A stretch of 64,000 nt of DNA from Tubulanus polymorphus (lineage: Eukaryota > Animalia > Nemertea). The notes under the pieces were generated by a model. That model made no database searches, was not told the DNA's origin, and saw only the letters and a program-made list of their open reading frames with translations. Of this stretch, positions 1 to 64,000 are shown in pieces. Positions within the stretch are counted from its first letter, which is position 1. Each line of letters starts with the position of its first letter. Made by a program: the position numbers and the translations under genes. Location: positions 4,984,231-5,048,230 of the forward strand of contig NC_134033.1 of the NCBI RefSeq assembly GCF_964204645.1. The letters are read 5' to 3'.

Positions 1-1302
1 CTTTTCGGAATTCCGCTGCAACATTTAGAAAACGGAAGTTTCCGAGGTTTGACGTCACTCACTGTTTTGGATCTTAAAGGACTTTCTATATCGGTTCTTC
101 GTGAAAATGTATTTAAAGGTTTAGCCGCATTACAGTCGTTAAATATCAGCAGCAACAGAATCCATTATATTTCGAGCTTTGCTTTTTCTGGATTAGTTGG
201 ACTTGAAATTTTAGACCTCGTCAATAATTCCGAGGTAATATCCGTTGATCGAAACGTTCTTGTTGATCTTACATCATTGAAATACCTCGCTTCCGATACT
301 TACAAATTTTGCTGCATGGCACCGAATGTTGACCGATGTCTTCCCGGAGCTGATCAATTTTCGACCTGTTCTGACCTGATGGGTAACACTGCACTGAGAG
401 CCATCATCTGGATGATTGCATCTTTCAGTTTTCTCGGTAACAGTATCGTTCTTTTATTTCGAGTTCAAGGTTTGCGGATAGCATCCTCCGGAACACGTAA
501 CAAATCTTCAGATATCCTCATTGTAAATGTTGCCGGTTGTGATTTTCTGATGTCGGTCTATTTGTTTTTGATCGCAGGAGCTGACCATACGTTCAAAGGC
601 GTTTATTATCTGAATTCTGAAACCTGGACGGATAGCTCATTGTGTCGTCTCGCCGGGGTTATTGTCACCGTTTCGTGCGAAGGTTCCTTGTCTTTTCTCT
701 TAATTCTAACACGTCAGAGATATTCAAATATCGTCAACCCGTTTTCTAGAAGTCCGATTATAACTCCGAAATACGTTATCGGGATTTGCTGCATTTGTTG
801 GCTCGTTATAAGCACAGTTTCTATTCTACCGCTGTCATCGACGTCTTACTTCGGAGACAATTTTTACGGTACAACCGGAGTTTGTTTGCCTATGAATTTA
901 CTGACGATCGACGTCAATGGCTGGCTCTATTCATTCGCTATTTTTGCCTTGTTTAATACGGCTATATTGGCTATGATAATGACGACGTACGCTCAGATGT
1001 ATAGACTCGTATCTGTAAGTAGGTCGGGCTCGGGTAGAGCCGATCCTACCGAACTGGTTTTAGCTCGAAGGAGTTTAGTAATCAATCTTTGTAATTTATT
1101 TTGCTGGTTACCGATAATAATCGTTCAGTTTTGCGCCGTATTTTCGGTCGAGATACCGAACCAGGTGGCCGCTTGGCTGGCCGTTCTATTTTTACCGATC
1201 AACTCGTCTCTTAATCCGCTTCTTTATACAATACTTACTATCGATATGAAATCTATTCGTGAACGCAATAAACGACGACTTGGATTGACAGCTAGCAAAT
1301 AA
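1..1302 (+). CDS. GRL101-like leucine-rich-repeat GPCR, copy 1 (last LRRs + 7TM; 5' part outside window)
   Basis: LRR motifs (LTVLDLKG, LQSLNISSNRI), hinge YKFCC...DQFSTCSDLM, seven hydrophobic helices, FYGTTGVCLP, CWLP, PINSSLNPLLY; highly similar to 41360-42651. Confidence 0.93.
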   Translation, partial: LFGIPLQHLENGSFRGLTSLTVLDLKGLSISVLRENVFKGLAALQSLNISSNRIHYISSFAFSGLVGLEILDLVNNSEVISVDRNVLVDLTSLKYLASDTYKFCCMAPNVDRCLPGADQFSTCSDLMGNTALRAIIWMIASFSFLGNSIVLLFRVQGLRIASSGTRNKSSDILIVNVAGCDFLMSVYLFLIAGADHTFKGVYYLNSETWTDSSLCRLAGVIVTVSCEGSLSFLLILTRQRYSNIVNPFSRSPIITPKYVIGICCICWLVISTVSILPLSSTSYFGDNFYGTTGVCLPMNLLTIDVNGWLYSFAIFALFNTAILAMIMTTYAQMYRLVSVSRSGSGRADPTELVLARRSLVINLCNLFCWLPIIIVQFCAVFSVEIPNQVAAWLAVLFLPINSSLNPLLYTILTIDMKSIRERNKRRLGLTASK

Positions 1303-4300
1303 ACAATATAACGCTGCATCTATATTCGTGTAGTCACGTTCGAATCCGATCTATTGACACCGTTTCCTTTTTCCAAAACGTTACGATTCAAATTGTTCGA
1401 ATCGATTGATGTTCTAACGAGATAAAAAGTAATTCAAGTAATGCGATTTAATCGGTTTCCGAATCCCGTGTAGTTCCTGTTTATTGCTTTCACAAATAAT
1501 ATCAGATCACCTGATATCTCTACCCTTAGTGGTTTTCACATAAAATGAAAATAATTTGACATTAAAAAGTTTTATTGAAAATGAACCAGAAATTCTTCTA
1601 TTTTTTTAGAATAGTTTGATAAATTTTTGGAGTTGTTGGGAATGGAATAGAATACTACTCTGAAATTGGAGTTGGAGTCCTGTTTGAAAATGGGGGAAAA
1701 TGAGCTTTTCGACTTCGAAAATAGAAATTTATATGAATATAAACTATAATTTCAGCCGATTTTGAGAGGTTCTTTTTGATATTTTTGGTGAAGCTCTTTA
1801 AAATAGTAGAAACTACTCTAAAATAGTATTCGTTGTCAGATCTGCAAACCAAACCAAATCAGCTCGATCAAACCAATCTGAGCAAATGTATCTTTTCGGT
1901 AAACCTTAATCGTTTATGCTAAATAAATACGTCTTAGAAAACGGTCCAATCTAAACCTATACATTGACTGGTAACGATTTATGACAATTTCTTTTTCCTA
2001 CAAAAATATTGAACAAACTTCTGTTTACTTTTTTTAAACAGTTTTTTTTTATTTTTAACGTAAACAACAACTACATAATAACTAACCATAAATCATTGAT
2101 TCTGTATATCTAGTTTAAGTTCAGTAGAGCGCGGTTCATTAGTTCAAACGAAATTTACCGAATATATATTCCGTTGCTTATTTACTGCTACTTCTCGGCA
2201 TTGTTTCGTTACGGGTTCGAACCCGGAATCCGGTGATCGTGGATGGGTCCTGTTTCCCTGAACAGCAGGAAGAATGTTTATCTCATTATCAATGAAAAGT
2301 AGGTCTCCAAAAATGCATGATAGAAATAGGATATTGGTGATAGTTTGGACAGAGCCATAAAGACTGTTTAATTAGTAAGGTCAGTCGGGTCCTCAGCCAA
2401 AACGATTACGGTATATTAAGTGGAAATTACCTTTAAAAATTGCCTTTGTGTTTTAATCAGACACTAATATACTAAAAGACACTGGTTCCTCCCCTGGTTA
2501 ACTCGCCAGGTAATGGCTCATTATATATAAAACACTGAATTCATTTTGGTGACAAAAAATCAAATCGATTTGGAACCTCTTCGCGGAACTGGACCGTGAC
2601 TTTATTACGATACGATCCTCAATTCGATGCAGTTGCCCGCACGAGATATGACGGACTGACAACTTTTCTCGGAGACATTTTTTCACGTGATTGTTCAGTG
2701 CTCAACGCGCATTGTTGCTCGTTTAAAATCCATGCTTATTATAACGATGGTAGATTATGAAGGTACAATCTGAGGTTCGAGCAAAGATAATGCAGGTAAA
2801 CCGTCGACCTGGGTACAACAATATTGTAGCCTCGGTCAGTGATAACATCATAATTCGATTTTCCAATAATGTGCTTACACTGGAAGTCCATATTTGTCGA
2901 TGTCTTCAATGAATGAAATAGATATTTTAAACAGAAATGTACGAAGTGTATTAGCTCAATCTACGGGCTTTGCTTAATGCTCTTTAGCTCATCGCACATT
3001 TTCGGTTTTTGCCAAGGGCAACGTCCTCTTTTTACGAACTAGCGCTTTGCGATAAACCACAATCCAGTCTCAGGAGAACTCAACACAGCTGCTGCGCTGT
3101 GTCGTAATCAATAATTTGATTTTAACAATGATGGATCTTCCTTTTATTAGACTTAAGGTTGGAAATTGGTGACCTCTTGTCATAATCAGTAAAAATGTTA
3201 GTAAAACTCGTGACAGTGACCAATAATCATAAATTAAAGCATTTCTTGATTCTGACGTTAGTTTTTTTATTTGCTTCACAAATTATCGGGCAAACTTTTC
3301 AATATCATGTTGCCACACGTACGTAGCATACATGCTTTACAAGCAACATTATCCAGCAAGGGAAGGGCAACAACTCTGGTCTAAAGAGAAAAACCAATAG
3401 GTTCCCCATTGGCTGTTATACAAGCATTTAATTCCTCTCTTTTGAAAGTGACCTTCTGAAAAAAAAATACGAAGCGTTAAATGGAATTGACAACTGTATG
3501 AACAAGGATTTAATCCGCGTGAACCCGATGATTTTCAAGAATTACCTTCATTTGCGGCGGTAATTGCTCCAATGACCATAAACAAGGCCAAGGCGATGAA
3601 CAGAGTTTTAGTGAACACATTGAAATACGGTACAGTGTTACATAAGATAAAAAGAGTAACAAAATCATAGTTCCTGTGATGAAATACGGGATCAGTCAAA
3701 TTGAGTGAACTAAAACCCCTGATATTCGAACTCAAGAACTGGGACCACAAACAATTATGGAAGAACTGGATCCGCAGTCAAAAAGCCGATTCAAATGGAG
3801 TGGATCAGAATCGGCAAAAATTACACTACTTGTGAAATTGTGAATTAACGATCCGAAAGTGAAAATTCAAACTCCACACAGTAGCTGCCTTATGTGGTAA
3901 TGTATTTTTTTCTTACAACGGGGATCTACCTTTTAGGGCCCTCTTGGTTTACCCCTGACTTAAGATAATTCGCGATTCTGACGATTAGGATCATAAATGG
4001 AGTATACGATATTTCAATGAAAAAGCAATATGTATCCGACATTAGACTGAGCAGATTATTTCGGACTGATATTATTAATCGCCGTTACTTATTCAAATAT
4101 CCCTAAATGAGATTTCAGAAAACTATTAATAATCCTATACAATGCATGATTTTGACCAATCATTAGCCGTCGTTTAGTGATATCAGATTATGGACGGATT
4201 ATATAATCAACTACTCGGCGTCAACCATTAATACGGATTATATTTCATAGGCCGATAATTTGATAGATATTATTTATGCATTCGACTAAGCAGCTGATTA

Positions 4301-4429
4301 TTCTAGACTGATATCACCAATCACACTTTATATAACAAGTCATACTTTATATAACATATCGCACTATCCACAGGTCTATATATTGTTTGATATGAACGAT
4401 TTCCACAAGGCGACTAATCTCGAGTTGAA

Positions 4430-5310
4430 AGGCCTTCCCAAATAAAAAGGGAATTTCTTTTTAGTTCCCTTTTTAGTCCTAATTCCTGCAATATGAATAT
4501 AAACACAGAATACACTTCTCCATAACCAAAAACAACTGATTCGCGTCTACAATACAGTAAAAATGACATTTATTAGTTCACATAAAACAGAATCTTACAT
4601 ACAAAATCAAGAGCTTTGAGTCCTGAGACTCAATCAATCGGGTTACATGATTCCAGTTTTGTAGTTAATACAAGACATTGAGTCTCAGGACGCATTTTCA
4701 AAAATTAGTTCGAGGTATTATTTGTATCGGGTCTTAAAACATGCATTTTAGGAATTGCAATATTGATATGATAAGAAATTAGAATCGAGTCTTGAGACTC
4801 ATTTTTGTATCTACTTTTCTAAATTGCGTCCTAGGACTCATTCATCGTTAGAGTCGAGTCTTGAGACTCATTTTACTAAATTGCGTCCTAGGACTCATTC
4901 TAAAACGTTCACTGGTTTGAATCGTTAGATTCGAGTCTTGAGACTCATTTTAGTATCTGCTTTTCTAAATTGCGTCCTAGGACTCATTCATCTATTGATT
5001 CGAGTCTTAAGACTCATTTCAGTATCTGCTTTGCTAAATTGCGTCCTAGGACTCATTCATCGTTAGATCCGAGTCTTAAGACTCATTTTAGTATCTACTT
5101 TTCTAAATTGCGTCCTAGGACTCATTCATCGTTAGATTCGAGTATTGAGACTCATTTTAGTATCTGATTTACTAAATTGCGTCCTAGGACTCATTCATCG
5201 TTAGATGCGAGTCTTGAGACTCATTTTACTAAATTGCGTCCTAGGACTCTAACGTTCTAAAACGATCACTTAATGAATCATTCGATTCCAGTATTGAAAC
5301 TCATTTTAGT
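4430..5310 (+). repeat. Left terminal inverted repeat with subterminal 69-bp tandem array of 14-bp palindromes
   Basis: Alternating GAGTCTT(A/G)AGACTC and GCGTCCTAGGACTC boxes; 69-bp period seen at 5002, 5071, 5140, 5209. Confidence 0.92.
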
Positions 5311-6419
5311 ATTTTCTGCACCAGATTTCAGGACGCATTTTAAAACGTTCATTCAAGATTAGTAATTTTGATAGGAGGATTTGAGTCCTCAGCTCATTTG
5401 AGCCGCGGATGAAAAAACAGTTGAAAAAGCCACCATGGTTTATGGAATACATGTATGATAGATAATCAGGCTTAATAGATACTTTTAAAACTGAGAATTG
5501 GATATCCAAAAACAGCAGATCTTCTGGTGAAAGTACTTTACAAACTTCTATACGACAATAATGCTAATCGTGGGCTATCATAAGTCTATCATAAGCTAGG
5601 CCACAAAGGAAACCATCATGGGTCGTTATCGGAAAAGGACAATATACAAACACACAAAATTGCAATATACAATCAAAAATCGATAAGGGATTAAAATTAA
5701 AGAAAAACATTACGGACAAGCCCATTGTAAGTAAACTACCCAAATCCAAATATAGAAACAATTCAATCAAGCGCACATAATTAAACAAAAATGAATGAGA
5801 CATTGATGTGCTCCTTATACACTACAGTAAACCTTGTATATTACGATTCCAGAAAATATATATATATATATGTCATATCCAAAATACGGTGTACGGATTT
5901 ACCGATGAAGTTTCAATGCTAGTATAGTGGAATTAATATCTGAATGTATACTTTAAAACAAGAGAATATCCATAGGGTGTACATGAATAATGCTTATGAC
6001 GTCAACAGCAATATCTTATTTCACCTTTTCAATTTTTATCTACGATTTGTCTCAAAAAGTGGTTTTAAAACTTCCCGATAAGAGGCAGAACAGTAGTATT
6101 AAAACCGATCATGAAATCTTAGCTCCTTACAGCAGCTTTCCTTTTTCCGATACGTTTCGACGACAATTTAGTTGATTTGGCTTACTGGGACCAAATTAAT
6201 CATGCAGTGATATGTTATATAAGATACGGTCTATTCGATGATTTCGCAAAGGTTTGATAGACGGAAAATTCAGGACTAAAAATAAAACGTATAAATGAGC
6301 TAACACCGACAGCTGTTGTGTGGTAGTTAGCAGTCAGAAAGCCGTCATAATATAGTTTGCCGAGACATGTAATATAAGCAAAACAATTCGACAATATAAA
6401 TTAATTTAGAAATCGAAAA

Positions 6420-9400
6420 TCAAAAATCGAGTCTAGTAGTGAGGGCAGCCACTATCCACGAACTATTGACTCCGTTTATTTTCTTTCCGTCAACGACACT
6501 GGCGCCGGGAACCACGAAAAGGACTTGTTTGAGTTCCTGCCGATCGTGAACGTCTAAATTTGATAACGAGTCATCATCGAGTACGATAGATCCTGATAAT
6601 TTCCTGACCGGCCTTCTACAACTAATTAATTGTTTTTTGGATACCGCGGCCACGTAAATTCCGTAATTTTCCCAATCAACGAGAACTACGTCTCCGTCGA
6701 CGACCTGGATATTCTTAGCTCCCTCGCCTGTAATATAACATACATAAACGGGTTTTAGTGTAGAACACATTCGTTTATGTTTTCATTCTAAATGAGTAAA
6801 AAACCGCAGTCGAAACGCTCTGCGGACAAAACATTACGAGGTTTATCCCTAGTTTGTCAAAAGTTAGCAGTTAAAAGTGACTTCGAATCGGGATAAAGCT
6901 GGATTTGTTGTTATGTGTGCGCAGGACGCTTTCGTAGAATGAGCGTATTGTATCCAATGTATTCACTCTAGTGTTAACACGATGACATACCCGGTTTGAC
7001 GAGAAGATTTTCACCAACGTCTGGGCAAACGACGTTAATATCCAAGCCAGGAACAGCCTTTTGAAAACCCTTTGACGACGGAAATTTCATTATTTGAAAT
7101 CGCTTACCTTCTGTCTTTTCGGTCGCCTTTCATAGGTAGCGCCTGTGGTTACTGCTGGTCGCTTCTAAAAATAAATATTCATAATTAACACTGAATTGCG
7201 TGTACCGGTGTATTATTCTTCATTGGGTTCATTTGTAGCGGTTCAATAAACCACTGGAAGATATTCAGTACAGAGACTTTGATCTTAGCCAATAGGCCGA
7301 GAAGCGACTACGATTACGATTACGATTACGATTACGATTACGATTTATTTACACTCCAACCATTTCCATGGTATATGGAGGAAAACTATTACACATGTAT
7401 ATACAAATATTTACAAAACAACACTGAAGTGATTAAAATTTAGAGAATGAAAACGTAACGAAATATATATATACATCAACTATTTACAATACTATATATA
7501 CTATTATATACATCAACTATTTACAATACTATATATACTATTGGAGGGATCTATATACATCTAAGCCGGTCTTAATGAATTTAGCTAAGTTGACCGTTGG
7601 GTTTTTCAGAATATCAAGGGTATTTAAGGTGTTCAAATTCAAAAAGTTTTTGCGTTGTTCGTTAAGTAAGGTACAGTCAAAGAGAAAATGGGATTCGTCA
7701 CCTAAAGTATTACAAGTGGGGCATATTCTATCGGCTCTGTCTGCGACTCAAACCGGTACGTAGCGCCGCCTGGATATTTTGCGTTAAACTAAAGCGTATT
7801 CTGTTTCGCACATAAACCATGCTATACCGGGTACTGTGAATATAACAAAAAGATGAATAATTTACCTGCAGCTGGGTTTGTAGTTCGTTTATTTTAGCCT
7901 CGAGGCACTCCTTTTCTTTCTGAATAAAAATGAAATGATTGTTTTTAGTTCCATGCAGTTCAAATGTATCAGATAACTAAGCCTACACATTCGGTTTAAA
8001 TGCCTACCTCCAATACTGATATTGTATGGTCACTGTTCTTGAGTTTTAACAGCGTCTCTGAATTCACATCCTACAATTGAACGACGAATGCACGCATTAA
8101 CAGCATAATCGTATATTCTATTTAACGGAATATCAACTCGGGATAAACGTACCTTCTGTTGTTTCAGTTTTGCCTTCAAATCACTGACCGCCGATCTTAG
8201 TTCGTTGTTTTTCTCCTGGAATATAAAGAAATGAAATCTCCTTAACTACATAATAGATATACAGGCTCTAATAGGCTGATGCTTAATTATATAATTTAGT
8301 CTAAAATTATTACATTTCCGATTCTAAAAATTATATACCTTTATTTTGACAAGATTTTCATTTAATACAACATTTCTTTCTGTGTTCGTGACCTATAATT
8401 AGAAATATTATCACGTTATCATAATCAACGACCTAACAGTGGGTATTAAATGGAAAAACTGTTGGAATATGCGACAATTACCTTTTCAGTCAAAGCTCGA
8501 TGATTGGATGGTGCTGTCGTTTCATCATCTTTTTGTTGGTTTTCATTGATGTTCTAGAGCAAACAAACACTAGATTTAATTAATCGAATTTGACGCATGA
8601 AAGATATGAATAGGACGGTCTCTCGGTGTTTCATGTTAAGGTAACGTTTTTTTGTCATAATTACCTGATTTTCGTTAACACTTTCCTCCTCCGTCTCATC
8701 TACTGACATATTGTTTTTTCCCGATATTTCGTTCCTATCGATATCGGATTAAGAGAGTAGAAAACATCAATTTTTGCACGTGCATTAAGGAAAATTATAA
8801 AATGATTTCGAGTGCCAATTTTATTCACCGAATATCGTTCTTTTACTTACGCGCAAATTTCCAAGGCAGTGGATAAATCCATCGCCCTCTAGCCATATCG
8901 ACGAACACAGCCCGTAACTTGTTGCCTGATTTGACACGGAAAAATTTCCGTGCCACATGTCGAGTAAGCGGCCCTTTGTTGTTTTTAACATTCGCCCAGT
9001 TCTGGTTTAGATTAGTCCAAGCGTCAAATGTTGGTTTGTCCAATTGGGCGAAAAATATCGCGATATTCATTTTGTTGTTTAGTGCTTTTCTCTGAAATAA
9101 TCATCAACAATTATGTGCAGATATTTCATTTCTGAAACTGGAAGAACAACAGCAAAGAGAAAACAACTCACATTCAACTGATACACTGTTTCGAGCCCTT
9201 TTTTCCATCGATTAACGATTTCGGGATCGTTCGGAGTGTCACCCTCCAGGTCAGTCCTGCCAGCGTGGTGATACAGGCATCGCCGACAGGTTAACACCTG
9301 ATCCGCGAATGTAGCTGGCAGGTATTTCTCGTGCACGGCGTTGTGTTGAATAGCTAACATCCTCGCCATGTCGTCCGGGAGGTCCGACGAATAGGTGTGT

Positions 9401-11973
9401 ACCATCGCTGAACCATAATGATTCGGATCAGCACCTGCAAAGATTCGGATCAATTCTAATTGATCAATGCTAATGTCGGGCTTGTTTTAAAGTAAATGAA
9501 TGACTTAATTTCAAATCGCGTGTAATGCAACACGAAGTTAGACAATATCGGTTCCTAGGAATGCTGCATTTGTTCTTTTAAACAAATGTAGTACAATTCT
9601 GTGACGCACCTTCAATCAAAAGCTCATGTAGCGCGATTCTGGTGTGGTTTCCACCCAATATTTCGATAACATTTTTTTCTAACGGAGAGATAATGGGCCC
9701 TGTAGCACGACCTACGAGGGACATAAAGTTTGATGCAGGGCGTGCCAGCATCTCAGATTTCAAACTGTCCACGTGTTTCCGATCCACACATCGCACCTGG
9801 AGTGGCCACGACGGAGCTTTTAGCTTTTCGGTCGCTATTCTGTATGTACCTACGGAAAGAAAAATAGTTATCATTTCACATGTTTTTCACTCTTTCTTTT
9901 CATTTTTTGGATGTTTAAAAACTCGATATGAAAGTTTTACAAATTTGTCAGATTGAACTGTGACCCATGGGTAATTGTAAACATTATGCACGACTGATTC
10001 TTTTGGGATGACCATAGTCTCATTTTCTTTATGGTAGCTAGCCTTATCTATTAAAGCCAGGGTGATGCATGATGCATCGGAAATTAGACACTGATAACGA
10101 AAACGATTTGAAAATCAGCTCACCTTGTCTGAAGCGTATGACCTGTTTTTGAAGCATATCTATACAGGAAAGAAAGGGGATAAATTAAATTGATATAATT
10201 GAATAATCTGTTCGAAGCGATTATGAAATGCAAGATGTAATCTGGTCGACTTACCTGAACAAACCGATGAAGATCTGTTTTCAGTACATGTATTTTCAAT
10301 TTGTTGTACATGCATTTCTGTAAATATACCACGAATGGAAATATATAATTATAGTTCTCTAAGTGTCACCATAACTTAACTCATTAATGTTGAATCTAAT
10401 TCGATTCTTACTTGATAATCAAATTTTTTCTTCCAATTTTGTATTACTTCAGAAATGAGGAAATTGACGTAATATGTTTTCAGCAAATTATATGGCATGT
10501 TGTTTTTGTCTGTGAATTTCTTTATTTCCCGAAAGTAATTAAGTGAAAGTAACACATGAAGACCTACCATCACGACATTTTAACAATTCCGATGGTTCAA
10601 GGGATTTTACTTCATCACAACCTACAAGAGATGAGATTTGTAAATTGTTAAGTCTCAATGAATTCTGATAGCAACTCGTAGTGTCCGGAGTTGTTGTAAC
10701 ATTGAATTAAATACGTTCCTGTTTGATTGATGGATGATTAACACTTTGTTTTCGATATGATCTCGAAAAGTCGCTCGAAAATATAGAACAAAACAAGAAT
10801 GGAATTTGATAAAAATGTAACACTTCACTCAATTCAGATATGATCAACTCGGATATCTTATCACATCTCAATTTGACGTCACTCAAGTTGGACACATGTC
10901 TACCACCACTTAAGGTCGGAAAGTATAATCAGGGAAGTGTGACACACTTCCCTGGTATAATCAACTACTAGAGAGCATTCTACTGTATTCTAAGTCATAT
11001 AATGAACTCAAACCACTCGAATCACTCTTGGAGAATAACAAACATATCACCAGCGGAGGTGTGGAAGAGACCTCACTTATTTCACAAAGGCAAAATTGGT
11101 GTTATTTTTACACTCTAATACAGCTCGGAATAATGATATCTTAAACAATACATACCATTAGTTGAATCACCGAGGGCAGTGTTTAAGTGGAGTCCATGGA
11201 AAGGATCTTGTTCTAAATAGAAATAATACATTTCAAATTAAGAATTTATTTCAATGATTATATTAATAATGACATTTTTTATAATTTGTATAATAATTCA
11301 AGTCGCGGCATGTAATTCCATGCGATTATTGACCTATGTAATTCCAGCATTTATTTCGATATAGAACAACCCGGGGCTGATGTTATGGGCGGATTCATTT
11401 TAAAAAAGGGCCTTGCGAAAATTAAAGCAATAGGGTATGGGCGGCCATCCCCGCCAAACAGAAGTTTAGGTCATCACGTGAAGGATAAACTCAAAAATTG
11501 AAGTATAATGTAGTATCGTGGGGGATAAACTCATAACGTGACAGATCAACTCAGCTACCTTCCCTTTGAGCCAAAATGTAATGTGATGGCCGATCCAGTA
11601 CGAAGTAACATTTCAAAACATCTACTGTTAACGAAAAATTCCCCGAACTCTTGAGTCGGTATTCGATAGAATTAGAACAGAGAATAGGCGGAGTCTACTG
11701 TAGGCAATGACGTGCATTCTGAGCGTACTTTTGCAATGTAATATAGACAAATAATTCGCAATCAAAATTCATGGATCCAGCAAACTACTTGTTATAAATG
11801 TTTATAATAAGTAGCTTGAAAAATTCCACCCCTTTCATGTTTTCATTAAATGCTTACTCGGAGAGTTCTTCTGGGTGTCAATAATGAAACCTCACCATTG
11901 AATGTATAGATGTCGTTCGTTTCAAAAGTGTCATCAGAAGTACTTTTTTCATGGCGTATTGGACTTTTATTAC
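6420..11973 (-). CDS. Multi-exon transposon cargo gene: ParB/Srx-like domain + coiled coil + bipartite NLS + Tudor/SH3-like C-terminus
   Basis: Exon ~9610-9849: GTYRIATEKLKAPSWPLQVRCVDRKHVDSLKSEM...IEILGGNHTRIALHELL. Exon ~9172-9434: DDMARMLAIQHNAVHEKYLPATFADQVLTCRR. Phase-0 microexons with GT/AG ends at about 8482-8553, 8339-8392, 8153-8215, 8008-8070, 7866-7919 and 7108-7164 (KRPAVTTGATYERRPKRQK). Last exon 6420-6727: VVDGDVVLVDWENYGIYVAAV. Upstream exons at 10.1-12.0 kb and two exon joins are less certain. Confidence 0.72.
7276..7307 (-). pseudogene. 5' fragment (~32 nt) of U2 snRNA
   Basis: Minus strand reads TCGCTTCTCGGCCTATTGGCTAAGATCAAAGT, matching the conserved U2 5' end (AUCGCUUCUCGGCCUUUUGGCUAAGAUCAA...). 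Confidence 0.85.
7308..7762 (-). mobile_element. 5'-truncated non-LTR retrotransposon 3' end (RTE-X-like) with (TCGTAA)n tail
   Basis: Minus strand encodes ADRICPTCNTLGDESHFLFDCTLLNEQRKNFL...LAKFIK (C-terminal zinc knuckle of LINE ORF2), then AATAAA and a hexanucleotide tail at 7308-7343. Confidence 0.75.
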
Positions 11974-14867
11974 CTGTAAAAATTTAAAATCAATCTCATG
12001 TTGAATATACAATCGATATAAACATTATCTCACGTTAGTTATTGCCGCGTAGTTGGTTTGGATTTTGTCGTTGCGGTTTATTTTTCGACCTAAGTGTATT
12101 GCATTTTCTTAAACCGAGATTAGAGTGAAAACGTGTATCTATTTACACGTCTATAATTGCGAATCGTAACTAAAACGCTGCATCTATAAAAGGCTACGCT
12201 GAGCCTGTTATCCGCTTTAGTAATGTTTGATTACTTGATAATCAGCAAGACATCATTGATTAACAAAATGATGTAATAATAGCCTTTACTTGGGAATTTG
12301 ACGCCAACGTCGGATGGCAACGGCGGATCTTGGCTCTGATTCAGTGAGGAATGCCCCCCCCCCAAGAATAGGGCATATCGTGATAAAAAGGGGACCCCGA
12401 AAAAAAACCAATAGACAAAAATTAACAGTTTTCTTTAGAAATACTTATGAATTTAAACTTCTTTTGGTATCAATATTTCTCGTTTACTCGTAAATTTTCA
12501 GCGCAACTTGATAATAATGTCTAGAAGGGGACCCCCGGCCTGCACTCTCTCATTGGAACCACGCCTGGAGAGAGGGTTACAGGGCGAGAGAGGTGATCAG
12601 TATATTTGAGAGTTTCTAATGAGCGTCTGTTATGATAACGGCTGAAGGTTTTAGGTCACACGTGGCCTGTGTTGACCACTAGACTGGATAAACTAAAAAT
12701 AGAAAATTCGCGCTTTGGAAAAGTTCGTTAGCTTTTAATTTTAAGTCTTCTAGTTACACCCACACGATTTCCGTCGAGAGTTCGAGCACAAATATTACAA
12801 TGAAGTGATTTCATCAAATACAAATTTAGTGACTCAAGGGAAGGCTCAAAACTTCTGGAATCAGTCCCACACGTGGTATCTTATTTATCTAAACGTTTTG
12901 TTTATGTTAATCATATATTTGTAGCTTTGTAAACCAGGCCATTTCACGCCTTTTTGATAATGTTAGCTATTAGTAGTTACTATGTAGCACGTGTATCTTT
13001 GTGTGCACTAGCAAAGAACCCATCCCGGTGGAGGCCACTGGTGGCGGTATGATACTATCAGTGAGCCTAAAAATAAACGACTGCGACTATGCCGTATAAT
13101 GTTATAAGTCATTGAAGCAGTGGTGATATGTTTTCCGTGTTTATCGCAGTTCCCGCATTTCTTTGGACTGACAAAATTGGCGTTTGATATATCAAACAGA
13201 TAGCTATATGCAAAAAGTCGCTAAGATAAATCACGGACTCTAAAACGAATAAATACATTATCTCCACTAACATGAGGCAGATGAAGCGGGTTCAGGTCAC
13301 ACGCGTATCTGCCGGCAAGCACACGATGGTTCGACCACACAACTTTTTGAAGCTCGATTTCTCAATTATTGTTGACCCGGTTGGCAAAATAAATAAAATT
13401 TGTGTCTTAATTTTTGTTCACACACACACACAACACCAGCTGAGCGTAGATGCAGCAGTGCATTGACCCATACATGGATGAACAAGAAATCATAATCAAA
13501 AATATGATTGTCGATAAACGAAATCAGTCATCAAGTACTACGGATATCAATTAAAATGAGTATCATTATATCAACTATGTGAGAGTCACTGAAGTTGATT
13601 CGATACGATTTTTATCAAAGGTTTAGTCTTTTTATTGTAGAAATATATTGCCTTCTCTTACCAGAAAGGAAGACTATTAAAAATGCGCCAGATTGGCTAG
13701 ATTTTTCTCTAGCCAATATAGAAGTATTTCTCTCGACTAGTCGAGACGAGAGTTGTGTCGAGGAAAATCGGGCGTAACAAAGTCGAGGAGTCGAGAGTAA
13801 TCTAACCAATCAACATACAGCATATTCGCGCGCATTTTGACACAACTTTGTTTATTTTTCTATCAGAAGTTGAGAAATCGAGAATTTGAGACAACTCAAT
13901 TTCTCTTCAAAAAGTCGAGTGTGTGATGCTAGGTTTACACACACACACGTGTACATTCTAAACTGATCTACGTAATCAAATATGAAATTTTTCTGTTATT
14001 ATCTAAATTGTGGATACTTTTCCAAAACTAAAAGAGATCATTTTTCGACTTTCTGGCATATTTTTCTAACCTTCCAATCATCTCAATGTAAATAAAGATA
14101 ATTATTATTCATTATTCTATATCAAACAAATGCCAGTATTACTGTGTCCGAATAAAGCGAGGTTCCCTTTTATATAATGAGATCACATCGTCGAAAACTC
14201 AGGCGATTTTTAGATCTATTGAATATATTTCTAGATCTCGGTTATTGTCATTTTTCCCATTGTAGAATCTCTCATTTCATGCTTATGTTACTAGATACAA
14301 AATCTTAAGGTAACTTACGAGAATCCTCTAATAACAATTCATTAAACGCCTTCACAAATTCTGATCTCGAGTTCACTGTCCGCTTTAAACATTCGGGGAG
14401 GTTTTCGGTGATCAACTGGGACAGCTTGTAGCGCTTTGTGGTATTCGAAGTCGAAATCTGTGGAAAAAAGGTTGCGTTATAGAGCTCTGTTCACGTTCAC
14501 TGTAAGAGAAGCGAAATTTGAACTTACATACCTTCACCCATCCAATCGAGCCGGCTTGTTTTATGTCTTTTATATGTACAGAGATATCGTTGTCATTAAC
14601 CAACCATGCGTCGTTTCCGTGAAACGTAAACCCCACGGTCCTTCGACGTTTATATTGCGATCCATCTTCACGTTCGTTTTATTTTCGGATACTGAAAAAA
14701 TATAATAGTAGATATAAAAGGTTCATCCTCTGGAAATCCTATTTCAATGTCTTTGCTATCGGGAAAAACATTTGTATTTCATTTCATCGTTTTTGTTGAA
14801 GAAGAGCAGTTGTTAAAATACAATACATGGGTGTGTTTAGGAGTAGGCCTAGTGATGATTTTAACAA

Positions 14868-15437
14868 CAAGCCCATAGCCAGGGGGGGGGGGTTGTCCGT
14901 TCGAACGAACGCCCCTTTATAGGAAATGCCCTTAGTGATTTCGGTAATTTTTTCAGCCAACTTGTTACGAATTATTACACGCTTTATTACACTTGTTTGA
15001 GGTCAATTGATCATCGCTTTTGCGCATCAATCGAAACACTACTGCCTGAGCTATCGAATATGTAAAAGGGTTCAGAGGCACCACTTGAGATGTTCAGTGT
15101 AGGCCACATCCTACCAGCGACTCAGCAACAGATTCAAATTCACCAGCTGTTGCAAAAATATACGCGGGAAAAAACCTAAGACGAATGTAGTTAGCAAACA
15201 TTTTAATTTGAACTATTGAACATCCAGAGTTACTTCTATTAGCGGTGAATAAATGTCATTCTCACATTTCAAATGGTTATACTGAAATGCATTTGTTTTT
15301 TTTGTATTGTTTGTGGAATAACTACAGAATTCTGTTTTTAAGCACACGATGCTCGCTTTCCTGGGATACAAAACATGCAGAAGTGCCCTTTTTATAATTC
15401 AAACAACGCCCATTTCAAAATCCGGGCTACGGGTTTG
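14868..15437. mobile_element. MITE-like non-autonomous element
   Basis: Imperfect TIRs CAAGCCCATAGCCAGG / CCGGGCTACGGGTTTG with a G-run after the left TIR; no clear TSD. Confidence 0.55.
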
Positions 15438-15972
15438 AAGAAGGCACGATATTGATAACCCATTTACACGGACTTGGTCATTCAAAAGTCTGTTAGACTT
15501 ATATCAGTATCGATACTAAAACCCGTTAATTATAACTAAGTATAGATAAAATCTTACCTTCGAATAGAAGAATAAGTAAATTCTGCTGCTCAGCTCCAAA
15601 CGGATATGCTCACTCGATAAAACCTATCGTGCGAATGATTCTGATAACGCGTTGACCTACAACGACTGCACAAACTGACAGCAGGATGCACTGTTTTCGC
15701 TCAGCATCTGCTACCATCCGCCGCAGTTCGGTAGCTTTGTATATTTTCTGTTCTTGACCTTTTCTCACATATGCGTGTTTGGACCGCAAATCTTGGTGTT
15801 GGACATTCCAATGTAAAACGTTTCTTCGCGCATAAGCGGTAAAAGCGATTAATTGTTTCCAGATTACGCATATCATATAGGCCTCTGAGTTTAATCAAAA
15901 GCTTTTACACAATGTCCAGTCACGTATAGAAGAGCAAATTAAAGTACATCTCATAGTTTTAGTTCTCAAATG

Positions 15973-16439
15973 CAGGCGCGGATCCAGACTATCGCACATG
16001 CAGCACGTGCGGTAGTTGCAGTTTTCAAATGCCCTTGAAAAATTTATGTTTCGAGGAAAAAGTTAAATAAAAGGGCACACAATTTGTGCGCCATAATAAG
16101 TAATTGCCTTTCTGTACTAGGCCTAAAGCAAAATGTGAATGAAATTGCCCAAATCAAAAAAGGCAATCTAAGGCATTTTCCTTTACTCAAAAGGGCACTA
16201 TTACAAAATAGACATTATTGTTGCTCTATAAATTCAATTGAAAAAGGGTAAATTTCGCCAAAAATCTAAAAAAGGCACAAGCAAATTGAATGTGAAGACA
16301 GATTTAGTGGCATGATACCAATAAATGGCACTCAAACTCAAACTCGCTAGTTGGGCATTAATACTGGCCCTTTTCAAAGTTGGTGCCCTTTTTTCACCGT
16401 GCAGTAAGTCGTCACTGAATGCCCCTGGATCCAGGCCTG
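15973..16439. mobile_element. MITE with 15-bp TIRs and 5-bp TSD (AAATG)
   Basis: CAGGCGCGGATCCAG ... CTGGATCCAGGCCTG; AAATG at 15968-15972 and 16440-16444; many internal GGGCA/TGCCC motifs. Confidence 0.75.
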
Positions 16440-17111
16440 AAATGGACAGTCACAAAGATTTAAATCATCTTTCGCTTTTGGGGCTAGATTTCTTTTAGTC
16501 ACAGGAAACACATATTATATATTGGTGGTATCTGATGGATCGTGAACGTTTCTCAAATGAACAGCGCACAGCGTTTTGAATTTCAGATAAACTGTTAAAA
16601 CGGTTTAACTCACTTTGTCAATGCAAATATCTTTGTGGCCAAAATGAAACTCACTGACGTGTATTTTCAATATTGTTTGTCCACCCCCCGTCCTTCACGT
16701 CATGTTCGTTAAGGCCGAGCGAGCTTCGCCCTTCGTCAGTTTAACATTAACATTTTTTATGAACCCCCTCCAGGAAAAACCATGGATCCGCGCCTGTGTC
16801 TGTCTGTATAAACGCGGTCAGAGTATGCTTACGCCATTTGAATCCATGCATACAATGAGAAATATGGATATCACAATTTTAATAAAAGCTGCAAGATATT
16901 TATATACTTAGGTGAACTCCACAATTTTTAGATATCCGAAACATTGCCCCCCAGTTCCAATCCTCACTGCCCAAGTCTATTGCCTAACCAATGTGACAAT
17001 ATTATCAGCAGGCCTAATGGTTGGCTGGATTTGAAACCCCCCCCCCCCCCCCCCACTCTCGTCAGCAAAAGTTCCACTCTGGACTCAATCGAAAATAAAA
17101 CATGTCGGGAT

Positions 17112-17523
17112 CAGGGGTGGATCGAGGACTTTTGTAGGGGTTGAGTCCGGGAAAGTAAAAAGGAACCATATTAAATGTTACTGTAATGACGATGCAACAC
17201 GCACAACGACATTACATAGACATCCGACTGTTAGGGGCTACTCGACTATAGAAACGTTTTGAAAATTTGAGAAGAATGTGTTGTAAGATTTCCACGAAGT
17301 TGAACAATGAAATCCATGATAATAATCGTAACATACACAACACCACGACCACAATCACAATACCATCGTATATTCATCATTTTGCACTTCTGTTTGTGTG
17401 CTAATTCACCATAATTTAAAAATGGTCACTTAGGATTTCTTGGAGTAGACGTTTGTAGGGACCTTCCAATTTATGGAGGGGGGATACGGACCCCTTCGGA
17501 CCCCTCTCAATCCGCCCGGCCTG
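17112..17523. mobile_element. Degenerate MITE of the CAGG..GGATC type
   Basis: CAGGGGTGGATCGAGG at left, CTCAATCCGCCCGGCCTG at right; related orphan ends at ~12322-12567 and ~16780-16796. Confidence 0.4.
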
Positions 17524-18139
17524 AGGATCACCGCCATAAATCTTTATCATCGACAAGGCTGATTTTATTTCTTTAATCTTTAGTATAGTGCATCTCTCTG
17601 GTTATATTACGGTTGTTTTTTTGTGCGCAACTATATTCATAACTCTGAATAGTTAAGTAACTACGGGGAATCACAAAACCTATCTTCAGAGCATGGACAT
17701 TCAAACATTCTCTGGAGTAGTCAAAACTGTTTCAAAAGTTTAGGACAAAATTAATTCATTCAGATTTCATTTCATTCCGTCAATTATGCAACACTCCAAC
17801 TTGATATAATCGAAAATATGAAATGAAGGAGACACGCGTCGTAGCCGTTGTTATGTAACTATAATCAATATTTTATTCAGATTAAACACGTGGAAATTTA
17901 GAATCTAATACTGCCTTCGGGTCACTTGCACAACACTTGCTACAAAAACATAGCCATGCGCTCTCCTTATGTGCTTACTTCATCGGCCTTCAAGGTTTTG
18001 AGTTCTTTTCCATTGAATAAATTAGCTTGAACTTAAACTAGTCGAGTTCAAAGACAGTCTTTTATAAAAAATAGATGCACACTATAAACCTATGGCATGT
18101 GGTCTATAGAAAAGTCGTTATCTCCAGAAGGCGGACTCG

Positions 18140-18549
18140 ACGAACGTAACCGGGTGTTTGAACATCTCCGAATCACCAAATCGCCGAATTCGGTTGAAAT
18201 TCAGTAGGATACATTGATTAATGCAATTTGTTAACATTTTTACCGCTATAGTGAAACAAACTTGTTACTAAGTGCGTTTAAAAAGTACGTTGGGGAATTC
18301 ATCGTTCACGGTTTAGAAATGTTATTCGTGTTACCTGTTAGGACTAATATTTCATACCCAATGTATAAATATAAGTGTGGCCATGCGACGGTCAATGCAC
18401 AAAACTGTATCCAATATAAAGTCCAACGGGGCCTGGCGCGGATCTAGTTTTAGAATACGGATCATCTTTCTATCTAAATAGCAAATTTATATTTTGTATT
18501 TATTTATTTTAACCGGCTTCAAAACTAACATAAGCATTTCTGTACATTT

Positions 18550-18614
<65 letters not shown>

Positions 18615-20290
18615 TGATTTTAAAGATAGATACTGATTTTTCCCGTATCGATATTTTGAATAGACGCAAACATTTGAACGTAAGCTGTTCAAAACTGCAT
18701 AACCGCAAATTTGGCTTTTTTCCTCATAATCAACTGTTATATCTAGATCTATTTGGACCTTGAATTATATCCGTTTAAGTTTATCTCATTTACCGTTAAC
18801 TCCTGCCCTAAACCCATAAAAGGATGGTTTCTTATTATCTGGTGTTAAGTATAAACAAGGACTTCAAACTAGTTTTTCAAATGATATCTAGTCTACCGTT
18901 TTCGGAGTGATGATTGGTCCTCATTTTTTAGAATAGCGTTCTGTGTCCGAGGCCAATCTCATTTATAAACTACAGTTAATGGCGGATTTGAAATATGTTA
19001 CTTGCTTTTCAATCCGCTCAAAGCTGACTAGATCAATCGCATGCATCGTAGATATATGCTAATGTCATATACCGATAAACCGATGATCGAATGAATAATG
19101 AATAATAGTCAGAGTGTATTCATGTCAATCTTACAACTCTTCTTCAATTCACTTTCAATGTGTGGCAGATATTATATCAATTTGTGCGTGCAGGATCTGG
19201 TTCCTTCAGGAACTTTCAATTTATTGAATCAAATTCTCAAAAGTAATATTTAATCTCGAACTGGATGGAACTGGTGTCACGGTGTATCTTCAGCAGCTCT
19301 GAATTTCGATTTGAAAAAAATTTAAGATTCTTTTATAACAATCCCGATCAGAAAATGATTCTAAATCCCGGCAAGAAAAAAGGGTAGCATTCAATTATGA
19401 AATGCGAGTTCGACAGTTTATTGATTCGTTGATGAAAACTTTTTAGTGGAGTTCGAGTTATGCCTTTTTTGTTTTTGAATGTCATTTGGTTTCTTTCTCA
19501 GTAATAAACAACAATGTTCGCGTAGCTTTGAGATGGCTGAGACCTGTCAAATGAAGCAACACGTGTGTATGTGTACTTTAGTCTCGCTTGTAGTTTTCAC
19601 AGGGATTAGTCAGACCATATGGCCCGTTACTATGTTGTATAGCTGACCTGATATCTAAATCTGTTTTCGTAAAAGTTCCCTGGTTTGCTGGGATGATGGG
19701 AATAGTTCGTATGCGTGCACAGGTTTCTTTCCGAGGCTCCAATAATGTTCATCTGGCACATACGTACCAGGCAGGGTTGTTAAGTTTGAACTTCGCCGAA
19801 TTACCAGATCGTCGAATCACCGATTTCATTTGAAATTCAATTAAATACACTGATTAATTAGATTCATTGACGGGACATTTTTACCGGTAAAATGAAGTTA
19901 TTTCTCAGTGCGTTTTAAAGCACTTGGTGAATTCATCGTTCGCGGCTTAAAATATGTTAATATTTTATATCCATATGTATATGTATATATAAATATATAT
20001 ATAAATATTAGTGTGCCCATGCGAGGGGATACAACAATGTATCAAGTCCAGCCGGGAAAATCTTCCCTAGGATAATTTAGTCTTTTAAATCAAGAAATTC
20101 CTTAGTTTGAGCTAAACTACCACTATTGCAGCAATACAACACATCTATCATTATGTCGTATCTAGTTTTGATAGTCGGATCGTCCTAATCTCAATAGAAA
20201 ATTTCATTTTGCATTTGTTTGTCTACTAATTGATTAAATAATCAAAATGCCTTGATCGAATTTGGTGATTCGTCGGCGAGTCAGAAAAGC
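18140..20290. repeat. Two diverged copies of a ~400-bp interspersed repeat (about 18140-18500 and 19780-20290)
   Basis: Shared collinear blocks TGAAATTCA..ATACA(T/C)TGATTAAT, GAATTCATCGTTC, TGTG.CCATGCGA, ATCTAGTTTT..CGGATC. Confidence 0.6.
18553..18611. repeat. (TA)n microsatellite
   Basis: Directly visible. Confidence 0.97.
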
Positions 20291-21779
20291 GATCAGGAAG
20301 CGTCTACCACAGTTTCGATAGATTTCCTTTGATAACATTTTGAACATTAACACTCTACTCGTAATTACAATTTACTGATACTCTATGTATAATTTGGTGG
20401 AAATTGTTCGAACGGATTTTAACTTAAAATGCGTATTACTTTGCTTTGTTCTTTTAATAAAATATTTATGATAGGGAGCTTAAATGACACAGAAATTTCC
20501 TGTTTGTAGCAATTGCATTAATCACTTGAATATCTTGTCTGACGCACAGCCGTATTAGAAATAGATCAAAAAACAAAATACGTTAATCATCGAGTCCCAT
20601 ATTTGCTAAGTTGGAATATGTATCAGCTACAACGTTTCAGTTGCACCGCTCACCGCTTAAAATGGCCTGCTATCGCCCATGAATTGACGACGGGCTTTTG
20701 AATCAGATCATGGACATTAACTAATTTATACGTCTACGATCAGATTGACCTCGGACAGTCAAAGATATTTCATCATTCTTCTAACTACACCATATGAGAG
20801 TCTGGGGGATGTTTGCAGTTTGGATAAAATAAGATGTTTGATTCTTTATCAAAAAGTTCTTGAAAACAGATTCAGAGCGCGTACAAAATGTGTCAAACTT
20901 AAGTGGATAAACCGTAAACGATGTACAAATAATTATATGTATCGTTAACATCATCGAGGAAAGGAATTGTTCCATCTTAGATTAATCGGACTGAATCAGT
21001 CTGATTACTCCGAGGTTCCATCAATTTGAATTCACTGGTGAATACTATAGAGTAACTGGTGTATTTAGTATAACAAACCTATTCCAATTTGGATAGTGCT
21101 CACATCCACAGGAACCCGCGAGTAAGATTTTTATAGTTGCATTACTTGCCCCTTCTAAGTATCTGAGAAGTTACACTTGCTAGAAAAGGTCTTGCCAACC
21201 TCCAAAAAGTAGTCACATGGAAGGTCTCGACTACAGATATGGCCGCGGGTCTAAGGGTCGGATTCTGCTCGCGGGGGTCTATGGTCCAATTTTAAGCATT
21301 GCATATTTAGATTAGACCCCCTTATATCTGCCTGTGAAGTTTCAGGGCCCGGTCCGTAATATATGGTCGCTTTTAGTTTTCGCATATAATTTTTTCGATC
21401 GCTATATTAAAATATTGTCCATAATGGAACGTTTTGCCTCCATCGCTAGAATTCACGGAGCGCTAATTATAAAAATAATGAAATGTCTAATAGCGAAAGT
21501 AAGCAGTTTTTTTTGCTTTTGAGTATATCGTCAAATTTAAAATGTGTGTATGATTTAGTAATTTGTTACATATTATTACTTTCATGAATATAGATTGAAT
21601 ATGAACGATATAACAGTAACAGTAATAATAATCACGCGAATTTCATTAGGGTTTTCTGTGATGTAACAGAAAACCTTAATTATTCCTTTATGCCTCAGTG
21701 ATCATATGTAAACGGAAGAATAGTCTTGATTGAGTTGATTGAGAGAAATGTGATAATGTACATTATGTATTTCAGATAA

Positions 21780-22080
21780 AAAGAACAATATCCAGTTCGC
21801 GTTTTTTTTCACAGCTAGAATTCATTTTACTAAGACTTGTCTAAACCAATACTTAAATCGAATCCCACTTTGTCTAAACTTATTCATCACCAACAGAGAC
21901 ATCTCCACAACTACAACATTGGTTTGATAAACACAGCGAAATATAAACTCAAGAAATATAAGGAGTCCACATACTTCGGTATCAAAATATGTTTTCGATC
22001 AAGGTTTAATAAAGTGTGGTCGTATTCTTCATTTCTCAGGTCGAAACAGACCCGACAAAAACTAATTCTAAAACAGTAGT
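21780..22080 (+). mobile_element. Decayed L2/CR1-group LINE 3' fragment
   Basis: HLHNYNIG...KESTYFGIKIC...YSSFLRS resembles the HxYNTR...y.G.kiWN...Fk terminus of L2-group ORF2. Confidence 0.45.
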
Positions 22081-23872
22081 ATTCAAAAAAAATGTCTTAG
22101 TGTGTTGATCTAAATATAATTTGCTGTAGTAACGCACGTTCAGAAAATCTCAACACCGTCAATGCAGTAATTCTACTTTTTCTTACGTTTCAAATTGTGT
22201 CTCAGTTCATGTTTCGATATTTTAGTAACCTCATAGGGTAGGAAAATGGGATTTCTTGTCACTTTGATACGTAATGGAATTTCAGCGGCAAAATCTGGAA
22301 AATGTTATTGGCATAAAACAAAACAATGCATCAGCTAGAAAGAAATAATTTTCTTTCAAATTGACCGATGAAGTCAGTAGTTGTTTCAACATCTGTTGTT
22401 TTTATTACTTCTAAAACGTCGGAATTGAAGACTCTTCAAATTGACATATATTCGATGTTATTCTCACATCTATAAAGTGACTTCGATTGGGCAATATCTG
22501 GAGATTTCAACTTCCACCTGTTTTACATAAAATGTATGAGCATGGATGTATAATCCAGGCCAGTGATACGATACGCCTACGGGTGGTGATGAGTTATATC
22601 GGTACATTTACATATCTAGCGTATGCGCGGGCTGTTTTGAATTCGCAGTGAGTTGTATGGAGATCGTGAACGAAGGGAGATTGGATTCGAGCCGCCGTAT
22701 CATTTAGTTTCTCCGGATCGGGATTAAGGATTGACACGAATTTAATACTTATAGTTTGAGGTAAGTAACTTTTTCGCTTATTACTTATATATTTTAAACA
22801 AGAATATTTCCTCTATCGAAGGAAGGCGACACAATGAGTAGCTATTACACATCTCCTATTCTTATCTTCACTCATGCACTCTTAGTTAGGCAAAGGGCTA
22901 AGTGGAATTTCTATTTTAATAGGAACATAAGCATAAAGGCCCGACCGTTCAACATACGACACTTTTTGATGACCTAATGCATGTCGCGGGAGGTCTGTTT
23001 TGCAATAATGAACCTCAATTGTTACTCATAAAAATGTACAATTCTCCTCTTATTACAGGAGCGTGGATACTTTAGGCCACCGGCTCCGAAAATGAAAGTG
23101 TCTGTAAAAGAATAAACGCGCAGCCATATAGTAGTTGATATTTAATGCAGCCCCAGTTATTCAAAATGAGATATTTTATATAGGCAATAATAAGAACTTG
23201 CATTTTTCAGGCAAAACACGGAAATTAAACTGATATTTCAAAAATAATTTAAACTTCAAAACAAAGAGTTTATCGCTTTCCAACAATTAAATGCTAGATA
23301 CTTATAGACAAAAGGGTATCTAATTTTGTGTTAGTTTGGGGTTGGTATTACAAATCAGGCGCAGTGGAACATTCATAATGATTAGTGGAAGGTTTTGAGA
23401 TTAGCAGTGGGCACTATAGGTTTTATTTGACCCGATTAATACTATGTTGCGTGTACTTCTATGCTGGGTTTCTATGAGATGTTAAATTTTGCGTCCGGGA
23501 TAGGATGTTTATACGTTTCAGTAATACATTTGAATAAATGAAAATATGTAGACTGACATAAATCATTGATATGCGATTGATCATCATTTGTATGAGTCAG
23601 CCGTAAAAAGGAACAAATGCTCAGCAAAGACGGCACCAGTGATATTAGTCTATGTGTTATAAAATAATCTTTATTTCACGCATCATTTAAATCATTTTAC
23701 GTGAAAAGTTTGTTTGTGTAAAGATAAAAGGCAGCAGTGGAAGAGCCATAGCCGTCCGCGGGCAGTATTGAATAGGGTCTGGGAAACATTTAAACCACCA
23801 CTATAAGTGTTGCTTAGCTTCCTTGACGATTTCACAGATCTGGTTAAAAGTTGACTTGTTAAACTAAAGCAC

Positions 23873-23966
23873 TGGACCCAGTTAAGAATTAAATGTACAG
23901 TTAGTAAATATTATGAACTATTAACTCGAGAGTTAACTCTTACATCTCAACTGTGGAACTGGGTCC
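23873..23966. mobile_element. Short TIR element (~95 bp)
   Basis: TGGACCCAGTT ... AACTGGGTCCA inverted ends with internal palindrome TTAACTC.AGAGTTAA. Confidence 0.5.
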
Positions 23967-25224
23967 AATATAATCTTTTCTCATGCAACTAAGTAGGCTC
24001 CTCCCATCCAAAGAATATTCCAGCAGCCGCCTGGATCAAATCGACCACCATTCCCTCTGTATTGAAATAACCCAGCATCGGTCCTGAGATCATGGACGTA
24101 TAAACTAGATTATAAGTCCATGTTCTAATGAAGACCCAGTCTTTCATCGTCATATTATACATCTAACTTTGAAGGAAAAACAATCCCATTAGTTAGCTGT
24201 TACTAGATTTGAATGACCTGTATTAGGTTCTTAATCTCTCGATGAAAATACATGTGTAATTGGAAAGATATTTCATGAACTTCCAGATTAAAATCATAGG
24301 TTAATTCGTGTACTGAAATCTTTATATATAGCGTTTTAAAAATTGTTTTGACTGTTCCTGAAAGTTGATGAGAAAACACAAAAATACGACTTGGGGAACT
24401 AGCTGTGTCTAAATGGATACAAGATATCAAAATGTTTTAGTAATTTAATTGAATAGCTCAATGTGAATCCTAGCTATTGTAACTTTTTGAGCCAACAGTT
24501 ATCAAATAAGGGTTTTTAGTTTAGATTCAGATTGAATGAATAATATTAGATGATACGCTAGGGCATTAGACTAGGGGAACAAGGATTATAAAACAAATAA
24601 GAATTAGAAAATGTGTAATTGGGATATCTAGGGACGGGAGTGTATATAGTATAGTGAATGGATTATCATTATTAGACAACTCTTGAATATATGGCCTCAA
24701 GCCCGGGGAGAGTGGTCGTCAGTGTGAACATCTAAGACTGTTTGGATAACTATTCAGTTAACAATTTGTACATTAGCAAAACAATTGCTCTGACTTTGGC
24801 TCTGACACATTGACAATAAATCCTCTCAACCTCTTGACACTACGAAGTTTGGATACAAATTTGAGAATGTTCACTCGGGTAGCACATCGAACCCTCCAAT
24901 CGTAGACATTTTTAGGAACTAATTCAACGAATAGTTGCATAATTTGGGATAATAAATTTGATAAAATGCAATATTGAACGGAGATCAGGGTCACAACTAC
25001 TACGGGTCAGTCACTGGAAGATTGAGCAAGAGCTACGAGCAATTATCTGAACGTTTAGATAATTGCTCGTAGGCAAGAGTAAATAAAAGAACATATAACA
25101 GCACGCGAACCTTGGATTTATTTTTGTAGAGCGGGAAGAACTATGTAAGTCATTGTTTACATGTGCTAGAATTGTTCTGCTCTATACACAATTCAATTCC
25201 TTCAAAGGTTGTGTCATAGATGAA

Positions 25225-25425
25225 AAGTGGCTTTAAGTTTGTAGAGATCATTTATTTTGAGAAGTTTTAATAAGCTGTTTGAAGCGTGGTTCAGAGTGGG
25301 CAGTGAAGTTAGGCTTGGTAATAATTCGAGTTAGTTGTTTTTGAAGCGAAATATATTTTTTTGTGTTTATGGTGAGTGACCCCATGATAATAAACCATGT
25401 TTATATGAGGAAGGACAAGTGCATC
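25225..25425 (-). mobile_element. Decayed L2/CR1-group LINE fragment (RT C-terminal region)
   Basis: With frameshifts reads ALVLPHIN.GLLSWG...LQKQLTRIITKPNFTAHSEPRFKQL.KLLKINDLYKL. Confidence 0.65.
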
Positions 25426-25875
25426 GATCGAGGATGAGTTGATTTTGGTTTAGAATTTGACTGCATTTATAGATGATACCCAGGCCTTGTGAAATTATTT
25501 TGTGACCTTTTCGGTCATATCCATCGATACGCGCGCACCAAAGTCAGTTGCTAAAAGTTTGATATACGCTAGATTTAAGGGATAATATAGTAACGGGCTG
25601 CGAGAGAGGTCAACGAGCCTGCAACCTTCTCTACAAATAATTCATTTCACACGTTTTTCCATCATTTCCTTTCTTTAAAAAGCAGAAATATGACGGTGGA
25701 AATATGAAACTCCAATACACGAAAATGCAAGAATATGCGATTTTTGTTCGTCGGCATCAAATGCTTTAGGGCCTATGTATACGAATTCACTAAACAGCAT
25801 GAAAATATATTAAGTTCTAATTTTTGAAGTATATTAGCATTTTGTAATTCATTTGTCTTAATTTCTATTTGACAG

Positions 25876-28800
25876 CTGACACAAACATGTTTTCTGCTAG
25901 TACTCCTAAGAAATCCAGACTGAGTGTATCAGACCATACTCCAGGTACCTATCATGACCTACTTTTTACTATTTCTATGCATCTACAAATTGTCGTTTTA
26001 GGAGTAATATCCGCTGTATTGATTGATGTATCGATCGCTACTTTAAACGCATGTTTTCAATCTCCTCAGGTTTAACCGCCATTCTGAGTAATGAAACAAA
26101 CAGCGCCGTTGAAGAAAGTGTTTTTGAGGAAAGCGTCTTCAGTTCAGGTAGATTTTCTGAGGAATTTTCCAAAAATGATGTATATTAACATAACTGTGAT
26201 GCACTCATACCATAAAATGATTTGTTTTTCATGATTCTACTTGTAGCTTTACCCGGCAATCCGTGTGAATCGAAAGATATCCTAAATGAAAGTGTTTTTG
26301 AGGAAAGTGTCATTAGTGCAGGTAGATATTCTGATATTCCTAAGGATAATTCACATTTATTTTATATCAAGATACCTGTAAATGACTTTAGCGAAAATGT
26401 ACTTTTAGTTCTACCCGGCAACCTGAGTGAGGGGAAAAATGTCCTCGATGAAAGTGTTTTTGAAGAAAGCATAATCAGTACAGGTAGATATTCTGATATT
26501 CCCAGAAATTTCTGTTGCATCAAGATCCTGCACGTACTGTATGTAAACGACCTTTCCTGAAATATACTTTTAGTTTTACCCAGCAATCTGAGTGGAGGGA
26601 ACGAAGATAATAGTGTTTTTGAGGAAAGCGTCCTCAGTTTGGGTAATTATATTGAAGAATTTTTCCAAATAATGTTATTATGATTATGAACCCATGATGT
26701 AAAACAACTCTTTTCATGGATCTACTTGTAGTTTTACCCTCTCATCCGATTGAGGCGAATGATATCCTAGATGAAAGTGTTTTTGAGGAAAGCGCCGGAG
26801 TAGGTAGATATTGTGATATTCCCAAAATGATAATTTCTGTTACATCTAGATCGAACTTTGTGAAACGACATTTCCTAAAATATACTTGTAGTTTTACCCC
26901 ATGGTCAAATCGAAGAAAGTATTTTTGGAGAATTTTGCATCAGTTCAGGTATATATGTATTATGATTTTCACTCCCAAGACAATAATCTAAATATTAATT
27001 ACAGCAACTTATTCATAGAAAAGAACACTTCTACCAATTAACTTTTAGAGTCACCAAGCAATGCGTGTTGTGAAATGGACAGCAGTGAAGATATAGAATT
27101 TGAAGAACATGCGACCAGTTCAGGTAAAATATATTTTTTTTCAAGGATTTTTCTGGTTTTCCAACCAACGACAAAGTGAGAACATCAATATGGTATTAAA
27201 CAGAATATTAAAAATCTTATCTAATAATGATGAAATATGAAAGCAAAAGTGTGCAATTATCAATTTTGTTTCATTTGTATTTACCGAATATTGATATCAC
27301 ATTACATTCAGTTGTCTTTTGCGATTTAGTATGTCGAATTCACTTTTAACAGATAGTCAACAACAACCCCTGGAGAGCTCGCTTATCCTTCCTCATTCAA
27401 AGTCACGCATAGCCGAATCTAGCAGTAAGTATAATAGGGGCGAAAATAAGCAATTTCAATTTAGGAATTTATGCAGTTTACATAGTTGGGTTTCAATAGT
27501 TTTAAAGTATTTTCCACTAACCCGATGAAGCATTTCTCTTTATAATTGCAACGGATTTTCTGATGAAGCCCATAGAAATATAACAGAACCAAACGGGTAG
27601 TCTAATATTTCACCGTCGCCAATGGGGGCGCCACTGCCATAAACGTCGAGAAATTTACACTCGAGGTTCTGTTAAAAGGGACAGTGTGCCTGTATTAAAC
27701 TTTCAAATAACCCATTCCTTCTGTTGATGTTACAGCAGTAGCCTACATGACAATCCCCAATATTCACTGATAGCCTTTACAGTGTATAAGTATGCCATTT
27801 CAGAAACGATCAATAATTATAAGAGATAATACAGTCAATTAAAGGCGATAAGCTACGCTTTCATATTGTCAACGCGGAGTCCAGTAAATCCGTTGACGAC
27901 AGAAATTGCGGCTATTGACGGTCAGATATCAAACGGAACTAGAAGCATATCCAATTCTTTTATGACGTTTTTCTATTCGTTTCTAAGAAGAATGTTCTCA
28001 CGAATTTCATTTTCTCTAATATTGAAATGGAAGTTGAAAACCAAAAACACAATTCCATAATCTCTATTCATGCATCAATCTCTTTTCAGGATATCCCAAA
28101 GAAAGTCTTTTTAACAAAAAAACATCATCGACAACGCTATTGAAATCTCTTCATGTGATCTGTAAAAAACATTGTACCGATTTTCTGCACATGGCTGATA
28201 TAAAGAACCTGCGGGAATCCTATTGGTGTCGCAATATTTCGGATCGTCATCAATTTATCGTGGACACTCTGCAAACATGTACGCAGAATACATCACGCAT
28301 TAACCTTACTGTCATGGGTAGATCTGTTTGCCAAGGCTGCTTGTTAAATGTCTATGGCATCAGTAAATCGACGCTTTACAAAATCAAGTCGAAACAGGAT
28401 AAGTCAGAATGCCCGGAGAATATATCCATCAGAAAATCTAGCCCTGAATTCGTTGAGGCAACTTCTTGGCTCTCAAATTATTTGGAAAATACAGTACAAT
28501 CTGCTCCCGATAAGACTGAAAAATGGCTTCCACAGATATTCCGAAAAAATTGACCTCTACCGGGAGTACAAAACAGAAAAAAACGACAACAATGATAGAT
28601 ATGTCAGTCAGTCTACATTTTATCGGATCTGGTCAGAGTTGTTCTCATTTGTCAAAATCAAGAAGGTAACTTATTGCTTCACTTTGCCTACATATTTCAA
28701 AAATAAATTGACATTTTCTAATATGAATGATGCTTGAATGTTTATAGGGTAGTACATTCTCGAAATGTGACGATTGTGTGAGAATCCAACAATTACTTCA

Positions 28801-30779
28801 ATCAACGCAGAACCCGATATCCCGCAAGGAAATAATGGCAGAAAAACAACGCCACATTTCTACAGTAATGTAAGTACGTGTAAATGCATCGTATCTAATA
28901 AGCAGGCTGTTCGAATTGCCATACCGCACTTGGAATGTTGTTCCAATCTCAGTGTTTGATAATTTAAAAAAACCATCATGTATTTCTCTGCTTCAGGACT
29001 GAGAGACTCGCCTATTATGCACGCGTTCGTAGAGCGCAGACGAATCCGAACCGTTACGTTAGTTTAATAGTCGATGGTATGGACCAAACGAAGTAATTTC
29101 TTCCACATTTTGCCGGAGAAAAAGGAAAGGTGAGCAACTCGTCTAGCCACCTTATTGTCATTTAACTTACGATTTATCGCAAATTTCCCATAAATCTAAT
29201 CCAGTTGTATTACCCGGTACACAAACCATTCTATAGAACTCCCCAGTAATTAACCTCCAATGGCGTACAATGATAATGACATGTTTGATAATAAACAAAA
29301 ACCCACTGTAAAACATATTTAATATGCATTATTTATCATAGCCTTTTTGCACTATATTTTCTAATTACCGGTATTTCTCTTTTCAGTTCATGACAGCTAC
29401 TAGTTTACTAAAAACACACATAACTGGTGTGATAAGTCATGGTCATAAACTATCTCAGTCGTATGTCGATTATCATCTTTATCCACACGACAGCAACATG
29501 ACGATGAATGTTATTCTCAAGACATTATGGCGTATATCTAAGGTAAGACGAATATAAACAATTTAATACCGGTACACATTTCTATGTCAGCAAATGTGAA
29601 AAGAAATGTTAAATTCATTTATTTAATGTTAAATTCATTTATTTACTTTTTGAGAATGGTCAACTGCCATCGCATTTGTATTTGCAAGCCGACAACTGTG
29701 GCCGCGAAAATAAGAACAAATACGTTTTAGCCCTCTTGCAAATTCTAGTAGAGAAGAAAATATTTAACGAGGTGAGGAATCTGCTAGTTGCAGGCTACTA
29801 ATAAATGGAGGCTTTCAATTAAGAAGCAACGCAAATACTCACTTATGTGTACCTCTGTTCGGTAGAGATTACATATATCGACAAACTTGTACCTAACTAC
29901 ATGTATTGGCAAGTTATGCAGTTTCTACTGCAATAGATATCATGTCTCATATATATTTCCACGTGGTATATCTTTTGAACTTATAACTTGAATTCAGAAC
30001 CATACATCGCACCCGTATTATTGTATGGGTTATGAGATCGAAAATTCTAAAGACGAACTATTTCAATCATTTCAGATTCAGTTGAGTTTTCTCTTCGTTG
30101 GTCATACGCACGAAGACATCGACCAGCTGTTTAGCGTGTATGCCGGATAGGTTGAGAAGAGAAGATGCATTCGATATGGCCGGCCTGCTCAAACTGTGCG
30201 ATGGTATCGAGTTGGGAGGGTTGTTGGATATTCGATCTTGGCTTGCTCCACATATCGTCAACATGAAGAACCATTCGAAACCAAGGATATTTCTATTTCG
30301 AAGGGACAGCCAAGATCAATCCCAAATTAACATGTACTATAGGAGTTCATCAACTCAGGAATGGCACTGCATGGAAGGCGGAGTATTGACAAGTATACCA
30401 ACTGGTACTCCTTCAGTGCTCGATTTAAATTATTCAAACATCGAAATCAAGGATATGAAAAAGAATATGGAGAAATGGAAAAGCTTTTTACCACAGGAGA
30501 AACAAGACTGGTGGAATGATTTCCTCGATACCATTGAAACTAAGACAGTCAAGCTAGCAGAATCTGCTGCATGGTACCTTCCATATTTGAAGGCACAGGA
30601 AGGCATTGAACAGGATATCAATGAAAAACACGTTGAGTTACCGAATCCTTCAGTAAGTACATGTATATTGCGGTGATTCATACTGATAGATATCTATCTA
30701 TTTGGAAGTCAGCCTTTACGCTAGATCGATCTATTCATTCATACATGCACACATTCTCTTTCAGATCGTCGTTTCGTGA
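25876..30779 (+). pseudogene. Intron-rich Sola-like (DUF7869-type) DDD transposase, inactivated
   Basis: Spliced exons give WLPQIF..DLYREY...VSQSTFYRIWSELFSFVKIKK / GSTFSKCDDC / YVSLIVDGMDQTK*FLPHF / THITGVISHG...YPHDSNMTMNVI / LYLQADNCGRENKNKY / LSFLFVGHTHEDIDQLFS. Lesions: frameshift ~28545-28550, TAA at 29094-29096, frameshift ~30145. Confidence 0.82.
26070..27123 (+). repeat. Tandemly duplicated exon+intron units (~160-170 bp) in the transposase N-terminal region
   Basis: Exons 26070-26147, 26247-26321, 26409-26483, 26574-26642, 26732-26803, 26892-26948 and 27049-27123; most encode variants of LP.N...ESVFEES..S.G. Confidence 0.8.
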
Positions 30780-32479
30780 TTTTGAACCTGAATTCGGGAC
30801 ATTTGATTAGTATGCAGCAAAATATATATCTGACAGGTTAGTATTGATGGACCACTTTTAATTCAATAATTCACCAGTTTTAGTTCACTTCACTTAGCTC
30901 TAGTTTGGTGATGCCCTAATTTGAAAAAATGACATTTCTACCGAACTATTCAATTGCAGAATCAATGTAAAATGCGTGGGGCTTGTATGCCCATTCATTT
31001 GTTGTAATAATCTGTCCATAGCCTTCTTCAATACATCTCGTTTTCATAACGTCATTCAAAAAGAAATGTACTGAATAAGGCTTATTAAATATTAAAATAA
31101 ACACTTCCTTAGATAAATTAGCACATCTGCACATACTGCACTTTTTCTGCATTCTGCTTCCTAGTGGTTTTTTAACTCGATAGACTGAGTGATATACAAT
31201 AGTACTGAATTCCAGTTGACTATGAAAAAACTGTGATATACTGTGTGGGTATAGTGTAGACTGAGCGTAATGTGTAGACTCGACATCGGCCCAAATATGC
31301 ATATTTCAAGTCTCGCATTTCAAAATCACTCTATCGTCAAAGTATGAATATTTCTTGTATTTGTAAAGTGGTCTATAAACTGCATTTTATCTTAAGGCCG
31401 AATCTAATGTTTCCTTAATCGATAGTTTGAAAATACGTCTTTAATGCATTTGAATTTTCAATAGCATTATTAAAATTTGTTACTTATGATTATAGGTAAT
31501 TGTTAGGATCATTCATTATAATATCTGAATCGTTTGAACTTCAATGCGAATTCAGTTAGCGCATTATCTTTTTTTTTTTACTTTCAGGGACACTATCGAG
31601 TGCGCTGGAGAAGATTAATTACTAGTGAAATGCCGATCCCCTAGCTTAAGGGCTAGAACAGTCGCCTATCAACTTATTTCACGCTGTCCCCTCTCTGGGC
31701 CAACTGCACCGCTGATTGCCAGGGAATGAGATGTCCCAGTGACCACGTTTGGTTCCGCGATGGAACCATGTTAAACAAAGTGTAAATTAGGAGTGTCCTG
31801 TTCTACAGCAATTGCTGACCGAAAATACAATGATTGTCACTGGAGACTGCACTCCAACACAGTTAAAGTGTGAGTTTTACCCTATCGAGAGATAAGCATA
31901 ATGGAGGGCAGGATAATGCCCCGGAATGACATAAAGGCAGCGCCTGTTGGAATGATTTCAATGTATTTATTAATTTTTGCATTTTTAAATAGGTTCTAAA
32001 AGTTTTGGTTTTACGTAGCTTAACGGAACAGCATTATGTTTACATAGTCAATGATATCCAGGATCAGCCTAATCATTCTATGTATAAGTCCAATCTGTCC
32101 GTGATATTATTTTTTGATGTTCATCCTTATGGATTTTGAATTATAGATTGCATAATTATTCGTGATTACAGCATCGTGAATGTACGAGTATAGTAATGTC
32201 GTGTAGAATGTTTGTACACTACTTCAGCGGGAATATCTGCTGTTTTTAGAGTAAATCAAAAACCCTCCAAATGAGTAAATTTTTGTATCATCGAATATTC
32301 AATTATAAGTTTTAGTATCCTTTAGGCTTTATCATATATTGTACATATAATGTAATTGGAAACACTATGGTGGCTTTGTCAACTGATTTTGATCCGCATT
32401 TAGATTAAGCAAAACACTCAAGACTAACGATTCCTTAAATGGAGGTTTCTTAGTACGAAATTATGTGAAGCAAACACTA

Positions 32480-33374
32480 AAATGAGACTCAAGACTCGAA
32501 TCTAACGACGAATGAGTCCTAGGACGCAATTTAGCAAAGCAGATACTAAAATTAGTCTTAAGACTCGAATCTAACGATTCAAACCAGTGAAAGTTTTAGA
32601 ATGAGTCCTAGGACGCAATTTAGTAAAATGAGTCTCAAGACTCGCATCTAACGACGAATGAGTCCTAGGACGCAATTTAGCAAAGCAGATACTAAAATGA
32701 GTCTTAAGACTCGAATCTAACGATTCAAATCCGTGAAAGTTTTAGAATGAGTCCTAGGACGCAATTTAGTAAAATGAGTCTCAAGACTCGCATCTAACGA
32801 TGAATGAGTCCTAGGACGCAATTTAGAAAATCAGATACTAAAATGAGTCTCAAGACTCGAATCAAACTATGAATGAGTCTAAGGATGCAATTTAAGAAAA
32901 GTAGTTACTAATATGAGTCTTAAGACTCGAATCTAACGATTCCGCGGGTGGGCCTTTTGTAATGAGTCCTAGGACGCAATTTTGAAAACCTGATGCTAAA
33001 ATGAGTCTCAAGACTCAAATCTAATTTCTTATCATATCAATATTGCAATTCTTAAAATGCATGTTTTAAGACCCGGTACAAATAATACCTCAAACTAATT
33101 TTTGAAAATGCGTCCTGAGACTCAATTTCTTGTATTAACTACAAATACTTGAATCATGTAACCCCATTGATTGAGTCTCAGGACTCAAAGCTCTTGATTT
33201 TGTATGTAAGATTCTGTTTTATGTGAACTAATAAATGTCATTTTTACTCTATAGTCGACGCGATTCAGTTGGTTTTGGGTATGGAGAAGTGTATTCTGTG
33301 TTTATATTCATATTGCAGGAATTAGGACTAAAAAGGGAACTAATAAGAAATTCCCTTTTTATTTGGGAAGGCCT
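32480..33374 (-). repeat. Right terminal inverted repeat with the same palindrome array
   Basis: Boxes GAGTCCTAGGACGC / GAGTCT(C/T)AAGACTC repeated about 17 times; 33000-33374 mirrors 4430-4800. Confidence 0.92.
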
Positions 33375-35474
33375 TTAAACCAGAGACCCAGGTACCACAG
33401 GAATAGGGCCCGTCAGGGTGGGGTGGCGTCGGGTGCTGTCTGAACCTTTAACATGTTTTACATAAGTAAATGTCTTTTGTATTTTATAAGAAGTAGAGTT
33501 CAACTGTTCAACTCTTCATCTTATTCAAATCACACTTAACTCACAAACTGTCAACCATTTTCAATCCAGTTCAATTGTAAATAAATGCAAGTTTTACTTT
33601 TAAAAAGTTCCACTTGAAATTAATTACAACTGCATTTTATATCAACAGCTGAAAATATGTTTCATTTCAAAAGATCTATCAACTAACTATTCTAACCAAA
33701 CCTATATATTCGGCCTACCTATTCAGGCTAAGGTTTGGGGGTAGGGAGGGGGCAATGAAATAGAGACGTGTTATACAGGTCATACCGGAATTCTTCAGTC
33801 GCTCTGTCATCGTCATTCAACTTTAGGGTCAATGTTCTGTGACTAGGGGGTCTTGTTCATCTCACTTAAGTAGAACATACAGGCTGCACCTGAATCGGGC
33901 CACTCTGTTGTGTGCTGGGGGTGAAGACACGTGCTCTGTGGCCTAGTCTTCTGAAGTCTTGTCTCACCGATGACCCTGAAATTTTCATGTTTATTTTAAG
34001 TAAAATATTTACATAATAGGCGTTGTCTTATAAAACAATAAATTTGAAAAAAACGGAAATTGTGAAAGAAAGAATAAAACCTGAAAATAGAGAGAAACCC
34101 TGGAAAAAAGAAGCATGAAATACAGGATCCTGAAATAAAGATATTAGGCATAAGTAATAAACAAACTGCTTTTTCTATCTGTAGACCCAGAGACCCACAG
34201 GACCGTGACGCAAATAGCACCCTATTTACTAGCGCATTTGATTTAAGATTGTATTAATATTCATGCACTCCTATAACTTACTAACACACCGAGTAAGTTC
34301 CTAATCACTAACTAAACCTATAAAACATAATTTCAGCTGTTAACTTTTTTCTAACTTACAGTTTATCCAATCCTGTGCGTGTTATTTATGAATCCAATGA
34401 TAATCATTGAGTCAATTTGATTCCTTGTGTTTTTGACAACAGTTCAGTTTTTGAGCCAAGTTCATATCAATTCTGAATTAGTTTTAGCACAATTCCATTT
34501 CTAATTAATCCTAAACAAGACGACAATGCAAATTCCATAGATTTCTGAGCAACAGCTCAGTTTTTGAGGACAGTTTTTTTCAAATCTTTATTTTGTTTCA
34601 GCGCGATTCCATTCAGAATACACCCTTATATGTTCACAAGAGGTGTCTGCTTTTTTACGGGAGACAGTTTGAGCATCTCTGTCCAGACTGGTAAACCATA
34701 CACCATCGCGATAACCTCTAGGTGTGAACATATACAAGACACCCAGTTGTAATAATCTGCGCGAACGACGAATTGTCGAACACAATAAAGTTTCATATTT
34801 CATATTATCTAACTATTTGGGTCACTGGTCATAATCCATATTCGCTCTATAAACTGCGCGGCTCGACAAAAATCAATGCATTCTTAACTGCATGAAGTAT
34901 GTATCCATATAGTATAAACCAGATCCTAGAAATATCTAATAGCAGTTGATTTAAAATATGAAAAATTAATAATCTAATTCGATGATGCCGCTAACACCAG
35001 TTCGTACTCACAAAACATTCTCATCTGTGATCGGACCCATAATTAGTCATACTCTAACAAGTCCATACCCGCCACAACACGAAGTGTTTAATAGAGACGC
35101 AGAACATTTTGAGATAGATAGATTATGTCCTCGAATATTATTAAAAAAAAACTCAACGCAGTTCGGGAGCGACAGTAAATACTTCTTTAACGAAATAATT
35201 GCACATGATTGTAAACAAGATATTTTGAAACACGTCTAAATTTAGAAACCGCGGTTATTACAGCGAAACCGAGAACAGTTGAAAGTAACAGAAATACGAG
35301 ACTGGTGCCAGTTTGATGGGAGATTTTTTTACAAAATAATTGGACTCGATCAATTCGTCAACAGCTGCCATTTGCAAATTCGTCATAACTTTGCAGCTAC
35401 TCTCTTGAAAAATGTGGCGCAAATTTGGAAATAGTTAGAAATGTATTTGTTTTGAAGCGTGAATTGTGTTCAAT

Positions 35475-38400
35475 ATGCAGCAAATGAAAGCGTTGTTCGT
35501 AGTTTTACTGATCGCTTGCGGAGACTGTATATTAACGCGGGCTGATCGCGCAAACTCTGTCGAGGAAGCCGCGTCTGTTACAGTCAGTTCATCTTGTAAC
35601 AACACTCAATACTCCGTCGATTCTAGGTCTGGTTACATCGTTACACCGAACTATCCGTCGTTAGTGCGCGGTGTTGAATGTCGTTGGTTCGTCAACAGCT
35701 CTATACCGGGAAGTTTTCTCGTTCAAGTTTACTACGACATCGAACCGTCGATATTCTGTAACGAAAACTACCTTCTCGTCGGTGAGTCCGACAACAAACT
35801 CTGCGCTACCGGAAGAAAACAACTTTATATCCTCAGTAACGGGTTGATTTCGTTGTTGTTTAGGAGTAACGTCGATGGAGTGCGAGGTAGTCGGGTTTAT
35901 ATCATATATCGTTTCGAAGAACAGAGTCGCTTGAAATTGATACAACATGAATGCAACAAATATTCAGTAAAAGAATTACCAACTCAAACAGGTTATGAAT
36001 TCGTGATCTCTACCCGGCGATGTAAATTGTTGTTAGAATGGATCGGGATGCCAGACGGGTTCGCAATGAATTTAACGTTTATACAGATAGATTTCAGATT
36101 ATATCCCGGTGAGAATCCAATGAAAACTCGTCCTCAAATTTACGACGGATGGAACAGCTCCAGTGAACCTATAGCTCTTATACGAGAACAAACCGGACAT
36201 CCACCTTCATCGTTTTATACTAAAACTAATAAAGCCCGCATTGAATTTGAAAATAGGAATTTGTTTCAGTCGCAGTTTCTCGTGCAAGTTTACAAAATAT
36301 CAGATTGGAACGTCTCTAACCCGTTAATTCAAGACTATAATAAATCAGGACTGCTCACAACAATTGATGGAATACCACATATAGTAACTCAGTCTAAACA
36401 CTTATACTGCTGGTCTATCACAGTCGATGTTCTGCAGTACATCGTCTTCAACTGGACACGTGATCTCGTCTCGTCACCAGGTGTCGTTGGTGTATATAAA
36501 CAGGAAGGGTTACGGATTGTGAGAACTGATATTTTACTCAGTTTTAACCATCTTAAATCACTGAGTGTAAAATCAGATGGATTTCTCGTGTTTCTGTGCG
36601 TTCTAACGAGATCGGAATTTTTAAGATCGTATTTGAAAATAGAATTTGAAGTGAAAACAATGACAATATCAGACGTCTACGTCAACAAGCCCAGGATATC
36701 GGTAAGTTGATTACAGTGATTTGTAAATTAGCTTTGTATGTTATGATGATGATAATAATGATAAGTATAACGATAGCGATAGCGGAAGCGGCAACACTCT
36801 ACAATAGATAATATGTTCATTCTGTATTCGTTAAGTGAACTTCTAAAATTGCAGAAAAAAGCTCTATCGTGCATTTAGAGACTTTGTCAAAGCTTTTGAT
36901 TTGGTGTGGCGAGCAGGGTTGTGGCAAAAGCTTTTGAATAATGGTATAAACGGAAAAGTATTTAATCTCATACGTAATGTGTATAGTAACGTTATATACT
37001 GTAATGAATGGAAGCTCGAAGTAATTATAAGAAAAACAAAAGTACTAATTTTTGGCACAAGAGCTCAAAGGAATCATGTCAGATTTACTATGGGTAATCA
37101 AAACATCGAAATTGTTAGTACATACAAGTATCCTGGTATCCCCTGCAACAAAACAGAAGTTTCCTAGCAACAAAGAAATATCTAATTAGTCAAGCAAAAA
37201 GAGCTCTCCATGTTTTGTACACGCGTATACATACTCTAAACCTATCACTGGACTACCAGCTTAAACTTTTCGATCCGACTATCGTTCCTATTCTAACATA
37301 TGGCTGTGAGGTCTGGAGGTTCTCCAACCTACAGTGCATAGAAAATGTCCATATTTCCTTTCTGAGGCGCATATTACATCTCAGAAATAGTACTCCATCA
37401 ATGTTGTCTCGATTGTTGCGATCACGATTTAAGTGAGAATTTTAACTTTTTGGGCATAAACAGTCTCATCGCCTTTCGGTAAATTGTCGCATATTTTATG
37501 TAGGTCTGTGATGAAATTATCCCGAGGAATCGGGATGCTCCAAATATTAAATCGTTCCAAAATATAAAAAAATATCCTATACCCCGTCGGACTAAATAAA
37601 ATATGGGACTCACAATCATTCCCAAATGTTAATTGGCTCAAAGGAACATCTAAACAACGGTTTCTAGATCAATATAAGCAATCATGGACTAGCTCCATAC
37701 GCAATTCTACCAAAGGTTCTCACTACATGTTATTCAAAACCGATCTACTCCTGGAAAACCGTCTCTGATCTTTCGGATAACCTCATAATTGATTTAACTG
37801 TATTCCGTACTACAAATCATAATCATTCTAGATACGATTCGTGCCATTCTATCTTAAGACCTGTTACAAATCATAATTTTGCGAGCGGAAATTATGTTGA
37901 TACACACGAGATTTTCAGATAATCGCATTATATTATTATCGTCATCGTTATACATTTTCAGGTAGTGAAGGAGGTGAAATCATTAAGCCGCGTGTTCCCG
38001 AGTTCAAAGAATACATTGTATCGTGTTACTACATTACAACTAAAGTGGAAAGTGAACATCTATGAAAAACAGTTGAAACTAACAGTGCTATCAGAAAACT
38101 GTGATCGAGCTGGTTTTTATATATTTGATGGTAGTAATCTCACAGCTAGACGCTATGGTCCGTATTGTCCTGGTTCATACTACGGTCGATCTGTCGTCAG
38201 CCTGATTACATCAGGTGGACCGGTTACTGTAGTAGCATACGCTTTTTACTATGACAATCAGTTAACAGTTAATCGTCCTGACCAGTCGTATCTTATGTAC
38301 GCCCCTATCGATTGTGATGGTTATGTTCTACAGGAAGGAGAACGTCAGATCAATATGACGTCACACTGTCTCGTGATTACACCTGAAAATCGACGCCTTC

Positions 38401-41400
38401 GCTTGAAAAATATTCACATATTATCAGAACAAGAATATCAAATTGACCGTTGTTTTCTCAAGATTTCATTGTCATGTGATCTTTTTCTGAGTTTGAGTAA
38501 TCAGTTTCTTAATAACAGTCTCGTATTAAACACTGTAGATTTCACAGATGAGTTTGGATTCTGGCAGCAACCACTAATAGTTAAACTACGTCGTGAATGT
38601 CTAGGAGTGAAAAAAGCAGCTACTATTCGAGGTTCCCTTATCCTATCTGCGACTCCTGATGAATGTGGACTCGTGCAGTCACCGAAGTACCCGGGTCGGG
38701 CAGGACGTACGTTCAAATCAATTGTCTACAAATTTGAAAAAACTATACAACAAAATCAATTAGAATATTACAGCATATTTCAATATTACAGATTTATTGT
38801 CAAATTTATCGGATCAGTTTCATGTGAAACAAACAACGTATTTGATTATGATCCAATCATTCTAATGCAAATGATGAGTTACAGGCACTTCCTTGACGGA
38901 GTCGTTAGAAACCGACATGAAACTAAAATATGTGAAAATAACGCAGTTCGTGGACTCATATTTCATAGTTTGAAAGGTTGGGACCTGCGTTTTGAAGTAA
39001 TTAATAGAATTCCAATGTTTCAAATACAATACACTTTACACGAGTCGTTACCGATTAAACATTTCGATGATTTCTACTGTAAACAAGGATTTCTGGATTC
39101 CGGAATTTCCTGCATCAAATTCATCAGAGATGAACGTCTGAATTGGGAGAACGCTGAAATATACTGTAGACAGAAGTACGCGGGACATCTACTCAGTGTC
39201 AACTCAGAACAGGAAATGATTTCCATCAAAAGATTATTTGCTACAAAACTTCTGCGAATGGCGTACACATTAAAAGCGCTTATAATGATGATTGGATTGA
39301 AATGGCAGGTAAGTCTAATGAATAAAAATATTAATTTGGAAAGAAATATTTTTGAAAAAGAAATATTATGTATTTCTAATTTTCTTCATGTAACAGAATA
39401 ATGGTTATTACACGTGGACTGACGGTAAACCATTGAGCTACGCAGAGTGGTATAAACCTGTTATTAATGAAACGATACCAGAAGTTATTCGAGGATTGAT
39501 ATCTCCGCTAAGAAAACAACCGATAAATGACGTCAATATGCCGTGTACGGCGATGATACTAAATAATCCACGAGGATCAGCGAACTGGGTTCGATTCCCG
39601 TGTCAAATCGAGGAGACGCACACGACATTCATTTGTGAATCTGAGAGAATAGACATCAAACACAAACACAATTCAACGATAAACGATGCGAAAAATTCAA
39701 CAAATACAGACTTAAGTAAAACTATGGATCAAATGATTCCCGATGTTACTTTAATCAATTCAACCTGTCCAAGGGGTTGGGTAACTGTTTCCGGACAATG
39801 TTATCGAATACTAACCGACTGGAAAAACAATCGAGGTTTAAATATTCGGAGTGCTAGAGAAATGTGTCACAGCATCCGCGCCGAAAACGTGAGAATCACC
39901 TCAAATACGGAAAGCGATATGACAAATTTAATTAGCAAATTTCAATATCGACATCAATATGGCGCTATACTGACAATGGACCACGACGGATTCAAAGTTA
40001 TCAAACCACTAGTGACCAGGAATGAAATTACTTATATTCAATCGGTTAAATGGTTATTGAAACCTTTCGATAATATAACAGATGAAGTGCATTCCGTGTT
40101 GTGTACCTATAATGTAACTGGTGATGAGTTAGCTTCTATAAGCGGTTGTAAATCGTGGCAGTTTGAATGTAACGATCACAGATGTATCAGCGACCATCGC
40201 GTATGTGATACCAGACACGACTGTCAACACGGCGAAGATGAACTCAATTGTACGGATATCAATTTACACAGTCGGTTCCGCTGTAACGATGGACAGGTTA
40301 TATCGATTAGCGGTTTCTGTGACTTTATGAGAGATTGCGTCGATGGCTCGGATGAGAACTCGTGCTATCATCCACCGTGTTTATCTACGCAATATCGCTG
40401 TTCCAATCACCAATGCATCGATAGTTATAATCGATGTGACGGACTAGCCAACTGTAAAGACGGTTCCGATGAGATTGGATGCACTGCCGAAATTTGTCAG
40501 GGGTTCTCGTGCGCGGACGGTGAATGTATTAGTTCTCAGTTGTATCGGGATGGTGTCGTGGATTGTAGCGGAAGTCTCGAAGAAGACGAATTGGTCACTA
40601 ATAGGACAGTGAATCCCGAGGTTTACTGTAATAATGACAATCACTGTACGACTCGTTTCACGGACCTGTGTAAGGAATCGGATGAACAAAGATGTTCGTT
40701 CAATTCTCCTCGCTGTTATTCCCGACACGAAATGTGTATTTTAGAAAGGATGCCGATTGGTTTCCCGGTATGTAGAAATCTTGAACATATACTCGCATGT
40801 AATGAATTCGAATGCGCGGCTGGTACTGTAAAATGTCCGGCATCTTACTGTATACCGATCAGATACGTTTGTGACGGTCGATCCGATTGTCCTAATTCAG
40901 AAGATGAACGAAACTGCGAGACTTGGTCGTGTCCGGGAATGTTTAAATGTGGTCAAGAAAATCGATGTATTCCGCAATCTGAAGTTTGCGACGGTGTCGT
41001 TAATTGTAAGCATAACTCGGATGACGATTCATACTGTAAGGTCACATGTCCTGAACGTTGTAATTGCCGGGGTCATTTCATCGATTGTGAAAATGCTCTT
41101 TTATCAGATATTACTGGTCGTTTTATAGAATCAACTCGGGTTTTGATTTTGTCGAATAACCGAGTCGTATTTAACGAGTCGACGTTCAACTCTTTCATTT
41201 ATCTTCGTTTTCTCGATATTTCGGGCAATAATTTGTCTTACATCGTTCCAAACGCGTTTTCTAGTCTGAATAATCTATACACATTAGACCTTACTCACAA
41301 CCACATAACATCATTATCTGCTAATACATTCGCAGGTTTGATCGGTTTAAAACAACTATTTCTTATCGGAAATCAGCTGCAACATTTAGAAGACGGTAGT

Positions 41401-42651
41401 TTCCGAGGTTTGACGTCACTTAATGTTCTCGATCTTCACGGACTTTCTATATCGGTTCTCGGTGAAAATGTATTTAAAGGTTTATCCGCATTACAGTCGT
41501 TAAATATCAGCAGTAACAGAATACATTATATTTCCAGTTATGCTTTTTACGGATTGGTTGGACTTAAAATTCTAGATCTGGTCAAAAATGCCGAAGTGAT
41601 ATTTGTAAAAAGAAACGTTCTTGGCGATCTTACATCATTGAAATACCTCGTTTCGGATGCTTACAAATTTTGCTGCATGGCACCGAATGTTGACCGATGT
41701 CTTCCCGAAGCTGATCAATTTTCGACCTGCTCTGACCTGATGGGTAACACTGTACTGAGGGCCATCATCTGGATGATCGCATCTTTCAGTTTTCTCGCTA
41801 ACAGTATCGTTATTTTATTTCGCGTCCAAGCTTTGCGGATGGAATCCACCCGAACACGTAACACATCTTCAGATATCTACATCATTAATATTGCCGGTTG
41901 TGATATTCTGATGTCGGCCTATTTGTTTGTGATTGCAGGAGCTGACCACGCGTTCAAAGGCGTTTATTATCTGAATTCTGAAGCTTGGACAGATAGCACA
42001 TTATGCCGTCTCGCCGGGGTTATTGTCACCGTTTCCTGCGAAGGTTCATTGACTTTTCTCTTAATTCTAACGCGTCAGAGATATTCAAACATCGTCAACC
42101 CGTTTTCTAGAAGTCCGATTATAACTCCGAAATACGTTATCGGTATTTGCTGCATCTGTTGGCTCGTTATAAGCACAGTTTCTATTCTACCGCTGTCATC
42201 GTCGTCTTACTTCGGAGACAATTTTTACGGTACAACCGGAGTTTGTTTGCCTATGAATTTATTGACGATCGACGTCAATGGCTGGCAATATTCATTCGCT
42301 ATTTTTGCCTTGTTTAATGCGGCCATATTGGCTACCATAATGATGACGTACGCTCAGATGTATAGACTCGTATCTGGAAGTAGGTCGGGCTCGGGTAGAG
42401 CCGATCCTACCGAACTGGTTTTAGCTCGAAGGAGTTTAGTAATCAATCTTTGTAATTTATTTTGCTGGCTACCGATAATAATCGTTCAGTTTTGCGCCGT
42501 ATTTTCGGTCGAGATACCGAACCAGGTGGCAGCTTGGCTGGCCGTTCTATTTTTACCGATCGACTCGTCTCTGAATCCGCTTCTTTATACCATACTGACG
42601 ATCGATATGAAATCAATTAGAACGAGATATAAACGTCAACAAAAGAACTAG
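35475..42651 (+). CDS. GRL101-like GPCR, copy 2, intact: signal peptide, CUB domains, two C-type lectin-like domains, ~7 LDLa, LRRs, 7TM (~1,942 aa)
   Basis: Exons 35475-36701, 37962-39308 and 39397-42651 join in frame via phase-0 GT/AG introns. CUB (GYIVTPNYP, FYIFDG..YGPYC), CTL (LNWENAEIYC..HLLSV..IGLKWQ/WTDGKPLSYAEW), LDLa (CDG..DC..GSDE), LRR and 7TM motifs all present. Confidence 0.92.
36866..37830 (+). mobile_element. Internally deleted, decayed non-LTR retrotransposon (RTE-X-like RT) in intron 1 of GRL101 copy 2
   Basis: SKAFDLVWRAGLWQKLL, CNEWKLEV..KTKVLIF, YKYPGI, LFDPTIVPILTYGCEVW; absent from the equivalent intron of copy 3. Confidence 0.8.
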
Positions 42652-45600
42652 ATTAATAACACTTCAGTAGCAATAAAGGAGCTTTTAAACGAATCGTTTT
42701 AGTGTTCTCGGTCGCACACAAAACTCTAGTAATGAATCTAAAGAACAAAGGACATTAACGATGACCTTTGGGCCCATGGTCCATTCAGTTTTTTTATCAA
42801 AACTTTCTTCGTAGCTATTAGATTAATTGTAGATTGTTTGTTAAATGCAATGTTATTTACTTTAGGTGCGGATTTAACGGGCTCGGCGAGCCCTTTACTG
42901 GCCAGTGCAATTGAAATAAACGATTACATAGATGACGACTTATTAATTTATGAATGTATTCACTGATGTTGTGAAAGCGTGTGTGTGTGAGAGTGATAGG
43001 TTTCATTTTTCTTTTAGGGCGGCACGGCTCCGATAGATCATTGTGATCTCTTCGTGTAGCCCACATTTTCTTGTTACATTTTGTCACTGTATATTATGCG
43101 ATATCAATAATGTAATTATGTAACAACAAAAATAAATACCATACTACTTTACTAAATATGCCACCGGATGAAATTATTTTTCAGCCACCACCGAACCGTA
43201 TGGCGACCGATTCGGGTAAACGAAATTGCCAAGTTAAAGAAAGAGCAACATACCCCATGCCAAATATCACAAGCATCCAATATCATGATTGATATATGCA
43301 ATCAATTTTCAATAGAATACGAAGTCAAGTTTACCACTGAACAGACTATATATTTTATCTACTTTTTCTTCCCTGCGAGGATCAGAATCCTTGAAAGTCG
43401 CAGTGTTTTATTTCACAAGGCCATATCATTTAAGTATCAAAAACTGGTATGCACTTGGGTAATATGATCGCTACCGATGAGACAGACTCTCAACGGATGT
43501 ACCACGCAATATGTGATTTAAACAGAATAGTGGATATATTTCACTCACAATTTAATCATGTTAAGCCCTTTATCAGATTTAATTTCGAAATTTGACTATA
43601 TTCGAGTATATTGGAGCGTTGCTCGCCACAGTTACATTTTCGGTAATCGGGTGATGATTCGAAGCGTTCAGATTCAACAGGTTTAAAGTTTATGATATTA
43701 TTTTTCCTAGTTTAATTCCGGTCACGATAGCGTTGGATTGACAGGTACTTTTGTTGTTGATCACGCTTAATCAGTTATCAGAATAGAACACTAACTCACC
43801 ATCTATCCACTAATTCTGGACGATGAACAATTTGAAATTTGTTTTTCCCTGCCTCTGTCTCTCGCTCTGCCTCTGCCCCCTCTCCCTTTCCCTCTCCAAT
43901 AATAAATATCACAGCTAGTGATAAACATCACAGCTAGATACATCGTTTCATAGCGATGTATAAATATTTTACCACATATTATACGAACGCACCAGCGAGC
44001 CGGCGATCATATCAGCGGATAAATCACTCGTAATAAATGCAAATAAAACCGCGATGATGAGTTATAAAAAACGTTTTAAACGAATCTGTATCGATACAAC
44101 ACCTCCCCACTCATCAGCTCGTATGTACGTACCAGTGCGCGACGTACTTGAACAGTCATTTTTATCGCGTTTTTCATCAGTGACTGTTTGTCACACAGTT
44201 CTGGGATCTAGCTACCAGTTGTACTTTATCATCGCTGGCATTTCGTCAACTTCGGGAGGCGGTCGAACCCAGTTCCATAGTTGCCGTTACAATTTGATTA
44301 TGTTGAATTTATGAATGTTAACGAATTAATCTTGATCGTATATGATACAAAAAGAACTAAACATTTCTTGGCGAATACATTGGAAACTGATCGGGATCTC
44401 GGAGTGGAAAATCGACAACTGATTTTGAATTTATAGCGAAACAATCGGAAAAAAACTTAAAAGTGACATGCTAAAACTGATTGTGACATTACAGATATTA
44501 TCGTTGGACAATGAATAATGCAATCTGATTGTAAGTTCTAAATCGTTGGAAAATTGAATTTGAATTTCTTTAGAAATTGACATATTGAAAACTGATTGTG
44601 ACTTTCTTGTCGAATCATCGGAAACTAATCGTGATTTTGAAGTGAAATCATTCCACTTCACAATCAAGTTGACCCAAGCGAACTTTTCAGGTGAACTTAT
44701 CCGCGAATTATGGAAAGCGATAAAAGGCGAGTAATCCGCGAATTCCGGAACGCCATCAAACGTAACGACCTCGGCCTCGTCAAGAAAAAACGCGACGAAT
44801 TCTTCAAACTCGAGCGAGGATCGGATTTGATCGATTCGGATCTAACCGTAAATCTAACCGACGATTCTACCGTCGTCGTTCCCGAGCGGCGCTACCCGGA
44901 CAAGATAGCCGCCGAGTCGGTTTCGAACCCGCTGTTTCTGGCTTGTATTTTCTGCAGCGCGGATGTGGTCTGGTATCTCATCGCCGAGGGAGCAGACGTG
45001 CTGGTCAAGGACGTTAACGGTAACAACGTCGTTCACGCGCTGGTCTCGGCGGCGGCCGCGTGCCCGCGTCTCGAGTCAAAACTCGTCGAAATCTACCATC
45101 TCGTTGACCGCCAAATATCGCCGAATATGGCAGTTCTACTGACGGACGAGAATAAACTAGAACTTCGGCCGTTGGAGTATGCTGCCCGCGTGAAGACGTT
45201 CGGTTTGTTTTCGGTTATTTTGAACACGGAGGGTGTCTACCGCACGATGACCGCCGATCACGGTATGAAGGTCGTATACTCGTACGATCTCGGGGTTTAC
45301 GATGCGGACGGCGATCGTTACGATAAATCGCCGCACTGGTTTATCGTCTTGAACGACGCCGATTCGGTGCTGGAGAAGATGCACGTCAGCGCCTGTTTGA
45401 AGAACCCGTCGTTCGAGGCCTGGTCGAAGCTGATTTGGGCTAGGAGTAAATACGTGCACTGTCTGGGAAGCGCTTTTAGATAGTGTATTTTCATGCTGTT
45501 CATGTTGATGCCGTACGTCAGGTTTTACGAATATCAGGAACACATTTCAGCGGATCTCAACAACACAGGTAAACAAGAAAACTTGAAAGTTTAGACGCGT

Positions 45601-45789
45601 TTAGAAATAACACATATATTGCGTTATATTGTCGACAATGAAAAACATGATATTAAGTTAGCTAGTATTTAGGAATAATGTAATTTTGGATTTAAAAAAA
45701 AATCGATTATTGAATTGACCGGCAACCAGTCTAGTCGCATTATACTGATGACGTAATAAAGCTTCAACTGGCGCAATGGAGGTCATCTC

Positions 45790-46640
45790 TTCCTCGTTCG
45801 CCTGCCGTAGCTATTGCATGACTATTAGTTCATACATAGATAGACCGTGACATAATCCGAAATGCGTTTTGAAGAAATATAGCAGTCGGTCAGGCGATGC
45901 GGGAATTTCACAGATAAAGAATATAGCTACAATTATAAGAACGACTTTTAATATTTTGAGTTCGGTAGATTTTTCACCGGGCGCCGCTGCGTCCGCGTGA
46001 AATTGTTTCTTACGATTTAGTTTTCTAAATATCATAATTCCGAACAAAGTTAGATTTATTACGATAAGAGTAATAAAAGGTAGAAGAACAGTCATGAACA
46101 TATAGGAATTAATAACGTCACGTCATCCATTATCAAGCAAATAAACAAAAGGTGTCGGTATTGTACTCGCGCCGAAAGCGCCCATTGTATAAACACGTTC
46201 GTAACAGCGTTGCGTGCCCCTACCGGGTAAACCTAGCGGCGAAATAATACGGCCAGAAACAAACAGCGGAAGACATTGCGTTCAAAACTAAAAGACAAAT
46301 GATTTGTTTTTTGTTCCAGAATCGTTTAGAATACAGCGGACTCGCGACGACCAGAAGTCTCTCGAAATTGATTATAACTACGGCCTAATTTTTTCCCATT
46401 TGAAACGTATGAAAAAGCGGCAGAACCCAAATTATAATTTCGTGTCCAAAAACCAGTCGTCGAAACGCCCGAGAATAACGTCACTTTGTTGAAAATGTAT
46501 TATGAGTATCCTAAGCGGATAAAGAAGAAACACTGAAAATACGAACACTAAATCAAACCAGGCAAGAATGATTATAATTAGATAGGCTCGGGTGGCAGGG
46601 GGTTTCAGCGTAGTCGTAGTGATTGTGGTAGAATTCATAC
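45790..46640 (-). pseudogene. Rhodopsin-class peptide-receptor-like GPCR pseudogene nested antisense in the TRPV intron
   Basis: Fragments IIILAWFDLVFVFSVFLLYPLR, MTVLLPFITLIVINLTLFG and ELKILKVVL..FFICEIPAS match the paralog at 56244-57341; frameshifts; TM1 and most of TM7 missing. Confidence 0.85.
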
Positions 46641-46730
46641 TGAAGCTTCTATAACCTGTAATCAGTGACTCGTAGTGAGTCGGTTATCAAATCTACTCTA
46701 CTCTTTAGATAGTAGAAGAGAGTATAAATC

Positions 46731-46732
<2 letters not shown>

Positions 46733-46812
<80 letters not shown>

Positions 46813-46868
46813 GTGTGTATGCGTGTATGCGTGTATGCGTGTATGCGTGTGTGCGTGTGCGCGTGTGC

Positions 46869-46956
<88 letters not shown>
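46733..46956. repeat. Compound microsatellite (TA)n-(TATG/TGCG)n-(TA)n
   Basis: Directly visible. Confidence 0.97.
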
Positions 46957-46958
<2 letters not shown>

Positions 46959-49900
46959 CGAGGTCCGAACTACAGCGACCGTGCTCAATACCGTGGTCGA
47001 CTAATTCCGGACTATAGTTCCGACTAGCTGACATTCGGTTTCACTTAGTTCGGTTATGTGTCATTGCATTTCTCTGGTTCGGCTAATTCCGACAACCGAT
47101 TATTGCCCAGTCTGGTCTGAGCATTGTCTCATGGTTGGAGGATTTTTTTCTAACTCGCGTTTCTAACTTAGCGCTAATTGTGATATCTAAACAGCTCGTA
47201 ACAGCCTATGGCTAAACCGTGTCAATTAAGACCGTATCTAATTAACTATCCTAAACCCGAGAATCCTATCTTCACATATCACATCTCTCAATCGCAATCA
47301 CAATTCGCTTACGTTCATTTACATATATTCAAATTTGATATCGATTTTTTCTCTGCAGATTACTGCATGGCGAATAAGTCATTCATACCGATGCCGCGAC
47401 CGGTTCGAGTATGCATGCGTGCGTCCGCCTATGCGGTCAGCTTGATAGTTGTATTGAAGATACTGGCCTACGTCGCCCTCGTCATCGCCGCGCTTAAACG
47501 CAGGCTCATACTGAAATTCATCTTACGCAATACGTTCGGTCAACTTCTCCACGATTCGATTCTGGTGACGATCATGCTAGCGAACGCCGTCTACACCAAG
47601 AATCAAGTGCCCTACGAGTTCAGCAGGATGTACCTGTTTTTCACGCCAGTTTTTCTCAGCAACGTCTGCGCGTTTTTTCAAATATTTCCCTCGTTCGGTT
47701 TCTACTTCATGAGCTTGCAAAAAATGTTGCAAGCTCTGGCGAAGTTTTCCTTCATATTCACGGTGGTTTTCATGATCTACTGCACGTGTCTATCGTCGTT
47801 ACTGGTGAACGCGAACGTCTGCGGATGGCCCAGCTGGAAAGTGATCTACGGCACGTTTCTGAGCATGATAAACATGGCGGACTATGCGAAAATATCGTCG
47901 GATCGCCACGAGTTGGTGTTGTTCCAGGTTTACCATATGGAAATGGTTTTCATCGTGGCCATCGTGATGTTGAACTTTTTGACAGCGATTATGACCGGCG
48001 TGCACTCGAAACACGACGAGCTGAAGGAGACGATTTCGACGGTGACGCGCATGCGCCTGAATACGATGGCGCTCGTGCAATTGGTGCAGTGGCGGCGTAT
48101 GCTGCGTATGAAACCGTTGAACCTCGGTCTCAGCGATATACGAGTTGTCGTCAACGCGGCGGACGAAATGTGAACGATTCGTCCATGAACCGGTGACAAA
48201 CACCAGATAGCGCGACTAACAGTCGGTTTTGCGGCATTCCAAATTCAAACACATTTATAAATTTTGATACATTTAAACCCCGAATTTCCAATTGGCAAAA
48301 TCACTTAAAAACGGTGTTGATATACTGTATAGATCGGTGCTGTTGTATTTAGTAAATCGTTCATTTGTATAATCTTGTAAATAACCGTGTTATGTTAAAA
48401 AGTCTTTATTTTTCTCCTTTATACGATTGTAAACAAAATTATTGGCCAAAAAACCACCAACCGACATCCGTATGACCCGTATTTTCCTGTTCCAAATCAT
48501 ACAGTCGGGCTATGTGTTGTTTATATACCGATAAAACGTAAGACTCTTCGTAACTCTTGGAAATAAACACTTCGAACACAATAATTCGAATCATTACATC
48601 CAATGATGCCAGTCAAATATCTATGGTTTAATTGGAATTCAAACACTGGCCACATTTTATTCGAGTTCAGATTGAGTCTACTGTCTACTTTGCTATAACG
48701 AGGGTCCATATGTTCAAAACTAAGATTAAACCTATCCTAACGTCAGAGTCCTAATGAGAAACTGTTTAAAATCTCTACTCTACCGGATTATGTGAGCAGT
48801 TTTATCTTTTCCTTGAAGAGATTTCAGCTCACACATGAGTCCTCTATCAGACCAGGTTGTTTTAGTCAGCACACACTTGATGCAATCAGGTCCTGATGAA
48901 GTGAGGAAGGTCTGGAATCTGGAAACTGTATTTGTCGGTTTAGTCAACGCGCATTGGCAGCAATCAGATCCTGCACAGAAAGGTCGTCTCTGAAAATGCA
49001 ACCAAAGTTTAATTAGACTTGAATCAGCTTGAATACGACCTCACCTAAGTTTGACATTTAGAATTGAAGTTAAATTGTCCGCTCACCAATTCATGTGTGG
49101 ATCTGCATGGATTATTTCGATCAGTTATCGTTTCCTTGGGAAATGTGACACCCGAGCTACAGCATAATATCTGTCCGGCCTTGTTGGTTTAGTCAGCAAA
49201 CATTGACAGCATTCAGATCCTGAGAGAAGTAGAGCTTATCTGAAAAACAGGCAGTATTGATCTCAATGATAATTCTTAATTTGTCTCGAAACATGCACAT
49301 TGTAATTTGTTATAGCCAGTATTAAAAACCCACAAATCCACTCACCACCAATTTCTGTGTGAAGCATCATGGATTATCTCAAAAATGTCTGGAGTTCACA
49401 GCGTCGGTTTACTCAGCTTCGGAGTATTGGCAGCAATAAGGTCCCGAGTGAGGAATGGCTGATCTGAAAAACCGACAATTTCATATTTCAGTACTGACTG
49501 GAAGAATCAATGTTTAAGTTTAGGTTGGATTCCCGAGTGAGAACCCAGAGACAGGGAGTCAATTAGATTAATTTATAAACGAGATGACGTGAACTGTCGA
49601 AAGCATCCCTCGGCAACTTCCCAAATTAGTGTTTAAATTAGTGGAAAAAAACTTATAGATCTCCCTTTTTACTTACCTAATCTCACGCAAGCACTGTACA
49701 TATATGCGCGTCTATATTGAATTCAACGCGTGTTAAGAATTAATCCTATGCCGGTTAAATTTCAAATCGAAAGGTATTCATTGAATTCAGAGATCGAGGA
49801 CAATAACCAGACACAATATGAACTGAGTTTGTCATGATGCGGTGCAAGGGACGCGAGAACCACTGGCTAGATAATACCATACAGACCCTGTTAATATTTT

Positions 49901-50312
49901 AACTTCAGAAACCTAACTAATATATGAAGTAGATATAATATCAGATATTCTACACGTCCTCGTTAAAATGATATTTCTATACAGTAAATTAAATCCTTTC
50001 AAAATTGAATTAACAGAAAAATCACTTTGCAATACAATCTGTTATTTACATTTCCATTGTCTATAACTCGAATTGTCACTGAAATCAAACACACATCATA
50101 GAACTATTTGGAATTGATCAAATAAAATGAATTAAGATGATATCATCATAGGAAATATGCAATACATTCAACAAATCAAATGTCCATTGTCTGTAACTTG
50201 TTAGAACTGTCTTAGCACCAGCAACAGCAGTAGTAGTAATAGTAGCCAAGCAGGAAATACTGTTATTTGTATTTATGAATTCAAGTCATCAAGATGATAA
50301 ATAGAGGCTACT

Positions 50313-50476
50313 TTAACTTTTCTCATGATTCTAACTCGTCAGAGATATTCAAATATCGTCAACCCGTTTTCTAGAAGTCCAATTATAACTCCAAAATGCG
50401 TTATCGGTATTTGCTGCATTTGTTGGCTCGTTATAAGCACAGTTTCTATTCTACCGCTGTCATCGTCGTCTTACTT
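50313..50476 (+). pseudogene. Isolated ~165-bp fragment of the GRL101 TM3-TM4 coding region
   Basis: Near-identical to ~690-850 and ~42050-42212 (CGTCAGAGATATTCAAATATCGTCAACCCGTTTTCTAGAAGTCC...). Confidence 0.9.
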
Positions 50477-51019
50477 GGATTGAGTTGTTTCCTCAGAAAG
50501 TCTGCAGAGAAAAAGTCCTTACCCGCCACAATCAGATATCCATGCGCTTCGCTTTGTTTCAACTCTGTTATCATATTGACTGTAGAGTGTGAATTGTCAA
50601 AACAGATGTTGACGAAGTGTTATAGAGACGCAGAATATATAAGTTAATAAAGAAAATATTATCGAATATTGTCAAATCTGGTTCGGATATCAAAACGCAG
50701 TTCGGAAGCGACAGTAAATATTTTTAGCGAAATAATTGCGCATGATTATAAACACGATATATTGAAACACGTCTAAATTTAGAAACCGCGGTAATTACAG
50801 CGAAACCGAAAACAGATGGAAGTTTCACAAAATACGATACTGGTGCCAGTTTGATTTGGTCTTTACAAAATAATTGGACACTGGATCAATTCGTCAACAT
50901 CTGCCATTGGCAAATTCGTTGTAACTTCGTTATAACTGCAGCTATTCTTTTGAGAAATGTCGTGCGAACTTGGAAATAGTTAGAAATGTGTTTGTTTCGA
51001 AGCGTGAATTCTGCTCAAT

Positions 51020-54000
51020 ATGCAGCGAATGAAAGCGTTGTTCGTAGTTTTACTGATCGCTTGCGGAGACTGTATATTTACGCGGGCTGATCGCGCAAAC
51101 TCTGTCGAGGAAGCCGCGTCTGTTACAGTCAGTTCATCTTGTAAGAAGACTCAATACTCCGTCGATTCTACGTCCGGTTACATCGTTTCACCGAACTATC
51201 CCTCGTTAGTGCACGGTGTTGAATGTCGTTGGTTCGTCGACAGCTCTTTACCGGGAAGTTTTCTCGTTCAAGTTTACTACGACATCGAGCCGTCGATATT
51301 CTGTAACGAGAACTGCCCTCTCATCGGTAAATCCGACAACAAACTCTGCGCTACCAGTAGAAAACCACTTGAAATCGGCAGTAACGATTTGATTTCGTTG
51401 TTGTTTAGGAGTAACGTCGATGGAGCGCGAGGTAGTCGGGTTCATATCATATATCGTTTTCTAGAACAGAGTCGCTTGAAAATCGAATATAAATGCATTA
51501 TTTATTAACGGTGGAGTAAAAGAATTACCAACTCAAACAGGTTATAAATTCACGATTTCTACCTCTCGGTGTATATTGTTGTTAGAATGGATCGGGAAGC
51601 CAGACGGGTTTGCAATGAATTTAACGTTTATACAGTTAGATTTCAGATTAAAACCAGGAGAGTATCCAATGAAAACTCGTCCTCAAATTTACGACGGATG
51701 GAACAGCACCAGTGAACCTATAGCTCTTATACTAGAACAAACCGGACATCCACCTTCGTCGTGTTATACTAAAACTTATAAAGCACGTATTGAATTCATT
51801 TCAACTAGATCTTGGTTTCAGTCGCAGTTACTCATGCGAGTTTACAAAATATAATTTTGGAACATCTCTAACCCGTTAATTCAAATCTATAATAAATCAG
51901 GACTGCTCACTACAATTGATGGAATACCACATATAGTAACTAAGTCTAAACACTTATACTGCTGGTCTATCACAGTCGATGTTCTGCAGTACGTCATCTT
52001 CAACTGGACACGTGATCTCGTCTCGTCACCAGGTGTCGTTGGTGTATATAAACAGGAAGGGTTACGTATTGTGAGAACTGATATTTTACTCAGTTTTAAC
52101 CATCTTATATCTCTGAGTGTAAAATCAGACGGATTTCTCGTGATTCTGTGCGTTTTAACGACATCGCATTTTTTTAAATCAAATTTGAAAATAGAATTCG
52201 AAGTGAAATCAATGAAAATATCAGACGACCACGTCAACAAGCCAAGGATATCGGTAAATTAAAAACAATGATTTGTAAATTAGGTTCGTGTAATAGAATC
52301 ATTGTAATAATCTATGATTTTGATGGCGATTTTGACGAGTGAAACTTTGCCGAGAAACTTGGAATGACAACGTTATGTGTGACCCAAAGCACATGTTGTT
52401 TACGCGGAGTAATTATGATGATTAGTGGAAGAATTTAAATTATTTTGGATTACAACTAGAACTATTATCGATATTTTGCTGTTTGTTAGTGGTTTGAAAT
52501 TGTCGTATTGTAAACATTCAATACTGTAATCAATTCTCTTATATTTCAGCATTCAATCACAAAGTTTGTGATTGAATGCTGAAATATAAGAACTCAATAT
52601 CAGCTAATCGATTGTTCCCAAGATCAAAGACTACATTTTATCGTGTAACTACATTACAACTAAACTGGAAAGTGAACATCTATGAAGAACAGTTGAAACT
52701 AACAGCGCTATCAGAAAACTGTGATCGAGCTGGTTTTTATAATTTTGATGGTATAATTTCACAGCTAGACGCTATGGTCCGTATTGTCCTGGTTCATACT
52801 ACGGTCGATCTGTCGTCAGCCTGATTACATCAGGTGGACCGGTTACTGTAGTAGCATACGCTTATTACTATAACAATCGGTTAACTGTTGGTTGTCCTAG
52901 CAGGTCATCTCTTGAATTTGCTCCTACTGATTGTGATGGTTATGTTCTACAAGAAGAAGAACGTCAGATCAATATGACGTCACACTGTCTCGTGATTACA
53001 CCTGAAAATCGACGCCATCGCTTGAAAAATATTCACATATTATCAGAACACGAATATCAAATTGACCGATGTTTTCTCAAGATGACATTATTATGTGATC
53101 AGTTTCTGAGTTTGAGTAATCAGTTTCTTAATAACAGTCTTGTATTAAACTTCACAGTTAATGAGCGGTTCCTGAACTTCGCTGAAAAGCTGAAACACTG
53201 AAAAGCTGAAACGCTGAAATAAAAACGCTGAAATTTCAGGGAATTTCCGAAAAACGCCGAAATTTCAGGGAATTCCCGAAAAACGCTGAAATCGTGCTAG
53301 GTACCGACAATACACGTTTTGAAATGTTTTCCGGGCCGGTGTCCGCTGACGAGTCCTGAACCGTGTTTTATGCTCTACCTTCGGTTACAGAGACATGCCT
53401 TATGGTCGTCGTCATGACCGACTTGATCGATTGCGGATTGCGTGGATTGTTAGATGTGTTTTTTGCCATAGTTTTATGTGCATATACCGGTACGATCTAA
53501 CAATGAAGTTATCACTTCATTTGAATAAATTCTTAATCACAGTAATATTAATTCACAATATTTTTTCTTATGTTTGGTGATTTCTTGCAACGTATCATTG
53601 CCAAGTCTCATACAAGTAGTAGCTGAATGAAAGTACAGTTAGGCTGAACCTGATAACCCAAATTAAGTGCTAGCATAGAACTAATGATTATTTTGATTCT
53701 ATTTTCGGTGTCATTGAAATTCGTTAATAAAGGTTTTAACCGTCATAGTATACTGTACTTGGCATTGCTACAATTGGGTGCCATATTTCTACAATTTCTA
53801 CAAGGAGGAAGGAATCTTTAAGTGTCTTTGTTCCCGGGTAGGGTACGGGGTAAAACCTGGTTTACTTTCTCTTTCGACTTGCCGGAGACTACTATCTGCA
53901 ATGTATTGCATGCTTTGATGTGTCTGGCCTATAGGAGTCGAACGATATTTTTTTCCCATACACAGGCATGGCTTTAGTGTAGATGAAGGCTAGGCACTGC

Positions 54001-55955
54001 ACATTGTGGATTGACTGGAACTCTTAACTCACAAAATTAAACGAGTCAACAAGAAAGATCCAATAATTGGACATTTGTCTAACTATATTATTTAACAGCT
54101 TGAAATAACACATTCTGCAAGAGTATACAAAGGAAATCAGTTCTTACATTATATCAGAATCAATAGTTCGCTTAACTCTGGCTAGAATTCTGGTTCCATT
54201 GCTTCATATTCTAATGAAATCCACTAGTATACCTTAGAATATCGCTTCTTAGCTTAAGACTAAAAATTTGGTACCAGGAAACAGGGAAGAAAAGTGGGTG
54301 TACTGTACATCCGCAATTGACTTATTTCTCTCTGGTTGAATCAAGTTATTATTGAAATAGCATTCGAATAGCCATTTTATTTTTAAAAATTGTGTCGTTC
54401 AGCTATCCTGCTGCAAATTTCGCAGTTGAAGTTTACTGGTGCCATCTGATTTCTCAGTATCTCAAAAAATTTGCACATTCTAAGCCTGAATCTAAAAATA
54501 GAAAAAGGTGCATTTTAGTCGGATATAAAAGAATAGTGGCTAATACACCCTGGACTATATAGCCTATGGGGTGGGCCTAGTTTGAAAGCACTGAGGTCTG
54601 ACAGAACAGCACTTAGTAAATAAATACTGAAATTAAACTTACAAAACACCCAGTACTTGAGATGATGTACTTGACAAGAAGTGTCACCAGCTAAGCATAT
54701 CAACTTTGTCTATGACTCCTCCTTTTATAGATTCAGTAGTAGTCTAAAAATAAGAATCGGTACATTTTTCTAACAGTCGGTATGTCATTTCTTCAAAAAA
54801 ACTAATTATTATCACGCCACAGCAAATAAATTATTCACAGTTGTTGAATGGTTAGCCCGATTTAGATTAATTGGTTGACGCTAATCAGTATGACCCATAC
54901 GTAGGGGCCTACTGCATGCCATTGGCGTCAATCCATTCCATTCCATTCCACAGTGAATTAAAAAGAACTTTAGTTAGATCCCTTTTGTCCAAAAGCTGCA
55001 TCATTTATATAACTAGCTGTCAAATTTAATTTACCTCCTTCAGAGAATACCATAGTGACATAGTCCGTCGCCCATCAACGTGTTGACAAAAGAAAAGTTG
55101 CTCCATGTTTTATACATGAACGTTCAAATAAGATATTTTGCGTCTTGCAGGGAATATTGAGCATAGTGTTTAAGTTGGCTTGCACGGTTTGTGAATGGGT
55201 TTTCCTCATTATGCTGCCTGTATGCATTAAAAATCCGGATTTCAAGCGAATTAATTTGTCCAACAAGTGGCCCTCTAGAAGTATACTCCACACATACTGT
55301 CCATGCGTGTCTCTGTAACCGAAGGTAGAGACTAAAACACGGTTCAGGACTCGGCAGCGGACACCGGCCCGGAAAATATTTCAAAACGTGTATTGTTGGT
55401 ACCTAGCACGATTTCAGCGTTTTTCGGGAATTCCCTGAAATTTCGGCGTTTTTCGGAAATTCCCTGAAATTTCAGCGTTTTTATTTCTGCGTTTCAGCGT
55501 TTCAGTGATTCAGCTTTTTCAGCGAAGTTCAGGAACCGGTTAATGAGTTTGTATTCTGGCAGGAACCACTGATAGTTAAACTACGTTGTCAATGTCGGGG
55601 AGTGAAAAAAGCGCATAAGTTTTGGATTTGCCGGTTCCCGTCTCCCAGTTGCTACTAAAGATAAATGTGGACTCGTGCAGTCACCGAACTACCCGGGTTC
55701 GGCAGGAAGTACATCTAAATCTTTTTTCTACGAATTTGAAAAACCCGATACAACATAATATATTTCAATATTTCAGATTTATCGTCAAATCTATTGGATC
55801 AGTTTCATGTGAAACAAACAACGTGGATGCGAATGATCCGATCATTTTGATACACAGCTGATAAAGTAATACCTCTTTCAAAATGGAAAACTGTTCAAAT
55901 TTATAAGGACCCAACACAAAACTTTAATATGTGAAAATAACGCGGTTCGTGGACT
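51020..55955 (+). pseudogene. GRL101-like copy 3: truncated pseudogene (CUB region only), preceded by ~400 bp of duplicated upstream sequence (50610-51019)
   Basis: Collinear with 35475-38960; stops at 51506 and 51852, frameshifts, transposon insertion; no LDLa/LRR/7TM downstream. Confidence 0.92.
53166..55538. mobile_element. Non-autonomous Mutator-like (MULE) element, ~230-bp TIRs, 9-bp TSD GTTAATGAG
   Basis: CGGTTCCTGAACTTCGCTGAAAA... at left and its reverse complement at right; TSD at 53157-53165 and 55539-55547; GRL101 homology resumes right after it. Confidence 0.9.
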
Positions 55956-56019
55956 TAGTATAACTAGATTTATTCACGACTTTAAAAGTTCGTAACCACT
56001 ATAATCTATGGGATAATAT

Positions 56020-56145
56020 ATACCCAGGGGAATAATATAGAATCCAGGAATATCGGACTCGGGGAATAAATAGAACCCCTTTATCTAGGTTTCCCCTGGG
56101 GAACATAGAACCCGTGGGAAATATAGAACCCGGGGAACATGGGTA
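56020..56145. repeat. Short tandem motif cluster GGGGAA(T/C)A..TAGAACCC
   Basis: About six degenerate copies visible just after the end of GRL101 copy 3 homology. Confidence 0.55.
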
Positions 56146-56243
56146 TGGATCGTATTATTTTCAAGTGTCGTCATCTTGCAAGTAAATCCAGTCACAATCT
56201 GTCCCTGGATTAATCCGTAAAGAATAAACAATCTCTCAATCAA

Positions 56244-57341
56244 TTATTTTGAATAACACAGATAACTGATGAGTAATACTTGTTTTGCTTTTTTCCTGAA
56301 GCTGTCGTTCGTTGCGCAATAAACGAAGAAATTTACTGATGAATCAAAAGCACTGAGCAGAATTCCAACTTTCCTCAGGACCATTAGTTCATCTCCGGAT
56401 AAACTGTGGCGTATTCCTAACTTGATTCTGAAGAAATGTAACAATCGCTGTACAGATGCCGGAATTTCGAACACAAAGTACAATAACACAATCAAGAGAA
56501 CCATTTTTAATATTTTCAATTCAGCGGATGTGTTTTTACTTTTCTCACTGATCGCCGCTGAGTTAAATTGTTTCTTCCCATCTATTTTTCTAAATATCAT
56601 GACTCCGAACAAAGTTAGATTTAACATTATTAGAATAATGAAAGGTAAGAGAACCGTCATGAAGATGTAGGTAATGAATGTGAAGTAATACCCATAATCA
56701 TACCGATAATGAAAAGGTGTTCGAGTTGTTTGGCCACCAAAGGCTCCCAATGTAAATACACCTGGAACACAAGGATCGGTGGTCCTTCCGGGTAAACGTA
56801 ATGGAAAATAATGCGGCCAATGACAAACTGCTGAGAAAAACGCGTTGAACAATGATAAGAATATTATTTGTTTTTTGTTCCAGAATCTTCTAAAATACAG
56901 CGGACTCGCGACGACCAAAAGTCTCTCAAAACTTACTATCACAACCGCCCAGTTTCTAGCAGTTTGAAATGTAAAGAACAGCGGCATCGCCCATGTAATG
57001 ATTTCGTGTCCAAAATACCAATCATCATAGTGCATAAGCAGTTTAGTTTTAGTGGTTTTGCTGAAATCGATGATAATAAGACGAAATGGGTAAAGTACGA
57101 ATACTGACAACAGAAATAGTATTTCAAACCAGGCAAGAATTATAATAGTTTGATAAGTGGTACGACCGATCTTTCTGAATACTACAATAGAAACAGAGTT
57201 CAGTATCACTCCCAGAACTGAAACCAACGAATATCCGAAACGGTACAGATTGACACTGAACACATGGTTCCATCGTGTAGGTGGATGTACACAGTGAGGA
57301 GACTCAGCCATCGTCGATGTGAATTGTGATGTAAAATTCAT
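56244..57341 (-). CDS. Intronless rhodopsin-class GPCR, FMRFamide/peptide-receptor-like
   Basis: 365-aa ORF: GVILN (TM1), VSFERLLVVASPL (TM3), LLPF (TM5), FEIP (TM6), DSSVNFFVYC...FR (TM7/H8). Confidence 0.88.
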   Translation of the reverse strand: MNFTSQFTSTMAESPHCVHPPTRWNHVFSVNLYRFGYSLVSVLGVILNSVSIVVFRKIGRTTYQTIIILAWFEILFLLSVFVLYPFRLIIIDFSKTTKTKLLMHYDDWYFGHEIITWAMPLFFTFQTARNWAVVIVSFERLLVVASPLYFRRFWNKKQIIFLSLFNAFFSAVCHWPHYFPLRLPGRTTDPCVPGVFTLGAFGGQTTRTPFHYRYDYGYYFTFITYIFMTVLLPFIILIMLNLTLFGVMIFRKIDGKKQFNSAAISEKSKNTSAELKILKMVLLIVLLYFVFEIPASVQRLLHFFRIKLGIRHSLSGDELMVLRKVGILLSAFDSSVNFFVYCATNDSFRKKAKQVLLISYLCYSK

Positions 57342-59471
57342 ATTTCAATAGCAGTAATCAGCTGGCAGTTTAATAGCGAGAGACACGTAGCCTCCCGTTA
57401 TCTATACTCGTGTCATACATAACCTGCAATCATCTGCACGACTGTATCGTATCGCTCATCTCCATCATGCAGTGCCAGAAATTACTTGCTGAAATACGTT
57501 TTATTCGATATCTCCGATGGAATATGTTTTTTGCGAAAATAGCGGAACTCTATTAAACTACCAGAACAAGTCGTGGCTTTCCTCGACTGTTTGATAGGAC
57601 AGTAATATTACTAGAGTTTGGAAAAGAAGGCGTAACTAGGTCATAACTAGGTGTCTAATGAAGACGGGACATGCATTTAGAAAAAGGGGACAATATATTC
57701 TGTTTTTATTTCATTTTTCAAATCGAGAAGGCATGTGGTGACCCGACGTCCGGCGTCATTTGGCACACTGTGAACAATATACTTCGGTCAAAATATGTGC
57801 AAGAGTTGAACGCGGATATTTCCGACATATCTTCCGACGTATATTTTTCCGAGATAATTCGGTCTTCAACGAAAGTGACACAGGTTAATGGGATCGGCAG
57901 ATCCCGACACAAGTAGGATATTTCCTGCGCTCGATTGCTGTTGTAAAGCGATTTACATCGGATATAATCGAATATGAGCGGTTGTGTCCGACCAGTAACG
58001 ATCGGGATTATTCCAATCCGAATTTTGCCATTCCATGGCGTAGGCGTTTTCCGATTATCGCAGGGAAATTCCGATAAAAACCATTGGATATCTCAGAATG
58101 TTTGTCTCAAATAACCTGTTAAGTCAACATTTTCCAAAACAATGTCAATGTTGACCTGTAACAGGCTATCTGATTGCAACAGACATCCCGAAACTAAAAA
58201 GGAAAATATCTGCAACATATGTTATCAATGGGAAATCCGCGTGCAATAGATAAGCAAACGGATGAAGAGAAAGGTGAAAATGGTTAGATCAAAAATATCA
58301 TCGGACCTTCCTGACCTGACCTTATCAGCCCTATGGGCGACAATTCCTTTCAAGGAGTCAAGAACGATATTGCCGCTAGATTTCCGGGCCTGTAGTCAGC
58401 CATGTCTTCGGAGGGTGGATTGTCACTGAATTGATCGACCTTTTATTTCTATGAAAGTTGAACCATTTGTAAGGTTAATTACCACGTAAATTCCGGGTCC
58501 TGTGAGAACTTACGTAAACAATTTTCTTTTCCAAATTGATAGAAGCAAATTGATAGGTAGTTTCACAACTTCTAGAATATTTGGGCTGAAGTTTTTCTTC
58601 TTTAACCAACAATTTTGCCTCCGATCAATTAAGTTTGTAAGCGTGCGCATATTATATAAACGAAAAAAAAAACAACGAAAGAAAAGTTTTAGTAAATGAG
58701 TAAATTCAGTTGATGCCCGATACTCCGTTACTTGTCTGAAGCAATTCATGTAAATCAAAACTTATCAAACTGTCTCGTCGTCGCTCTCTTGAACTGACCC
58801 GTTCCAACAACTGTTGTTAGCCAAGGCGAAGATAGAACCGTTTGTCCAGTTTCTCGACTAATTTGTGTCACTAATTTTCTGTCGCAGTCTCCTGCCTGAC
58901 TAACTTGTGACTGACCTTGAACTCGTGGATAAAGGTGCTGCAGGTGACCTGATCAGAAAGCTGAGTTTTAGAGTGACCTGAAATATGTGTTTAAAGACGT
59001 AAGTTTTAGTATAGTATGTTCATAAGTACAACTTAAAACATTATAAGATTCGTAGAAGAAATAATAAGGCCGCGCAAAAAGATGACGACGGTCGAAGGAT
59101 TTTATTTTTAACTCCCTTTTAACCCTTTCAGTTCTGACTAATTAATACCCTATAGTGCTGGAGATAATTTGAAATTTTTTAGAAATTCCACCCTATTCTG
59201 TAGAATAACGGGAATACCACTATATTGTGCGTCTACACCGCGGTGCGGCGTATCGTTAGTTACTAGTATTTTACTATGTTTGACAGGTGTTGTCATTTTT
59301 CAAGATAGATAATTATTAATTATATCAATACACCGCAGTGTGGTGTACTAGCAAAATCTATCACTGATTTATACACCATAGGGTTATCCCTTCTCTATGA
59401 TAAGATAATTCGAATTTTCTTGCAAAGTTTATGGATTCAATGTTGCAACTTTGTTGGCGAATTCTTTGTAG

Positions 59472-59734
59472 ATTTTGTAATTGATACCGTGTCAAAGAAT
59501 CTGCCTTCGTCCGATATCAACCCACTCGAACCAGTTACAACCACAGCGTCTGAAACTCACTGCGGTTTGAAATGTGTTTTGAATCGTGAATGTGATTTGT
59601 TCGTCATCAAACGACAAAATAACATCGTCAAATGTCGTTTATATAATACAGATCTGATTGCCGTTGGTCAATGGCAACAAGCCACTGATGAAGTTATCTA
59701 TAAAGATGAGTCTAGATTCAGACACATCACATAA
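59472..59734 (+). CDS. PAN/apple-domain exon (probable terminal exon; upstream exons not identified)
   Basis: Acceptor TTCTTTGTAG; SETHCGLKCVLNRECDLFVI...KCRLYN is the PAN/apple cysteine pattern. Confidence 0.6.
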
Positions 59735-62324
59735 GTCTAATAACGCATTTTGCTGATTGATTAACCGTGAAAGCTTCGATGTTAGCAAATCACGATAATT
59801 CAATATATGTCAATAATATAATGGAAATTATAGCGTTATCAAACGTAACATTTATTCAAATAGACAAAGCCAGGTTGCGACCAACTCGAGAGAGAAATAC
59901 GTAACGCAATGTATTTTGATATTCTTATTCGATTCTTAATGAAGGATTCATTTTGTTGTCAATCTTTTTAATCTAGTGGCTTTTAATCTATACTCTTTAA
60001 AACGATACTTTAATTCTTCAATAAACTCCATAACATGTTTGAATCGAGTCTGTCGCGTGGGACGAAGCTATATCGGATTTATACGCCTGTGAATTCGTGA
60101 AAATCCAAAGCCAGAATGCGTAATGTCTATTAATCTACGTCTGGGATCGTTTTTGGATATCGTTCGAACACATACCTCAGTTCGGTCTTAATACGACCAG
60201 TGAAACAGTGCAGGGTAAATAAACCATCGTTTTTTTATATCCATTCTACAATACAGCATTGTTTAGATTAATTAAAGGCTTATCAGTTGTAACATACACA
60301 GAACACGTAGATGCGGTCTCACCTGACGCGGCACTGGCATGAGTACAGGCCCGATGCACAAGTCACTGCGGAGGGGTCATCAGACAATGTTGATCGTAGA
60401 TTAATTGCCTACGTTTTAAGATTTTCTGCAGAAGTAAATGAACAGGACCAAACAAAAAAAAAAACAAATTACTGATTTTGTACTTAAATATTCAAAAAGA
60501 GTAAATGATACTTCTATATAATTGAAAGATATTGTCTTGCTATATTCAAATTAAAGGAGACTGTAGTTCACTATACACATAGAGAACCATTTGACAATGT
60601 TATTTACCATTTTCCGAGATATGGGTTCATGAAATAAATCTTGCGGGGCAGTATGATATACAGCTTCCGTGGTACATTGAACTTACCTATGTCTCAACAT
60701 GCGTCGCACGTGTATTATGTAAAAAGTCACACAATTCTTTCTCCCGGCTACAGTGCGTAATTGGAGTCTGATCGTTGTAAAGATGAGCACGACTGATTGT
60801 TGTAAAGCAGATGGTGGACTCGTGAAAATAATATATTTAGTTCGTTTACGCAGCGACTGTTTAATCGCTGCATTCATTCTCAATTCTCGCATTAAGTTTC
60901 AAATGTATTGATTTAAAAAACCGTTTCAATAAATGGTTATTAAGATTTGACGATTTCTGTGATATTTTGGCCATGCATCATTTTCCCTCGTTGCGTGTCT
61001 CAAGTTACCCCGGTTACTTTGCCACAATTCTACAAATTTTCAAAGTCTAATTTCACCATACTGCTTCTGGACGATATTTAAATGTAAATGGTGTTGTTTC
61101 TCATAGACGTATTAAATTGTTATTTTACTATCCTGGTTTAGTTTATGCAAATTATCTAATATGGTGTATGGCGTATAGGTCAACAAATGTCTTAACCTAC
61201 CCCGGTCTTTCCGACTTCTGTCATTTCTATTTATGATTCAAGAAATAGATTTATGCTCAATCGTTTTCGTTGTACTGCAAGACTTAGCACAAGGGGATTG
61301 TTTAGCATATTGAAAATACCTACTTCATTTAATTCATTTCATTTCATCTTAAGACATCGACAAAATGGAGTTCCGGTATAAGCACTATTATTCGAAAATG
61401 GAATTTTAATGTTAACACTGATCAATACCCGGTTCATTTCTTGCGCCTCTGCCATTCTGTCCCCCTTCATGGTCGTTGTGTGGTACGTAGGGGTTGAGGT
61501 CCGGAGGGAAAAAACCTGTCCCAGGCATATCAGCAAGAAGACTTGTAGAATAAGCACGGATTAACAGTTTATTTTACATCAGAGTTTACATGCAGTAAAT
61601 TTATATGAAATGCCGGAACTATCGGAAATGTGACTGGCAACTAGCAGGTAGTAATAATTATAGTTGAAGAAAGGGAACCCACATTTATCAAATAGTGATT
61701 CGCGATTAAGATTGACATAGGAGGAGAAAATATCCTTTCATCACGATACAGAATTATAGCTCATTTGCTGTTAATTATCATGCATTACAACTTCGTGTTG
61801 TTTTGTAGTAAATAGTCAAGCCATTCGTATCTAGTTTATCAATCCCACAATAACCGTTATTCTGTTTGCAAAAAAACGTCATGGCGCATTCGGTTGGCTT
61901 GAGGAGTAATAGATAAGGCGGATCCGTGCGTGCTTAAGTTGTAAGATTGGCTGTAGAACTAAGTTGGTCTTAGACTGGACTTAAGTATAAGCCATGACTG
62001 TGCAACCGGCCCCTGATATACCACCATGCCCCCTATACCACCAAAATCGCCCTGCACCGATGTGGGCGGTATATCGGGATTAACTATTAGATATCTATGT
62101 CTATTTGAATATATTCTCTATATCAATAGGAATATAAATTTGATTATAACACTAAAAACCGGGAAAGACTACGTCTATTATGATAAAGCTATATTTAACG
62201 ACAATGACTAAACGACTACACTGTATCAATTTGTTTCGAAGCTCTGTATCGGAACGACATTACTGACGTCACGTCGCAGTCGACCTGAACCCACCTACTG
62301 TATCTGATTCTCGATTATCTTCGC

Positions 62325-64000
62325 TTATTCGCTCGCTGTTTTGGAGGCTTTGGAGGTTTGACCCAATTTGAATTCCGCTCGACACATATCGAACACTCGT
62401 TTGTTGACGATAAAAGCCAAGAAAACCAGACAACCTTGAGACGAGTTCAACAAATTGAAGAAATACCAGAGATAATCGTTATTTACGAACGACGCTACGA
62501 ACCCGACCACCCACGTGACCACAGTCACTAAAGCCATCCGGTAGAAAATGAATGTGGTCGTTCTCATCTGTTTGGCGTTAGATGAAGAAGTGGCCATCGC
62601 GGAAAATGACCGGTGAATGCAGTAAACTGTAGCTACGAATAGAATTATACTGACCAGATCGATAATACCGATCGGTAGAACGAACGCCATCAATAGGGAG
62701 AAACTGGAACTAAACCAACAAGTAACGGGGCTACCGTAAACCGCACCGGAGTACTGAGTGGTATCGGTGTTGTGTAGGACGATACAGGGTCCGACAATGA
62801 GGAATGGAGAAAACCAAACTGATAGTAGATAGTACAGTAACGTCTTAGGAGAATCGACCAGTTTACGAACAGCAGAAAATGTTGTGAACATGTGAACAGA
62901 AACAGCGGCCATAGACGCGAAAACAACCATCCAAATATAGTGTTTAACAGCGGCCATCGACACGCATAGTAATCGATTATCAACGCCGACCAGGCTGGAA
63001 ATATGAAGAGTTTGAGCCACTGCGAGAGTTATACAGAGATTGACGATGAGTTTACCGGGAAGAGTTCGCAGATCGGGAATATTCAAATAGGTTACCACCG
63101 TTATCACGAGACTGACGACGGATAGACAGCTACAGGTGAAGGTTATCAGAAAATCTCGATCGGAAAATAACGAACTGACCGTTATTTTGAATTTTGAATT
63201 GTTTTGTTGTCTGCAAACCATGGCTCCTGTACTAGAATACACTCGCACGCAGTCGATGATTTTAGTGGAACATTTACTCGATTTTACTATTTTCGTTTTT
63301 CCGTCGTCGCTGGTGATTTGAAAAATTCTGTAATATTTGAAAGACTGGTTGGACTGGGCTAGAAACGAGTTACTTCCGGTTTGGGCCATATTATTTTCTA
63401 CGTCTGCCTCTGTATCGATGACGTCACAGCGAGTATTCTTAGTCAAACTCGTAGTCGACAACTCGTAACCGGAAATGGTCACCAGACTGCCATCATTACC
63501 GAATTGACACGTGATCATCGCCTCATATTTGCTCAAGATTGATTCCATAGTGACGTCACCGAGAAACTCTTCGTGATTGGTAAGCGTGAAGTCGCGTCTG
63601 TACAATGACGATTCATTGCTTAAAGATGATAAACTTCCTATTTCTGTAATCTTTGATTTATGGACATCGCCGCAGACTTTCACTTTGAAATACATCAATT
63701 CATACCCGAAGTTTTTCATAACAAATCGCTGAGTTTCGTTAAACGTAATAAAGAAAGAGAAATACACGCGTACGGATATTCTAGGCCATTCGTTCTCAAC
63801 AAGCCGACAGACGGCGTTGTCTTCGACGGTACCCAGGAGCCGGTATCCACGTATACAGTCGTATCCGCGACATCTACGCGTCTCCTGGTCAAATATTTCG
63901 TTTGTTTCCGAGCAGAGAAAGTCTTTCGGCGCCCACGAGATGACGGGCATTCCCGCAGTTCGAAATTCTACGCCGTTCGCGAGACTGAAATCGAGTAAGA
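62325..64000 (-). CDS. Secretin/adhesion-class (Methuselah/latrophilin-like) 7TM receptor; N-terminus outside window
   Basis: LRTLPGKLIVNL, CVSMAAVKHYIW, YGSPVTCW, TWVVGF, LNSSQG..VFLAF; frame stays open (LLDFSLANG...) to the window end. Confidence 0.88.
   Translation of the reverse strand, partial: LLDFSLANGVEFRTAGMPVISWAPKDFLCSETNEIFDQETRRCRGYDCIRGYRLLGTVEDNAVCRLVENEWPRISVRVYFSFFITFNETQRFVMKNFGYELMYFKVKVCGDVHKSKITEIGSLSSLSNESSLYRRDFTLTNHEEFLGDVTMESILSKYEAMITCQFGNDGSLVTISGYELSTTSLTKNTRCDVIDTEADVENNMAQTGSNSFLAQSNQSFKYYRIFQITSDDGKTKIVKSSKCSTKIIDCVRVYSSTGAMVCRQQNNSKFKITVSSLFSDRDFLITFTCSCLSVVSLVITVVTYLNIPDLRTLPGKLIVNLCITLAVAQTLHISSLVGVDNRLLCVSMAAVKHYIWMVVFASMAAVSVHMFTTFSAVRKLVDSPKTLLYYLLSVWFSPFLIVGPCIVLHNTDTTQYSGAVYGSPVTCWFSSSFSLLMAFVLPIGIIDLVSIILFVATVYCIHRSFSAMATSSSNAKQMRTTTFIFYRMALVTVVTWVVGFVASFVNNDYLWYFFNLLNSSQGCLVFLAFIVNKRVFDMCRAEFKLGQTSKASKTASE

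What the first reader, a model, noticed from the sequence alone, without database searches (positions are those of the whole stretch)
4430..33374. 29-kb DNA transposon pairing a Sola-like transposase with a ParB/Srx-fold nuclear protein
Seen: matching ~0.9-kb inverted ends 29 kb apart, enclosing two divergently oriented intron-rich genes that each point toward one end. Established: DGMDQ / DNC.RENKN / GHTHEDIDQ resembles the Sola1-type DDD triad region, and some DNA transposon superfamilies carry a dedicated second gene (Harbinger Myb, Academ RecQ, Kolobok KolX). Inference: the ParB-like gene is a dedicated partner of this lineage. I do not know of a characterised animal cut-and-paste element defined by a ParB-like partner, so this may be an undescribed two-component system. 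This copy is decayed and inflated by nested MITEs and LINE fragments.
Basis: partly seen in the sequence, partly recalled or inferred. Interest (0 to 1): 0.92.

Follow-up and report, generated by a model that had tools for sequence, protein, structure and literature searches.

The report
Giant Sola1 transposon with ParB-like partner
This is a real 29-kb cut-and-paste DNA transposon of the Sola1 kind in an invertebrate genome. Besides its (here broken) transposase it carries a second conserved gene, a bacterial-type ParB DNA-clamp protein with a Tudor-like tail. That pairing has so far been reported only in algae.

Summary
Window 4429-33375 (28,947 bp) is one element, bounded by ~0.9-kb inverted ends. 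It is collinear at ~95-97% with at least two other full-length copies, which carry 4-bp target duplications (AAAG, ATCT).

The + strand gene (28.1-30.7 kb) is a Sola1-type DDD transposase (Pfam DUF7869; same blocks as the curated Ectocarpus Sola1-1). In this copy it is broken by two 1-nt insertions and a stop.

The - strand gene (about 9.9-6.4 kb) belongs to a family whose 245-aa representative folds confidently (pLDDT 95). It matches ParB/Spo0J/Noc/KorB across both the N-terminal and the DNA-binding domains.

Two further families in this genome, only 30-41% identical, keep the same back-to-back gene pair. One (49-52 kb) does so inside its own 3.6-kb inverted ends. tblastx between two families finds only these two genes conserved. 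An unrelated public contig shows the same pairing. Each family's ends carry arrays of its own 14-bp palindrome.

The novelty claim shrinks. A Sola1 element with an opposite-strand ParB-like gene was published for Ectocarpus in 2025, and ParB-like accessory genes are known in red-algal Plavaka elements. New here are the animal host, the ParB/coiled-coil/Tudor-like build, and the conservation across families. The scan's first readers also noted ParB-plus-Sola pairs elsewhere in this genome. The mechanism is inferred only, and no RNA data were found.

The parts
4429..5318 (+). Left terminal inverted repeat: a unique outer ~350 nt, then an array of 69-nt units
   Evidence: terminus fixed by 18 other ends in the genome
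4618..5249 (.). About 16 copies of the 14-bp palindrome GAGTC-N4-GACTC / GCGTC-N4-GACTC in the left end
   Evidence: 0.07 expected
6423..6782 (-). Last exon of the ParB-like gene: conserved C-terminal barrel-like (Tudor-like) domain with core GDVVLVDW..YG; the stop follows 6423
   Evidence: Conserved at 32-40% in families F2 and F3. The Mytilus homologue P0080 ends in a weak Tudor_3 match.
7208..7811 (.). Nested high-copy repeat inside an intron of the ParB-like gene; it carries a LINE-like C-terminal zinc-knuckle ORF at 7541-7747 (-)
   Evidence: Depth is about 100-fold above the flanks in DNA contigs; ORF. The LINE-like reading is by eye.
7731..8748 (-). Short ORFs with coiled-coil-like sequence, presumed middle exons of the ParB-like gene (exon limits not verified)
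   Evidence: The matching coiled-coil segment in P0080 is read by eye from the sequence. No RNA data.
8846..9100 (-). Exon C ORF of the ParB-like gene
   Evidence: 35% identical to F3 over 81 aa. No significant pairwise match to P0016.
9082..9486 (-). Exon B ORF of the ParB-like gene (conserved core 9166-9417, HN motif)
   Evidence: 32-38% identical in F2, F3 and the C10/C2 copies. hhalign probability 98.5%, E 2.5e-15, to residues 80-161 of the modelled ParB-like protein.
9608..9853 (-). Exon A of the ParB-like gene: the ParB/Srx N-domain core with the invariant GGNH motif
   Evidence: Member of alignment A4, 41% identical to P0010, whose model matches ParB.
9900..28000 (.). Family-specific interior with no conserved coding sequence. 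It includes a nested ~470-bp high-copy repeat at ~15970-16443 and ORF-bearing ~160-bp tandem repeats at ~26100-26990.
   Evidence: tblastx F1 against F2 finds only the two genes. The genome search matches mostly other copies of this family. Few ORFs and no Pfam hits.
28164..30673 (+). Sola1-type DDD transposase pseudogene (at least 6 exons). Lesions: a 1-nt insertion near 28544, a stop at 29094-29096 just after DGMDQTK, and a 1-nt insertion near 30145.
   Evidence: Pfam DUF7869 on four exons, E 1e-17 to 7e-7. Lesions found by alignment with copies B, C and D. 35-57% identical to F2 exon by exon.
32428..33375 (-). Right terminal inverted repeat with about 16 palindrome sites (32484-33186)
4418..4428 (.). 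Left flank. This copy has no clean 4-bp duplication (TTGA against TAAA at 33376-33379). The two 11-nt flanks match 8/11 in inverted orientation.
   Evidence: unexplained

Best explanation
Window 4429-33375 is a non-autonomous (mutated) copy of a giant cut-and-paste DNA transposon family of the Sola1 superfamily. This lineage carries two conserved genes placed back to back, each reading toward the nearer end. One is a multi-exon Sola1 DDD transposase. The other is an accessory protein built from a ParB-type module (N-terminal ParB/Srx domain plus helical DNA-binding domain), a coiled coil and a C-terminal Tudor-like barrel. Shown here: the element's limits, its copies and 4-bp target duplications, the identity of both genes, and the conservation of the pair and its orientation in three families at 30-41% identity, one of them shown inside its own TIRs, plus one unrelated contig. 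Also shown: the ends of two families carry family-specific arrays of a 14-bp 5-4-5 palindrome. Inferred, not shown: the transposase cuts at the termini and makes the 4-bp duplication. The ParB-like protein is inferred to bind the palindrome arrays as a dimer and build a higher-order complex on both ends. That complex would help pair ends lying 30-50 kb apart, or regulate the element. This resembles what TnpA does for En/Spm and the Myb-like protein does for Harbinger. The Tudor-like tail may tether the complex to chromatin.
For: One element: copies B (C9:4232628-4262232) and C (C6:17690597-17718215) are collinear with the whole window interior. Long aligned blocks are about 95-97.5% identical, with some interior stretches at 85-93%. 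They end at the same bases and have TSDs AAAG and ATCT. Sola1: Pfam DUF7869. The blocks FYRIW, VDGMDQ, DNCGRENKNKY and VGHTHEDIDQLFS parallel FNRIW, MDGANQ, DNTVAENKNNY and VGHTHIQIDQIFS of the curated Sola1-1_Ec32 transposase (PMC12477816 supplement). That element has 4-bp TSDs and AACCG termini; family F2 here starts AACCTCG. ParB: a profile search found about 50 homologues. The AlphaFold model of P0010 has pLDDT 95.1 and pTM 0.90. The top 34 Foldseek rows are all ParB-type proteins (Spo0J, Noc, ParB, KorB, pNOB8 ParB, PadC), the first 17 at probability 1.00, and the ParB, Noc and KorB rows span about 210-246 columns. VIA-align gives KorB Z 9.9 with 185 residues aligned and ParB Z 9.1-9.7. 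Window exon A is in that family and exon B maps to it at 98.5% probability. Partner: all ParB-like loci in the genome and all DUF7869 loci were listed. Families F1, F2 (C8:2858417-2907359, 48.9 kb; C4:5822826-5874964, 52.1 kb, TSD AAAT) and F3 (C6:14475005-14490378) all show ParB(-)...Tnp(+). For F2 the pair lies inside 3.6-kb TIRs. tblastx between F1 and F2 finds only these two genes. A contig from another assembly has the same divergent pair 7.5 kb apart. Palindromes: GAGTC-N4-GACTC in F1 and GAGGG-N4-CCCTC in F2, both confined to the ends.
Against: No transcript evidence: the only public runs holding this DNA read as unspliced DNA contigs. Exon limits and expression are therefore unverified. 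None of the four F1 copies examined has both genes intact. The window copy lacks a clean TSD, as does the C8 copy of F2. Seven of eight homologues examined in other organisms had no Sola1 transposase within 10 kb. One of them sits beside a tnp2/EnSpm-type transposase instead, so the ParB-like gene is not exclusive to Sola1. Other DUF7869 lineages in this genome have no ParB-like gene nearby. The palindromes could equally be transposase binding sites. The ParB call for the window's own protein goes through homology to a modelled relative. A model of exon A alone was poor (pLDDT 65) and matched nothing.
Confidence: 0.85

Rival explanations
1. The ParB-like gene is passenger cargo (a captured host or foreign gene) with no role in the element's life cycle, like genes in Pack-MULEs.
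For: Giant transposons often carry cargo (PMC6431247). Bivalve homologues are annotated as ordinary uncharacterised genes. The Mytilus homologue has no Sola1 transposase within 10 kb. Copy C lost ParB exons yet keeps open transposase exons.
Against: The pair, its order and its orientation survive divergence to 30-41% identity in three families and in one unrelated contig. It is the only other conserved coding sequence between F1 and F2. No TE-free paralogue appeared in this genome. Ectocarpus Sola1 also carries a ParB-like gene on the opposite strand.
Confidence: 0.08
2. The ParB-like protein is needed by the element, but for dealing with the host rather than for end pairing. It would act as a KorB-like sliding-clamp repressor or anti-silencing factor that controls the element's own transcription or chromatin. 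The palindrome arrays would then be transposase binding sites.
For: The best structural match is KorB, a ParB-type clamp whose PDB entry title calls it a transcriptional repressor. The algal ParB-like accessory proteins are fused to DNA methyltransferase or 2OG-oxygenase domains, and their authors suggest they modify the transposon's own DNA. The Tudor-like tail points to chromatin. The transposase has a weak N-terminal HTH match.
Against: No enzyme domain was found in this gene. ParB-type proteins typically recognise short inverted repeats, and such repeats are arrayed exactly at the ends and change along with the protein family. Nothing here separates this reading from the end-pairing one.
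Confidence: 0.3
3. The two genes belong to two different mobile elements, one nested in the other, or the two ends belong to separate elements.
For: The window copy has no matching TSD. In another organism a ParB-like gene lies beside a different transposase type.
Against: Three copies share the entire interior from end to end, and two have perfect TSDs. No internal TIR pair was found. F2 has different TIRs but the same gene pair inside them.
Confidence: 0.03

Closest known systems
Sola1-1_Ec32 of the brown alga Ectocarpus (Genome Biol 2025, PMC12477816)
   Same: Giant Sola1 element (21.5 kb) with long TIRs (282 bp), a 4-bp TSD and AACC-type termini. [quoted passage not shown] The transposase shares the same conserved blocks.
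   Different: The algal protein is 1104 aa and fuses ParB to a DNA methyltransferase. Here there is no enzyme domain but a coiled coil and a Tudor-like end. The host is an animal. The elements are 29-52 kb, with 0.9-3.6 kb TIRs that hold palindrome arrays. Homology between the two ParB-like proteins was not tested, because the algal accessory sequence is not in the held supplement.
Plavaka (CACTA-like) giant transposons of red algae with accessory gene PAG3 (bioRxiv 10.1101/2025.02.11.637652)
   Same: A ParB-like N-terminal domain in an accessory protein, with tandem arrays of inverted repeats next to the gene. The authors propose that the protein binds its own transposon.
   Different: A different transposase superfamily, and ParB is fused to a 2OG oxygenase. 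One ParB-like homologue found here in another organism does sit beside a tnp2-type transposase (L059).
Bacterial and plasmid ParB family (Spo0J, Noc, KorB)
   Same: Same two-domain fold (N-terminal ParB/Srx domain plus helical DNA-binding domain). A Gly-rich motif with a conserved Arg (GGNHTR) sits at the start of the helix that follows the third strand, where ParB has GERRxR. The candidate binding sites are short palindromes in arrays.
   Different: Sequence similarity is below the Pfam and PDB profile thresholds. CTP binding is untested. The gene is eukaryotic with many introns, the C-terminal dimerisation domain is replaced by a coiled coil plus a Tudor-like barrel, and there is no ParA partner.
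Two-gene DNA transposons: En/Spm (TnpA plus TnpD) and PIF/Harbinger (Myb-like protein plus transposase). This comparison rests on my own knowledge, not on a test here.
   Same: A second element-encoded DNA-binding protein and subterminal repeat arrays. The accessory protein is thought to bring the ends or the transposase together.
   Different: Unrelated protein folds and superfamilies. The function here is inferred only.

Membership tests
Sola1 superfamily of DNA transposons | Transposase homologous to curated Sola1 transposases, with the DDD catalytic blocks | tested here: met
   Pfam DUF7869 on four exons. Block-by-block match, read by eye, to Sola1-1_Ec32_tpase in the supplement of PMC12477816, whose best blastp hit is Repbase Sola1-1_PPa. 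No direct Repbase or Dfam comparison was possible.
Sola1 superfamily of DNA transposons | 4-bp target site duplication (reported preference AWWT) | tested here: met
   AAAG (copy B), ATCT (copy C), AAAT (F2 copy on C4). The length is met. The AWWT preference is only loosely met (A first). The window copy and the F2 C8 copy lack a clean TSD. The hallmark is cited from PMC3845634.
Sola1 superfamily of DNA transposons | Terminal inverted repeats bounding the transposase gene | tested here: met
ParB/Srx superfamily (ParB-type two-domain proteins) | ParB/Srx N-terminal fold followed by a helical DNA-binding domain | tested here: met
Met for the family representative P0010: pLDDT 95.1; Foldseek probability 1.00 to Spo0J, Noc, ParB and KorB; VIA-align Z 9.9 to 9.0. 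Window exons A and B belong to that family.
ParB/Srx superfamily (ParB-type two-domain proteins) | Sequence-profile membership (Pfam ParB_N or clan relatives) | tested here: inconclusive
   No Pfam hit for the window exons. DndB is weak in 6 of 42 family members, best E 1.1e-4. phrog_723 'ParB-like partition protein' gives E 7e-4 for the F2 exon. PDB profile searches were empty.
ParB/Srx superfamily (ParB-type two-domain proteins) | CTP binding and hydrolysis, and binding to a parS-like palindrome | not testable with these tools
   GGNH is invariant, R is nearly invariant, and a conserved HN follows. Palindrome arrays are present. This needs biochemistry.
Giant DNA transposons with ParB-domain accessory genes (algal Sola1, Plavaka, Mutator) | ParB-like accessory gene inside the TIRs of a DDE/D transposon of more than 10 kb | tested here: met
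   F1 (29 kb) and F2 (49-52 kb).
Giant DNA transposons with ParB-domain accessory genes (algal Sola1, Plavaka, Mutator) | ParB domain fused to a DNA- or chromatin-modifying enzyme (methyltransferase, 2OG oxygenase) | tested here: not met
   No such domain in any ORF of the gene or of the interior, nor in the 826-aa Mytilus homologue, which has only a weak Tudor_3 match. Small undetected exons cannot be excluded.

The most novel reading that the evidence does not exclude
A ParB-type clamp protein with a chromatin-reading Tudor tail is an obligatory second component of a giant Sola1 lineage. It loads on the family-specific 14-bp palindrome arrays at both ends and pairs ends 30-50 kb apart, or tethers the excised DNA to chromatin. 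This would amount to a plasmid-partition-like module working inside an animal cut-and-paste transposon. The Sola1-ParB link would be ancient, shared from brown algae to animals, rather than assembled twice.
Probability: 0.3. Interest if true: 0.85.

Novelty: new variant of a known kind. Interest (0 to 1): 0.62.

Why it matters
Cut-and-paste transposons of 30-50 kb are rare in animals, and how their distant ends are brought together is not known. This family offers a concrete candidate. It has a conserved element-encoded ParB-type DNA binder and matching palindrome arrays at both ends, in at least two families that changed protein and site together. That makes the question testable with simple binding and transposition assays. 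It also extends the recently noticed link between ParB-like proteins and giant algal transposons to animals. It gives a function-level lead for a set of uncharacterised proteins in oysters and mussels. The F2 family has 49-52 kb copies whose sampled end segments are 95-99% identical, and could be a source of a large-cargo transposon system.

Tried and rejected
RNA evidence: the only runs holding the region read as unspliced DNA contigs, and one putative RNA run held nothing. Splice sites and expression stay unverified.

Single-exon searches:
- Exon B against 1.84 billion representatives gave one 100-aa metagenome fragment on a 1.9-kb contig with no context.
- Exon A alone against the 5.8-billion set gave nothing. 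Only the four-family profile worked.

Exon A folded alone from a 4-sequence alignment gave pLDDT 65. It found no ParB by Foldseek, VIA-align wide or the atlas shape search. I treat this as a poor, truncated model, not as evidence against the fold.

PDB sequence-profile searches were empty.

A joined (spliced) protein model of either window gene was not built or sent to any tool. Exons were searched one by one by reference.

Papers: the Yuan & Wessler 2011 and Bao 2009 papers on Sola are not held. Sola1 criteria therefore come second-hand from PMC3845634 and from the Ectocarpus supplement.

Neighbourhoods: of eight ParB-like homologues whose contexts could be read in other organisms, one had a Sola1 remnant within 10 kb and one a tnp2-type transposase. 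Two further look-ups (P0003, P0005) found no record. With gene spacings of 11-31 kb in this genome, a 10-kb flank is too short for a fair test.

Exon C showed no pairwise similarity to the bivalve proteins.

I considered and dropped the idea that the 11-nt inverted match of the window copy's flanks extends the TIR, because all other copies end at 4429/33375.

Full report

Yes. A self-comparison of window 3000-35000 finds inverted arms at 4418-4660 and 33144-33386 that are 95% complementary. Further arms run inward to about 5318 and 32428. The inner halves are tandem 69-nt units.

A search of the window's own genome with the left end found 21 matches. That genome is 268 Mb in 77 contigs, and the window is C9:4984231-5048230. 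All other ends start at the base that is window 4429, with the sequence AAGGCCTTCCCAAATAAAAAGGG. The element is therefore 4429-33375, or 28,947 bp.

**2. Is it one element?**

I fetched three other copies and aligned them to the window.
- Copy B is C9:4232628-4262232.
- Copy C is C6:17690597-17718215, in inverted orientation.
- Both are collinear with the window from the first to the last base. Long aligned blocks are about 95-97.5% identical, and some interior stretches are 85-93%.
- Copy C has a 2.1-kb deletion (window 7681-9795).
- A fourth copy, on C36, is split by large insertions.

Copy B is flanked by AAAG on both sides and copy C by ATCT. These are 4-bp target site duplications.

The window copy has TTGA on the left and TAAA on the right, so it has no clean duplication. 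Its two 11-nt flanks match 8 of 11 bases in inverted orientation. I cannot explain that.

The 18-kb interior (window 10000-28000) matches almost only other copies and fragments of this family. The exception is one ~470-bp high-copy repeat near 15970-16443. A second high-copy repeat lies at 7208-7811.

So the ~29-kb size belongs to the family and is not an accident of this copy. The nested repeat at 7208-7811 is shared by copies B and C. The element therefore moved after acquiring it. The same was noted for giant Ectocarpus elements.

**3. The transposase**

Four + strand exons between 29342 and 30673 match Pfam DUF7869, with E-values from 1e-17 to 7e-7.

The supplement of PMC12477816 prints the curated Sola1-1_Ec32 transposase. 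Read side by side, its conserved blocks parallel those of this gene:

| Sola1-1_Ec32 | This gene |
|---|---|
| FNRIW | FYRIW |
| MDGANQ | VDGMDQ |
| VDNTVAENKNNY | ADNCGRENKNKY |
| VGHTHIQIDQIFS | VGHTHEDIDQLFS |

That element is recorded as 21,549 bp with a 282-bp TIR. It has AACCG...CGGTT termini and a 4-bp TSD, and its best blastp hit is a Repbase Sola1. A 4-bp TSD is the cited Sola1 hallmark.

I therefore file the transposase under Sola1. I could not compare it with Repbase or Dfam directly.

The window gene is dead. Aligned to copies B, C and D, it has the following lesions:
- a 1-nt insertion near 28544;
- a 1-nt insertion near 30145;
- a stop at 29094-29096, where the other copies encode Ser.

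Copy C keeps all conserved transposase blocks open.

**4. The second gene**

On the - strand, four ORF segments are conserved at 27-40% identity in other loci of the genome:
- exon A, 9608-9853;
- exon B, within 9082-9486;
- exon C, within 8846-9100;
- exon G, 6423-6782.

The exons alone gave no Pfam or PDB match. Exon A folded alone gave a poor model that matched nothing.

A profile of exon A from four families then found about 50 homologues in public assemblies, none carrying a Pfam domain. Many of them encode the A and B parts in one piece.

With a 42-sequence alignment, the 245-aa member P0010 folded at pLDDT 95.1 and pTM 0.90.
- The top 34 Foldseek rows are all ParB-type proteins: Spo0J 1vz0, Noc 7ol9/7nfu, ParB 6t1f/7bnk, KorB 8qa9, pNOB8 ParB and PadC. 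The first 17 have probability 1.00, and the ParB, Noc and KorB rows span about 210-246 columns.
- VIA-align gives KorB Z 9.9 with 185 residues aligned at 3.8 Å.
- It gives Myxococcus and Caulobacter ParB Z 9.1-9.7.
- It gives sulfiredoxin about Z 6 on the N-domain only.

Window exon A is a member of that alignment, at 41% identity to P0010. The exon B profile maps to P0010 residues 80-161 with 98.5% probability and E 2.5e-15.

Weaker sequence hints point the same way:
- DndB in 6 of 42 members;
- phrog_723 'ParB-like partition protein' at E 7e-4;
- language-model neighbours DUF6551, DUF3723 and ParB_N.

The protein is thus ParB-like in both the N-terminal and the DNA-binding domains, not merely Srx-like.

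Cluster members include uncharacterised oyster proteins and an 826-aa Mytilus galloprovincialis protein. That Mytilus protein has the ParB-like module, a segment that reads as a coiled coil by eye, a basic stretch and a weak C-terminal Tudor_3 match. The window gene has the same order: ParB-like exons, coiled-coil-like ORFs, and a conserved barrel-like last exon.

**5. Is it a partner or cargo?**

I listed every ParB-like locus and every DUF7869 locus in the genome.

Besides family F1 (this window), two more families keep the pair in the same divergent order.

Family F2:
- It has copies on C8, C4 and C59.
- It is 41% identical to F1 in the last transposase exon and 35-57% exon by exon. It is 32-40% identical in the ParB-like gene.
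- The C8 copy runs from 2858417 to 2907359 (48.9 kb).
- Its TIRs are 3.6 kb long, start AACCTCGTCCG, and hold 49-bp tandem units.
- The C4 copy runs from 5822826 to 5874964 (52.1 kb) with TSD AAAT.
- The sampled end segments of the three F2 copies are 95-99% identical, so F2 moved recently.

Family F3 lies at C6:14475005-14490378, with the two genes 11 kb apart. Its ends were not mapped.

A tblastx comparison of the whole F1 element with the whole F2 element finds only the ParB-like exons and the transposase exons conserved.

With roughly 30 DUF7869 loci in 268 Mb, a chance ParB-like gene has under 1% probability of lying within 40 kb of one. That figure is my own estimate. Three independent families is far beyond that.

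Outside this genome, a contig of ENA assembly ERZ25073280 has a ParB-like ORF. A decayed Sola1 transposase remnant lies 7.5 kb upstream on the other strand.

Two results limit the claim:
- Six other foreign loci showed no Sola1 gene within the 10-kb flank I could read.
- One further locus has a tnp2/EnSpm-type transposase and a SAP-domain protein beside the ParB-like gene.

The module is therefore not exclusive to Sola1. That echoes the algal reports.

**6. The ends**

The F1 ends hold about 16 copies each of GAGTC-N4-GACTC or GCGTC-N4-GACTC. None occurs elsewhere in the 64 kb, and 0.07 are expected by chance.

The F2 ends hold arrays of GAGGG-N4-CCCTC. The geometry is the same (5-4-5) but the sequence differs, as expected for sites that co-evolve with a dimeric element-encoded binder.

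Whether that binder is the ParB-like protein or the transposase cannot be told from sequence. The transposase has a weak HTH match.

**7. How it most likely works**

Shown: this is a Sola1 cut-and-paste element family with 4-bp duplications and two conserved genes.

Inferred:
- The transposase cleaves at the AAGG/AACC termini.
- The ParB-like protein binds the palindrome arrays and builds a complex on both ends.
- That complex helps synapsis of ends 30-50 kb apart, or controls the element.
- The Tudor-like tail possibly tethers it to chromatin.

A regulatory, KorB-like role is a live alternative. I put about 0.85 on the identity of the element and the partnership. I put about 0.3-0.4 on any particular mechanism.

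**8. Known or new?**

PMC12477816 (2025) describes the 21.5-kb Sola1-1_Ec32 of Ectocarpus. It has an opposite-strand 1104-aa ParB-like plus DNA-methyltransferase protein.

A red-algal genome paper describes Plavaka accessory protein PAG3. It combines ParB with a 2OG oxygenase and lies next to tandem inverted-repeat arrays.

The 2019 review of giant eukaryotic transposons mentions neither Sola nor ParB. My searches found no report in animals and none of a ParB/Tudor build.

This is therefore a new variant of a known kind: a new host kingdom, a new domain build, and conservation shown across families.

Other first-reader notes of this scan flag ParB-plus-Sola pairs elsewhere in the same genome. 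They agree with the families I found independently.

Noticed in passing
G000 C8:2858417-2907359, C4:5822826-5874964, C59:3019 to contig end (loci L039-L049, L061-L063): Family F2 is a 49-52 kb Sola1 element with 3.6-kb TIRs. The sampled end segments of its three copies are 95-99% identical, and the last transposase exon and the ParB-like exons hit in the genome searches read without stops. It may be recently or still active, which would make it one of the largest cut-and-paste elements in an animal.
   Followed up: partly
L059 (ENA ERZ25068833 contig) 899-2068 (+), 7324-9213 (+), 10001-10429 (+): In another organism a ParB-like homologue lies next to a tnp2/Transposase_21 (EnSpm-like) gene and a 629-aa SAP-domain protein. 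This suggests that the ParB-like module also travels with a second transposase superfamily.
   Followed up: partly
Proteins P0065, P0066, P0068 (Crassostrea/Magallana) and P0080 (Mytilus galloprovincialis VDI31272.1, locus L064): Bivalves have annotated but uncharacterised homologues. The 826-aa Mytilus protein shows the full ParB-like, coiled-coil and Tudor build. The oyster form recurs as ~1-kb contigs carrying a complete 245-aa ORF in many public runs, which may be transcripts.
   Followed up: partly
window 26100-26990 (+): About 160-bp tandem repeats about 1 kb upstream of the transposase exons carry open frames with a recurring acidic motif (ESVFEES...GRYSDIPK). They are conserved in copies B and C. 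Their function is unknown: possibly 5' exons, or a promoter-proximal repeat.
   Followed up: no
window 4418-4428 and 33376-33386: The flanks of this copy match 8 of 11 bases in inverted orientation, and there is no 4-bp duplication, unlike copies B and C. Possible causes are insertion into a palindromic site or a later rearrangement.
   Followed up: partly
G000 C10:8119898-8120467 and C36:87617-88186: Intronless 317-aa ORFs match the whole DUF7869 model (E 8e-73) with no ParB-like gene detected nearby. This is a separate, apparently single-gene Sola1 lineage in the same genome.
   Followed up: no
G000 C12:10509330 (+) and C12:10822913 (-): Two F1 ends lie 313 kb apart with identical 30-nt flanks and equal divergence. 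They look like a large inverted segmental duplication rather than one element.
   Followed up: no
G000 C10:9275510-9276944 and C2:13396294-13396569 (L051, L052): A fourth ParB-like family has at least two near-identical copies, with no DUF7869 hit within hundreds of kb. These may be truncated or non-autonomous elements, or have a partner too diverged to detect.
   Followed up: partly
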